A DNA stretch of 64,000 nucleotides from Hyaloraphidium curvatum SAG 235-1 (Eukaryota; Fungi; Monoblepharomycota), in contig JAIVFI010000035.1 of the NCBI GenBank assembly GCA_025558095.1, positions 62,001 to 126,000 on the forward strand, written 5' to 3'. The translations under genes were made by a program, and so were the position numbers. Shown here one piece after another: positions 1-64,000 of the stretch; positions within the stretch are counted from its first letter, which is position 1, and each line of letters opens with the position of its first letter. The notes below the pieces were generated by a model. That model saw only the letters and a list, made by a program, of their open reading frames with translations. It searched no databases and had not been told where the DNA came from.

Positions 1-4226
<4,226 letters not shown>

Positions 4227-4286
4227 GCCCTTGTTTGCACGCGTCGACACGTGTATTTTGAAACCTCCTATTACCTCCTTTGTGCA

Positions 4287-5804
4287 ATGACCGTCCTGAG
4301 GCGCGTCGGAAGCTACCTTTGGTCGGAATCCTCGTACGTCGCCCTTCTGTGGGCGCTACCCTGCTTCCTGGCCGGGCAGTTGGGCCACATAAACGGCCTA
4401 TTTTTCAACGATGCGTTCGTGAACCGCTTGAAGATCCGGGACAGCTACTTTGTCGTGTCGAACTTGGTCTTTGCTGTCATCGACCCCCTGAACGATGTTG
4501 TCCTGGCGTGGTGGGTCGACAGCCACGATCAGGCTCCCAAGGCCGCGGCACGCCGCCGTCTCTCCGCTGCACGCGTAGGCGGGACGCTGTGGGCCCTCTG
4601 CTTCGCCCTCCAATGGGCACTCACGGACTATGTCAAGGACAGCCCCTTGGGGGTTGGCCTGGTCTACTTCGCGGCCCGGACATGCTTCGACACGTGTCTT
4701 ACGCTGACGTGGATCTGCCTCGGGGCGCTGACGGCCGACGTCGCCCTGAAGCACGAGGACCGGGTCAAGTGCCACCACTTTGCGTCGATGGCGGGCCTGA
4801 TGGGACTTCCGGTCGCCAACGTCGCGTACAGAGCCTGGGCCAAGTCGTTGGACGGAGACATGTCGCCGTTTCGCAGGCTGGTTCTCGTGCAATCGGCTGT
4901 TTCGATCGTCGGCTTCCAGGTGGTGACTCGCCTGATGTGGCGTCGGCTTGAGAATGCCAAGCTGGAGCCGCCTCCCGAGCGCGGCACCGCTCCTTGGGCC
5001 GATTCGGGTGCAGTGCCGTTGCTTTCGGATAGCAGTGCGGTCAGGGATCGGGAACTGCACGACGTCGACCCCTTGAAGAAGCACCGCGAGCTCACGTTGC
5101 AGCAATACGCCCGCCAGGTCCTGGGCCACAGCAATTTCATGTGCTTCATTTTCACAAACGTGCCTCAAGAGACACTGGCGGCTTTCTTGGGCACTTTCTT
5201 CACCGCCTTTATTGCCGTGCTCCTGAATCGCTTCAGCGTATCCACCAACGCCTTGATCGTCTCTGCAGCCTCTTTCCCGATCAATCTCATCCTTTATCCG
5301 GTGCTCGGGATCGTGGGCATCTCCGGTGCTCAGGTCTGGACGGCCGGCATTTATGCCAAAATTGCCTTGTGTCTGGCGACGTACTTTATGGGCCCAGACG
5401 CCCCTGTTGCGATCGCGGTCTTTCTCGTATGCCACTCGCTCATCATGTCCAGCATCGGCGGCCAGTTTTCGCTCATCTGCGCCGATCTCGCTGACGAAGA
5501 TCAGGTCAGGCACCGGCGACCAAACAACCAGGGCGCCCGTTTCATGGGCACAAACGCCCTGTTCACGAAACCCCCTGGCGCGCTGGTCCCGCTCGTGGGC
5601 AGGGCCATCCTCGGCACGTACGATCCCGCGACCGCAGGGCTAGATCCGGAGTTTCGTGCACGCTGCTTCGCCATGATGACGCTCATCCCGCTTGCGGGCG
5701 CGCTGCTGCAGGCTCTGGTCTGGAGCAGGTACGATCTTCGGGGGGACAAGCTGGCGGCTGTGAAGCGAGAGGTTGCGGTCGTCCGGGACATGTATGCAAA
5801 GTGA
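4287..5804 (+). CDS. MFS/GPH-family (MFS_2-like) membrane transporter
   Basis: Single ORF with many hydrophobic segments. Motifs VIDPLND, ADLADEDQVRH..R..G.FMG.NALFTKP and C-terminal YDLRG. Confidence 0.8.
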   Translation: MTVLRRVGSYLWSESSYVALLWALPCFLAGQLGHINGLFFNDAFVNRLKIRDSYFVVSNLVFAVIDPLNDVVLAWWVDSHDQAPKAAARRRLSAARVGGTLWALCFALQWALTDYVKDSPLGVGLVYFAARTCFDTCLTLTWICLGALTADVALKHEDRVKCHHFASMAGLMGLPVANVAYRAWAKSLDGDMSPFRRLVLVQSAVSIVGFQVVTRLMWRRLENAKLEPPPERGTAPWADSGAVPLLSDSSAVRDRELHDVDPLKKHRELTLQQYARQVLGHSNFMCFIFTNVPQETLAAFLGTFFTAFIAVLLNRFSVSTNALIVSAASFPINLILYPVLGIVGISGAQVWTAGIYAKIALCLATYFMGPDAPVAIAVFLVCHSLIMSSIGGQFSLICADLADEDQVRHRRPNNQGARFMGTNALFTKPPGALVPLVGRAILGTYDPATAGLDPEFRARCFAMMTLIPLAGALLQALVWSRYDLRGDKLAAVKREVAVVRDMYAK

Positions 5805-5824
5805 TCGAAGACATCGCACAACGA

Positions 5825-6896
5825 ATGCTCCGCTCCGCCATCCGCCAAACGTTCCGGGGCCAGACTCGATTGTCAAAGGCACTCGAAACCAGATTCCTTG
5901 CTTCCATCGTCGCACCTGCAGCGATGTCCACGCGAGCTCGGAAAGCGAAGGCTCCGGAGGATGCCCTGCAGGAGCCCGCGGTGAAGCGCGCAAGGATAGC
6001 ACCCGTTAGCACGAAGGAAGCACCGCCCTCTGAGACCGCGGCCGCCGACCGCACTTCGAGATCGAAGCGGTCTGGTCGCGGCGCCAAGAAGGAACTGGCG
6101 GGTTCGGGAGACAATAATGGGACCGCGGTCGCGACAGAAGAAGTTTCGGGCATCCCCGTGGCGTCCGGCCCTGCACCGCACAAGGGACAGAAGAAACGGA
6201 ACGCTGATGCATCTGCCGTAACGGAGGCCGAGGCTGATCCCGTCGTCCGCTGCTCCTGGGCGCGGAACCACGACCTCGAACGCGTGTACCATGACCAGGA
6301 ATGGGGATCCGTCCATCCGGCTGGGGGATACAGCGACGAGCTGTACTACGAGTTCCTCGTGCTTGAAGCCGCGCAGGCTGGACTCTCGTGGAGGACGATC
6401 CTCGTCAAGCGCGAAGCTTATCGCAAAGCGTTCGCAAACTTCGACATGCGAGAGGTCGCCGCCTTCGGCGCCAAGGACGTCGAAAGGCTGCTCAAGAGCG
6501 AAGGTGCCCCGGCGGACACGATCGTGCGCAACAAGGCCAAGATCGAGGCAGCGATCTCCGCCGCGCAGCTGATCCAATCTTCCATCCTGAAGGAGTGGGT
6601 GGTCTCCTTGTTAGCTCCACCCTTTGGTCCCACGCCGGCGTTGACTTTGCTGCGTGATTCGCTCCGGATCCAGGTACCCAAACCTGCACAACTATTTCGC
6701 ATCGTTCTATAAGGATGGTAAACCCGTGCACCACGCGGTTCGCGCTACATCTCCCGAGTCGGATGCCGTGAGCACCGACCTGAAGAGGCGCGGATTCAAG
6801 TTCTGCGGCACCACCATCGTGCATGCACTCCTCCAGGCGCTGGGTTGGGCGCAGGAGCACGATCCCGCCTGCTTCAAGCATCCCAACAACCTCTAG
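5825..6896 (+). CDS. tag: DNA-3-methyladenine glycosylase I (Tag family); intron 6595-6673
   Basis: RCSWA..YHDQEWG, EFLVLEAAQAGLSWRTILVKREAYRKAF, IVRNKAKIEA, LKRRGFKFCG and HDPAC motifs. Removing the GTGGGT...CAG intron restores the frame. Confidence 0.9.
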
Positions 6897-7106
6897 ACCG
6901 TGATGATATAGCCGTGGCAGACATAAAGACAGAGTTTAAATCTGCCGAGTCTTGCGGGATAGAGTTTTGGGCGGCGGGTTGAGGGTCCGCGTCCCTGAGC
7001 GGGTGGCGGGACGGCGTCGGCCGACGGTTCAGGGTTCCTTTTCGTCGCGTCGACGCTCGCGGATCTCACGCAGGCCCGTCAAAGTCGTAACGAGAGCTCG
7101 TCCACG

Positions 7107-9328
7107 ATGGCGATGTATTTGTTCGTGCTCCTCGCGGGCCTCTTGGGTGGGCAGAATTGCGCCTGGACCGCGAAACTCTCTCTGATCCCCAACCTCGCGC
7201 ATCCAGCCGGCGCCAACGCCCAGCTGCCGCAACCTCTGACGTATGCGCCCCAAATTGCTCCCTGCGGAGCCACTCCGCCGGCGATCCGGAACATTGGGCG
7301 CGACTACGCCCTGTCTCCGAACGAGACGGCGTGGCTCCGCCTCCGGGAACCGATCGTGAAGGAAGCATGGGTCAGGTACCTCAACAACCTCAAGGTCCCG
7401 GGTGTTACCGTCTCTTCCTTCGTCAACTCCACCAAGCTGCCCAAGGTGGCGATGGTGATCTCGGGCGGCGGTTACCGTGCCATGCTCAACGGTGCGGGAG
7501 TCTTTAACGGTATCGATGAGCGCGCCACTGGAACCATCAACGGGAACGACACTAGTGCGTATTTGGAGCACGATCGACGGGATTTGGAGCTGACGGAAGC
7601 CCGCAGCGGGAGGGATTGCTCAGCTGCTGACATACCTGGGCGGACTTTCCGGAGGCTCCTGGATCACCACAACTCTAATTGCGAACAACTTCGATCGAGT
7701 AAAGCGCCTGCAGGAGAACGTCTGGGATCTTGAAACCAATATCGTGCTTCCGGGCGGTGATAGCCCTGCGGCCAACGCCGTTATTTATCGACAGATGATC
7801 TCGGAGATTCAAGAGAAGCAGGCTGCTGGCTTCAATGTCACCCTGACCGATCTCTGGGGTCGGGGGATATCTCGCCATCTCATTACGAACCGCGAATATC
7901 CGAGCTATGGCCGCGAGTTTACTTTCGCTCAGCTTGCGGACACGGAGCCGTTCAAATCCGGTGGCACACCATTCCCCTTCATCGAGGCGGACCAGCAGTT
8001 CGTTGGAAGGGATAACAACTTTACTAACCCGTGGGAGTGGAACGTGTACGAGAGTGGTTCCTGGGCTACGAACGTCAGCGGCTTCATTCCGACGAGTTAC
8101 GTCGGCACCACCATGAACAACGGCCAGCCGTCGAACCTTTCGGCCTGTGTGACCAGATTCGATAACTTTGGATTCGCTGTTGCCACAAGTTCAGCGGTCT
8201 TTAACGTTGCGAGTGAGTTACATGGACTCGGCACTTGGGGATGGCTCATGCTCACTCGCATCAATCACCTTCTTCCAGTTCAAAACAACACAAACGGCAC
8301 CGGATTGAACTCCACGGAAGGTCTGTGCGACGTGTTGGGGCATTCGGTCCCCGCTAACCTGGATGCGAATGCAGAGGACCAATGGATCCGCCGGATCGAG
8401 CCGGCCCCCGTGCCGAATCCGTTCAAGAACTTCGCGGCGGCGGACGCAAACACGAGACCGCTCGATACCATCCTGCTGAGCGACGGAGGCAACGACTACC
8501 AGGTCATTCCCTTTGCCGGCGTCTTGATTCCCAGCCGCGCAATCGATGTCGTGATCGCCGTCGACAACACTGGTCAGTGGTAGCGCGAATGCAATTAATC
8601 GCTCGATTCTAACACCGTTTTCAGGTGACAACCAAGGTTACCCGGCCGGAGCCTCGCTGATAGCGACGCAGGAGTGGGCCAAGCAGCAGGGGCTTCCCTT
8701 CCCCGCGGTCCCGAACGACATGGCCAGTGAGCATCTGTTTGCAGCCGGTTTTCGGACATCACTGATGAGCTTTCGCAGCGTACGTTTCCAGGAACCTCAC
8801 CGATCGGGTGGTCTTCTTTGGCTGCCCTGAGGGCAACCCGGGGGCCCTCGGCAGCTCGCCCTTTATCCTGATCTACCAGCCGAACCGCTACGTGGTCTAC
8901 CCCTCGAACACTTCGACGTACAAGCTAGCCTACAACAAGACCGAAGCGGACGGAATGATCGACAACGGCGCAGCCCAGTGGAAGCCCGCTCCGGAAAAGA
9001 ATCAACCCGACGTTGCCATGTGCGTCGGCTGTGCTCTGACTGCGCGTGGCAGTGCCACTCTCTCCAACGTTTGCATTGACTGCCTTCAGAGGTGCGTTGG
9101 AGCGGGTGGGAGGCTTTTAGAACTGCTGACTCGGATCCGTACAGGTATTGCTATCCTTCGACGAGATTTGGCCAGGCTCCCAACCCCGGCGGCGTCGTTC
9201 AGCCGACCGCAACCGCGAGCATCACGACCTCAACATCCAGGCCGGCGGCCGCGGGGAGGTCCCGATCCGGAGCACTGAGTGCTCTGTCTGCCGTCGTGGC
9301 GGTTGGCTTGCTACAGCTGATTATGTGA
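7107..9328 (+). CDS. PLB: Lysophospholipase / phospholipase B, secreted, probable GPI anchor; multi-exon
   Basis: Signal peptide, SGGGYRAML, GLSGGSW nucleophile, DLWGR, L.DGG, IDVVIAVD motifs. Ser/Thr-rich stalk and hydrophobic C-terminus. Confidence 0.9.
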
Positions 9329-9389
9329 GAGGGGCATTGGTATTGGATATCGAGACAGAGAGAGAATATATCTGGCTGGCGGCGCTCCA

Positions 9390-10039
9390 TCACTTCTTCT
9401 TGGCCTCCATCTCCAGCCGCAACCGCTCGTTTTCCTTGTCCGCGAGTTGCTGCCGTAGCTGCTGCTTCTTCTCCCCAATCCTCCGCGCGTTGAAGTGCTC
9501 CACCTGTTCCCAACATCAGCCGCCTTGCGCAAAGCAGCATCGCAAGATGGCCACGAACCCAGCTCGCAGCACACTCCTTCTCGAACGTGTTCTTGAACTG
9601 CTCGCACACCGACAATTCCGCCACCTCCTGGGGCGTCAGATCCCTGTTGATCGACACCTTGTTCTGACCTGAAGGCTTGCTGGGCATTTGCGGAGCAGTC
9701 GGGGCCCCGTCGGGCACGTCCGCCACCGAAGATGACGACGCCGGTCCAAAGGGGTTCGGCCGCAGATTCGGGTTGTCCGATTGCTGCAGTCGTTAATCGA
9801 TGTGCGATGCGAGGCCAGCAGGTCATTTTGATGAGGTTTGAATGTTTTGACGTCTCCGCTCGAAGTACCTGGAGCTCCGGAGCTTCCAGCGGTTGTGCGC
9901 CTTCTTTCGGCGTGTCCCGCGGCCGGAGGCCGTGAAGCCAGAGACCGTGCTTATCGAGGCACGTCCAATAAGCATCTCGAGAGTCCCAGCATCTCTGCCG
10001 CTCTTCGCGCGACGGCGGTTTCGACAGAAGAGTCGCCAT
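9390..10039 (-). CDS. COA6: COA6/COX6B-like cytochrome c oxidase assembly factor; multi-exon
   Basis: PSREERQRCWDSRDAYWTCLD...CEQFKNTFEKECAASWVEHF twin-Cys pattern. Confidence 0.75.
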
Positions 10040-10485
10040 CGTCGACTGCGATCGCGAACTGCGTGTCATCGGTGCGCCTAATCAACACGGCGCCCTGACG
10101 CGTTTCCCCCCACACAGCATCAATGGGGAAAAAAGAGGAAGCCAAGGACGATGGCGAGGATGGACTGCTCGAACGTGCCCTCCTGCTGGCAGTCCTGGGC
10201 TTCGCGGGTGTCATGGCGTTCCATTGGGTCAAGTCCCGGCTACCAGCCTGAGGTGACGCGGAACGCGAGCCTGGGTCAAAGACAATCGCGGAAGATTGGT
10301 GCTTGAAGATGGAATTGGATTGAACGGGACGTTGCTCCACCAGGACTGGACGCGTTGAGAGCTTTTGTCTCCGACCCACGGAATCACTTGACAGCTGTCG
10401 AGGCGGGCCCGACAGCGCCGCAACAGGCAGAACAGAGTGCCTCTGATGCTGTATGTCTCTGTTAGGGCCGTGTACACCTTGCCAA

Positions 10486-11067
10486 TCACAACGAAGACGC
10501 CAACACCATGTCCGTGGGAGTCCAGTCCGTCTCGATGAAGATCTCCACGCTCGGCACGTTCTCGTATCGCAGACCGGCCGCTGCGCCTTGCGAGACCGTC
10601 GGTGTCTGGGCAATCCTCGCCTTCCACGTCTTTGCCGGCGGCAGCGACGGGTTTGAGAGCGACTCTCCGGTGCAGAGGTTGAAGTCCAGGCCGTGGGCAG
10701 GGCACACAACTGTGAACTCCCTCCCGGTACCTGAAAGCTTGCCCCAGGTGCTCTTGCGTTCGGGGTCCTTCACCAGGTCCTCCAAGTCCGTCACGTCCAT
10801 CACCCTGCCGTTGGAGAGCAGCGCCCCAGCATGGGGGCAGATTGCCGTGATTGCGTACACCGCGCCATCCCATTGCTTCGACACGGCGTCGATTCCTTTG
10901 GTGATGAAAATCCGTTCGAAGACGGTCTCGGGCTCTTTGCCCTTCCCGCGGCGCTGGACGCGCAGGACCGTCCTTCCGTGCGGTTCCAAGTCCGACAGCG
11001 CGCACACGGGAAGCCACTGACGTGCGGCGCGCGTGCCATCCGATTCGGAGCCCCCGCCCGAAGCCAT
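10486..11067 (-). CDS. Rieske [2Fe-2S] ferredoxin-domain protein
   Basis: CPHAGALL...VVCPAHGLDFNL.TG (CxH/CxxH). Confidence 0.85.
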   Translation of the reverse strand: MASGGGSESDGTRAARQWLPVCALSDLEPHGRTVLRVQRRGKGKEPETVFERIFITKGIDAVSKQWDGAVYAITAICPHAGALLSNGRVMDVTDLEDLVKDPERKSTWGKLSGTGREFTVVCPAHGLDFNLCTGESLSNPSLPPAKTWKARIAQTPTVSQGAAAGLRYENVPSVEIFIETDWTPTDMVLASSL

Positions 11068-11242
11068 GCGATCGAATGAATGTCTCCCTCAAACCAAGGG
11101 ATCGGGGCGGCCGCACGGCACCGCCCGATATGCTGTGTAGTCACTCCAAGACCTCCAAAATCAGAACCAGCAGCTCGCGAAGGACCGGTTCCCCCTCCAC
11201 CATCTAGTGCTCTGAGCAAGTGCTGTCCAGCGAGCATCGAGA

Positions 11243-11860
11243 ATGGGGGACTTCCTCGGCCACATCGCCCAAATGCACCAGGTGAGGGAGGACCTCGTCG
11301 CCACAGCGGTTCAGGCGCCCACCTCTGGCAAACGACGTGTAGGACTATGACAAGCGCCGCCAGGCGGCCGCCAATGGCGCTCTGGCGCAGATTGAGCGTT
11401 ACCGGGGCCAGCTGCTCCAGCAAATGTAAGCGTTGCCTCCCCCCGTCCAGCCGCGTTGCTCATGCCCGGACCCGCACCGCAGGCAGCTTGTCCCACAGGA
11501 GAAAGCAGACGAGGGTAAGTTCCTGGGGGCCGGCATCGTCGCGCGGACGTCCTCAAGCGCAAGTAGCCATCGACAGGGTGGGACAGCTAATCGAGTCTGA
11601 CCTCAACGGGCTTTGGGTGCGAGTTGACCAAGACATGAGCGTTTTCCGTGATTATGTCAACAACCTGGGTTCCAACCTCGGTCGGGAGCTTTCTCCTCAG
11701 GAGCAGGAGGCGTACGATGCCCTGAGCAGGTGCGGACGGATGCCCGGGCGGCTTTAGCGGCGCAGGCGTGACCATCTCGACCATGAAGCCGCGTTGGTGA
11801 GGGACACTATGACCTGCAGGATTGGTACACCCGCAAGAAGGATTCGGCGCTGGTTCAGGC
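11243..11860 (+). CDS. Hypothetical multi-exon host gene (end uncertain)
   Basis: ATG exon followed by GTGAG/GTAAG donors and CAG acceptors. Helical exons DYDKRRQAAAN.. and VAIDRVGQLIESDLNG... Confidence 0.4.
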
Positions 11861-12636
11861 CAAGTGCCGGGAGCTCCAGCCAGCCCCGCCGGTGTGTTGA
11901 TCGCATGCTGCATAGCACTATCGTTTTCTGACTGTCATCGTTGATTGCAGGCAAACGCACCGCTTCTGCCTGTCAAGGTAGCTCCAGGTGTGACAGTGCA
12001 GGGTGGTTTCGGTGGGTTGCCAGCATTGCATCGCATGTGAACGTTTCCTAAGTTCTTTTTCCAGGGTTGCCCCCTCCGCCTCCATCATACACTTGATGAT
12101 GCTCCTTGTTCCTAGCTCTTTATGCATTCCTTCTACATTGCAACTTGCAAGCTGCAAAATCCGCATGTACTCAAACTGCTGAGAGGAAGCAGTTGATAAA
12201 AATGGAGAGGCATTTCATTTCATCATGAACATGGCCAGGCCTAGAAGACCCACCAGGCATTTGTAGAATTGCAGGATGCCACCCAGAAGGAGATCAAAAT
12301 GACATGTATGGTCAGCCTAAGCCTGTTGGAGTGACTTTGGGGCATGGGAAAAATGAGTGCATGGGGCAAGAAGCAAGCTTCTTGCTGCACAGTGCCTTTT
12401 ACCATTTTTGTGACCTGAAAAGAATATGTTATTGGGGATGGATGGATGTGTTTGGAGCCTCAGGATCGAGTTGGAGTTGATCTTGGCATTGGAGCTGGAC
12501 TTGGATGGGCGGATGCCCTCTGGCTAGCAATTACCTAGGGAAGCGGTGTCTTAGAGGGGAATAACACAACAAACACCAGGAATGTCACCTGCCTCATCCG
12601 CACCTGTCTCTGGGCGCCTGTGACCAGGGGTCTTTG

Positions 12637-13787
12637 AGAATAGAATAGTATTGGTGACCCGGACCTGCCCCTGGCTTGGCCGCTGTTACACCATGAGTTT
12701 GCTGCTAATTGCAAAGTTCATCGTCGTCGTGTGTCTTTTTCATTTTCCCAGTTTTCCTGTCCTTCATGGACTTTGAGATGAAGCTGGCAATGGAGTTGAG
12801 GGCCTTCTCCTTCTGCCGCCTCGCTTTGATCGTGGGCTCGAACTCCTTGATGCTAAGAGCCCAGAGCCAGGTCTCCATGTTCCACTCGCGGCCTAGTGCT
12901 TCCAATCTAGTCTGCAGCTTCTGGCGCCGCTCCACATTTGCTGAACAGTGAAACAGAAAGTGTTGTTCGTCTCCAATGTGCTCAGGGTCATGCTTGCGGA
13001 ACTTGAGTGCCGACTCGTGGTCATGAACTGCAAGGGGGTACTGGCCAGTGATCGCATACAGACAGGCCAGGGAGGTAGACTTGGGCAGATGAGTGACAGC
13101 ACGAAGAGCCATGCATGTCACTTTGTCCCTGGTTGTAGGCTTTCCCCGGCAAGGTACTCCTCCTTCGGCATCTCCACAATGAACGGGTTCCCATATTGGC
13201 CCACTGCCTTGACCTTTGTGTTGTAGAGCTTGAGCTGGAGGTCAGGACTCATCCCAGGCTGCTCCCTGATGTCACGGAGCCAGAGCCCATAAGCAGCGTT
13301 CATCTTGGCCTCTCTGCCATGCACATGGTCCTTGCTCCGGCCGGTTGAGGTCAGCTGATACCCCAGAAGCTTGAAGCTGTCGACCCTCTTCAGCTCCTGG
13401 CCCCTGTACAGGAGCTTCACACGGTGGGGTATCCTCCTGGCCATCCACTCTGTTTTGCTGACGTTGATCTCCAGCCCATTGGCACTGGCATATGCAGACA
13501 AAAGATCCAGCTGCATCTTGGCATCCTTCACCGTCTTCGAGATCAAAGTGGTGTCGTCTGCAAAGAACAATTAAAGCCAGCAAGCTGACCCACCATCCTC
13601 TCCTGATCCTCCTCGTCCTCAGTTACCATGCCCAGATCCATCCCCTTTGCACCATTGGCCTCCATGAAAGCGGTAATGTCGTTGATGAATAAGATGAAGA
13701 ACGGCAATGAGAGGGGGTCCCCCTGCTTCACTCCAGTCAGGAACTTGTTGAATGAAGTCCGACTTGGTCCCATCCTCATCCCGGAGC
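12637..13787 (-). mobile_element. 5'-truncated, internally deleted LINE copy (same family as 27122-30442)
   Basis: Near-identical to the 3' part of the LINE at 27.1-28.7 kb, with the same (TATTC)n tail. Has a ~410-bp deletion at ~12997 and small frameshifting indels. Confidence 0.92.
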
Positions 13788-14472
13788 GACACCGTGTCAT
13801 CAGACTCCGACGCTGTCTGGCAGCAAGGTGGGCACGGGCTGATGGCACTGTACTGCACGTCCGTGGTCCGGTATTGACCCTCGGCATCCAGAATCTCCGA
13901 CCAAGCGTCGCACGGTGCAAATGGCGTACGCGTCCCGAGTGGACACCACTTTGGGTGGGTTCATGACCCTTGACACGCACGGCGGGACGGCTCTTGAACG
14001 CGCTTTTCCGCAGGGTCCCCCACAAAGCGTCACAAGGTAGCCGGGCCCGCGAATCGCTTGGCCAGCCCGACTAGCCCGCCGGACCCCGGTTCGTTGGTTG
14101 CCTGCATGTTGAGTTCCGGTCTCACGCATGTCCCCTCGGCCCCCAGAACGCGATCAGAGCGGCACCGAGGCTGCAACAACTCGAGGACCGGATGCCATAG
14201 ACCCCATGGAGGTTGACGCGTCAAGTCCAGGTCTGTACGCGCGTTTGATCCCGTTTCGCTGGTTGTTTAGCTGCCTATGGTCAGATGGACATCATATCGA
14301 GACTACCCACGGCACCCGCCCTCGGTCTGTCAGCACCCCTTCCGCACCCGACCCCCGACCTTGCGCATCAACAAGTGCAAATGGTTGGTGCCGACCGTAT
14401 CAAGTTTGGCACCACAGGCTGACGAGCTGGTCTTCACAGAATCAGCAGCCTCCTCAATGGACCCCCTTGTCG

Positions 14473-14696
14473 TGTTGGAGTGGCTATGGGGCGTGGGGAA
14501 GACGTAGCCCCAGTGGTCTGAACCGGGTCAGAACTCAGATGGACGGGATGGGGAGAGGGACAGTTTCACGTTGACCCGTTGTCCATTCCCTTGCGATGAC
14601 AAGTCCCTAGATGACCCCTCCGGTCGTACCCAAGTATCCCCACACGCCAATAGACTCCCTATTGATACAGAATCGTAGCAACGATCCATTCCAACA
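14473..14696 (-). repeat. copia 3' LTR (224 bp)
   Basis: Identical to 19824-20047. Confidence 0.97.
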
Positions 14697-14744
14697 CTCC
14701 CCCTCGTTGCAAGATTCCCAAGAAGTGTCCAGAAATCCCCAAAG

Positions 14745-17700
14745 TTAGTCACGAATCTCTACAATTCCCATAAGTGCCCTGAAACGTTGAAACTTCTCCC
14801 TTGGTAGCTGTTTGGTGAGCAGATCCGCAAGCTGGTCCTCTGTGTTGATGTACTCCAGCTGTATCTCTCCACTATCAATTTTCTCCCTCACAAAATGGTA
14901 CTGCACTCCAATGTGCTTGGTACGTTCGTGAAAGACAGGATTCTGCGCCAGCTTGATAGCCCCCTCATTGTCCTCCTTGATGACTGTTGGCCCTTGCTGA
15001 GGAAATCCCAATTCCTCCAATAAACTCCTTAGCCACGCAACTTGACGTCCAGCATAAGATAGAGCCATGTACTCGGCCTCTGTTGTTGAAAGAGCCACCA
15101 CTGGTTGCAGTTGCGACTTGTAGATGATAAGACCGTTCCCCATCATCACTACAACCCCAGTTGTTGACTTCCCAGTGTCAAGATCCCCAGCAAAACTGGC
15201 GTCTGCATATCCATGCAATGCTTTGGTCATGTCCAGATTCGGATCCCTCTTGTAAACCAAGCCAAAGTCAGCTGTTCCCTTCAAGTATCTGGTTGTCTTC
15301 TTGACTTGCTCCACTGCTTCACGAGTAGGTGCCATCCCATGACGGCTCTCCGTGATAATAGGTAAGGCAATGTCTGGCCTGGTGAAGTTCATAGCATACA
15401 TCCAACTTCCCACCATTGATCTGAACGGAAAACGTCCGATTTCCTGCTCCTCAGCAGCAGACAACTCCGTCTTCCGTTTCCTGAGCTTCACCCCAACGTC
15501 CATAGGTACAGAAACTGCATTGCAAGTGTCCATTCCGAAGTCCTCCAAGGCTTTCTTGATGTAGTTGGACTGCTTGATTGTGATTGTTCCAGCCTTCTCG
15601 TCCTGCTTGATTTCCAAAGCCAGGAACTTTTTCATGCGACCCATGTAACGTATCTTAATCCGCTTTCCCAGTTCCTCAAGAAATGCAATCGTCCGGTTTT
15701 CGTCCGTTGAGCTACATCCAAAGTCGTCCACATGAATAATCATCAAAAGAAACCAATCATCTTGCCGCAGAAAGTAGATGCAGTACTCCTTTGAGCAACG
15801 TATAAGCCCCATCTCCGTGAGTATCTCGTGCAGGTGTCTGTGCCAAGCACGTGCAGCTTGCACAAGTCCATAAACCGCAACTCCAGGTCGAATTACAGTA
15901 GGTCTTCCATCAGTAAACTCAGGTAAATCCATCCCTTGAGCTGGATACAAGCAAACTTCCTCGTTCTCCTGGAGCTTAGCCTGTAGAAATGCAGCATTTG
16001 CATCAGCCTGATGTACAATCATGTTGTTCTGAGCAGATATCCAAAAGAAAAGCCGTACAGCAGCAGCAGAAGGTACAGGTGCAAAGGATTGACCAAAAGA
16101 AGATGGATCCTGCCAATCACCCCTTGCCACCCATCGAGCCTTGTAGTTTTCCTCCCCCACAATGCTGCCATCAGCTCCAGGTTTGAGGTCAAATACAAAT
16201 TGGCTTCCAACCGCGAATTTTTCCTTGCCCTCAGGCAATCCCATGATGTTGTACGCATCTCTGCTCTTGAAGTTGCCAATCTCACGTTCCATTGCCTTGG
16301 CCCACATCTCACGATCCTCTGAACGCATTGCCTCTGCATAGTTCCGTGGTACACGTGCTCCAGTGCTTGCAGCAAAGATTCCATCCATGTGTGCCATGTC
16401 CTCCCAAGTTGGTAGGTGTCCCTGCCAGTCCAGGTGGTCCTGGACCTCCTCCATCAGGAAATTGATCGATTCCAGCGTGATCACGTTGATCTCCTTCTCG
16501 TTGCTCGTGTTGGGGGCTTTCCACCACTCCCCAGGAGGTCTTGGAGCTCTGCTGGATGACCTTGTAGGAAAAGGTATCTTGGAACCCGTTCCAGCCGCCC
16601 CAGCGCCTCCCTGAGCTCCGCTGCTTGATGAAGATGCTCCTCCAGGCTCCCCACGTTGGTCTGTGGCTTCCCTAGCCGCACGATCACCAGAAAGTTGCGA
16701 TCCACCAACTGCCTTTCCTCCCCCTGGATCGCCACTTCCACTGTTCCCAGAGCCTCTTCCACGAGCCACCAGCTCGTCCTCACTTTCGCTCTGAGCTCGT
16801 TGATCGCGTGACAGACGTAAATCCGCGCCTCGGCTGCCGGAACTTGAAGATTGATGTTGAGTACCTCCAACTTCCAGTCTTTGACCTCCTCCCCCGGCCT
16901 CCTGGCGCTCAGGTTGACGCTGCACACGGTCTCCCTGTGTCCCACGATGCTCCTGGTTGCCGTCGTCGATTGGATCTGCGGAACGGACCCGCCGTGGCGT
17001 CTCCAATGACGCCTCCAATTCCTCAGGCTGCGCCGACTCCTCCACTGCAAGTCGACGGTTCAATACAGCGCTCGGGTCCGCGTCCTCAGGTAGTTTTTCG
17101 ACCGAAACTCCGCTTTCCAGAACCCGCATGTAGCTCTTGAGCGTCTTGTTTGACCAGCGTTCCTCGAAAACGACATCACGTGAGTCAAAAATCCTCCCGG
17201 TCTCAAGATTCTGGACCGTAAATGCCTTCGATCGCGAGCTCATTCCCAGGTAGCGGCATTGTACCGCCTTAGCATCCCATTTGCCGCGCTTATCCTTGTC
17301 GACGATCGCGTAACACGTTTCTCCGAAACGTCGGATGTGGCTAATGTTCGCCCGTCTCCCAGTCAGCAGTTGAAACGGCGTAGACCCTTTCTGCCACGTC
17401 TTTGTATTCGGCAAACGATTGCGCGTATTGATATGATGCTTCAATGCGTATCCCCAAAGCGGCTTCGGCGATTTCGAGTCGATCAGGATGGTCCGGGTCC
17501 CTTCCTCAGCCGTCCGGTTCCGCCGCTCAATGACTTCGTTTTGCGCAGGCCGATTCGTTACCGACGATTCCAACTTGATTCCCTCGTTCTTGCAGTACGC
17601 TTCGAGCCGTTTTGACGAGAATTCACCTCCGGGATCGACCCGCATGCATCCGACCTTTAGGCTGAACTGGTTCTTCACCCACTCGGCAAAGTGCATCATC

Positions 17701-19649
17701 CAGTCCTCCGCCTCCGATTTGTGCTTCAATAGGAACGCAAACTCCGCAGAAGTGTACTCGTCGACTGCATGCAATGCCCAGCGTTCTCCATGCACCGTTG
17801 CAACGTCCGATTGTATCAGGTCCCAGTGAGTCAGCTCAAACGGCCGCGAGACTTTCCGCTCCGACTCCGGATAGGGCAACTGATGCATCTTCCCCATCAC
17901 GCACTCCTTACAGAAGTTGTTGTGGTTTCCAGCAAACACGTACTCCTCCAATCCATCCACAATCCCAGCCTGTTGAACCTTCCTGAGTGCCGCGATCGGG
18001 TAGTGCCCGCAGCGCCCATGCGCAATCTCCGCGCTCAAATCCCCTTCCTGAGCACTCAGCATGATCTGTTCGTCATGCTCGTTGAGGATTTCCGCGTTGA
18101 GATAGTAAACGTGACGATCTATGCGGCAAGTGCCCCGCACGTCGCCGCCCTTGGTGATGGCCCCTCCATCCGGACCCAGAAGCGTGTAGTATCCCATCTG
18201 CCCCAGTCTCCCAATCGAAATGAGCGTTGCAGGAAGATCTTTGATGAAAAGCACATCTTCCAGGGTGACGATGTCGCCAGAATTGGTGAGCTTGATCTTG
18301 AGCTTTCCGACTTCGATCGCACGCGCGATCCCTTTTCCCATTCGAACATCAACTGCATCGCACGGCTTGATGCCGTAGAGCAGTTCCCTGATTCCCGTCG
18401 CGTGCACGGACGCGCCGCTATCCCCCATCAGCCTGCCGCGCATCTCCTGGCCCGTCTTCGCCGCGTGCACGACGTGTTCCGGGGGTTTTTCGTATCCACC
18501 GTCCCCCGTCGTCTCCCCATCGTTTCCCTCGATTCCGCCCTCCATCATGAACAGGAACGCGCCGAATCGATCTTCCAGATCGGGGAGATCGCCCAGGGTG
18601 AGCGTGTTCTGCTGCTCTCGTGCCGTTTTCCCATCGTCCTTCCTCCAGCACACGGCCTCGAGATGACCGTCCTTTCCGCACTTGTTGCAGGTTTTGTCAC
18701 GATGGGTGCAGTCCTTCTTGACGTGTCCACCCTTCCCGCAGCAGAGGCACGTGATTCCCGAGCCGTTTTCGCCCTCCGCCGTGGCCTGCCGACCCCCGCG
18801 ATTTCCGAACCCTCGCCCGCGACCCCTTGAACCCCCGCGGTCACCTCCATGGCCACCCCGTGATCCTCCGCGATCCCTGCCACGGTTTAGAGCGTACATC
18901 AACGTGTTTGGAGCGGGATTCACGGTTATGTTGGCTGCCCCAGGTGAGTACGTATCACCATTTTGCTCAGCTCGCTTGATCATAGTCTCCTCTTCCATCT
19001 CCATCCTCTTCTGAAGGTATGCAACGTTCAAGATAGGGTGTTTCTTCACTCCATTTTCAGTCTTCCACTCGTGTTTGGTCTGTGCTCCCAGCCAAATGCC
19101 GTCAATCTCGGCCCGAACTTGATCGAACTCAGGTAGGTCCTTCAGGACTTTCCTCCAGATGCTCATATCATCGTCATCTCCCTTCAGCTTTCCCAGTGCT
19201 TCAACTTCCATCTTTTTCTGCATGAAGCGGGTAAAATTCGGAGCCACCCGGTCGGTTTTGATGAACTCAAAGCTGTAGTACTGGACCTCGGCGTTCCCTT
19301 GCTGCGCCACATTTTCCGTCACGAAACGCTTCTCTAGGTAGTCCCAGATGTCCTTAGCAGTGTCCATCCTGCTGCAGATCCTTTTGAGACCAATAGAGAG
19401 TGATCCTACCAGGATCCCTTGAGCTTTCTGGTCCTTCGTGTTCCAGGCTGACAAATCATCTTCCGTCTTTCCTCCCTGCCCTACCACGGGCTTTGCCACC
19501 TTTCCAGTCACAATTTGCCAGTCACTCTCCCTCTGGAGCTTGGCCTTGATGTCAATTAACCAATCCTGGTAATTGGTTTGTGATCCGGTTTCCTCGAGCT
19601 TGGCCCCCCCAAACAATGCCACACGGGTTCCTCCGACCGAAATCTCCAT
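14745..19649 (-). CDS. copia Gag-Pol polyprotein (Gag, 2 CCHC knuckles, PR, IN, RT, RNase H), 1634 aa
   Basis: CLCCGKGGHVKKDC; DSGAS protease; HGRCGH..CKEC; HWD/RVDPGGEF/NEVIER integrase DDE; KARWVARG; HVDD; YADA..EAEY..EDN RNase H. Domain order PR-IN-RT-RH. Confidence 0.97.
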   Translation of the reverse strand: MEISVGGTRVALFGGAKLEETGSQTNYQDWLIDIKAKLQRESDWQIVTGKVAKPVVGQGGKTEDDLSAWNTKDQKAQGILVGSLSIGLKRICSRMDTAKDIWDYLEKRFVTENVAQQGNAEVQYYSFEFIKTDRVAPNFTRFMQKKMEVEALGKLKGDDDDMSIWRKVLKDLPEFDQVRAEIDGIWLGAQTKHEWKTENGVKKHPILNVAYLQKRMEMEEETMIKRAEQNGDTYSPGAANITVNPAPNTLMYALNRGRDRGGSRGGHGGDRGGSRGRGRGFGNRGGRQATAEGENGSGITCLCCGKGGHVKKDCTHRDKTCNKCGKDGHLEAVCWRKDDGKTAREQQNTLTLGDLPDLEDRFGAFLFMMEGGIEGNDGETTGDGGYEKPPEHVVHAAKTGQEMRGRLMGDSGASVHATGIRELLYGIKPCDAVDVRMGKGIARAIEVGKLKIKLTNSGDIVTLEDVLFIKDLPATLISIGRLGQMGYYTLLGPDGGAITKGGDVRGTCRIDRHVYYLNAEILNEHDEQIMLSAQEGDLSAEIAHGRCGHYPIAALRKVQQAGIVDGLEEYVFAGNHNNFCKECVMGKMHQLPYPESERKVSRPFELTHWDLIQSDVATVHGERWALHAVDEYTSAEFAFLLKHKSEAEDWMMHFAEWVKNQFSLKVGCMRVDPGGEFSSKRLEAYCKNEGIKLESSVTNRPAQNEVIERRNRTAEEGTRTILIDSKSPKPLWGYALKHHINTRNRLPNTKTWQKGSTPFQLLTGRRANISHIRRFGETCYAIVDKDKRGKWDAKAVQCRYLGMSSRSKAFTVQNLETGRIFDSRDVVFEERWSNKTLKSYMRVLESGVSVEKLPEDADPSAVLNRRLAVEESAQPEELEASLETPRRVRSADPIDDGNQEHRGTQGDRVQRQPERQEAGGGGQRLEVGGTQHQSSSSGSRGADLRLSRDQRAQSESEDELVARGRGSGNSGSGDPGGGKAVGGSQLSGDRAAREATDQRGEPGGASSSSSGAQGGAGAAGTGSKIPFPTRSSSRAPRPPGEWWKAPNTSNEKEINVITLESINFLMEEVQDHLDWQGHLPTWEDMAHMDGIFAASTGARVPRNYAEAMRSEDREMWAKAMEREIGNFKSRDAYNIMGLPEGKEKFAVGSQFVFDLKPGADGSIVGEENYKARWVARGDWQDPSSFGQSFAPVPSAAAVRLFFWISAQNNMIVHQADANAAFLQAKLQENEEVCLYPAQGMDLPEFTDGRPTVIRPGVAVYGLVQAARAWHRHLHEILTEMGLIRCSKEYCIYFLRQDDWFLLMIIHVDDFGCSSTDENRTIAFLEELGKRIKIRYMGRMKKFLALEIKQDEKAGTITIKQSNYIKKALEDFGMDTCNAVSVPMDVGVKLRKRKTELSAAEEQEIGRFPFRSMVGSWMYAMNFTRPDIALPIITESRHGMAPTREAVEQVKKTTRYLKGTADFGLVYKRDPNLDMTKALHGYADASFAGDLDTGKSTTGVVVMMGNGLIIYKSQLQPVVALSTTEAEYMALSYAGRQVAWLRSLLEELGFPQQGPTVIKEDNEGAIKLAQNPVFHERTKHIGVQYHFVREKIDSGEIQLEYINTEDQLADLLTKQLPREKFQRFRALMGIVEIRD

Positions 19650-19823
19650 CCCGGCCGCCGCAGCACCTCTAGTGCTTCACGCGCTCTTTCTAGCGCCCAC
19701 TGAGTCCACCCAGGCGGTCCTGGAGACCAGACTCAGCTGGATGCGGTCCCCTCGGCTGGTTGCGCCACACGCAACTTCAAAGCCGCGCAAAAGTGTTCTG
19801 GACACCCTTTGGGCTCATAGACC

Positions 19824-20047
19824 TGTTGGAGTGGCTATGGGGCGTGGGGAAGACGTAGCCCCAGTGGTCTGAACCGGGTCAGAACTCAGATGGACGGGAT
19901 GGGGAGAGGGACAGTTTCACGTTGACCCGTTGTCCATTCCCTTGCGATGACAAGTCCCTAGATGACCCCTCCGGTCGTACCCAAGTATCCCCACACGCCA
20001 ATAGACTCCCTATTGATACAGAATCGTAGCAACGATCCATTCCAACA
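19824..20047 (-). repeat. copia 5' LTR (224 bp)
   Basis: Adjacent to the PBS at 19811-19823. Confidence 0.97.
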
Positions 20048-20283
20048 TGTCGACCCCGCTTATTCGACCACCAAGGGCTTTGCCCGCGCTCGGTTCGTCA
20101 AGACCGTACGGGTGTCCGTGTCGACCCCTGCAACGTTCCACACGGGTTTGCTTGTCCTCCAGAGAACAATGAGGAACGAATGAAGTGCATGGAAGCTTGG
20201 TTGGATGCGGTCAGTGAGCAAGCTATGGAGCAGGCAGTCTGCGGGTCGTGTGCACGTCTCTGCTTCAAACGTCATTCCACCAC

Positions 20284-20759
20284 TGCGACGGTCCGGGTCG
20301 GAACCGGGCCTGAAGCTCTAACCCGGCGCGCGAATCCCGCTCGGCTCTTCGGGTCGGATAGGCCCTGAATATGAATAAGCGAACAGCGCTGAAGATACTT
20401 GACTGTAGCCGGGGGAAAGAGGTTACGGGATGTCTCCCGGGGTGCGTCCCAAGGGCTCTCAGAACGAGGATCCGGCCGGGCGGGGTTCCGCACGGTGGTC
20501 GAACGACACGGAGAGCACGTAGAGTCAACTGGCGATCAAGATTGTACTGTTACATGTCCCGCTCTTTATATATCCCAGGAGGGTGGCTGTGCCGAGTCAC
20601 TTGCGAGTCGCTCGCGAGTCGCTCGCGAGTGACTCGCGAGTCACTCGCGAGTCGATCGCGAGTCGATCACGAGTCGATCGCGAGGACCGACGCCTCCACG
20701 CCTCCGAACCGAAAATGAAAATACCCTTGTCCGAATGTCAGACGTCCTGTACCTTCGCA
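20284..20759 (-). repeat. gypsy 3' LTR with 11-bp GTCNCTCGCGA array (20593-20684) and TATA box (20565-20573)
   Basis: Direct repeat of 25469-25944. Confidence 0.95.
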
Positions 20760-20901
20760 CCCCCCCACCCAAAAGAAGGCGCCGCCCTCGGCGCCACGAA
20801 ATCGAAGATCCTCCGCGGAGTGACGTCATGCTTGCAGTAGAAGATGTTGAAGGCCGAGGTGGAGACAACAGATGTTGGAGAGTGTAGGGCCGAAGGGTGG
20901 C

Positions 20902-22167
20902 TTAGGCGTCCTCAAAGTCGACGTCGGCGTCCGCCTCGTCGTCGCTCGGCGGCGGGGCGCGGAGCCGGCGGGTAAAGCCGAGAGCGAAGGCGGCATGCAC
21001 GGCTGAGCCGTCCGCGGCCGAGGGGGTGTAGACCGGGGGCATGGTCGACTTGTAGGGAGCGGCCGGGATGTCGTCGTACAGGGCGGCCAAGAGGCCGTCG
21101 TCCTGCGAGACGATGGAGGAGGCGTCGCTGCTGGACACGCTCTCGGGGCGAGGAGCTGGAGGTTGCATATCCCCAGCCTCATCGTCGGAGGTGACGAGGT
21201 CCTCGTCCTTGACGCGGCCGACCGGCGTGGAGGTGACCACGGCGGGCGTCGTTTGCCCCGCCAGGGGAGCCACTTGATTGCCGAGGAAGCGACGCAGGAG
21301 GGCCCGTTGCTCGTCGGCGGTCTTGGTGAAGTGCTCGCGCTGCGCGTTCAGGCCGGCCGTGAGGAGCGTGGTGTGGTCTTGAGCTGAAAGCATGAGCTGC
21401 TTGTGCTGCTCCGACCCAAATCGCTGCAGATGGGCCGCCAGGACGCTCTTGAGGTCGGCCGCAAACTCCGCCATGGGGCCATTGTTGTGACGGGCGAGAT
21501 TGGTCTCGACGACGGTCTCGATGGTGGTTTCGAGGTTGGTCCCGGTCTGAGCAACCAGCCCGGCGAGGGAAGAGCCGAACTCCCTCAACTCCTCGATGGT
21601 AGCTTCGTCCACCAGGAGAATGCCGTTGAAGTTCTGACGTTGAGCCTCGAGCACCAACGCAAGCCGGTCGAGCTGCGTCTCGATGGCACCGAGACGAGCG
21701 TCGTCGGTCCGGCGCAAGGCGGTGACGGCGAACTCAAGTTCGCGGTGGCGGCCACTGAGGACCACCTGGAGCTCGTCACGCTGCTGGCGGATCTGGGCGT
21801 CCAGGCGGGCCTCTTGCTGCTCGAGCGTCGCCGTTACGCGGTCAAGAGCGTGCTGCTCCAGGTTGCCGACATTGACGAGGGTGTTGAGCACCGGGTGGAG
21901 TGCGTCGAGGGCTGCGCGGATGGGCATGACCGCGGAGAAGGCGGCCTGCTCGACCTTGTGCAAGTGGGCCGTCGTCTGGGAGTGTCTGACGTCGAGGTCG
22001 GCCCGGAGGTCGTCCAGCCGGGTCGAGAGGGAGGCAAGCGCCGACCGATAGTCCGGGGGTACGACGCCAGGCAACGCAGCGACGGGCGCAGTCGCCGGCG
22101 GCGGCGCCGTGGCCACATGCGGCCGGCGGGGCCGCAGGTTGTGGCCGGCAGTCGTGGGGGTCGCCAT
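20902..22167 (-). CDS. Accessory ORF (421 aa, long coiled coil) downstream of pol in the gypsy element
   Basis: ATG start, heptad-rich helical sequence, no TM segment or signal peptide. Preceded by a TATA-like motif and the repeat array. Confidence 0.7.
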   Translation of the reverse strand: MATPTTAGHNLRPRRPHVATAPPPATAPVAALPGVVPPDYRSALASLSTRLDDLRADLDVRHSQTTAHLHKVEQAAFSAVMPIRAALDALHPVLNTLVNVGNLEQHALDRVTATLEQQEARLDAQIRQQRDELQVVLSGRHRELEFAVTALRRTDDARLGAIETQLDRLALVLEAQRQNFNGILLVDEATIEELREFGSSLAGLVAQTGTNLETTIETVVETNLARHNNGPMAEFAADLKSVLAAHLQRFGSEQHKQLMLSAQDHTTLLTAGLNAQREHFTKTADEQRALLRRFLGNQVAPLAGQTTPAVVTSTPVGRVKDEDLVTSDDEAGDMQPPAPRPESVSSSDASSIVSQDDGLLAALYDDIPAAPYKSTMPPVYTPSAADGSAVHAAFALGFTRRLRAPPPSDDEADADVDFEDA

Positions 22168-22236
22168 GGGAGACGGTAGCGGCGAGGTCGACGTTGGGTG
22201 CGTAGTCCGCGGCCGCGGCCTCCTGTGGTCCGCCGC

Positions 22237-22395
22237 TTATATGGTGCGAAGCGCAGGCAACTCGCGAGTGCATCGCAAGTCGCTCGCGAGTGACTTGCGA
22301 GCGACTCGCGAGTGACTCGCGAGTCACTTGCGAGTCAACCGCGAGCCAACCGCGAGTCAACCGCGAGTCAACTGCGAGTCGAGTCGACCGCGAGT
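22237..22395. promoter_or_regulatory. Internal copy of the LTR-type (C)TCGCGAG 11-bp array plus TATA; candidate bidirectional promoter
   Basis: ~12 degenerate units matching the LTR array, with ATATAA on the - strand at 22237-22242. Lies between two divergent ORFs. Confidence 0.6.
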
Positions 22396-22535
22396 TCGCC
22401 CGCACACCGGGTCACCAGTCCCCGCCACGGGGGACGGGGCGCGAGCGAGGGCCGTACGCCATTGCGTCGACGAAAGCGCTCGCGGGGGATCGCGACGTAG
22501 GGTCCAGAAGAGCTGGGGGGATCTCCGCGCCTGTC

Positions 22536-23521
22536 ATGAGTGCGGAGCTGCCGAACGTCGTCCCGCCGAGTTCGTGGTTCGAGGTTCGGTTGCCGACCTT
22601 CGACGTCCTGCTGTGCACCAAGGTAAGAGCGTAGCGGCGTGGTCCTCGAACGGGAGCTCAGCGCCGCGCCAGGAGGACGACGTGGTCGACTGCTTCCTGC
22701 AACTGGTGCGTCTGGCCGCCATGCGCGGGATGTTGCCGCTGGCCGAAGAGGCTGGGAACGTCGTTGTCGAGGTCCGAGTGCTCCGTCGGCTCGTCGCCGA
22801 GCTGCGCGAGGCCGGCGGGACCGCCAAGCTGCGCGAGGCTGGCGGGGCCAGAGGCAACGACCCGATCGCGGCCGCGGCCGCAACCCGGACCTCCGGCGTC
22901 TTCCTGCCGGCGATGTCGTCGAAGGGTGCGCCTTCCGTCGGCGAGGGCGAGTCGGCGGCGGACTCGAGGGAGGAGCTCGAGGCGGCCGACGAAGTCCCCG
23001 TGCTGTCAGTCACGCTTCATGCGCCCTCTTGGGAGCTGGACCACTTAGGCGACTTCGAGGCCGCCACTGAACAAGGGAGCGCCTTCCAGACGGCCCAAAC
23101 GGCAACTTCAGGTAAAGACGAGGGGCATGTGGTGCAGCGCGGGGAGGCCCGGGAGCAGATTGCGCAGGTGAACGGCTCGACGGGAGTACGCCCCACAAGC
23201 GCTGATCGTCACTGAATGTGCCAGATGAAGAAGTCGTCGCCGGTCTGGGGCTTGAAGGCGGAACGGGTGACGAAGAAGGTCCCTGATGCCGTGCCGGCAG
23301 GCTCCTTCCTCCGATGGAAGATTGCCGGAACGTACGCCGGCGAACTGTACCGGAGCCCCACCAAGGGCGAAGTGGCGGTATGCTCGTTCCCGTGGTGCCA
23401 TCTGGTAAAGCACAAGGCTAAGGGCCTCCTGGGCAATCTGAACACGCATTTTCAGTCCGGGTATCACAAGTTGGCGTTCGAGGGGGTCGAGGATAGGCTC
23501 GAGGTAGTACGTCGGGTTTGA
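22536..23521 (+). CDS. Antisense, intron-containing gene with C-terminal C2H2-like zinc finger inside the gypsy element
   Basis: Predicted introns 22623-22672 (GTAAG..CAG) and 23168-23224 (GTGAA..CAG) join three open frames. C-terminal CSFPWC...NLNTHFQSGYH. Confidence 0.55.
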
Positions 23522-23591
23522 GTCAGTGAAAAGCCGGGGATCGGAGCACAGAGATGGTAGTGCTGTGACCGGATAGACGTCGTTGGTGTTA

Positions 23592-25367
23592 CTAGCGACG
23601 CCGAGTCCGCATGCGCCTGGGGAGACCCGTCGGGAGCTGGAGACCAACGCGATCGGCATAGGCGCGGACGATCCCTATGGCGCCGTGCAACATGTCCAGA
23701 GGGAGCTTGGTCGTGCGAGCGAAGCCCCGCCACTTGACCTCGAACTTGAGTCCGTGACCCTGGCCCTCGTGGCCGACGATGTCCTCGACGGTGTACTCCT
23801 GCTCGTTCCCAAGCGCGTTCTCGACCTCGATTTCCTCTTCGAACTCGTTCACCGGTTCCGAGAGATCGAGCTCTTCACCGGCGGCGAGCTCCGGGGCGCG
23901 TGCGTTCCACGAGCGCGCGTTGAAGGTGGCCGACTCCCAAGGCTTGTAGCGCGCCAGCCGGTCCACATGCACAGTGGTGACGTGGTCGGTCTCGTAGACG
24001 TGTCTACACTTCCAGGTGAGCTCGGTGTGGCCTGACTCCTCGATGCGGTAGGGCCCAAGATAACGAGAGACGAACTTGCCCGGCTCGCCCTTGCGCGGTC
24101 GTTCTGGTCCCCAGATGAGCACGAGGTCGCCGGGGCGGAAGGTAATCGGAAGCCGGGTAGCGTTGGCCTTGGCGTTCCGAGTCTCCGCCGCTGCGGCCAT
24201 CTTCTCGGCCACCAGGTCGTAGGCCGCACGAAGCTGCGCCACGAGCTCCACGACATAGGTCCGCCGGCGCTCATCCTCTGTCTTCTTGTCCTCCTCGTCG
24301 CTGGCCCGCAGGTGCACTGGCTCGCGAATCTCGGTCTCGTCGTAAAGTAGGTCGAGCGGAATACGAGCATCCCGACCATGCATCAGAAAGAACGGAGTTT
24401 CGCCGGTCGTCGCGTGGATGGAGGTCCGGAAGGCAAAGATGACCCCCACGATGTCCTCGTCCCATGTCTGGTAGTTCTTGGAGACCGCTGCGCTCAGGGC
24501 GTCGATGATCCACCGGTTCGGGCGCTCCGCGAGGGAAGCCCTGGGATGCCCAACCGTGACCAGGCCCCGGTTGATGCCGAGTAGCTTGAGCAGGTACTCC
24601 ATGTAATGGTTGTCCAGGTTCGAGGCGTTGTCGTGGTGAATCCGCTTCGGAAGACCGTGCTCGAGAATCCATCGCGTATAGAGCAGCTTCGCCGTCGTCG
24701 GCCCAGAGAGGTCCGGAGTCGGATACGCCGTGAGAACCGTAGTGAGGTCGCGGAAGAAGTCTTCCGGGTCCTGCGTAGCGGGATCGAAGGGCTGAACAGA
24801 AGCAGGCAGCAGCTGAGCCGGGAGCTTGGCGGCTCCGCCCTGGCGATCCGCCTGGGGGAGGCCGGTGCTTCCATCGTTCGGCGGCTGAGCGCCAACGATG
24901 GCCCGTACGGCGTCGACGAACTGCTGCGGCTGGAGACCAGCGGCGGCAGCGTTGACAGCCGGGGCTTGCTCGCTCCGCTGACCCTGCTGCTGTGCGGCGA
25001 GCTGCTGGAGCTGCTGCGCTGCAAGCTGCTCGGCGGCGGCTTGCTGTTGAACTTGGGCAGCTGGCAACTGCTGAGCGGTCTGTTGCGCCACGAGCTGAGC
25101 GGCAAGCTGATCGGCGACGGCTTGCTGGGCGGCTTGCTGGGCGGCGAGTTGGGCGACGTCGTTGGCGGCGGCGCCGACTTGCTGGATCGCGGCCTGCGCA
25201 GCTTGGATAATCGCCTGGGCCTGCGGGTTGTTCTGCAAATCGTTAGCTTCCTGAGGCTGCTGAACCTCCTGCTGAGGGGCGGCTTCTTGAACGGGGTCCA
25301 TGTTTGGCGAAGGGGAATGAACTTGGTTGACGGAATACGGTTGACAGAAAAGAGTGGCAGTCGACAA
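23592..25367 (-). CDS. Gag N-terminus fused in frame to C-terminal integrase + chromodomain (PR/RT/RH deleted)
   Basis: Gln/Ala-rich N-terminus and PFDP..DPEDFF, then HGLPKRIHHDN, AERPNR, TGETPFFLMHGR, GPY motif and EYTVEDIVGH..FEVKWRGF chromodomain. Confidence 0.88.
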   Translation of the reverse strand: MSTATLFCQPYSVNQVHSPSPNMDPVQEAAPQQEVQQPQEANDLQNNPQAQAIIQAAQAAIQQVGAAANDVAQLAAQQAAQQAVADQLAAQLVAQQTAQQLPAAQVQQQAAAEQLAAQQLQQLAAQQQGQRSEQAPAVNAAAAGLQPQQFVDAVRAIVGAQPPNDGSTGLPQADRQGGAAKLPAQLLPASVQPFDPATQDPEDFFRDLTTVLTAYPTPDLSGPTTAKLLYTRWILEHGLPKRIHHDNASNLDNHYMEYLLKLLGINRGLVTVGHPRASLAERPNRWIIDALSAAVSKNYQTWDEDIVGVIFAFRTSIHATTGETPFFLMHGRDARIPLDLLYDETEIREPVHLRASDEEDKKTEDERRRTYVVELVAQLRAAYDLVAEKMAAAAETRNAKANATRLPITFRPGDLVLIWGPERPRKGEPGKFVSRYLGPYRIEESGHTELTWKCRHVYETDHVTTVHVDRLARYKPWESATFNARSWNARAPELAAGEELDLSEPVNEFEEEIEVENALGNEQEYTVEDIVGHEGQGHGLKFEVKWRGFARTTKLPLDMLHGAIGIVRAYADRVGLQLPTGLPRRMRTRRR

Positions 25368-25468
25368 GCGCCGGTGCCAGGCGAAGTTGTTTTTGGATTA
25401 TCGAAGTCGAAACTGAAGTCGAACGAGGTGTCGAAGACCCGAGAGCAGGATCACGGAGGTCGGACCAG

Positions 25469-25944
25469 TGCGACGGTCCGGGTCGGAACCGGGCCTGAAG
25501 CTCTAACCCGGCGCGCGAATCCCGCTCGGCTCTTCGGGTCGGATAGGCCCTGAATATGAATAAGCGAACAGCGCTGAAGATACTTGACTGTAGCCGGGGG
25601 AAAGAGGTTACGGGATGTCTCCCGGGGTGCGTCCCAAGGGCTCTCAGAACGAGGATCCGGCCGGGCGGGGTTCCGCACGGTGGTCGAACGACACGGAGAG
25701 CACGTAGAGTCAACTGGCGATCAAGATTGTACTGTTACATGTCCCGCTCTTTATATATCCCAGGAGGGTGGCTGTGCCGAGTCACTTGCGAGTCGCTCGC
25801 GAGTCGCTCGCGAGTGACTCGCGAGTCACTCGCGAGTCGATCGCGAGTCGATCACGAGTCGATCGCGAGGACCGACGCCTCCACGCCTCCGAACCGAAAA
25901 TGAAAATACCCTTGTCCGAATGTCAGACGTCCTGTACCTTCGCA
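25469..25944 (-). repeat. gypsy 5' LTR (476 bp)
   Basis: Adjacent to the PBS; direct repeat of 20284-20759. Confidence 0.95.
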
Positions 25945-27121
25945 CCACCATCAACTACGTGGACGTGAAAAAAAGCGGACTGTTCACAGCACCTGCTGAC
26001 CTTTTGCTCCACCCAACCTTTGTGGATAACCCCGCATTGCGCACCGAGTTTTTTGCAGATGACATGGTTCTGCAGAACGAAGGTATTCACCGAACGCCCG
26101 GCGGAGTGCGCGTTGTCCGCCTGTGTGGTGATTGCCACCACGGTTACAAAAAGAAGAAAACGCCGGCCGTGGCTTTGGCAAACGGTAACTGGACTGGGCC
26201 TCTGCCCAAGGAGTTTGCCGACCTCACCTACTGCGAGAAGATTGTGTGCGCTGCTGTGAGGTCGAGAATGACCATTGTGCACCTCACTGAACCTCAGGGA
26301 CACAAAGGAGAGCATGTTGCCCTCCGAGGGAGCTTTGTGATTGTACCTGGGGACAACAATGGCGTGGCAAAGAAGCTGCCCCATGCACTGGAAGACCTTG
26401 CTTTGGAAATTGTGGTTGTTCTTCTGGGAAGTGGTAAAGCCCGTGATGATCCATCATTTGTACGCACCATGCGCATCAGGAAGCACAAAGTGCTTGCATT
26501 TTTGCGGTGGTTGAAGAAACACAACCCAGATTACGAGGACATTGAGATTGATGAGGCATGCAACCTTCCAGAGGATGGGGTGCCTGATAATCTTCCTGTA
26601 TGCGTTGTTGACGACCCTGACATTCGGGAAAGCGTAGAGAAGCGGGTTGCCAGTGTTGGAGGTGATGGCAATCTCCATGGCTTTGCTGGCTTTTACGGTG
26701 AAGCAGGCACTGACATGTTGGACACGCTTGGGATCCTGCCGGTTGGTGCTGCAGCAGCAAAAACCCAGTCTGAACTCGTTGCAGGCCTTGCTGGCCAGTC
26801 AAGCAAGCCGCATGCATCACCCTCTGGTGCGGAGGAAAGCATCGACAGGCCCAGCAAGGATGCAACAGATGCATCAGGTTCTCCTCTCACCTACGCTCCT
26901 CTCACCTACGTAACACACAAAGGACGATTGGCAATGCGGACAGGCGATGTCCCTTTGAGTGACTATGACGATCGGGCCAAGCTCTTCCGCATGGCGTTCC
27001 CCTGGATTTTCCCGTACGGCCGGGGAGCGCCGGATCTGCGCAGTTCGGCTCGCAGAACCCCAATCACGTTTAGGGAAGCTTCTTGGACCTTGATCATGCG
27101 CTTTGACCACAGCATTGAGGC

Positions 27122-30100
27122 AGAATAGAATAGAATAGTATTGGTGACCCGGACCTGCCCCTGGCTTGGCCGCTGTTACACCATGAGTTTGCTGCTAATT
27201 GCAAAGTTCATCGTCGTCGTGTGTCTTTTTCATTTTCCCAGTTTTCCTGTCCTTCATGGACTTTGAGATGAAGCTGGCAATGGAGTTGAGGGCCTTCTCC
27301 TTCTGCCGCCTCGCTTTGATCGTGAGCTCGAACTCCTTGATGCTAAGAGCCCAGAGCCAGGTCTCCATGTTCCACTCGCGGCCTAGTGCTTCCAATCTAG
27401 TCTGCAGCTTCTGGCGCCGCTCCGCATTTGCTGAACAGTGAAACAGAAAGTGTTGTTCGTCTCCAATGTGCTCAGGGTCATGCTTGCACGTTCTCTGCTG
27501 CACCTCAAGTCCTTGGTGCCTGCCTGTCTCCACCTCCAGGTCGTGGGTAGAGCACAGCAACTTTTGGACATCCCTCCGGTGCTTCTCCACCCGGATCAAG
27601 GATGGTCCGATGTGGCCAAAGGTCATGTCACACATCCTCCAAAAGTGCAGTTTGTCGTTGTCCTTGAGCCTCTGGGCATTGATCTCCCTGAACTTGCCCT
27701 TCACAAGATTCTCCACAGTCTCCTTGGGCCATGAGACAGTGTCCTTCTCCCACATCTCCTTCCCATCTTCGCCACCATAGTATACAAGTAGTTCCCTCAG
27801 GAAGGCAGCCCAGTTCCAGGACCCCTTCAGTGCCTCGATCTTGAGCTCTTTGTAAAGTAGGTACAGCGCAGGATCCGCTGTTTTGATGCACATGAGGAAC
27901 TTGAGTGCCGACTCGTGGTCATGAACTGCAAGGGGGTACTGGCCAGTGATCGCATACAGACAGGCCAGGGAGGTAGACTTGGGCAGATGAGTGACGGCAC
28001 GAAGAGCCATGCATGTCACTTTGTCCCTGGTGCTTTCCCCGGCAAGGTACTCCTCCTTCGGCATCTCAACAATGAACGGGTTCCCATATTGGCCCACTGC
28101 CTTGACCTTTGTGTTGTAGAGCTTGAGCTGGAGGTCAGGACTCATCCCAGGCTGCTCCCTGATGTCACGGAGCCAGAGCCCATAAGCAGCGTTCATCTTG
28201 GCCTCTCTGCCATGCACATGGTCCTTGCTCCGGCCGGTTGAGGTCAGCTGATACCCCAGAAGCTTGAAGCTGTCGACCCTCTTCAGCTCCTGGTCCCTGT
28301 ACATGAGCTTTACACGGTGAGGTATCCTCCTGGCCATCCACTCTGTCTTGCTGACGTTGATCTCCAGCCCATTGGCACTGGCATATGCAGACAAAAGATC
28401 CAGCTGCATCTTGGCATCCTTCACCGTCTTCGAGATCAAAGTGGTGTCGTCTGCAAAGAACAGAGCCAGCAAGCTGACCATCCTCTCCTGATCCTCTTCC
28501 TCCTCAGACACCATGCCCAGATCCATCCCTTTTGCACCATTGGCCTCCATGAAAGCAGTGATGTCGTTGATGAACAAGATGAAGAACAGCGACGAGAGAG
28601 GGTCCCCCTGCTTCACTCCGGTCAGGAACTTGATGAAGTCTGACTTGGTCCCGTCTTCATCCCGGAGCTGTCCCCACACGCGCCCAAACGCCATCTCGAA
28701 CATGTCAACAGCCTGTTTGGGTACTCCCATCTCCTCCAGCTTCTGCCATAACCTGGGGCGCTCCACCGTGTCAAAAGCCTTTGTGAAGTCTACAAACACC
28801 ATGATCAGCTTCTCCTTGCGTGCCTTGGCCAAGGAGAAGAGTGCCTCGGCAAGGAACACTGCATGAAGGGTCGATCTCCGTGCACGGAATCCAAACTGCG
28901 AGCCTTCCAGCAGCTTGTTGCACTCAGCCCAGGGAGCTAGCCGAGCGTTCCAGACCAGGGAGAAGACCTTCTCCAGCGTCCTCTCTATGCTGATGCCTCG
29001 GTAGTTGCCAGCCACGTTCTTGGGCCCCTTCTTGTGCAGCATCACCAGCAGTGTCTGGCCCCAGTCATCCAGCTTGACGCCATTGAGCACGTCGTTGAGG
29101 AGGTTGACAACAGCTTGCTTCAGTACTGCAGTCCCGTACTTGACGAACTCGAGCCGGATCCCATCCTCGTCCTTTGCCTTGCCGTTGGGGGCCTTCTTCA
29201 AGACCCTCTCCAGCTCCTTGAGGGTGATGGGGCGCAGCAGGTCTCCAGAAGGCGTGATCGTGGCCTTGGGAAGTGGTGGAAACGTGAGCCTTGGATCCTC
29301 CTCGATCTTGGTCACGTACTCGGCGCTGGCGACCATCTCCATGTGGCGCACCAGCTCTGCAAAGGGCACGGGGTTGCCCTTGCGCCTTGCGTGAGCCTTT
29401 CCAAGCAGCTGGTAGTACCCCTTAGGCTCTCGCCTGAAGAGTCGCTCTAGCAGCTTGGAGTTCTCTCGCTCAGCAACCCTCCGCATCCTCTTCTCCAACT
29501 TCTTCGGCTCCTTCTCCAGCTCCCGCGTCTTCCCCTGGTACTCCTTCTTCCACTCGTCCTTCTCCATGAGGGATCGTAGCTCAAGAAGGCGTGACAGCTT
29601 CCGATCGATCTCGGCCCTCTCTGCCGAGTCCGCAAAGCCGTTGAGGAACTTGTCCGCCTCTTCGTGTACGCTGACCTTGTCGTACTTCTTCTTCGCGACC
29701 TTGTTCACCGCTGCCATGATCTGGATGAGCCGGTTGCACTTGTCGGATCCAGCTTGAAGTTGCTCGTACTCTTGCATTGCCTCCTTGACCCAGGGCTCGT
29801 CGTAGAGGTTTCGCATTATTGCGAGGAAGTGGAAGTTGCATGGCACGGGCTTGCAGTGCGGCTTGTTCTCCTTCGCAGCTGGTCGCACAAGGTTGGCCTT
29901 GATGGTCAGGCTCAGTGCCATGTGGTCTGAGGTGACGACCCAGCCTTCCTTCACAAATGCAAGGTGGGTGACCGTCCCGTAGCGGCTCTGCGGCACGATT
30001 GCGTAGTCCAAGGTGCTGTCCCGCTCGCCATCCTTTCCTGCGCGAGTTGTTGCCCCCGGCTCGAGGCGCCCATTCAGGATCACCAGCTCCTCCTCGTGGC

Positions 30101-30442
30101 ACAGTGCAAGTAGCTGTTTCCCCCTCCGATCCGTGCGCTGCTCCGACCGGATTACACGCTTTCCGAAGCTCGTGCCACGCACGTCGCTGTTTGCCTCGCT
30201 TATCCCCACATGTGCGTTCAGGTCCCCGATCACGATCGGCATGTCGCACCCAGCCACAATCCCTGAGAACCTCGACCACATCTCGTCCTGCGTGACTATG
30301 TCCTGCGTTGGCGTCGGCGGTGTGTACGCCCCCAGCACGTTCACTCCGCCGACTTGGATCTGCACGACGTCCAGGATCGGGTCCAAGTCTGTCCGTACGG
30401 TGTGCGGTAGCTCCTTTCGCACAAAGACCGTCAACCCTCCTC
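27122..30442 (-). mobile_element. Non-LTR retrotransposon (LINE), 5'-truncated within the endonuclease
   Basis: (TATTC)n 3' tail at 27122. The ORF starts at the GGLTVFVR motif of the APE domain. Inserted in Helitron Rep with no clear TSD. Confidence 0.92.
27195..30434 (-). CDS. LINE ORF2: APE endonuclease + reverse transcriptase + C-terminal Cys/His knuckle
   Basis: GDLNAH, LDY, SDH; NYRGIS, QFGFR, FVDFTKAFDTV, GVKQGDPLS, FADD; C..D...DEQHFLFHC. Confidence 0.95.
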   Translation of the reverse strand: MTVFVRKELPHTVRTDLDPILDVVQIQVGGVNVLGAYTPPTPTQDIVTQDEMWSRFSGIVAGCDMPIVIGDLNAHVGISEANSDVRGTSFGKRVIRSEQRTDRRGKQLLALCHEEELVILNGRLEPGATTRAGKDGERDSTLDYAIVPQSRYGTVTHLAFVKEGWVVTSDHMALSLTIKANLVRPAAKENKPHCKPVPCNFHFLAIMRNLYDEPWVKEAMQEYEQLQAGSDKCNRLIQIMAAVNKVAKKKYDKVSVHEEADKFLNGFADSAERAEIDRKLSRLLELRSLMEKDEWKKEYQGKTRELEKEPKKLEKRMRRVAERENSKLLERLFRREPKGYYQLLGKAHARRKGNPVPFAELVRHMEMVASAEYVTKIEEDPRLTFPPLPKATITPSGDLLRPITLKELERVLKKAPNGKAKDEDGIRLEFVKYGTAVLKQAVVNLLNDVLNGVKLDDWGQTLLVMLHKKGPKNVAGNYRGISIERTLEKVFSLVWNARLAPWAECNKLLEGSQFGFRARRSTLHAVFLAEALFSLAKARKEKLIMVFVDFTKAFDTVERPRLWQKLEEMGVPKQAVDMFEMAFGRVWGQLRDEDGTKSDFIKFLTGVKQGDPLSSLFFILFINDITAFMEANGAKGMDLGMVSEEEEDQERMVSLLALFFADDTTLISKTVKDAKMQLDLLSAYASANGLEINVSKTEWMARRIPHRVKLMYRDQELKRVDSFKLLGYQLTSTGRSKDHVHGREAKMNAAYGLWLRDIREQPGMSPDLQLKLYNTKVKAVGQYGNPFIVEMPKEEYLAGESTRDKVTCMALRAVTHLPKSTSLACLYAITGQYPLAVHDHESALKFLMCIKTADPALYLLYKELKIEALKGSWNWAAFLRELLVYYGGEDGKEMWEKDTVSWPKETVENLVKGKFREINAQRLKDNDKLHFWRMCDMTFGHIGPSLIRVEKHRRDVQKLLCSTHDLEVETGRHQGLEVQQRTCKHDPEHIGDEQHFLFHCSANAERRQKLQTRLEALGREWNMETWLWALSIKEFELTIKARRQKEKALNSIASFISKSMKDRKTGKMKKTHDDDELCN

Positions 30443-32285
30443 AGGGCGTTTGGCCTGCTCTGTCTTGCCATGGTGCGCAAGGATGAAGTCATGTTGCAGT
30501 CAAAGGTCGAGATGAAGAACTTTTCGCAGGAAGAATGGGAGCACATGAACAGCCTGTCGGCAGAAGACCTTCGCACCCTGGCAGCATGCGAGGAGAAAAT
30601 GATGCAGCTGCAGAAGGAGGGCAAGACGGCTGAAATGGCCTCCGTGTACTCTGGGGTTGCTCCGCATGTGGTGGCCCTCGGCAAAAAGATCAAGGGGCAC
30701 ATCAGGGCTATCCAGTCACGGGTTAGCGGAAGCAACGCGGCCAGGAAAGGCTTGGAACGCAACATGCGTGCATACATCCATTTCCTGGGCCTCCCGGCAT
30801 TTTTTGGCACTGTCAACCCATCAGAGATCTACAATCCCATGATGGATCTTATGGCCGGATTTGAAGTCAAATGGGGGGACCATTCAACATTCAAATCCAG
30901 CTCAGATCGGGCATTCATGGCTGCACGATGGCCTGCTACAACGGCCCGATTTTTCCATTACCTTGTAAACACCTTCATTGACACCTTGCTCATGCCCAAA
31001 GATGGAGGAGTTGGTGTTCTGGGCAAGGCCACTGGAGTTTTTGGTACCTATGAAACCCAGGGAAGAGGGAGTCTGCACATGCACTTTGTCGTGTTCCTTG
31101 CAGGCACGCCCACTCTGGATCAGCTGAAAAAGCTGCAGGAATGCCAGAAATTCGTGGACACCTACATTGAGTGGGCAGACTGCCATGTGAAGTCTGATGT
31201 GCACTGGTGCCTGAATTCTGGTGACTACATCTCCAAGAAGGAGGAAGTCCGTCGCAAGGTGCACAGGGACATCATTGCCCAGGATCCCAGGCTGGATTCG
31301 GCCGAGAAAGAATCCATGGAGGACCCTCCTGGAAATCGGCTCATCTTCTCCCTTCGCCCCCATAACCCCAATCGCAGCAAGGAGGTCTACCCGGTCACGG
31401 AGGAAACACCTTCCTTTGACACATTGTTCCGTCATGACACGGTTTTGCTGGCCACAAAATGCGAGTTCCATTTTGAGCACAACCCCGCTTGTTTCAAGGG
31501 TGGCTGCAAAAACTGCAGGTTCAGGCTCCCTGCAAAGGTGGTCGAGAAGACTGTCTTTGTCAAAAAGGAGGGCAAAAATGGCAAGCTGAAGCTGAAAAGG
31601 CTGAGCCCCTATGGAGTATCACACAATGAGTGGATCCTTGTGGCTCTTCGCTGCAATTGCGGCCTCAAACTTGTGTACAGCGGTCCGGATCCTCGTGCAG
31701 TCATCGAGTACCTGGTAGGTTGAAGCCAGGGAATGCATCTGCATGCATTTCCTTACTTACTGTTGCTTCATAGACAAAGTACATGACCAAGGAGGCGGCA
31801 CTGACACACAGCGTGTTCATGTTTGCTGCTGCAGCCATGGAAAGATGCCGTGCAAGACCTGGATTTCAGTCTGGTGATGTGCTGCAGCAGAGCTTGTCCT
31901 TGTTGCGCAGCATGGTTCTGCAAGCAGATTCCCAAGAGGAAATCCCGGCAACACATGCCGCCATCTTGCTCATGGGGGAGAAGGACTACGTGGAGAGGGG
32001 CCTCCCCACCATTGAGGACGTCAACTACTATGAGGTGGAAAACACTGTGGGCAAAGCGCTCGACATTGCGCTGGAGACGGTCCGGGTTGCACGCGGGCTG
32101 CCAGCTAAAGTTGGAGATGATGACTCTGATGACTGTGGAATGAGTTCGGAGCCCGCTGATGGAGAGCATTGCCCAAACACCGATTTGGAGGCCCTTTTGA
32201 TGAGCATGAACAGCATCAGGGTGCAACTGGGCTATGGCAGTGACGGGGAACAGGCAGAGGGCCCGGACAGCCAGCCACATATCAC

Positions 32286-35285
32286 TGTTGGAGTGGCTAT
32301 GGGGCGTGGGGAAGACGTAGCCCCAGTGGTCTGAACCGGGTCAGAACTCAGATGGACGGGATGGGGAGAGGGACAGTTTCACGTTGACCCGTTGTCCATT
32401 CCCTTGCGATGACAAGTCCCTAGATGACCCCTCCGGTCGTACCCAAGTATCCCCACACGCCAATAGACTCCCTATTGAGATAGAATCGAAGCAACAATCC
32501 ATTCCAACACTCCCCCTTGTTGCAAGATTCCCTCCAGTGCATATCAATCCCAACAACGTAGCAATGCATAGGTTCCAACACTCCCCCTCGTTGCAAAGTT
32601 GTCTCCCAGTTATGTTCTCCAGTTGCTATCCAGTTGCAATTATCAAGTCACTTTCAATACTCCCCTCCTGTCAAGAATCCCTGAGAAATCTCCAGTTTCA
32701 CTTTCAAATCTCCACAAATCCCCGAAGTGCTTTGAAATGCTCAAACTTAGCTATCCATTTTTGGTCCTTCAAGTCCAGTCATTTGCATCACAGTGTTATG
32801 CACCTCTTGCTAGTTTCCTGCACACAGACTGGTTCTGCCTCGTTGCACATTGCACAGATTCTTCACGTAAGGTCTGCTGATCTACATCAAAGCTCAACAG
32901 TCCCATTGCATGCGTGGTTTCTCCAGGTCCTTCCACCTGGTCAGTTTCCACCATTCCAGAGTCTTCCTAGAGTATCTGGCTCTTCCATTGGTCACATGCT
33001 CTCCTCCTTTAGAGTCCATCCAGTTGTCCTTCAAGCTTGTTGGCAAAGCACTCTGATGATGTCCTTGCAACACCTCCTCCACGTGTCCCGTGTTGACTGG
33101 ATCAAAAGCACATCTCCCAGAAAGTGATTCACCAACAGCAAGTTTCCCAGAAAGTGAGTCACCCTTCATCACTCCCCCTGAATCGCTTTCTTCTGCTCCT
33201 TCCAGGAATGGGTCATTCCCTGTACAGTGCCCAAGAACATCTGTATCACCAATACCCTTTGTCTCTGGTTCACCACCCTCAGGATCCAGTTTGTTGCAAG
33301 CATCAGATCTCACAGACTCTCCATGCAGCTCCACCTCCTCCTGAATCATGTCTGGTTCGGAGTGATCTTCCATCAAAATGTCCCTGTCAAGTTCGCAAAG
33401 CAGCTGTCCATTTGCATCTTTAGTCTCCTTTCCCAAGTCAGCAACAAAATCTGTTTCAGCATCTCCATTCTGAACCAAATTCAAATCCCCCTGGTTATCC
33501 GGCATGTTCAAATCGTCTTGCATGAGTGTCTGCTGCATCCCTCCATATGATGCGTCCAGAATCTCAGCTCTGCTGAAAGTACTTCCACTTCCAGAGTCAG
33601 ACCCTCCACTGGTCAGGTCACATGCCTCATGTCCTTCGAAATCAGAGCCTCTAGCTCCCTCTGCAAGGTATGGATCGTCCTCCACGATCTCTGCGTTCAT
33701 CTGATACGAGCCGTTGTGCAAACTCAGTGTTCCCATGAGTCCACCCTCTGGGGAAAGAATATTGCCACCCTCTGGGCCCAACAGCACCAGGAATCCCATC
33801 TTCACCACGCTCTCAATCGATGGCAATGCTCCACATCGATCTCCAATGTTTGCATCCTCCATCAAAGTGATGATCTTCCCTGTCAAGAACCTCAGTTGTG
33901 TCTTCTGAATACCGCCCGCCATCGCCGATCCCTTCGTGGTCCCAAAGTCACGTAGGCCACAAACATCCTCTCCAAAAAGTGGTTCCTCGACCTCCAACAC
34001 GTTCCTAGACGCGTTATTTTCCTCCATGGTCCTGTCCCCGAGAGCATTCACGTGTGCTGCCTTCCTGGAACCCTCCAGCACTTCGCGCCCGCGCTCCTCC
34101 CCGTGGAACGCGTTCTCCTTCCAATCCTTGACTCCCAGTGCCACTACCATATCCACGAGGTTCTCCTTGATCAGATTATCGTCCAAGGTAAGCTCCATCT
34201 GCTTCTCCTCACGCGCATTGGTCTCCGCGATCCTCTTACAGAGTGTCTCCCAGTGTCCAGGTTCCCCGCACCGAAGACACGCGTTTCCGCGGTGTAAGCA
34301 ATTCCTGGCGTAATGCCCAACCTCTCCACACATATAGCAAGCGTTTCTCGACGCGTTTCTCGTGCTTCCACGTGATTGATCACCACCTCGCTCGACACCG
34401 CGTCGTTTCTGACCTCTGACACGTTTTCCATCGCCATCTCGGCCTCCCTTGGATGCTCCTCCATCTGATCTTCGAGTTTCCACGGTCGATTGTGCTCCCT
34501 GGCACTCCTCATTGGCGCTCCGTCCCGCTGTGCCTTCAGACGTGTTCCAGAGTTCGTTCTCCCTCGCGAATTTCCTCTCCAGACCGTCCCAGATCTCCCT
34601 GGCAGTGTCCACAGAGAAGAATACACGTTGCAGTGCCCTTGGTAGAGTCTCCAGGATCAATCCCTGGGCCACTTGGTCGTGTCCAATCCATTCGTCCATG
34701 TCCTTGGTCGTGGCCCCTGCCACACCCACAGTTGGCTTTGCCATTGCTCCTGTCACGTAGGGCAACAGTCCTTCTATCTGGAGCTTCTTTTCCATCGCAA
34801 GCTTCCAGTCTCGGAGGTTCCTTCCGTCCTCCCTGAGAATGGTCCCCTGTACCACTCTCCATGTTCTGCCTCCCATCGTGAACTCAATTCCACGATCCCG
34901 CAAGCTCCTCATCTTGAGCACGCTCTCTTTCAGCGTTCTCCAACCTGTCCAGGCAGTTCCAGAACCAGCGTTGGTAGATTGCGGCTCCCCCGGCTATGTG
35001 CGCCACCCGGCAACTTCACAGCCGCATCTTTCGTCTTTCACAACCCTTTGGGCTCATAACCTGTTGGAGTGGCTATGGGGCGTGGGGAAGACGTAGCCCC
35101 AGTGGTCTGAACCGGGTCAGAACTCAGATGGACGGGATGGGGAGAGGGACAGTTTCACGTTGACCCGTTGTCCATTCCCTTGCGATGACAAGTCCCTAGA
35201 TGACCCCTCCGGTCGTACCCAAGTATCCCCACACGCCAATAGACTCCCTATTGAGATAGAATCGAAGCAACAATCCATTCCAACA
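32286..35285 (-). mobile_element. Non-autonomous copia-derived element (3000 bp) sharing LTRs with the 14.5-20.0 kb copia
   Basis: Identical 224-bp LTR pair (32286-32509, 35062-35285) with 4 substitutions relative to the first copia. TSD ATCAC and PBS GGTTATGAGCCC. Confidence 0.95.
32894..34921 (-). CDS. Divergent Gag with 2 CCHC knuckles, degenerate protease-like region and acidic tail; no IN/RT/RH
   Basis: DQVAQGLI..TAREIWDGLERKF, CYMCGEVGHYARNC and CLRCGEPGHWETLC. No DSG motif. EWWK matches the linker of the first copia. Confidence 0.8.
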   Translation of the reverse strand: MLKMRSLRDRGIEFTMGGRTWRVVQGTILREDGRNLRDWKLAMEKKLQIEGLLPYVTGAMAKPTVGVAGATTKDMDEWIGHDQVAQGLILETLPRALQRVFFSVDTAREIWDGLERKFARENELWNTSEGTAGRSANEECQGAQSTVETRRSDGGASKGGRDGDGKRVRGQKRRGVERGGDQSRGSTRNASRNACYMCGEVGHYARNCLHRGNACLRCGEPGHWETLCKRIAETNAREEKQMELTLDDNLIKENLVDMVVALGVKDWKENAFHGEERGREVLEGSRKAAHVNALGDRTMEENNASRNVLEVEEPLFGEDVCGLRDFGTTKGSAMAGGIQKTQLRFLTGKIITLMEDANIGDRCGALPSIESVVKMGFLVLLGPEGGNILSPEGGLMGTLSLHNGSYQMNAEIVEDDPYLAEGARGSDFEGHEACDLTSGGSDSGSGSTFSRAEILDASYGGMQQTLMQDDLNMPDNQGDLNLVQNGDAETDFVADLGKETKDANGQLLCELDRDILMEDHSEPDMIQEEVELHGESVRSDACNKLDPEGGEPETKGIGDTDVLGHCTGNDPFLEGAEESDSGGVMKGDSLSGKLAVGESLSGRCAFDPVNTGHVEEVLQGHHQSALPTSLKDNWMDSKGGEHVTNGRARYSRKTLEWWKLTRWKDLEKPRMQWDC

Positions 35286-35747
35286 ATCACTGCTAAGCCT
35301 TCCATTGCCACAGATTGGTGGTATCGTGGTGAATTTATGCGAGCATACGGTTGTTGAGCGACACCCATTGGGTGGCAGCGCGACCCCAACAAACAGTGCG
35401 ACTTCCAGCAAGTGAATGCGCGCCCCCCTCCCAGCAGAGCCCGCAATAGGCTGCGGCGAGCTTCCGCAAGCCACCAGCGGCACCACCGGGCCGGGCCGGA
35501 CGCGCCGGTGGGCGGGGCGAGCGCGGCAGCGGGCTCCCGCGTGGCAACCGCCGACCGAACGGTCCCAATTCGCGCTCGCCGCCAACACCCAGACGCAGCA
35601 ACCAACCAAAGCGGCGCAATTCGGAATTGGTTTGAAGGTTGCGCGGACGGGCAGGACGTGGTTCCGTTGACGATTCCCGCGTGGAGCGGCAGCACTCTCC
35701 AAGGACCATAAGGCCCCGCGGCCAATTCGGCATCTTTCCGAATGGAA

Positions 35748-38700
35748 TCACTCCTCGACATAGAAAGCGTACCGCAACGACCCGCCCCCGTCCCTTGTCG
35801 CCCTGCACGTGGGGTCCATCTCCTCCCACACCCCGGGTCTGCCTTTGCGATCGATCCATTGAAAGATCCTCGCCCCGCTCCCGTCCCGACACCACACGTC
35901 GCCTTCATTTTCCAACCACCACGTCCGCCAGTTCTTGCCACCGTAGATTGCACCAACAAAGCGGTACTGCTTGATTGTCTTGTCTATCGTTGGGATCTTG
36001 GACACCTGAGGTAGGTCACACTCCAGGCCACTCTCAAAGGCAAACGTGATCAGCGGCGGGGAGCCTGCCGAGTTCTTGGCCCGCTGCCCTCTGCAACCCT
36101 CCCTGCACGGTGGCCGCCTCCGTCGACCTGCCTTGTCGAGCAGACTGAAGAGCGCAACGGTAAACGGAGATGGCAGCCAGTCCTCGCCGAACTGCGCCTG
36201 TGCCCCAGCCAAACCGCTATGTGTGCACTCCAGCACGCCACCCTTCACTTGCAGCTCCGCGGGTGTCGAACAACCGCACCCGTAGACCATCTTCCACACG
36301 CTCCCGGGAGCGCCAAAGAGATGCTGAATCACCCGTCCGAGCGCCTCCTCGCCTTCGACTTTGTCGCTGACGGTGCGCACGTACTGATGTACCAACAGAT
36401 CCCGGATGTAGCTCAGCTCATGCCGCGGCAGCGGGCGCCAATGACGGGCAAAGTCCTCCAGTTCCGCAAACGTCGTCTTGTCGTGCAGCATGCTCTTGAC
36501 AAGCCTCGGAAGCCCCGGATAGCACGCACGGAAGAGCGCAGGGAAGAGCGCGGCCAGCGTATCAGCCCACCGCCACCGCGACACCTCCAAAGACCGCCCG
36601 CTGGCGACGTAGACGAGGAGGTTTGCCTTGACCGGCGATACCGTGCCGTCCCACCCGCCGAGCGTGACCGGTGTGCGCACCAGGCCGTCGCCGACCGCGG
36701 TTTCGCCGGTGTGCAGCGGCCGAGCAGGCTTCCTGTACTTGCGCCCCACGTGCAGCGGCTCCGGCGAGACGCGCTGCTCCCTGCGGTTGTCGACCTTGCG
36801 CAGCGGTTTATCCCGATCGCCGGGGAGCCCTTCGTCGCTCCCAAGCCGGCGGCGCCACGCCAACTCCGGGTCCTCGTCCTCGCTCTCGGCGATCGGCGCC
36901 AGCGGCTCCTCGGAAGGCGACCGTGCGCGCAGCAACCGACGGGACGGGGGAGGCGGTGGTGGAGAGGGTGATCGTGGCGCGCGTTCAGCCAAGATTGACT
37001 CCTGGGCCGCCAATGCACGTCTTGACTTCTTGCGACGCGGCACCACAGCGGGGCGCTCCGCGGGAGGCACAGGAGGGGGCGACGGCGGGTGGTAGTCGTC
37101 AAAGACGGGACCTTGAGGCTGGTTTGGGGCGTCGAAGGCGTCGGCGGAAGCCTCACGCTCGTCGTGCACGGGCGGGTCGTCCAGAAAGTCCTGCTCCGGC
37201 CTTTCGCGGAAGGTGTGCGCGGGCTCCTCGTCCTGCGCGTCGCCGACCCAGTCGTCGTCGTCGCCTTTGTCCTGTCCGGAGTCCTGGTCCATGTCACCCG
37301 CCTCCTCCACCTCCGATCGGTCGCCGGCCCGGCCCGCATCCGAAGCGTCGCCTGCTCCTTCCGCGTCAGAAGTGTGGTCCGCCTGCTCCGCCTCCGATCC
37401 GTCGTCCGCATCTTCGGCATCGATCTCGCCCAAGTCGTCGGCGTTGGCAGCAAAAGGATCCGCAAAAGAAGCCCTTTCCGCGCGGGCTGCGGTGTCCACC
37501 GCGCCCTCCAGCGCAACGAAGGGCCCCATCTTGGAATGCTGCAAGGCTGCGTGGTAGTGTTTGCAATCGATCGACGTATTGCCGCCGCAACAGCCCGGGG
37601 CCGAGCACGGCAGCTCGCCCGGAGACAGGGTGCCCACCGGCCCAAGGATGACGACCGCCTGGTCACCGTTGCTCCGCCTCACGTGGAACACCCGATGTGG
37701 GGTGACTTCGACGACGTGCCCCGCCTCCCAGAGCGCCAAGCCCTCTGCCATGGCCTTCTTCACATCGCGGTTGAGCGGCCGCTTCCCCGCACGATCGCGC
37801 GCTTCGCAGTAGTCCCAAACGCGCATGAGCTTCACGATCGCGGTGATAAAGTGGAACGATCCGCGCAAGATCACGCGATCCAGCACCCTCCACGCTGCTT
37901 CTGTGGGGTTGTTGGTGAAGATCATCTTGATGTCGATGTCCTCGGGGAGCAAGTAGCGGGCGGTCAGCGGCTTCCAGAGATCGCAAAGCCAGTTCCTCCG
38001 AAGGTAAAAGCAGATGCTTCTCACAATGTCCGCACGATGGCCGCCGGCCTGTGTGTGCTTTTGCACGATCTGCGGAACGGTCAATTCCAGCAGTTCCTTG
38101 ACCCGGGTGTCCCAATCCTCATCGTCGACGGCCCTGCGGCACAGATCGACGAAAGCCCTGCCCACGGCCTTGCGGATCTTGTTTGGGATCTTGGTCTCCG
38201 TCGGCCGGGCTTCTTGCGCCCCCTCCTCCTCCTCGTCTCCCTCCCCGTGATCGACCTTTTCGTGCCGGCGGAACGCCTGTAGAATGTGAAATGTGCATAG
38301 TCGGCACAGAATGTCGTCGCCAAAGATGGCCTTCAGGGCATTCAGCTCCGCGCGCGACTTGTCCAGCACCCAGCACCGCGGACTCCACCCTTCTGCCGCG
38401 CGCTCGACGTCCGCACGGGCGCTGCGCAGCGCCACAGGCCATTCGCGACGTGGCTTGTACAGGAGATCGCGGGCAAAGCGCCGCACCCGCTTCCGGAACC
38501 AGTCCAAGAACGCCTCCAGTACGGGTTGGCGGATGTTGGTTGACACCAGCAGGGTGAGTGGCCGCCCCTGCCCCGTGTTTGGATCAATTGCAACCAACCC
38601 CGTGACGGGCATCCGATCCGAGGTTTTGCGCCGGAAGGAGGTATCGATGCCCACGTAGAGCCAGTAGAGGACAGCATAGACAAAGCCGGTTTCGCTGGTG

Positions 38701-39796
38701 AACGCGCAGGCAAACTGCTTCAGCCGCCCCTCTTCGGCGTCAAAGTTGATGAGGCACACAGTGTCGGGATGGTCGCTCGCCAGCTTCAGCAGTAGTGCAT
38801 GGGTCGGGGCACCGACCGCATTGCGCCGCGCGCGGGCGGCGATGGCCTTGAGCGTCTCCAGCTTGATGCCGCCGCGATCGTTGATCTCCTTGGCGTATTC
38901 GGCGAGGAACGACGCCGGGGTCGTGCCGCTGCGGAGGAAGTAGGCATAGGCGTCTCGCCGCAGGATGGCCGAAGACCGCCCTCGCTCATCTTGTGGCGGA
39001 GGCGGATGGTAGCCGCGCACAAAGATGTGGGCGCGGTGAATGTCGTTCGCATAGATTACTATCCTGGAGAAAGGGTCAGAGGCCGACGATGATCGCTGCA
39101 CCAAACACCTCACCTCATTTCGAACGGGCATGCGTCTCCGGTCGGCGGACACGAAGGCAGACCGCAGCAGCGAAAAGAGAAGCCAGCGACGCGGTATCCC
39201 TTCTCTATCGCCGCGGCGATGGCCGCGGGCGCTGCGTCCGGGTTCGCGTCGACGGCGAGCTCCACTTCCCGGGGGTCCCGCCTCCGCGGATCCTCCCCGA
39301 GGTAGCGTACGATGAACGGAGGAGTGCCGGCTTTGGACTTTTTGGCGCCGCTGCACTGCTGGAAGCGGTAGCCGAGGTCGTCCAACCACTCCGGCAATTC
39401 CGAAAGCCGAACAGGCGCCCCTTCATCGTCGCCCCATTCAACAAAGTCCGGTCCTTCAGTCGGCTTCGGCGGTCCGCCACCGCTCCTGCGAGGGGCGCGC
39501 ACGGCTGGAGAGGAGGCGGGCGTCCGGTTCCGGGATTCGAAGGCCTTCTGCGCGGCCAATCGCGCGGCGGAAGTTCTCCCGGCAAAGGAGGCCGGACTTT
39601 CACTCGAAAACGACACCAGCGCCGCGGGTGCAGGCGTGCTTTCGCGGTCGCTGTCGTTTACTTCGGCAGCAGCGGGGGCGAATAGCCGGGCCCGCTTCTT
39701 GCGCGGTCCACGCACAGACGCCGCCGCGCCTGTTCCGCCGACACTGCTCTCGGCATCGCCATCGGCGATTTCAGCGGCACGCTTGCGCGGTGGCAT
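35748..39796 (-). CDS. MULE/Mutator-type DDE transposase with SWIM finger; intron 39064-39113
   Basis: IGIDTSF (D), WVLDKS (D), LCTFH (CxxH), TNNPTEAAW (E) and C..C...CKH SWIM. Splicing joins MPPRKR...FEMR|IVIYAND. Confidence 0.8.
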
Positions 39797-40270
39797 CGGC
39801 ACTTGCGGCCGAGATTCGTTGGTTTGGAAAAGCTGCCCCGGACTCAGCAAGCCGTGCCACCCGAGCCAGGGCAAGTGCGCCCCCCTCCCTCTCCCAATCA
39901 AATCACGCGGCCGTATAAACGCAAACGGAGGAGCGTGAACAGCAGCAACCGCCCAACTTCGTTGAACCTCTGCATTCGCATCACGAAACAGAGATCTCCG
40001 CTAATCTTGCGAATCGGCGCCACCTGCGGCTGCAATTGCCAATGCCGCTCACCGCCGCTCTCCCGCGGCCGCCGACGCCTCTGCCGCTGATGCCGCCTTG
40101 CTGCCAGTGCGCCCGGGCGCTGACCGACGCATCTGAAGTTGCGGATGTCTCCGGGCCCCGATCGACGCCTCTGCATCGAATGCCAGCGCTCCTCTGCGAT
40201 CCGGACACTGCCGGACGTCGTGAATCGTACGCAGGATGGGGGTGCGGAGCGTCACGTCCGCTTGATTGGT

Positions 40271-40585
40271 CTAGTTCAGACGATCGTAGAAGTACCAGCG
40301 TGCGAATGTCACCGCTAGACCTTGGTGAACTCCAATGAGGTAAATGAAAGCGGGATGGAGGGGAAGGAGTGGAGCAACAAGCACCAAGATGAAGGATATC
40401 CCGAGCAGGGACCATCCAATGAAGGTGTTTGGCCCCAGGTGCCCGTGTTTGCTTGTATCGCTGAAAGGCAACGCAAAGAAGAACATCAGGAACACAATGG
40501 GTGCTGCGACAATGAAGCTCACGATTGCCAGTACTACGTACACCGGGATGTTGACCCGCGTCAGGGCCACAGCTGTGGCCGACAT
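40271..40585 (-). CDS. Small multi-TM hypothetical protein
   Basis: 104 aa with 2-3 hydrophobic helices; CAAATG start context. Confidence 0.5.
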   Translation of the reverse strand: MSATAVALTRVNIPVYVVLAIVSFIVAAPIVFLMFFFALPFSDTSKHGHLGPNTFIGWSLLGISFILVLVAPLLPLHPAFIYLIGVHQGLAVTFARWYFYDRLN

Positions 40586-40721
40586 TTGATGCAGCCATCT
40601 GCAAACTTCTCCGCCTCCCTGGACTACCACCCGGATTCTCAATCGACGTCTCCGGGCACATTGACGCTTCACCGTCGGGTGCCCGCTGCTCCGACACGTT
40701 GATAGACCATCCGGGCGCCTT

Positions 40722-42035
40722 CTACCGTGGCCATATTCCGATAGCAGCATTCACCGCTTCCATTGCCACATGTACTTCGTTTTCCATGCCGCGCCACTGT
40801 CGATAGTGGGGGGGACCGCCTGCCATCTGGTGCAAAATGTGGCTTATCTCACCAAGCAAGAAGAATGCTCTCCACCGTCGCATGTCTTCCGGATCCACTG
40901 GCTCCCTCCAGTCGGAATGGAGAATGTGTCCGATCTCCCCGCGAAGGCTTTCAGCAAGGCCCTCCAGACCTTCAAAGAGGTCGGGTCCGGCGTCGCGGAA
41001 GCGCAGTTCCTCACACAAAACCCGCGCAACAGAGGGATGCATTGATGGCCTTAGCTCTGTGTCAAGACGACCAGGCACCAGTTTCCGGAGATCAACACGC
41101 CGATGCCCTAGGAGATCGATAAACGGAGCCCAGTCAAACTTTTGCAGCTTTGTTCCGTCGTCGATGTAGGCCTTTGCGACGGAAAGCCAATCCCCGTCGT
41201 TCAACTGGAGCCCCGATACGGGCACCGAAGCAAGCCCGCTTTTGAGGACTGCATGACGCACCGTCCAGCGAACGACTGCACATTGCGCGATCTCTTCCTT
41301 GAAGAACCCCAAGAGACTGCTGAGCTGGTGGTGCGACGCATTTCCCACGTCAAAGCACCTGAGGGATGGTGGAGCCACCAGAGACAGCACATCGTCCAAA
41401 GACAGCCGTTCATCGTCTTCCAAGGGATCCTCCCAAAGACGAACTTGGCAGCGCACCTCCGTGCCCGTCAATGGGTATCTTTCGAGGAAGGCCATCGATA
41501 GACGCGCCCCGGATCTGCAAGCGACGGACGCTTTTTCAAACAAGTCAGGGTCACCGGTGGAGTAGAGAAGCAACAGGTCGTGGGTGCAGACGAGACTCGT
41601 CCTTCCGGGCACTCTGTCGTCCAGCATTCCGAACCACTCGGGGACGCGCTCACGGCGAGCGCTGCACAAGGCATCTTCACGGACGCCGCTCATGATGATG
41701 TCGACGAGAAGGTTGTGAGCGAGTTCCCGGCGCACAGCGGGGAACGCAAGAACCGCAAATGCCAGGTCCCTGTTCTGAGCCTGTCGCGGCCAGTCGCCGT
41801 CGTCAATGAGTCGGGTCAACATGCGTGGTGGAGACATGAGCCAAAACAGACGAATCCCGGCGCCGGTGGGGCCGTGCCGCGCGACGAACGCCGACGCCCG
41901 TGCTCGGGTGTCGAACACGGTTCGGAGGGCCCGGCACGAGATGGACAGGGAGAAGAGGTCCCTCTCCGGGAGGTACGCCGCGATGGCGACGAACACTTCA
42001 CTGGCAAGCGACTCCATTGGGGAGCTCGCCGCCAT
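40722..42035 (-). CDS. F-box protein, paralog 1
   Basis: SLASEVFVAIAAYLPERDLFSLSISCRALR F-box. Aligns along its length with 42127-43449. Confidence 0.75.
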   Translation of the reverse strand: MAASSPMESLASEVFVAIAAYLPERDLFSLSISCRALRTVFDTRARASAFVARHGPTGAGIRLFWLMSPPRMLTRLIDDGDWPRQAQNRDLAFAVLAFPAVRRELAHNLLVDIIMSGVREDALCSARRERVPEWFGMLDDRVPGRTSLVCTHDLLLLYSTGDPDLFEKASVACRSGARLSMAFLERYPLTGTEVRCQVRLWEDPLEDDERLSLDDVLSLVAPPSLRCFDVGNASHHQLSSLLGFFKEEIAQCAVVRWTVRHAVLKSGLASVPVSGLQLNDGDWLSVAKAYIDDGTKLQKFDWAPFIDLLGHRRVDLRKLVPGRLDTELRPSMHPSVARVLCEELRFRDAGPDLFEGLEGLAESLRGEIGHILHSDWREPVDPEDMRRWRAFFLLGEISHILHQMAGGPPHYRQWRGMENEVHVAMEAVNAAIGIWPR

Positions 42036-42126
42036 CGGTTCGATGAACATCAGAATTGCAGGTGTTGTTGGGGGGACATCCGCAACTCCAGCCTCACGGT
42101 TCAACCTCCGACGGCACTCAGCAAAT

Positions 42127-43449
42127 TCAATCCAAGCCCTGCCACCGCCGCCGCCGCCCAAAGCCTCCTGGCACGTCTGCGACCCTTCCTAGTGTCTCAA
42201 ACAGCTTCAATAGGATTTCGCCGTAGAGAAAGTACCGTCGCCATTCCATCATCGCCGCTGGCTGGCGCGGCTCCTCCCAATCGTCGAATGACTTGGCAAA
42301 GTCGATGTTCGGTCGGAGCAAGGCGGCGAGGGCTTCTAGGTGCGGTGCAAGTGCTGCGGTGCCGTCCGTGCTCAGTCGGGCAAACTGGGCTTGGACAAGC
42401 GCAGGATGAGGAGCCCGTGGCGGCTGCGAGGGATGACTTGACAACATGAGGCGGAGATCTATCGGTGGCAGGGCATCGTGGGCTGCTTCCAAGAGATCCA
42501 TGAAGCTGTCCGCGTCGAAGGGGGTGTTTTCGTAGGCCGCGGCGACGAATCCGGTCATGCTGGTCTCGGCGGCGTCATGGGTTGGATTCTCCCATGCCGC
42601 CAGCTCCGCGACAAACTCTGGGCCGAGCCCACTTTCACGAATGACGCACCTCACGCGCCACCTGGTGGATGTGACGTGGCAGATCTCGTCACGGTAGTGA
42701 AAGCAGAGGTTCGCAAGCTGGGAAGACGAGCACCTGTCCAGGTCGAAACATCGAATGGATGGCGGGGCAATCAACTTTAGTACGTCCGGCAGCGGTAGCA
42801 GCGGCGGTGCTTGGTCGTCCTCGTCGTCTTCGCCCCATAGTGCAATCGGCCATTGCACAGTGCGTCCGCGGAAGGGGCGATGAGCGAGAAAGTCGAGAGA
42901 CAGCGAGGCACCGCGCTCAAGTGCGTCCCCGATGCGTTCAAACAGACTCGGGTCGCCCGTCTCGTACAGCATCAACAGATAATGGGTCGGGATGATGTCG
43001 GGAGCAGGCGCAGACAAAGTGTCGTTGAGAAGGGCCAACCACTCCGGTGCCCGCGACCGTGTTGCAGTGCAGATGGCGTCGGCTTTGCTGCCCGCGAAGG
43101 CGACGTCGACGAGTGTGTTGTGAGGCATCGCGGCGCGGACGTTCGGGCACGAAAGCACCAAGAAGGCAATGTCCCTGTTCAACCTGTCGCTGCGCCATCG
43201 GCCGCCATCAAAGCGGGGGAGGACCATCGGCGCGTCCGCAATGAGCCAGAAGAGAATGTGTCCCGCACCGGCTGTGCCGTGCCGTCCAATGAGGGCAGCG
43301 GCCCGGGCGCTTGGCGTGGAAAGTGCGGCCTGTAGACCGCGACAGGTACGCGACAGACGGCAAGCTTCCGCGACCCAGAGGTAGCTCGCAAGACGGGTGA
43401 GAATCTCATTTGGGAGCTCCGGAAGAGCCGCTGTGATTTGTTGAGGCAT
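42127..43449 (-). CDS. F-box protein, paralog 2
   Basis: LPELPNEILTRLASYL...RLSRTCRGL F-box. Shares RHG..GAG..LFWL, TH.LL.LY.TGDP.LFE and PPS.RCFD with paralog 1. Confidence 0.8.
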   Translation of the reverse strand: MPQQITAALPELPNEILTRLASYLWVAEACRLSRTCRGLQAALSTPSARAAALIGRHGTAGAGHILFWLIADAPMVLPRFDGGRWRSDRLNRDIAFLVLSCPNVRAAMPHNTLVDVAFAGSKADAICTATRSRAPEWLALLNDTLSAPAPDIIPTHYLLMLYETGDPSLFERIGDALERGASLSLDFLAHRPFRGRTVQWPIALWGEDDEDDQAPPLLPLPDVLKLIAPPSIRCFDLDRCSSSQLANLCFHYRDEICHVTSTRWRVRCVIRESGLGPEFVAELAAWENPTHDAAETSMTGFVAAAYENTPFDADSFMDLLEAAHDALPPIDLRLMLSSHPSQPPRAPHPALVQAQFARLSTDGTAALAPHLEALAALLRPNIDFAKSFDDWEEPRQPAAMMEWRRYFLYGEILLKLFETLGRVADVPGGFGRRRRWQGLD

Positions 43450-43778
43450 TGTGCGCTCGGAATTGCAGAGAGGTGGTGTTGCGGCGACTCACAGTTTGCA
43501 GCACTCATCTCACCCTCAGCACTCGCACCGGAAGAACTACACTGCTTTTCGACTTCTTGCCATATGACCACGGGACGTCTTCCTCCGGGATTTGTGATAC
43601 GGCAAAGCCGCACGTACCGTTTCACCGGAGGATCACGGGACGATCGCACTAAGGATCCATAATGATTACGGAGGCGTCATTTTCTGGCCGGCCGAACGCT
43701 TTAATCCATTTTATTGGTTCCTGTGCAGCGCACTTTTGTGAGTTCTTTATTCTCATCGCTCGCCTCATCGTGTCCAGG

Positions 43779-45254
43779 ATGACGGAAGCGATTCGTGGAG
43801 CAGACATCGATGTGGACGAGGTCCAGGAGTTTCCGATCAGGCTGGCAAAGCGCCCGTCGCAGCGTGACCGCAACCAGAAGAGCATCCGCTCGAAAGCGAG
43901 AGCCTGGGACCGGGTCGATGAATTGATTGCAGCCGGAAACAAGCGCTTTCCCGGTTTTGCGTCCCTGGACGGGCGGTTCCTGGAGTGGTTGAAAGCAAAT
44001 CCGAAAGCGAACGGTTCTGGGCACAGTCCCGTAACGCTTCTGCAGTATCACACCGTATCCGGAATCATTGGTCGTTTGATCGTAGGAAAGAAGCGCGGCA
44101 TCGCTTACGCAGAGACCTTCCTTCAACTCCCAGTGGACGATCCTTCCGTGCAAAACTTCCGGGTTTGGTTGAACCACTACACACCCGAACGCATCTGGAG
44201 GCTTGTCCAGAAACACACATCCAATTTCGCTTCCCAGAGCGCATTCGCAGTGGCTCTCCTGAAGCTGTTTACCTTTCATCGTGGCTCCTCCGATCACGCA
44301 GATGTGATGTTCTTCGCGGACAAAATCAAGGAGCTAGGGAAGATGACAGCTGTTGCAAAGCGATTGCAGCTGCCGCAGTTTGGCGCGGGGGACCTTCAAG
44401 TCGAATTTCGCACAATTCGAGACAAGGTACGGAGCTACGCGGAAAACATCCTCGCGCGTTTTGAAGCAGCACCACCTGACGTGCTTCAGAGAGGACTCCC
44501 CGAAATCCAGGCAGCTGCCATCACATCGCTTTACGTCCTGCACCCGCCTTCGCGTGCAGACTACGCATACCTTCGATTCACTCCCTCGAAAACCCACAAC
44601 TACTTTGATGGTGGGGAGAACAGTCTTGTGTTTGTTAGTTTCAAAACGGCCGCTACGTACGGCGTTGTGAGCGTCAAGATTGAGAATCCGATCGTGAGTC
44701 GACTTTTGCACTTGCTCGCTGACAAGATCCGATCGCAGAATGGGGATCGCTACGTGTTCATGTCGCGACCCGGTAAGGCTTTTTCGACTGAGGCCGGGTT
44801 TGGACAACACGTCGGCTACTGTTTCCGGCGTGTAACCGGCACGGCGCTTCGTCCTACCGCACTCCGGCGTCTCTATTTGAGCGATCACGCGAACGGCACC
44901 GTTGATCAGAACGGGGAACACCGAGTGCCTTCCATGGAGGAAAACACGTCGCTTGCACGCAACATGATGCACAGCGTTTCCATGCAGGCATCCTACCGCC
45001 GAATGCCCACTCTGGATCACATTCGGTCTACGATTCCTACCAACGACCCTGCCGTGCCCCGTGACGTTGCTTCGGCTGCAATCGAAGCTGTTGGTCGGAT
45101 GCAAGCCGTGCAAGCTGACGGGTCAAGGGAGCAGCGCCTGGCGTGGGAAAAGGCCAAGCGCGACCTGGTGCGAAAGGCCGTTGAGATTGATGAGGCGCGC
45201 GAAGCAGCTGCCAAGAGGCATCGCGAGAGACTCCAGAGGCGGTTGTCACAGTAG
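43779..45254 (+). CDS. Tyrosine recombinase/integrase of the virophage/PLV/NCLDV type
   Basis: LYVLHPPSRADY (R), FKTAATYG (K), ALRRLYLS (xxxR) and LARNMMHSVSMQASY (H, Y). N-terminal helical core-binding-like domain. Confidence 0.85.
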   Translation: MTEAIRGADIDVDEVQEFPIRLAKRPSQRDRNQKSIRSKARAWDRVDELIAAGNKRFPGFASLDGRFLEWLKANPKANGSGHSPVTLLQYHTVSGIIGRLIVGKKRGIAYAETFLQLPVDDPSVQNFRVWLNHYTPERIWRLVQKHTSNFASQSAFAVALLKLFTFHRGSSDHADVMFFADKIKELGKMTAVAKRLQLPQFGAGDLQVEFRTIRDKVRSYAENILARFEAAPPDVLQRGLPEIQAAAITSLYVLHPPSRADYAYLRFTPSKTHNYFDGGENSLVFVSFKTAATYGVVSVKIENPIVSRLLHLLADKIRSQNGDRYVFMSRPGKAFSTEAGFGQHVGYCFRRVTGTALRPTALRRLYLSDHANGTVDQNGEHRVPSMEENTSLARNMMHSVSMQASYRRMPTLDHIRSTIPTNDPAVPRDVASAAIEAVGRMQAVQADGSREQRLAWEKAKRDLVRKAVEIDEAREAAAKRHRERLQRRLSQ

Positions 45255-45728
45255 TCTCTCCGCAGAATAGATCTCCGTGAGTTCAGGATCTTCCATCATG
45301 TCACGCGCAACGACACGCAACACCGTCAGCAACCCGCGTCGCCAACTCAGTTTCCATTTGTTGGCTGGCGACGTGAGAATGTGCAAGACGGTTTCGTGAT
45401 CCTTGATCCAATCAAATGTGCGAGGAATCTCCGTCCACTGCAGAGTCGAAGCCACCCGCATCAGTCGTTTCCACGTCTTGCGCTCGGCGAGGTCCCCCGT
45501 GACGTCGCGCGACGCACGGTGGAGCCGACAGAGCAGCATCAACCTCCGACGGTAAGTCAGTTCCGTTGAATTCGACCAGACAAACTCTTTTGCTCCTGCG
45601 GCGGCAAGCAAAGTGATCGGGTGTCCCGCAATTGCCGCCTTGTCATCAGCAGTTTGTGCTGGACGGCCGAAACGTGTCGCTTGCGGTTCGACGGCTGCCA
45701 TGGATTGTGCTGCGATCTTGACGTCCAT
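45246..45728 (-). CDS. Small helical protein, family X copy 1
   Basis: WSNSTELTYRRRL..L...EIPRTFDWIKD..V..IL...L.V.A....DP.L..Y. Confidence 0.7.
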   Translation of the reverse strand: MDVKIAAQSMAAVEPQATRFGRPAQTADDKAAIAGHPITLLAAAGAKEFVWSNSTELTYRRRLMLLCRLHRASRDVTGDLAERKTWKRLMRVASTLQWTEIPRTFDWIKDHETVLHILTSPANKWKLSWRRGLLTVLRVVARDMMEDPELTEIYSAERLL

Positions 45729-45767
45729 CGGAGGATGTATTTCTGGCCCGGTAGACGGCATCAGGCG

Positions 45768-46226
45768 ATGGGTTACACCAAAGACGATTCGCTGTCGCGT
45801 GCCATCGCTAAGGCAGCAGAACAGGCCGGTTGGAGTCCTTCGTCGACCGATCTCAATCGAAAGGCCATTCTCCGTGTTGCGGCGCTCTACACCGCAACTC
45901 GCACCCTGAGAGAGGAAGGCAAGCGGGACCCCGATTGGATTCTGATTGATCGCAAGGCCCGCCGGCTCCGCGGCCCGTTCTCGACTTCCGTGCTCAGGAA
46001 ACCGCGCTTCTTCAAATGGCTGTCGAAGCGAGCACCGTGGACCGCTCCAAGGATCAGGAACGTAAGATGGGCACTGATGGCAGCCGCCTACGCCGCCTTT
46101 GGCGTGGGTGCAGACGAGGCGTTTGCCCGACGGGTGGCGGCGATCCGAAGGATTGAAAAGGTGGTCTTGACGAGTGGGAGGCGCGGGTTGACGCTGGTTC
46201 AACAGGGGGAAGAAGAGGAGGTTTGA
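45768..46226 (+). CDS. Small helical protein, family X copy 2 (most divergent)
   Basis: AIAKAAEQAGWSPSSTD....LRVAALY.A.R.LR....W.LID..ARRL. Confidence 0.65.
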   Translation: MGYTKDDSLSRAIAKAAEQAGWSPSSTDLNRKAILRVAALYTATRTLREEGKRDPDWILIDRKARRLRGPFSTSVLRKPRFFKWLSKRAPWTAPRIRNVRWALMAAAYAAFGVGADEAFARRVAAIRRIEKVVLTSGRRGLTLVQQGEEEEV

Positions 46227-46636
46227 GGCGTTGATTGGCGCCTTTGGCGGAACGCCGAATCGGTGTATTGCAGGGCTAGATGCGGATCGTCCAAAAAGAC
46301 GTCTGCGATGAGGCGAAGAACCTTGAAGAGGTTGGCTCTCCACCGGATTCTGTGCGGATCGTCGTCAGCACTCAGAATGTGGTCCAGAACATGCACGTCA
46401 CGGATCCATTGGAAGCTGGACGGGAGCTCATTCACGGGGATCATGCGGGCAAGGGCGTCGATGTCGTCAAACATCGGCGTTGAAGCGTTGCGTTGTCGGA
46501 GGGCCTGGAAGGCCGCGTACAGCTTGGCGAGGCGGAGAGTCTGGTTCTTCGTGTTGCGGTGCGTGGCCGCACTCCAGCGCAGCTCACGGGCTGCGCGATC
46601 AAGCGCCGTGTTGTAGAAGTGCGTCGCCGCGGTCAT
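46199..46636 (-). CDS. Small helical protein, family X copy 3
   Basis: RAARELRWSAAT....LRLAKLY.A...LR...IDALAR..P..ELPSSFQWIRD. Confidence 0.7.
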   Translation of the reverse strand: MTAATHFYNTALDRAARELRWSAATHRNTKNQTLRLAKLYAAFQALRQRNASTPMFDDIDALARMIPVNELPSSFQWIRDVHVLDHILSADDDPHRIRWRANLFKVLRLIADVFLDDPHLALQYTDSAFRQRRQSTPQTSSSSPC

Positions 46637-46684
46637 CGATGAGGGTTTGAACGGCAAAAACGTCTTCCTAGATCTGCCGATTCG

Positions 46685-47167
46685 TCAACCGAGGGAGTCC
46701 GGTTGGTCTGCGAAGCCCCCGATGGCAATCTGCGAGGGCTTTGCCGGAAGTGCCTGCTCTTGCTTGAGGTTCCGGGCGCTGTACTTGGATGCGAGGATCC
46801 GGTCGCCGAGGAAGAGTTCCGCAGCCATCTTCAGGGCAGAGATCGACCCGCGTTTGTACGACGGCGATCCCCCAAGCCGAGCGACGATGCCTTGAACGAC
46901 TCTCCGATCCCTCAGCCACGCAAAACTCTTGGGCAGTTCGCTTCTGGGCAGCCTTCGTGAGATGTCGTCAATCAACTCCCACGATTCGTCGTCGAGTTTG
47001 TCGGGTTCCACGGTGTCCAATCGATTCCGCAGCTTGCGAAGAGCACAGAACAGGGCTGCAATTCGCCTCAGCCTGTGCGAATAGGAGTCGGCCGACGATT
47101 TCGTCCATTGCGCCGCTTTGGCGGCTTTGCCAATGCTCTTGGCGATGAGATCCGGTTCCTTCGGCAT
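46685..47167 (-). CDS. Small helical protein, family X copy 4
   Basis: SIGKAAKAAQWTKSSADSY..RL.RIAALF...W.LIDDISRRLP..ELPKSFAWLRD. Confidence 0.7.
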   Translation of the reverse strand: MPKEPDLIAKSIGKAAKAAQWTKSSADSYSHRLRRIAALFCALRKLRNRLDTVEPDKLDDESWELIDDISRRLPRSELPKSFAWLRDRRVVQGIVARLGGSPSYKRGSISALKMAAELFLGDRILASKYSARNLKQEQALPAKPSQIAIGGFADQPDSLG

Positions 47168-47206
47168 TTTGGCTTGGCCCCGGTGACAGCGAACGGGCGA
47201 AAAAGA

Positions 47207-47605
47207 TCAACCCCACCAAAACTTCCAGAGGCATCCTCGCTTGCGGCGGACGACATGTGCTGTATCGTCGGCGGGTTCCGTATCCAGCGCCTCCAGCCGT
47301 TGTAGCTGCCGATCGATGTCTGCGAGCATTCGCGTCGTCTCCCTGTCCAAATCCTCAGCCAGTCGCAATTTGCGCCTTGCCGCATCCTCCAGCACGCGTG
47401 CGCGTTCGATCCTCAGCTCCTCGACTTCGGCGGCGGGGTTTGCGAACTCCGATGGGGGTTCAATGTTGAAGCACGATCGGAACGACGCCAGCACCGCCTC
47501 GTCGATCGGGGTCGGTGAAATCAGGCGGGTTGCCGTTCTGCGGCTCTCGTCAACAACGCGTCGGTAGATGCAGATCGGCTGGAACTCACGGAACAGTGCT
47601 GCCAT
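47207..47605 (-). CDS. Hypothetical coiled-coil protein
   Basis: ATG ORF with a charged heptad stretch. Confidence 0.5.
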   Translation of the reverse strand: MAALFREFQPICIYRRVVDESRRTATRLISPTPIDEAVLASFRSCFNIEPPSEFANPAAEVEELRIERARVLEDAARRKLRLAEDLDRETTRMLADIDRQLQRLEALDTEPADDTAHVVRRKRGCLWKFWWG

Positions 47606-47621
47606 GCGTCTGGCGAGGTCC

Positions 47622-47939
47622 TCAGTGTCGTTGGGGTGCTGCGCCGAGGAACTGTGCCAGCTTTGATCTTTTCAACCCCTCCCTCGGGTACGGCGCGGCG
47701 GAGGACAGAAGCCCATGGAGCTTTGCCCATCCCAGCAAGACCCTTTCCGCATCCAGAGCCTGTGCGCGATCGACAAAGGCTGCTCTGACAATGTGCTTCA
47801 TCTGACGTTGTGCGTAATCACGCGTCGGATCTGTGCTATATCCGACCTTTGCGAGATTCGGATTCGTTGCGTGCACTGCCAAGTACACGTAGCAGAGGCT
47901 GTCGATCCGGAAACAGGCGCCCGCGGGGATGTCGGACAT
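47622..47939 (-). CDS. GIY-YIG / T5orf172-like nuclease-domain protein
   Basis: YVYLA......LAKVGYSTDP.R....A..AE..L pattern. Confidence 0.65.
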   Translation of the reverse strand: MSDIPAGACFRIDSLCYVYLAVHATNPNLAKVGYSTDPTRDYAQRQMKHIVRAAFVDRAQALDAERVLLGWAKLHGLLSSAAPYPREGLKRSKLAQFLGAAPQRH

Positions 47940-48059
47940 GATTCGCCGTTTTTTCGCTGTTTGGGCTTAAGATGCTCAGGTGGCTTCCCTGGTCCTCGAA
48001 ACGTCTTCCCGCCGCTGTCGAAAACCTCCGGAAAAGGGGAGACCCGGTAGGACGACGGC

Positions 48060-48842
48060 ATGCTGCAGCTTCCGGAGCTTGATACCACAGGGATCGCGGC
48101 GATTGCAAAGGAGATCCCCTACGGCGTGTGGTTCATTTGCGGCAAACGCGGATCGGGCAAATCGGTCCTCGCCAAGTGGATTATGAGCGCACTTGCCGAG
48201 CGCTTCGGGCTCTTTGTTGCCGTTTCGTCCACGGAGGGGTTCAATCGCCACTATTCGAGCTTTCTGCCCAAGGCCTTCTGCCATTACGCATACAGCCCCG
48301 AAGCGCTTGCACGGATCGTCGATGCCCAGAGCCGCCGCGTGAAAGAGTTGGGCGTCTCCAAGGAAACCAGCCTTCTTCTGGTGCTTGATGACGTTTTGCA
48401 AGACGGTCAAGAGCTCTTCAAAGACAAGAATCTGAAGCACATCTTCATGAACGGCCGACACATTGGAATCTGTCTTCTCCTGCTTGTGCAATACATTGTC
48501 GCCGTGCCGTTGGCTCTCCGCAGCAACGTCGACATCACAATCAGCTTCGCAGACGACACATACGACGTAAGACAGCGTCTTTGGAAACTGGCCGGTGGAA
48601 GTCTGAAGTACCCTCAATTCTGCGAGTTCTTCAACCGCGCTACGGAAGGTAGAAGGGCGCTCGTCATTGTCGCGCGTGCAACAAAACAGGGAAAGATGTT
48701 TTGGGTGCTTGCCAAAGACGCCCCAAGTCTCCGCCTCGGCAGTGACTTGATGTGGTCCTTTCAGCGCCGCTGGGGCATTGACCGTCTGCCCAGGGCGGAG
48801 CAGGCTCTGTACCGCTCCAGATTCGTCGCAGTGAGCAAGTAG
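48060..48842 (+). CDS. A32-like (FtsK/HerA superfamily) viral genome-packaging ATPase
   Basis: Walker A GKRGSGKS, Walker B LLVLDD, IFMNGRHIGI.LLLLVQY and P..LRSNVD. Confidence 0.92.
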   Translation: MLQLPELDTTGIAAIAKEIPYGVWFICGKRGSGKSVLAKWIMSALAERFGLFVAVSSTEGFNRHYSSFLPKAFCHYAYSPEALARIVDAQSRRVKELGVSKETSLLLVLDDVLQDGQELFKDKNLKHIFMNGRHIGICLLLLVQYIVAVPLALRSNVDITISFADDTYDVRQRLWKLAGGSLKYPQFCEFFNRATEGRRALVIVARATKQGKMFWVLAKDAPSLRLGSDLMWSFQRRWGIDRLPRAEQALYRSRFVAVSK

Positions 48843-48953
48843 AGGATCCACGTCGCCGGTTCACCATCCTGCTCATTCGGTCCGTCCACGCTCCGCAGGC
48901 ACCGATGACGGGCGCTTCATTCGGCCTTGCCATTTTTCCACGGCGGTCGCAGC

Positions 48954-49853
48954 ATGACGACGTCCCTTGCAGAGCAGGCCGCGCTTTCCGCGGCTTTGTT
49001 TAGCCGTCGCGACGAGGAAATCGTCGCGCTGGAGCTCTCTGCGATCCGCACGGCGGTCTCCTTCATGTCGCGATTCGGTCACTCACACACGCTGCACCAG
49101 ATCGCGTCCTTCACACCGGGTCATTCGACGTACAGCATCCACACCGTCACCGACAAGGTCCTTGCGGCTCTCAACGCCGAGGGATTCGCCGCCGTGCCCC
49201 TACCATCCCACAGGCCCGGCGCCATCGTCGTCGCCTGGGGCGACGCCGGCGATCGTCTGTCAGCGGCTCAAATGGCAATGCGGCGCGCGGAAAGGCGAGC
49301 GGAACGGCATGCAAAAGCACGGGCAGACGCAGGCAAGGCGCACAGGGCCGAGTCGCCGCAGCTGGCCGAGTCGCGGCGAGAGACGGCAAATGGGAAGCGA
49401 CGGGAGTGGTCGCGAAGCTCAGGTCGGAAGCGAAAGCGGGACCGGGCGGACTGCGGGAGAAGCGACAGCGAGGCGACAGCCGTGGCGTCGACGGTCGGCA
49501 GCAGGAGCAGCTTGGCGTCGGCGGCTACAGCGGCCACAGTAGCAGCAGGGGCGGTAGCTCCGGCGGTGCCGACGGTGGCGCCGGCAGCGGTCGGCGTCCG
49601 CCGGCGATTGTACGTGCCCGCGGAGAGCGTCGCGCGGGTTGCTGAGAGCGCCGGCAACCACCCTCCGCAGCGGACCGCCGCCCCCGCACGGGATCCCGTC
49701 GCGACGCTGATTACGCGGCCGACAGCCGTCATTCCACGGCGACGGGAGGAGCCGAGGATCCTTCTTCCGACCCCGACGCCCCAGGAGCTGGCGTTGTTTT
49801 CCTTTTGCGACCATGCACAGGTCACACTCCCGCCCGGAATTCCGACCAGCTAG
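48954..49853 (+). CDS. Hypothetical protein (globular N-terminus, basic/low-complexity C-terminus)
   Basis: ATG ORF co-oriented with the A32 gene. Confidence 0.55.
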   Translation: MTTSLAEQAALSAALFSRRDEEIVALELSAIRTAVSFMSRFGHSHTLHQIASFTPGHSTYSIHTVTDKVLAALNAEGFAAVPLPSHRPGAIVVAWGDAGDRLSAAQMAMRRAERRAERHAKARADAGKAHRAESPQLAESRRETANGKRREWSRSSGRKRKRDRADCGRSDSEATAVASTVGSRSSLASAATAATVAAGAVAPAVPTVAPAAVGVRRRLYVPAESVARVAESAGNHPPQRTAAPARDPVATLITRPTAVIPRRREEPRILLPTPTPQELALFSFCDHAQVTLPPGIPTS

Positions 49854-49862
49854 TGCGAGCAA

Positions 49863-50450
49863 ATGCCCTCCGCTTGCGCCGTCTCCAAGGCCAGTTCCGA
49901 TGCACTGGGCATGTTTGGAGGCGTGGACAACGCCGGCGAGCTCACGGACGACGTTCTGCGGCACCTGCTTGTCGCGTGGCGCGCAAGCGGGCAGGGCGGT
50001 GACGATGTCTACTGGGATCTCGCCATCGGAGCGCTGTGTCTGGCCGACGGACGCGGGGATGACCAGGCTGCCGCATTCTGGACGCAGATCGGCGCGATGG
50101 CCGCTCCCGGCGGCATTGGGAAGGGGGAGACGGCGGAGGCGGCGTTGGACCGCGGAGTGGGAAGCGTACAACTGCTCCAAGCGGTCGCTGCCGGGGACTT
50201 GGTGCGGCTCCGGCAGTGGCTCTCTGCCGGCTGGAAGCCGAGCTTTGTCGGATGTGCGGCCGGGTCGATCCGTGGTCGGGACGCGATGGACGTCGTGGAG
50301 CTCCTGCGCGCGCTTCGCACGCACGGGGTGCAGCTGCCCCCCGCAGACAAGTTGGACTGGGACAGCCTCCAAGCCGGAGACAAGGACGAGGCGATTTTGG
50401 TGGCCGGCATGTATCGGGAAGATGCGATTGCACTACAGTCTCTGCTGTGA
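49863..50450 (+). CDS. Hypothetical helical protein
   Basis: ATG ORF of 195 aa starting 9 bp after the upstream stop. Confidence 0.55.
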   Translation: MPSACAVSKASSDALGMFGGVDNAGELTDDVLRHLLVAWRASGQGGDDVYWDLAIGALCLADGRGDDQAAAFWTQIGAMAAPGGIGKGETAEAALDRGVGSVQLLQAVAAGDLVRLRQWLSAGWKPSFVGCAAGSIRGRDAMDVVELLRALRTHGVQLPPADKLDWDSLQAGDKDEAILVAGMYREDAIALQSLL

Positions 50451-50462
50451 GCTGACACTAGA

Positions 50463-51320
50463 CTAAAAGCCGCCGAACGCGTCCTTGAACCTGAGCCTCG
50501 CAGCGGCGTTGTCCGGCAGGGCGATGAAGCGGGCCCAGACGCGTGCGGGGGTGTCTTTCATGGAGAGGCGCACGGCTGCGTTGCGCTGGAAGGCGGCCGT
50601 AGCCGAGGTGTAGCGGAAGTCTTCGCCAGAGACGATCGCAGAGATGGTGAGCTTGAGGTAGCGCGCTTCCGGCGGTAGGTTGGAACGGTGCTCGAACGCC
50701 GAGTTGAGGAGCTCCAGGAAGGCTTGATCGAGGTCCTCGTACACGCCGAGTGCGGCGCCGACCGGGGGAGATTGCTTGACATCCGTTGCGACGAGCACGT
50801 AGGCGATGGTGGGCTTGACGGAGGCTTCCGTCGGCGCCTCCGATCCGGCCGTGTCGTCCTCCTCGTCAAAGACGACAGAGGCTTCGTCGTCAGCAAACAC
50901 GCGGTCCTGGATGCTGACCCTGGGTGTCAGCGACTGGATCTTTTGGGTCGGGACGATGCGGGGGAACGGGCTTGTGCGACCGCGCGACGACGACTTGGGC
51001 GGGGTTGCGCGCGGAGTCGACGGCTGAGGAGCTTCCGGCGCTTCCTCCTCCTCAACAGAGCCGTCCTCCGATTCGTCCTCCGCATCGTCGGCCGTCGTGA
51101 CTGTTTGGGAGAGCGGCGACGGGCCTTTGACGGGAGCCCTGCGTTTGATCGAAACACGCACCGGGTCGGAGGAAGAGGCCGACGAGGCTGCCGAAGCAGT
51201 GGAAGCAGTGGAAGCCGTGGTTGCGGACGACATCGAAGAGACCACGCTGGAGGTGTCGTCGTCGTCGTCCTCCACCTGCTTGCGCTTGTTGTTAACACGG
51301 GGGTTTGTGCGGGGCGGCAT
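50463..51320 (-). CDS. Hypothetical protein (Ser/acidic disordered N-terminus, globular C-terminus)
   Basis: ATG ORF of 285 aa. Confidence 0.6.
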   Translation of the reverse strand: MPPRTNPRVNNKRKQVEDDDDDTSSVVSSMSSATTASTASTASAASSASSSDPVRVSIKRRAPVKGPSPLSQTVTTADDAEDESEDGSVEEEEAPEAPQPSTPRATPPKSSSRGRTSPFPRIVPTQKIQSLTPRVSIQDRVFADDEASVVFDEEDDTAGSEAPTEASVKPTIAYVLVATDVKQSPPVGAALGVYEDLDQAFLELLNSAFEHRSNLPPEARYLKLTISAIVSGEDFRYTSATAAFQRNAAVRLSMKDTPARVWARFIALPDNAAARLRFKDAFGGF

Positions 51321-51399
51321 GTCGGTCTGTCTGGATCAACTTGGATCAGGTTAGAGCCAGTCTGGAGAAAAAAAGCACCGGCCATTCGTCGATCTTGCG

Positions 51400-51807
51400 T
51401 CATTGCCCTCTGGTGAACGGAGCCCACAATGGCGGCGCCAACTCGCGGGGCGGGAGGTTCGGAGGCACGTCCATGCCAGTGGGCGGTGGCGGCATGGTGA
51501 ACAGCGGGAGGACGTCTCTTGCGCCCTCTGCGACGGGCACGGCGGGCGGCTGGCGGGCCTCGCCGTCGGAGGCGTCCGATCCACAGCCACAGCGAGTCCG
51601 GCAGGGGCAATCGCCGCAACAGCCGCGTCGTTCGGCCCCTCCGGAGGTCGGGCGCTTCTCGGCGTCGTCGGCGTCCTTGATGATGTAAACTTGCGAGTCC
51701 GGGCGGGACCGCAGGAACTGCTGCTCACGTTGCAAGCGCAGCGACGTCAGCAGCATCAGAGCGACCATGGCGATCAACCCCAAGACGAGCGCTCTCTTCT
51801 GGTCCAT
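51400..51807 (-). CDS. Small membrane protein with N-terminal TM and Cys cluster
   Basis: MDQKRALVLGLIAMVALMLL..GCCGDCPCRTRCGC with a Pro-rich tail; AAAATG start. Confidence 0.6.
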   Translation of the reverse strand: MDQKRALVLGLIAMVALMLLTSLRLQREQQFLRSRPDSQVYIIKDADDAEKRPTSGGAERRGCCGDCPCRTRCGCGSDASDGEARQPPAVPVAEGARDVLPLFTMPPPPTGMDVPPNLPPRELAPPLWAPFTRGQ

Positions 51808-51883
51808 TTTGCGATGATGCGGTCGATCCTCAGAAAAAGCACTGTCGAAGCCGACCCGGGCCACTTCATGAGTCGGCTTTTGC

Positions 51884-53515
51884 TCACGCCCGCGGGCGCT
51901 TCGGCGCCGTCTTTGCTGCTGCCGCTTTGGCCGCTTTGGCCGCTTTTCCCGTCTGTTTCGCGGGTTGCGGCGAGGCACTGCGTTTTCGCTTCGACCCGGC
52001 AAGGGTGACCGCTTCGGCAGTCCTGCCGCGCTTGACACGCCCCGCAGCTGCCTCCGTCGGCGACCCGCCGCGCTTCCTCTTGCCGAGGGCCTCTTGCACG
52101 GCCTCCCTGGAGCGCTTCGAACGACGTGCGGCGGGGCCGGGGCTGGCGGAGCGCCGGCGCTTGCCAGTGACCTCTTCGGGGGCCGTGCGGGGGCGCTTCG
52201 CGTGGACCTCGGCGGGAGGCGGGGTACGGGAACGTCCGCGCTTCGGGACGGCGCGACGCGGTAGGGCGGTTCCGGAATCTTCGACGGTGTCCATCGCGTC
52301 GTCGTTGGAGGGGTCGTCGGGCCACGCGCCGGGGGATTCGATCCGGGAGTCGCGTTTGGTCGGCTTCTGCGGTCGCTTGCGGCGCGGCAGTGCGCTGCCT
52401 TCGTCCTCAATGAATTCGACAAAGGAAGCTTCGTCGTCGGAGTCCGTGGCGGCATCGGGCGCGGGCGCAGCGGCGGTGGCAGGCGTCGGATGGGCGGCAG
52501 CGGGGCCGGTGGGCGTCGGGGAGTCCTGTGCCTCAGCTGCTTCGGCCTCGTCAGCCGCGTCCTGCGCGCCGGGCTCAGCTGGGCCGTCGGCGGCGTCCCA
52601 GCCCGCGGGCAGATCCCAATGATCCTCTGCTTCGGCCGGAGCTTCCCAGAACTCTGCCTCTTCGTCTCCGCCGGCGACGCTACCGGTGCGGGCGTCGGGC
52701 TCTTCGCGCTCTTCGCGGTTTGCGAGAGCCGCAGAGAGGCGGGCGACTTCTTGGCGGCATTCTGCGAGCGCGGCGCTGAGCTTCGTGTTCTGCGCGTCGG
52801 ACCGGGAGCGGGTGGTCTCACACAGTGCCAAGCGATGCCTCAGCTCCTGCATGTCCCGGGTCCCCTCTGCCATCACATCGCGCAATTCTCCGATCGCCTC
52901 TTCTTTCTCGGCGACGAGCGCCTCGCAACGTCCCAGCCTATGGCGGAGGGCATCCCGGTCCGCGGCGGAGGCCTGGGCGTGCCTCAGCGCGTCGCGGAGA
53001 GCGGCTGCATCCGCTTGGTGCGCTACTTTCTCGGCGATCATCGTATTGAGCTCGTCCAAAAGATCTTCCATGGCCCGTTGGGCATCGGCCAGCTCTCTCT
53101 TGCAAGCGGAGGCGTCGCCGGCTTCGATTTGAAGCGCGCGGATCGTCTGTTGGTATTCGGACAGCCTGTGCCGGAGTGCTTTCGCCGACGTGTGCGACGT
53201 GTGTGGCATCGATGCGATCTGCTTCTGTAGCTTGCGGATCTGCTGCTGGAGTGCGCGGACGGAGGCTTTCGTCGGCTGGGCAGGTGGGGCGGCGCCGGGC
53301 GCGGCGGCGGCGGGCCGAGGTGGCTCCTGGCGCGGCGGGTCTTGTGCTGCCGCCGGGGTTGCCGGCGGCGGTGGTGCACGCGGGGTTCGCGGGACCGTAC
53401 GGTTTTCGCAGTGGACATGTTGGTAGCAGTACCTTGAGCCGTCTTGGGCGTTGCGGCTGCAACGGTTGCGATCGCCGGAGGACTTGATGCAGGCGCACTG
53501 GACCGGTTCGGACAT
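51884..53515 (-). CDS. Protein with N-terminal CCCH-like finger, coiled coil, acidic region and Lys/Arg/Ala-rich tail
   Basis: QCACIKSSGDRNRCSR....YCYQH, heptads, and GKRKR/KAAKAAKA C-terminus. Confidence 0.7.
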   Translation of the reverse strand: MSEPVQCACIKSSGDRNRCSRNAQDGSRYCYQHVHCENRTVPRTPRAPPPPATPAAAQDPPRQEPPRPAAAAPGAAPPAQPTKASVRALQQQIRKLQKQIASMPHTSHTSAKALRHRLSEYQQTIRALQIEAGDASACKRELADAQRAMEDLLDELNTMIAEKVAHQADAAALRDALRHAQASAADRDALRHRLGRCEALVAEKEEAIGELRDVMAEGTRDMQELRHRLALCETTRSRSDAQNTKLSAALAECRQEVARLSAALANREEREEPDARTGSVAGGDEEAEFWEAPAEAEDHWDLPAGWDAADGPAEPGAQDAADEAEAAEAQDSPTPTGPAAAHPTPATAAAPAPDAATDSDDEASFVEFIEDEGSALPRRKRPQKPTKRDSRIESPGAWPDDPSNDDAMDTVEDSGTALPRRAVPKRGRSRTPPPAEVHAKRPRTAPEEVTGKRRRSASPGPAARRSKRSREAVQEALGKRKRGGSPTEAAAGRVKRGRTAEAVTLAGSKRKRSASPQPAKQTGKAAKAAKAAAAKTAPKRPRA

Positions 53516-53724
53516 CGTCGTTGGCCGTGTGGATCGGGAATAATTCCATCTGCGTGGTCGCGGTGGGGCGGGGAAAGGGGCGGTGTGACACTTTTAGGTC
53601 CGTGACACATGGAACTGGGTCGCCACGCGGCGACCAGCTAGCTAGTGCAATGAGCCTCACGACCACGGCACACGCTAGCGCTCTCACTTGTTCCAACCAA
53701 CTCCCACCGGATCGCTCGCCCGGA

Positions 53725-54207
53725 TCACGCGGCGATCGGGGTCGGTGACGGCTCCGCTCGACGCAGCTCGCAGAGCATCCTGCCCGCGTAGTGAGAGCCT
53801 TGAGCCGCCGCCTTTTCGAACCAGAGCGCCGCGGCGGCTTTGTCTGCGGGCACGCCCCCGGTGCCGTCGTAGTACAAGTCGCCCAGCCACACCTGGGCAG
53901 TGACGTGGCCGAGTTCGGCCGCCTTCAGCAGCCAGCGCCGCGCCGTTTCAAAGTTGCGCTGGATGCGGCGCGGGCGGCCGTAGAAGTGCATCCGGTACAG
54001 CTGCATGATCGCCGGCACGTGGTCGTCGTTGGCGATCCGTTCCCAGAGTGCGAGGGCTTCCGCGGCTTGCCTGCGCATACCGTCCCCGGTCCACATCCGC
54101 AGGGCGAGGTCGTGGAGGGCGTTCGGGTCGCCGGAGGCTGCACGGGCCTTGAGCTTTGCGAGGGCGATGCGGCGGCAGCGGCGAAGGTGGGGTGCGGAAG
54201 CGTACAT
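53725..54207 (-). CDS. Sel1-like repeat protein
   Basis: A..GDPNALHDLA, WLLKAAELGHVTAQVWLGDLYYDG.GGV and WFEKAAAQG. Confidence 0.88.
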   Translation of the reverse strand: MYASAPHLRRCRRIALAKLKARAASGDPNALHDLALRMWTGDGMRRQAAEALALWERIANDDHVPAIMQLYRMHFYGRPRRIQRNFETARRWLLKAAELGHVTAQVWLGDLYYDGTGGVPADKAAAALWFEKAAAQGSHYAGRMLCELRRAEPSPTPIAA

Positions 54208-54368
54208 TGTCGTTGCGGAGCGCGAAAAAAGCGACGAACAAAGATCGCGCGATGCAGGGCGGGATGGAGGGTGTTTCTGTTGCGGCATCGTCTGCCGCTT
54301 AAGACGCGTGAATGCGTCAACGCTCTTCCGAACGCTTTTTTTCTGTTTGACACGCAACAGGACGGCGA

Positions 54369-55214
54369 ATGACCATCACTTACACCTTCGTAGGGCCTTT
54401 TGCTTTGCTGGTACGCAACGATTGGGACCTCGAATGTGTCCAGACGGAGGCGGAGGAGATGTACCCCTGGAAGCTCCCCAAAATCACGTCGGAGCCGCAG
54501 CTCTTCAGCATCCTGCGACCTCGGCTGACAACCCAGTGGTTCGACGACCAGATCACCGAAATGGTGGAGTACTTGGCGGAAATGATCGACGATCAGGTAG
54601 CGACATGGCGACTTCGAGGACGCGGCGGCGTCACGCGGCTAATGCGCCACATTCGACAAACACTGCTGTTTGTGATTCGAAACGTACCATCCTATGAGTG
54701 GCAGCGTCGGGAGGGGATCAATGCGTTGCTTGACGCGACAGAGGCTTTGGCCGCCTCGAAGAAGCTGTCACCCGCCAAGAGGCTTCTGGTTGCGCACCTA
54801 CGACGCTTCGTAGCGGTGGACGACCCCGTGAATCGCAAGAGCATGATGGTCGAATACACTCCGCAACGCGGTCTGATGGGGATGCTACGGGACGGTGTCG
54901 ACTTGGACTCTGCTCGGATTGTCGAAATGATCATGTTGGATGACGAGCGAAAGAGGAAACAAGGGCGGATGGAAAGGAGGATGGCGAGGATGGAAAAGAT
55001 GGCTCGGCGGAGGATGAAAGTCGCAGCAAATGGGCTCAACGGAGGAGCGGGTGGCGGCTCGTCGGCGGCGGCGGACGGAGGATCGACGGCCTCCGGCTCC
55101 GTGGCCTCCAGCGGCGCCGGGGCAGGATCGGTCGTCGCGGCAAGCAACATCTCCGACCAACCGTCCTCGGGGACAGCGGCAGCGGCATCGGCGGCGCTTG
55201 AGAGCTTTGAGTAG
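54369..55214 (+). CDS. Hypothetical protein
   Basis: ATG ORF of 281 aa with a Gly/Ser/Ala tail. Confidence 0.6.
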   Translation: MTITYTFVGPFALLVRNDWDLECVQTEAEEMYPWKLPKITSEPQLFSILRPRLTTQWFDDQITEMVEYLAEMIDDQVATWRLRGRGGVTRLMRHIRQTLLFVIRNVPSYEWQRREGINALLDATEALAASKKLSPAKRLLVAHLRRFVAVDDPVNRKSMMVEYTPQRGLMGMLRDGVDLDSARIVEMIMLDDERKRKQGRMERRMARMEKMARRRMKVAANGLNGGAGGGSSAAADGGSTASGSVASSGAGAGSVVAASNISDQPSSGTAAAASAALESFE

Positions 55215-55222
55215 AAAATGAT

Positions 55223-55487
55223 GGTGACTCATCGAAAGCCCGACCCCAAAACGGGGTGAGTGTGGGGTGGTCTCTGAAAAGGGGGAGCCCGAGAAAGGGC
55301 GTGGTACACCCCCGTGGTACACTGTGATACGGACTTTTGTTTTTTTCTTTTCAAACTTTACGCGTAGAGATGAAAACAGACGGGGCCGCACGTCCGTATC
55401 ACACTGTACCACGGGGGTGTACCACGCCCTTTTTCGGGCCCCCCCTTTTTGTCGGGACTTTTTTCGGGCCCGCTCCGATGAGTCACC
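55223..55487. repeat. Palindromic element copy A (nested inverted repeats)
   Basis: Outer IR GGTGACTCATCG/CGATGAGTCACC. Inner 48-bp IR 55287-55334 / 55392-55439 with 2 mismatches. Central TACGCGTA. Confidence 0.92.
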
Positions 55488-55666
55488 GACCAAAAACGAT
55501 CACCGGTTATTGCTCACCCCCCAATCAGCAGCCCTTCAAACCAAAGTCCGCCGCCTCCTGGGCCTCCTCAGAAAAGCTCATCGACCGCAGGAAGCCCGTC
55601 CATCAAAACGGTGCCCCGGGCTGAAAAAGGGGCCCAAAATCACAAGTGGTGTGGGAGGGCTGATGT

Positions 55667-55922
55667 GGTGACTCATCGAAGGAGTCCAACCCCAAACCGG
55701 GCGTGGGAGGGGGTGTCCTCTGAAAAAAGGGGGGCCCGAGAAAGGGCGTGGTACGCCCCCGTGGTACACTGTGATACGGACCTTTGTTTTTTTCTTTCCA
55801 AACTTTACGCGTAGAGATGAAAAACAGACGGGCCACGCGTCCGTATCACACTGTACCACGGGGGTGTACCACGCCCTTTTTCGCGGACCCCCTTTTTCGG
55901 GGCCGGGTCCCGATGAGTCACC
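55667..55922. repeat. Palindromic element copy B
   Basis: Diverged direct repeat of copy A with the same IR arms and centre. Confidence 0.92.
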
Positions 55923-55973
55923 AATCGATCCGATCGCCAGAAATTGTGAAGTGACTTTTCATCGTATTGGCGT

Positions 55974-58900
55974 CTACATCAGCATCCCCTCGCCAAAGTC
56001 GATCTCCTCCTGGGCCGCATCATGGTTCTCTTTCATCCTTGCCATCGCATAGACAGGCGTGCGCATCTCCCGGGTGAGTTTGTCTCTCCCTCCGTCGTCG
56101 CGCCGAGCTTCGACAAAACGAATCAATTCCAAACGGCTCGCTTCGATCCTGTCCAGCTCTGCCTGCGTGTACGTCCTGACGGGCGCCGACTTCTCTTCCC
56201 TGTTCTCTCCCGCGGCGCTACCATCGTGTCCGAACGCATATTTGAACCGATCTGGGTAGGCGTCCACCATCGTTTTGGCAATGGAAGCGATGTCAAACTC
56301 CCTGTTCTCCGATTCGGTCGCGGCCGCCACGGAGGCGTCCACCACCCAGCCCGGGAAACCATGCTTGTCCATGTCTTTGCCGTAGCGGTACTTGTCATGG
56401 CTTGCCCTGGGCCGGAATCCTCGGTAAAAGACGTTCGAAAGCCTGCCAAAAACAGATGCTTTCGACATCATCTTCTCCCCGGAGTCGGCGAGCTGAAGAG
56501 CTTTCTCGTATGGGACGCCGTCTTCAATCTTGCCCGTGAACTTGCATTGGCTGAGGATGCTCCTCGTCAAGCTTTCGCTCTTGGGGGGAGGAAAGAGCTC
56601 CTCGGTTGCCGCCAGGACGCCCCTCGGTACGGATGGCATACTGACGTCTTCACTCGCAAACTGGTCCTTGATAATCCGTGCGACGACGGCGTACCGCAAA
56701 AGTCCTTTCGCTGCCGTGCTCATGAACTCTTGATCGATTGGAAAGACGTGGTTATCCTCGTCCTCTTCGCCCGGGTTGACGTACTTGGAAAGCATGTTGA
56801 TCCCCAAGAAACGATTTCGGATTGATTCTGCTCTGGTGATGGCTGGAAGCTCCTCAGGATTGATCGCTTGGACCAACAAGGTGTTCAAGACCACGTCTTC
56901 GGGCGTCTTGTCGTAGCATCCCCTCACGGGCTTCTTGTCCCCTCCGCTGGTGATTGCTTTCACACTTCCCACGTCCCAGCGGGATCCCGACATGGCCTCT
57001 GAGCCCATGGCGCATCGCAGCTTTGCAAGACGTTTGAGCTCCGACTTCGGGCCCTCGGCATTTTGCGATTTGTTTCCTGCCGTCATCAGGATGCTTGGTT
57101 CCAGAGACCCGAACAGTGGAGACAGGGCTTCCGAAAACAGTACGATTAGCCCCGATTTGCCGTCGTTTCCGTCCCCGTAGAGAATGAAGATCTTCTTCCC
57201 TGGGTTGCCAAAGGCGGCGTGTCTGACGTAAACCAGAAAGAAGGTGCCCGTATCAGTGCGGTGCGAAAAGACGTTCCAGTAGTGGTGTTCAAACAGGAAC
57301 TGCAGATATTCGCTTTCGAAGAGCTCCGGGACGTACGGGATGTCAAGCGTCGTCCGAATGAGGTCCTTCGGGACTGCCTTGCGGATCGTCTTTGCGGCAC
57401 CGTCGGCAACATACCCGTTCTTGAAGGGGATTATCCCGCGGTTGCTGTCGAACTTGGATTCGGACTTGTACGTCATATTCTCACTCAGGATCTTGAGTGC
57501 TGCAACACGCGATTGGCTGCGTCCAATCGCGGTGAGGAGCTTGTTGATGTTCGGTTGCAACTTCTTTGCGAATCGACCGTGCTTTTCGTTGGCGTCCCTG
57601 ATCGCCTGTTCCAGCCTGTCCAAGGGTTCGAACGCCATGCTGATGGCGCCTTCTCCGTTCACAGTCCACATGCCGTCTCGGCATCCGTACCACGTGGCTT
57701 TTTCGTCATCTGGTCCTCGAATGAACAAAAGATCGCCGATTTCCGAGTCAGGCATCCCCCTACGCTTGCTCAGGTGTATCATGTCGGCGATGATTTTGTC
57801 CGTCACGTGCGTGAGCGCACTGAGTATCAATCGCCCCCCTTCGGGGCTTGAGAATTCTTCTACGGCCTCTGCAATGATCTTGGCAGCTTCCCCGGGAGTT
57901 TTTGCGATGGAATCGCCCGTCATTCCGTCATCATCGGCCCAGTCACTGTCGACCGTGTCAGCATCGTCGTCGCCATTTGCGGTGAAGCGAACGACCTTTC
58001 CGCTGCTTCCTTCGACGAAGAACAGCTCCTTCCTGAACCTAATGATCCCTGCACCGGTCGAACATTTGAAGAACAAAAATGGCCCGTCCTCGGATCTGCA
58101 GCTTTTGACGTGCACCCTCGCTTCGTCCACTCCCAGGATACCGGCATCGGATGCCAACTGCACCACAATGCGGATGGACTCGGGTGAGGCCGGTGCAATG
58201 TCCGGCGGCAACGAAGCGACGCCTACCAACTTATCATGGATGGTGCGCGTGTCGCGGCTCCGAATCAAACTCCGGTTCAGCTTCACGCCCTTTCCGTCGA
58301 TGAGATCGAATCCGGTCCTCTTCGAGACCAACTTCGCACCGGGGTAGGTGGTGCTCATCAAAGAGACGGTCACGATCGACTCGCACTGGCCCCCCCACTG
58401 TCGCTTGACGCCCGTGACAACCAGGGGCCCGTTGATCAAAGACATCACTTGCCCGCGAACGGAATTCACGGCGTTCTTGAGGCAAAGTACCTCCTCCTCG
58501 GCAACGCCCCATGCTGGCCAGTCCGAATCCGAAACTCCGTCAACCGACATAGGGTCGCCGTCGCCGCCGTCGTATACTTCGTCGTCGATTCCCACGTCCA
58601 GGACGTGAACTCCCCCATGCCCCCTGCCGATCCGATCCGTTCGCAATGGCGGCGTCGCGCGCGCGCCCTCTCCGCGCCCGGACGCGCCGTTGGCTCCTGT
58701 CCCGGGGTGCGACGACGCGGCCCTGCGCTTGACCACGGGCTCCGGCGACGACCCCGGTGTCTCGCATCCCGCAGCACCAGCGGAGAGATCCCGACCCGCC
58801 GCGGCCCAAATCTGGTCCAACCTGGCCCGGAACTCAGCGTTCCTCGCACCGACGCTACCAATCTCCTCGCCGTCCTCAAACACGACAAACTTGTCATTCA

Positions 58901-61556
58901 TGACCCGGATCAGCGTCTGGGACGAGCTCGCCCCTGGTTCGACCTCACGGCTCAGATGGACCAAGAAAGCACCGTCAGTCAGCACGCGGCGTCGCACAGC
59001 GCGGACCGAAGGCGACGTCGGCTCATTCAACGGGGAGCCGGTGACGTGGGTGTATGCCATCCGGGCAGCGGCAATGGCTTCTTCAAAGACCTCGGCATCG
59101 GGTGTGACCTCGTACTCGCCCTCTCTGCTGGCTGCGTCGTTCCATCGCTCTTGCTCGTCCCTCATGTGCCGTTGACCGACAACTTGCGTCGGGGTGTCCT
59201 GTGCTTGCGTCGGGTTGGTAAGAGTGATGTATATCCCCCGAATTGCGCCCGAAGTGCGAGCGCGGCCCAGTTCCTCCTTCCCGTCCCTGAGTGTCATGTT
59301 TTGCGGACCGATGGAAACACGCAATCCGCCGGTCAATGGGACCAGGATGTACGGGTGGTCACCAGGGCAGAAGCGGATCGTAGTGTAGTCGACGGGGCCG
59401 ACCTTCCGCGTGCCGAACAGTGCCCGCTCAACGGTATCCGCAACAATCCGCTGCTGCTCCGTGCTCATGCTCTGATTCGTCGGAAAGATGCGCGTGAAGA
59501 GAGCTGTCGGCACTGTCATCCAAAGCGACTTTGTCCGGCACAACTCCGCTTCGCACCAATACCGAGCACGGCCTCCGTCATAGACACTGATGATGCGGCG
59601 GTTGGTTTGCCTGTCCTTGTCGTCACCGTGAAGCCACGACCACTCCTCGCCTTTGTGAAAGCATTCGCGATCGCGAAGACGTATGTTCACTTTGCGATTT
59701 CCGGGTTCCCTGTTCTCAGTGGTCTTCGCCAAAATCAGCGGAAACTGAGCGAGCGGGTTCTCGTCCAAATCTCCGACCCCGCGCCCGCAACGGTAGTAGT
59801 CAAGCAGGTCCTCGCACGCGCGTGCCCGATCCTCCGTGAGCGTCCCATACGCGCCGGATGCGTTCCACTTCGGAATGTATCCATTTTCGACTCCCCTGTT
59901 GTGCATCCGCTCAGCACGTTCCGCGCCGTAGTTCGATTCCAGCTCCTCCTGCGTCGGACGAATCATCAACGCCATGATCCGGTCCACCGTCGCTTCCAAT
60001 ACCTCACCGGTCTCCAGCGACATGGGAAGGTAAAACGTCCCACTGCGCTTCCTCGACAGCGGCAGCCGCTTGTTCGCAAATTCGACGCGAAACACGTCCG
60101 TGTCGATGGAAGCAAAGCGTCCCATCTCGTCGTCGGCGAGCAACTCCTTCGCACGCTCCGCAATCTTGTGCATTGCCCTGAGGCTCGCAATTCCGTTCGG
60201 CGCGACGATGTGCAGCTTCCCCGGCTCCACGGCGTTGAACTCCGCAGCAAGCCCGGCGGTGAACTCGTCCGCAATGCCACTGCCCTCCGATTCGCCCAGA
60301 ACGGCAACGCAGAAATCTCTGCACGCCTGTTTGAGCACTCGAACCACGGCACTGGCTAGCTTCAAGCGCCCCGGCGCATCCGCAAAGGCACTGTAGTCGC
60401 CCCCGTCGTCGCGCCTGTCCACCTCTGCAAAGACGCGCGCGTACTTGAGCCCGCGCGTCAGTTCGGAGAAGCAAAGGACCTTGGAGTCCGGGTGGCTGCG
60501 ATGTTCGTCGATCATGGCCTGCGCAAACGTCCGCAGGGCCGCGCGGTCGTTCGGCACCCTGATCTTGCCGGGGATGCCGGCACCTGGGCCTGCGAGAAGC
60601 AGAGTGTGCGTGCTCTGAGCGCTGTCCTTGACGGCATGCTGCCAGACGAACTGGGCGAGAGCGCTTCGCTGCCTCCCAAACGGGACAGGCACGTCGCGGC
60701 TGCCGCTGCCGCTCCCGGCGCCGGCACCACCGGCCGCGGCGGTAGAGCCCTGTCCCTTGCCGGATTTGGCGACCTTCGTTTGCACGGCGGGGTGTCGCCC
60801 GAGGATGACGTCCACGAGTGCGTCGGGCATGCGCGCCGGGAGGCGGTCAAAGAGCGACGCCCCGGGATCGAACCGGTAGTGGGCCACGCTGCCGTCCGGG
60901 AGACGGTAGCTCGTCGGCGGCGCGTAGATGATGCCCCCTGAACCGCGCGTGTCGATGTCCAGCACCTTGCCGTCGATGGTGAATGCTTTGGCCGTAAGGG
61001 TCTCTCCTGCAAGCCTTTCGTCGTTTGCAAAATATAGGTGCCGCCCTTTTCGCGTCGTCACCGTCACGGTGGCGAGGCTCTCGACGCTGGGGATGCCGAC
61101 GGTGCGAAGGAGCAAGTCCAGATCAGCCAGATTGTCTCCGTCAATCACGAATATCCCACCCGGTTGCCCCGTGACGAGGCAGAGCCCGTTGTGGTGCGGC
61201 TTGACCTCGCAAACCGTACGATACCGCTGCTCATCCGTCGGGTGGACACAGTTCTTGACGATTTGGCCCTTCGCGTCGGTGTAAGACGTCATGTGGAGTG
61301 GGAAGACCCGGATCCCCATGGCCCGAAACGCGGAGGCCGCCGAAGCCACCGTGAGCTCTCCGGATGGGCGCGGCACAAGCACCAGGGAGGAGGCGCATGT
61401 CGTGTCCGTTTCGTCCCGCCGCGGAGTCGTTTCGATTTCCTCCTCGGCAGCCACTGACTGGGCCTTCAGCACGGGCGAACCCGGTGGCGAAGGCGTCAGC
61501 GACGCCGCGAAGGACGGGGCATCGGATTCGTCGTCGCTAGCGTTCGTCCAATCCAT
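55974..61556 (-). CDS. Giant primase-helicase: Prim-Pol + AEP-like + Cys/His region + D5-like SF3 helicase (~1860 aa)
   Basis: GLCLVTG..FVIDGD, TTRKGRHLYF and IDTRGSGGIIYAPPT (Prim-Pol). VFAEVD..LHIV..IDTDVF..RLPLSRK (AEP-like). IPFKNG, YGDGNDGKS (Walker A), GSE and AIN (SF3). Confidence 0.88.
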   Translation of the reverse strand: MDWTNASDDESDAPSFAASLTPSPPGSPVLKAQSVAAEEEIETTPRRDETDTTCASSLVLVPRPSGELTVASAASAFRAMGIRVFPLHMTSYTDAKGQIVKNCVHPTDEQRYRTVCEVKPHHNGLCLVTGQPGGIFVIDGDNLADLDLLLRTVGIPSVESLATVTVTTRKGRHLYFANDERLAGETLTAKAFTIDGKVLDIDTRGSGGIIYAPPTSYRLPDGSVAHYRFDPGASLFDRLPARMPDALVDVILGRHPAVQTKVAKSGKGQGSTAAAGGAGAGSGSGSRDVPVPFGRQRSALAQFVWQHAVKDSAQSTHTLLLAGPGAGIPGKIRVPNDRAALRTFAQAMIDEHRSHPDSKVLCFSELTRGLKYARVFAEVDRRDDGGDYSAFADAPGRLKLASAVVRVLKQACRDFCVAVLGESEGSGIADEFTAGLAAEFNAVEPGKLHIVAPNGIASLRAMHKIAERAKELLADDEMGRFASIDTDVFRVEFANKRLPLSRKRSGTFYLPMSLETGEVLEATVDRIMALMIRPTQEELESNYGAERAERMHNRGVENGYIPKWNASGAYGTLTEDRARACEDLLDYYRCGRGVGDLDENPLAQFPLILAKTTENREPGNRKVNIRLRDRECFHKGEEWSWLHGDDKDRQTNRRIISVYDGGRARYWCEAELCRTKSLWMTVPTALFTRIFPTNQSMSTEQQRIVADTVERALFGTRKVGPVDYTTIRFCPGDHPYILVPLTGGLRVSIGPQNMTLRDGKEELGRARTSGAIRGIYITLTNPTQAQDTPTQVVGQRHMRDEQERWNDAASREGEYEVTPDAEVFEEAIAAARMAYTHVTGSPLNEPTSPSVRAVRRRVLTDGAFLVHLSREVEPGASSSQTLIRVMNDKFVVFEDGEEIGSVGARNAEFRARLDQIWAAAGRDLSAGAAGCETPGSSPEPVVKRRAASSHPGTGANGASGRGEGARATPPLRTDRIGRGHGGVHVLDVGIDDEVYDGGDGDPMSVDGVSDSDWPAWGVAEEEVLCLKNAVNSVRGQVMSLINGPLVVTGVKRQWGGQCESIVTVSLMSTTYPGAKLVSKRTGFDLIDGKGVKLNRSLIRSRDTRTIHDKLVGVASLPPDIAPASPESIRIVVQLASDAGILGVDEARVHVKSCRSEDGPFLFFKCSTGAGIIRFRKELFFVEGSSGKVVRFTANGDDDADTVDSDWADDDGMTGDSIAKTPGEAAKIIAEAVEEFSSPEGGRLILSALTHVTDKIIADMIHLSKRRGMPDSEIGDLLFIRGPDDEKATWYGCRDGMWTVNGEGAISMAFEPLDRLEQAIRDANEKHGRFAKKLQPNINKLLTAIGRSQSRVAALKILSENMTYKSESKFDSNRGIIPFKNGYVADGAAKTIRKAVPKDLIRTTLDIPYVPELFESEYLQFLFEHHYWNVFSHRTDTGTFFLVYVRHAAFGNPGKKIFILYGDGNDGKSGLIVLFSEALSPLFGSLEPSILMTAGNKSQNAEGPKSELKRLAKLRCAMGSEAMSGSRWDVGSVKAITSGGDKKPVRGCYDKTPEDVVLNTLLVQAINPEELPAITRAESIRNRFLGINMLSKYVNPGEEDEDNHVFPIDQEFMSTAAKGLLRYAVVARIIKDQFASEDVSMPSVPRGVLAATEELFPPPKSESLTRSILSQCKFTGKIEDGVPYEKALQLADSGEKMMSKASVFGRLSNVFYRGFRPRASHDKYRYGKDMDKHGFPGWVVDASVAAATESENREFDIASIAKTMVDAYPDRFKYAFGHDGSAAGENREEKSAPVRTYTQAELDRIEASRLELIRFVEARRDDGGRDKLTREMRTPVYAMARMKENHDAAQEEIDFGEGMLM

Positions 61557-61734
61557 TTTGGATCCTATGTGAGTGAGCAAAAAAACGGGACCGTTTTTGC
61601 GTGTGGGGAACAGTCGAGGATTTAAAAATCCTTCGCCGACCGGCGGACCAAACGCGGATGTTCGACGGCGTTTTTTTTCTGTGGCCCCATCAGAAGCAAC
61701 CGCGTCCCGACACACAAAATCGTAGATCGCCACC

Positions 61735-62070
61735 ATGCTGAGCACTCAACTCCCCCGTCGCGCCGCCGATTTCAAATCCGCAAAGGGCCGAAGCGCCGCG
61801 GCGCTTTTCGACGAAATCGTGAAGCGACTGGACATCAGCCCGGACGCAGCGACGTTCATCCACCCGGAAGAGGTGCAAACGCAGCTGCGTTGCCTCATTC
61901 CATGGGATGCGGACCGGTACATTAGAAGCCAGAAGCTGATGATGCAAGTCATGTGGGCCATGGATCGTCGATACGGCGACACTCACACAGTCACTACCGT
62001 GTTCATGCGAGGAGTGCCCGGTCCCGTTGTCGTCACTGCGCCCATCAGGCCTCCACCGGAGGCTGCCTGA
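61735..62070 (+). CDS. Small protein, family Y copy 1
   Basis: LFDEIVKRLDI...W..D.Y..S..LM.Q......YGDTH.V...V.AP, shared with 63098-63505. Confidence 0.7.
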   Translation: MLSTQLPRRAADFKSAKGRSAAALFDEIVKRLDISPDAATFIHPEEVQTQLRCLIPWDADRYIRSQKLMMQVMWAMDRRYGDTHTVTTVFMRGVPGPVVVTAPIRPPPEAA

Positions 62071-62244
62071 GACTCTCAATGGAGTTTGGACCGCTGTTGT
62101 AACCTGCTGTCAGGAATCGACGCTTTTGTGCAACAATGCAATGACCCGTTGCTGTCCGCGCCCAAACTGCCGCGGCCGTCGCGGTAATCAACGGTCGGAA
62201 GGAGGACGTGATCGATGTCGTGAGACTCGTCAGCGTTTTTGCGA

Positions 62245-62976
62245 TCAAAACCTGCGCACCCCCGCTTTGCCGCCTGCGAGCGCTACAACCAAGCCATCGG
62301 GCATCCTCGCCGGCACCGTCTCCCACGGACTCGCACCCTCGTCCCACGTCCACACAACCTCCTCGCCGCCCGCTCCCACGTATCCCGCGGGAGGCACTAC
62401 CACCCAACCGCCAGCATTCCTCCACTGCACCTCCACCACTTCGCCATCCACCTTGTACCTTCTCGCCGAAGCCTGCATTTTCGCAAGACGCAGATCGTAC
62501 TCAAACAGCACCACCCGCCCCTGCGGCCCCGACGCAGTCACCGTCGCCAGACCCCGCACGCCGCCAATCCCGCACTTGGCGAGCAGCGTCTCCAGTCCGC
62601 CTTTGTCGTCGCCGCACTCCAACGCCACGACGCCTCCAACGGCGCCCGTCGCAAGCCCCACGGCGTTGTGCTGCGGCAGCACCCGGTGCTCCGCCTCGGG
62701 CTTGTGCCAATTCAGCGGGAGAGACACCCTCTCCGCCCCGGTGCGCGCATTCCAACCGATGCACACGGGGAAGGCCATGTAGCCCAGTTCCCTGTACGCG
62801 CGAACGGCGTCGGCGACGGTGAGCTGTCCTTCCGACTTGGTGCCGATCGTAAAGCGCCTCTGCACCGGCCCCTTCGCACGATCCGCCGCCGGCAACGCAC
62901 TCTCCAGCGCCTGCTCGCCGTCGACGACAGTGTCCGACACGGGCCTGAGTCCTTCGGGGGTTGCCATCAACGACAT
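62245..62976 (-). CDS. Stand-alone, probably inactive Prim-Pol paralog
   Basis: Aligns with the N-terminus of the large primase (LTVA.A..A.R..G...FP, N..GL.TG..GG, LATVT, PP..Y, P.RMPD.LV). DxD is replaced by ECG and the His by Val. Confidence 0.75.
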   Translation of the reverse strand: MSLMATPEGLRPVSDTVVDGEQALESALPAADRAKGPVQRRFTIGTKSEGQLTVADAVRAYRELGYMAFPVCIGWNARTGAERVSLPLNWHKPEAEHRVLPQHNAVGLATGAVGGVVALECGDDKGGLETLLAKCGIGGVRGLATVTASGPQGRVVLFEYDLRLAKMQASARRYKVDGEVVEVQWRNAGGWVVVPPAGYVGAGGEEVVWTWDEGASPWETVPARMPDGLVVALAGGKAGVRRF

Positions 62977-63097
62977 TTGAACGGAGCTGCGAGGATTCGA
63001 CTTGCGTCCAACAGACGCGCACCCCGTCCATTGGCCACAATCTGTTTTCGCGGCGACCACCCCAGTAGGTGGTGACCACCGGTGCAGATCAATCGCC

Positions 63098-63505
63098 ATG
63101 CACGCCGCAGAGCCACCGTCCACGCCCATCTGCGGCACCGACGCCGCCGACATCACCGACGCGACGAGCGCCTCATCCGCGCTGACTCGCCCGCAAAGGC
63201 GCAGGCGGAACGCCCACCTCCTTTTTGAGACCATCGTCCGGAATCTGGACGTCAGAGACGATGACGTGCTCCTCGTCACCCGATCGGTGGTTCTTGACCA
63301 CATCCGACGTCTCGCTCGCTGGGAGGTCGACAAATACGCCAAATCGGCTGTCCTCATGAAACAGCTCCAGACCGCCGCTGCCCTCATGTACGGAGACACA
63401 CACAGCGTCACCTTGATGAAAGTGAACGGACAAAGCGGCAGTTTGGTCTTGGTCGCGCCTTTGAACGCTGTGCGCGCTGCCGCGACAGTTGAAGCGAGCG
63501 CGTGA
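63098..63505 (+). CDS. Small protein, family Y copy 2
   Basis: Paralog of 61735-62070. Confidence 0.7.
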   Translation: MHAAEPPSTPICGTDAADITDATSASSALTRPQRRRRNAHLLFETIVRNLDVRDDDVLLVTRSVVLDHIRRLARWEVDKYAKSAVLMKQLQTAAALMYGDTHSVTLMKVNGQSGSLVLVAPLNAVRAAATVEASA

Positions 63506-63646
63506 TCAACCGGGCAGCACGCGCCCAACGGCGACGAACGACGTCCAACAGCGCCAACTGCGCTTGTCGCGGGCGACAATGCCTCGTCGCGGCCAGGGCC
63601 TCCATCATTTTCGTTGCATCGTGGATCAACGTGGATTGACGAAAGG

Positions 63647-64000
63647 ATGGGTGCTGCGGTGAGCACTCAGATTTCGGAGACGACAAGCGAGATCCTGACC
63701 AACATCCTGATTCAAAACAGCTCAGAATGCTCTGCTCTTTCGGAACAGCGTGCCCGGATTGAGCTCAAAGCAAAGGGCCCGATCATTTTACCAGGGGGTG
63801 CAAGGATCTCTCAAGACGCCAATGTGAGCCTCCAGTGCGTGTTAGAGTCGACAAACGACGCAAAGATCAGATCGCAACTGGAGTCCAAGTTGCGACAGGC
63901 GGTGAAATCAGAGCTTGAAGGGCTCAACCTCTTCCAAGTCAGTGTTTCCACCAACATTTCGAAGCAGATCGCCCGGGTTGCATCGACGATAGACCTGAAG
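63647..64000 (+). CDS. N-myristoylated virion membrane protein (poxvirus L1R / iridovirus lipid membrane protein-like), runs off window
   Basis: Hand translation: MGAAVSTQISETTSEILTNILIQNSSECS...ISQDANVSLQCV... It has the MGxxxS myristoylation motif and spaced Cys. Not in the ORF track. Confidence 0.75.
   Translation, partial: MGAAVSTQISETTSEILTNILIQNSSECSALSEQRARIELKAKGPIILPGGARISQDANVSLQCVLESTNDAKIRSQLESKLRQAVKSELEGLNLFQVSVSTNISKQIARVASTIDLK

Follow-up and report, generated by a model that had tools for sequence, protein, structure and literature searches.

A nucleocytovirus-like gene cluster with a tyrosine recombinase in a chromosome of the zoosporic fungus Hyaloraphidium curvatum

The window analysed here is a 64,000-nt stretch of chromosomal DNA from the zoosporic fungus Hyaloraphidium curvatum, its own proteins lying on a 551,499-nt contig, and it contains a viral gene cluster that is real. 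Three independent hallmarks of nucleocytoviruses occur within 16 kb: an A32 packaging ATPase, a D5-type AEP primase–SF3 helicase and the first 118 aa of an L1/F9 envelope protein. The coding density is 87%, and 0 of the 22 listed frames has an internal stop, which bears out the densely packed and mostly intact open reading frames (ORFs) described in a first-pass annotation of the sequence. The abrupt switch from host DNA that the same annotation placed at 40271 did not hold as a left border: GC content is 0.59–0.65 on either side, and a shift in CpG falls near 35 kb instead. The CpG observed/expected ratio is 1.1–1.25 in the viral region (undepleted) versus 0.44–0.65 in the transposons at 26–34 kb, and the GC3 and dinucleotide use of the viral region resemble those of host genes. 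The neighbour to the left of position 40271 is a spliced gene of Mutator type (1,332 aa), and no Mutator terminal inverted repeats were found around 35–44 kb. Likewise, searches of the window for an attachment site, a terminal repeat or a border found none, and inspection by eye gave no evidence of a target-site duplication. The element runs off the window at 64000, and the gene-content negatives given below cover its in-window part.

At the left, a 159-aa ORF with a hydrophobic segment (40271..40750, minus strand), with no Pfam family above cut-off, could be host or viral. Next to it are two tandem paralogs of 442 and 440 aa (40722..43449, minus strand; 35% identical), one of which (F-box1) forms a singleton cluster. 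The tandem arrangement reported for these genes is present, but their assignment as F-box proteins is weak, both matches falling below the Pfam cut-off. One 2,974-nt contig from an RNA run covers this block with 0 differences and no joint, and no listed contig of the run bridges the block and the adjoining recombinase. The F-box block is probably a flank or accessory segment rather than part of the multi-copy element, and may be host DNA.

Reading from the left, the first gene that is clearly viral encodes a tyrosine recombinase of 491 aa (43779..45254, plus strand; upstream ATG at 43662), an identification upheld by profile matches, catalytic residues and a Cre/Xer fold in the predicted structure. 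Its family profile matches XerH, XerA and integrases, and the catalytic set conserved in the family alignment (R259, K289, T360-x-x-R363, H398 and Y406) is intact. The structure model (pLDDT 87) matches Cre/Xer proteins with Z 13–15 over about 270–290 residues and across both domains; an earlier model built without an alignment (pLDDT 51) was left out of the structure search. The gene had been described as a type typical of virophages and Polinton-like viruses (PLVs), a view not supported by the 14 structural matches at E ≤ 0.001—10 named as giant-virus or giant-virus-like, one virophage and three unnamed. Among viral structures, giant-virus proteins match best, with the Feldmannia virus protein only 21st, and the predicted fold is one shared with giant viruses, not specific to PLVs. 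A protelomerase identity was considered and is not favoured, as TelA ranked 20th and was absent from the top 50 by VIA, with Cre/Xer first. Starships and Cryptons are fungal tyrosine-recombinase transposons, the Starship captain being a DUF3435 recombinase. The locus resembles them in that a large fungal mobile region would have a tyrosine recombinase at its left edge, but its cargo consists of viral core genes and it shows no DUF3435 or Crypton match: the window protein matched no Pfam family, DUF3435 occurred in 0 of 55 aligned relatives (Phage_integrase in 12 of the 55), and a comparison with the Crypton family gave no match. Three recombinase paralogs (64%, 39% partial and 29%) lie on three contigs other than the one carrying the A32 copy described below, and a search for loci of the relatives P0017, P0026 and P0019 returned none. 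The place of the gene as the leftmost clearly viral one would agree with that of phaeovirus recombinases near provirus ends, as far as described in the sections of the source used here (PMC13236599).

Four small paralogous ORFs of 171, 163, 145 and 160 aa adjoin the recombinase (45246..47167), matching one another by BLAST with E from 1e-4 to 2e-13. Their Atlas look-alikes are unnamed clusters, most commonly Preplasmiviricota (score 0.96; phylum assigned to just 4 members of each), together with two integrase N-terminal SAM clusters. As a weak lead from the Atlas, they are possibly stand-alone integrase N-terminal-like DNA-binding domains; their origin as detached N-terminal domains of this recombinase was rejected after HMM, HHalign and BLAST comparisons with it all failed. 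One of the four overlaps the stop codon of the recombinase, and second-copy variants like those of the A32 block occur in the remaining three, which indicates that the recombinase cassette runs on without a break into the viral block. Further along are a 132-aa ORF (47207..47605, minus strand), spliced at 47538–47589 in part of the RNA, and a 105-aa ORF (47622..47939, minus strand) annotated as T5orf172-like; the latter is present, but the family call is weak at best (Pfam E 0.18).

The A32 packaging ATPase (260 aa; 48060..48842, plus strand) matches Pfam Pox_A32 above the cut-off (E 8.6e-12), in agreement with its first annotation. Its identity to sequences outside the host is at most 34% and its branch in the tree is long, which fits an element without a close relative; the earlier description of the region as endogenous, largely intact and nucleocytovirus-like is likewise supported. 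The best matches are giant-virus-type, and the nearest named relative is a Tribonema protein (about 30%) whose cluster mate is named FirrV-1-A12. Phylogenetic reconstruction (92 sequences, 260 columns, FastTree, midpoint root) drew on no named family references and no PLV ATPase, its IMG/VR rows having been picked by patterns from giant-virus-like matches; the sister sequence sits on a 41,699-nt contig, and the pairing joins two long branches. A comparison with 80 A32 loci matched none of the other window ORFs. Five ORFans of 299, 195, 285, 135 and 543 aa follow (48954..53515) in the ORF listing, with no family; the 135-aa product has an N-terminal hydrophobic segment and the 543-aa product a coiled-coil. 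The annotated Sel1-repeat gene (53725–54288, minus strand) is firmly matched (Pfam E 6e-20), and another ORFan, of 281 aa, appears in the ORF listing at 54369–55214 on the plus strand.

Two imperfect palindromic units of 260–270 nt lie at 55.2–55.9 kb (55222–55490 and 55667–55923), 85% identical to each other, with 58-nt arms that are 95% complementary and the same 8-bp palindrome at their centres (55359 and 55806; z −20.7). The exact pattern had 0 matches in IMG/VR, and neither the palindromes nor the rest of 39–64 kb matched an Rfam family; we consider them a candidate origin, resolution or telomere site. The adjacent 1,920-aa frame (55974..61736, minus strand), open in DNA, combines a Prim-Pol domain, an AEP with a zinc finger, D5_N and an SF3 helicase. 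Matches to Prim-Pol (Pfam E 2.8e-10), D5_N (Pfam E 3.5e-4) and the P4-family primase C-terminus (E 5e-10) corroborate its annotation as a D5 primase-helicase. The middle domain is a nucleocytovirus/herpes-type AEP, its listed look-alikes being AEP_C962R/Herpes_UL52 clusters, mostly Nucleocytoviricota. Homologue searches with D5 and Prim-Pol returned no related loci and no PDB sequence match. A local duplication (61735..63505) follows, in which two small ORFs paralogous by BLAST (61735–62070 and 63098–63505, both plus strand; 37%) enclose a stand-alone second Prim-Pol domain (62245–62976, minus strand; 35% to the first).

At the right end, the first 118 aa of a myristoylated envelope protein (MGAAVS) run off the window (63647 to 64000, plus strand). 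The Pfam match (E 0.0018) is below the cut-off, though the fragment aligns without gaps over 103 aa to L1R_F9L members and its residues 7–88 score above 1,997 of 1,997 scored shuffles, so that the membrane protein noted earlier can be assigned to the L1/F9 family. The fragment had 0 matches among 290 longer candidates and none in IMG/VR (protein) or PDB; an RNA-run contig covering it with 0 differences extends 2,087 nt past the window end. L1/F9 is conserved in most nucleocytoviricots, according to the portion of the source drawn on (10.64898/2026.08.29.747986). Among the 23 ORFs from 40271 to the window end, no Pfam match was obtained for capsid, PolB, VLTF3 or RNA polymerase, and Pfam likewise gave no HUH, telomere resolvase or VLTF2/3 match among the window ORFs.

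The RNA evidence consists of contigs, not reads, and comes from a single run that is presumed to be RNA because of its splice joints; pieces of the region occur in runs of two studies. With that status presumed, the RNA-like run shows transcription of the viral region. Between 44.5 and 61.2 kb, the minus strand has eight short canonical GT/GC-AG joints, plus one that is canonical after a one-base cut shift; the term "intronless" applied at first annotation thus describes the DNA frames but not the RNA. Joints in the primase-helicase fall at 57946–57995, 58158–58226, about 59948–60007 and 61087–61159, and its spliced RNA ends at residue 1,225, ahead of the helicase. Antisense RNA over the recombinase is also spliced (44515–44570 and 44653–44715). 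These short host-type introns are removed from open viral frames, breaking the frame in D5, Sel1 and the 132-aa ORF.

A second contig, of 615,044 nt, carries a copy of the A32 gene (P0003, 98% identical) and one of the 285-aa ORFan (P0085, 97.9% identical) under consecutive accessions, and RNA variants agree with P0003 at 3 of 3 covered sites. Among the 40 of 415 differences listed, 26 of 38 coding differences between the copies are synonymous, against 25–29% expected (dN/dS about 0.15–0.19), and among the 12 of 32 indels listed, 10 are intergenic or in-frame and two are frameshifting. This mostly synonymous pattern suggests that the copies diverged under purifying selection, a divergence that may predate integration. 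The flanking RNA contigs (4,562 and 2,974 nt) are free of differences, a pattern that speaks against simple heterozygosity. One RNA-run contig joins 53309 to 55177, skipping the Sel1/281-aa ORFan block, so another copy likely lacks that block. A 1,165-nt RNA piece over the 3' half of the recombinase has only 2 differences, and this, along with the paralogs on other contigs, suggests that the second copy may lack the recombinase. Purifying selection on the second copy and the three recombinase paralogs add support for repeated integration.

Comparisons with described systems rest on the parts of the cited sources consulted. Phaeovirus proviruses of Ectocarpus carry a tyrosine recombinase near one end and an internal palindrome proposed as a linearisation site (PMC13236599). 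The present locus shares with them a nucleocytovirus in a nuclear chromosome, a recombinase that would lie near one end of the provirus, an internal palindrome and, through FirrV-1-A12, the cluster mate of its nearest named A32 relative; it differs in its fungal host, in a recombinase of 491 rather than 860 aa (PMC13236599), in the presence of L1/F9 and in that no telomere resolvase gene or att junction was found in the window. Mycodnaviridae are likewise nucleocytoviruses integrated in zoosporic fungi, reported from 17 genomes with capsid genes in 2 Monoblephidomycota genomes, a polinton-like integrase found in five isolates only, 9–34-kb inverted terminal repeats and near-silent transcription (PMC13533422). 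Our locus differs from them, by description only, in having a tyrosine recombinase, two or more copies and RNA contigs over the region, and it may itself be among the 17 genomes of that paper (PMC13533422). Punuivirus of Chlamydomonas is similarly an endogenous giant virus that is latent but transcribed and has spliceosomal introns, with a DDE integrase as the presumed means of its integration (PMC13692296). Its introns, however, are part of 61 gene models, whereas here the excised stretches are open coding sequence whose removal is mostly frame-breaking; Punuivirus is not depleted of CpG-type silencing targets (PMC13692296), a likeness seen here just as the absence of CpG depletion. Mriyaviruses have an HUH endonuclease, Mriya48, VLTF2/3 and 35–45-kb genomes without integration genes (PMC11253617), a tyrosine recombinase is frequent among VC134 members, and ATPases of Zoravirus match giant viruses at ~30% (10.64898/2026.06.19.733378). 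The giant-virus-type A32, the AEP–SF3 helicase and the lack of PolB in the window recall these groups, as does, for VC134, the tyrosine recombinase, but L1/F9 and an integrase-type gene are present here and neither HUH nor VLTF2/3 was found in the window. L1/F9 is absent from the mriyavirus conserved genes and the PLV gene key, as given in the sections used (PMC11253617; 10.64898/2026.06.19.733378). PLVs and virophages would be expected to have a PLV-type capsid and ATPase, 15–40 kb of DNA and no L1/F9; the window shows L1/F9, and its best ATPase matches are giant-virus-type.

On balance, we favour the view that the locus represents the left-hand portion of an endogenous nucleocytovirus with its own tyrosine recombinase, likely integrated more than once. 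The best reading, by analogy, is of a virus with no close relative that would resemble phaeoviruses in its mechanism and differ from described Mycodnaviridae in the type of its integrase. A circular viral genome would recombine with a short host site, likely more than once, and the recombinase would belong to the same unit as the viral genes and drive integration and excision as in phaeoviruses. The two copies would be separate insertions of related, functional viruses; the palindromes may serve as origin or resolution site, and host splicing with antisense RNA may leave the genes for replication and excision unproductive in the state that was sampled. We advance only tentatively the bolder proposal of an undescribed family of monoblepharid-fungus nucleocytoviruses, combining L1/F9, a double-primase D5 and a PLV-shared recombinase cassette, still excising and re-integrating, with latency enforced by splicing and antisense RNA.

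A young, dead-end relic—a nucleocytovirus fragment passively duplicated, then read through and spliced by the host while decaying—would account for the frame-breaking splicing of D5, Sel1 and the 132-aa ORF, the differing gene content implied by the 53309–55177 join, the two frameshifting indels among the 12 of 32 listed, the local duplications and the lack of capsid or PolB in the window. We judge it unlikely, given 22 frames without a stop in this copy (the 1,920-aa ORF included), copy differences patterned by purifying selection rather than neutral decay, undepleted CpG and intact recombinase catalytic residues. That the recombinase cassette (43.7–47.2 kb) is PLV- or virophage-derived, lying beside or captured by a nucleocytovirus segment and mobilising something smaller, appears improbable. 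The mostly Preplasmiviricota look-alikes of the small ORFs (0.96, phylum assigned to just 4 members of each), the paralogs on contigs without any A32 copy found and the one virophage among the top structural matches speak for it, but the second-copy variants in three of the four small ORFs and the stop-codon overlap of the fourth make the cassette continuous, and in the window neither a second capsid or ATPase nor a repeat border turned up.

We consider quite improbable a small (20–45 kb) Mriyavirus/Zoravirus/VC134-like element of the PLV–nucleocytovirus continuum in place of a large virus. L1/F9 lies outside the mriyavirus conserved genes and PLV gene key as far as given, the window ORFs lack an HUH match, the A32 pairing unites two long branches, and Sel1 with many ORFans would suit a larger genome. 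Against these stand the frequency of tyrosine recombinases in VC134 and the ~30% giant-virus matches of Zoravirus ATPases (10.64898/2026.06.19.733378, in part), the multiple copies, the lack of PolB in 20 kb and the 41,699-nt contig of the A32 sister. Chimeric assembly, in which a co-sequenced free virus was joined to a fungal contig, is highly improbable: no listed contig runs from the F-box block into the recombinase, but host-type spliceosomal joints lie inside viral genes, copies occur on two contigs (551 and 615 kb) with pieces in runs of two studies, and GC3 and dinucleotide use are host-like.

Large DNA viruses of fungi have been established only recently, and the described lineage has a polinton-like integrase and is nearly silent. 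If our favoured reading of an endogenous nucleocytovirus with its own recombinase is true, a second, unplaced lineage would bring integration of the phaeovirus kind to the fungi, in a host that can be cultured, and its two young copies would make the ends and target site directly mappable. The frame-breaking splicing of open viral genes may, moreover, offer a testable view of a host beginning to intronise or mute a provirus.

The window harbors a segment of an endogenous nucleocytovirus that is real, young, multi-copy and transcribed, with its own predicted recombinase and without a close relative. The A32 packaging ATPase proposed in the first-pass annotation was borne out (48060–48842, 260 aa, above the Pfam cut-off), as was the D5 primase-helicase, with Prim-Pol, D5_N and SF3 helicase parts in one 1,920-aa ORF (55974–61736). 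Besides the host copy, A32 has 12 homologs at E ≤ 1e-10 (29–31% identity), and its identity to IMG/VR proteins is at most 34% among the best 80 of 585 matches; one named relative, from Tribonema, shares a cluster with a protein called FirrV-1-A12. In the A32 tree, the two host copies pair on a long branch (1.58) beside a protein encoded on a contig of 41,699 nt. The middle domain of the 1,920-aa ORF resembles AEP_C962R/Herpes_UL52 clusters (0.91–0.94), which are mostly Nucleocytoviricota in six of the seven rows listed. The proposed MGAAVS membrane protein (63647→64000, plus strand) is cut by the window end, leaving only 118 aa. A two-motif pattern derived from it retrieved 86 IMG/VR stretches; these yielded 29 distinct proteins in frame, 24 of them retained as one family and five discarded as unrelated. 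All five retained members scanned exceed the L1R_F9L cut-off, the fragment aligns with L1R_F9L relatives without gaps over 103 residues, and residues 7–88, outside the search motifs, outscore all 1,997 scored shuffles—upholding the assignment. We take its IMG/VR relatives to be iridovirus-like in appearance. The Sel1 match is solid; those for F-box and T5orf172 are weak. Separately, a GC-rich 60-kb contig, L061 (IMGVR_UViG_3300042113_000487; GC 0.57), carries a deep-branching A32 and, ~5 kb from it, a presumably capsid-like ORF.

The 491-aa recombinase (43779–45254, plus strand) has no Pfam match of its own; a full HMMER search yielded 56 relatives. A profile of the window protein and 54 relatives, with two long repetitive matches left out, matches XerH, XerA and integrases in the PDB, and 12 of the 55 family members match Phage_integrase. 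R259, K289, R363 and Y406 are kept in 52–54 of the 55 alignment rows; H398 was read off the alignment, and at the first position of the usual HxxR most of the family has N, T or S instead of His. In the model built from the alignment (pLDDT 87), both domains match Cre and XerA (Z 13–15; rmsd 4–6 for Cre). Among viral proteins, the best matches of this model come from Aureococcus, Tetraselmis, Pyramimonas, Heterosigma, Hoko-, Harvfo- and Hyperionviruses plus one virophage; giant viruses and virophages thus have this family in common, and the earlier description as virophage/PLV-typical is not supported. Four small paralogous ORFs directly follow the gene, and three recombinase paralogs (64%, 39% in a partial match, and 29% identity) sit in H. 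curvatum on contigs of 589,908, 818,743 and 855,321 nt. Three environmental recombinases on short contigs of 1.7–4 kb (P0017, P0019 and P0071) group loosely with the Hyaloraphidium ones; uncultured hosts likely carry related elements.

For three window proteins, the nearest relatives carry the name Hyaloraphidium curvatum (98%, 98% and 64% identity), making this zoosporic fungus the likely host. P0003, the A32 of a second copy, has four differences from the window across its first 169 aa, and P0085 is 97.9% identical to the 285-aa ORFan; they have successive accessions and share a contig of 615,044 nt, whereas the window's own proteins lie on one of 551,499 nt. Exact and variant contigs are both present in the sequencing run X1, whose A32 variants equal P0003 at all three covered amino-acid sites. 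Of 415 differences, the 40 shown include 38 in coding sequence, 26 of which are synonymous, against an expected 25–29% (p ≤ 6e-7; dN/dS 0.15–0.19 for these 40); the 12 indels shown (of 32) comprise seven intergenic, three in-frame and two frameshifting ones. No differences occur in the 4,562-nt RNA contig over the Mutator-type gene or in the 2,974-nt one over the F-box pair. Divergence thus accrued mostly as functional sequence, and the copies are unlikely to be alleles; they probably integrated independently. One X1 joint leaves out 53310–55176, so the Sel1 block is likely missing from one copy. The public gene model of P0003 misses ~20 residues at a GT-rich, AG-bounded stretch (window 48567–48626) and has an altered C-terminus; annotation may thus split viral ORFs by introns, hiding them from searches.

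The surrounding DNA is a GC-rich eukaryotic chromosome segment (GC 0.48–0.71 across the window); host-like genes occupy its initial 12 kb and frames resembling retroelements and Helitrons the part at 12–35 kb, all labeled from translations. These frames include an uninterrupted, apparently intact copia-like polyprotein, also labeled from its translation (14745–19676, minus strand, 1,643 aa), and two minus-strand copies of a LINE-like reverse transcriptase (12700–14100 and 27195–30440), one intact (1,081 aa) within the Helitron-like region (25.8–32.3 kb) and the other broken. CpG observed/expected drops to 0.44–0.65 with a TpG/CpA excess at 12001–14000 and 26001–34000—a methylation–deamination signature absent from the viral part and host genes. 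X1 contigs are very deep and variant-rich over a degenerate gag-like repeat (32490–35058); each of the three runs has a sharp loose end at 35058, which is likely a repeat boundary. The Mutator-type gene (35748–39796, minus strand; Pfam MULE, E 1e-3), two frames fused into 1,332 aa by one RNA joint, lies under one exact 4,562-nt RNA contig and has a Cys/His motif, presumably SWIM-like; no terminal inverted repeats were found around it, so it is possibly domesticated. A viral border at 40271, as first proposed, is not supported: no compositional step occurs there, and an exact RNA contig (35754–40364) runs through. The left end likely lies near 43.5 kb, because the clearly viral part begins at the recombinase; variant positions are numerous from 46050 rightward. 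No att site or repeat marking that end was found near 43.5 kb, and none of the contigs listed bridges 43471–43710.

Two imperfect palindromes of 260–270 nt, 85% identical to each other, both having 58-nt arms and centered on an identical 8-bp palindrome, separate a convergent 281-aa ORF from the primase-helicase. TGACTCA/TGAGTCA heptamers, which resemble the AP-1/Gcn4 site, stand at both ends of each unit (55225, 55479, 55669 and 55914), accounting for four of the eight window sites. The palindromes may be an origin or a resolution site, or else a miniature transposon. Phaeovirus proviruses have an internal palindrome at which long reads fold back (PMC13236599).

X1 is a single run labeled 'RNA?' that shows neither level nor stage; its joints (50–73 nt, minus strand) end in GT or GC and AG. 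A difference-free 3,385-nt X1 contig lacks 57946–57995 and 58158–58226 of the primase-helicase gene; this form stops at residue 1,225, ahead of the helicase, and leaves a 714-aa helicase frame with an ATG at 58237 that could be due to chance. Other contigs carry two more joints that disrupt the frame earlier, one of them excising a Prim-Pol motif. Splicing also breaks the frames of Sel1 and a 132-aa ORF, and two joints are antisense to the recombinase. Since contigs lose rare forms, unspliced RNA may exist.

Our literature search, with subscription literature mostly outside its scope, found no description of this element or of a tyrosine-recombinase nucleocytovirus in fungi. The Mycodnaviridae study (PMC13533422) includes two Monoblephidomycota, one of which may be H. 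curvatum; four of its ten supplements gave no match to Hyaloraphidium, nor did the PMC10120064 supplements to four host terms. Further sources were PMC12247965, PMC11253617, PMC13692296, PMC10640383, 10.64898/2026.06.19.733378 and 10.64898/2026.08.29.747986.

We lean slightly toward a nucleocytovirus that inserted itself at a short host site by means of its own tyrosine recombinase and was inherited, related viruses having done so more than once. A young relic is unlikely; a composite locus that includes a recombinase cassette of PLV origin is rather less probable. A small Mriyavirus/VC134-like element ranks marginally lower still, and misassembly is highly improbable. Under the favored integration by the virus's own recombinase, a nucleocytovirus would reach the nucleus, its recombinase would insert the genome at a short host site, inheritance would pass it on, and related viruses would have integrated more than once. 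In the state sampled by the one run X1, the host's polymerase and spliceosome yield RNA of the replication and excision genes that is truncated or antisense, and this RNA may play a role in latency.
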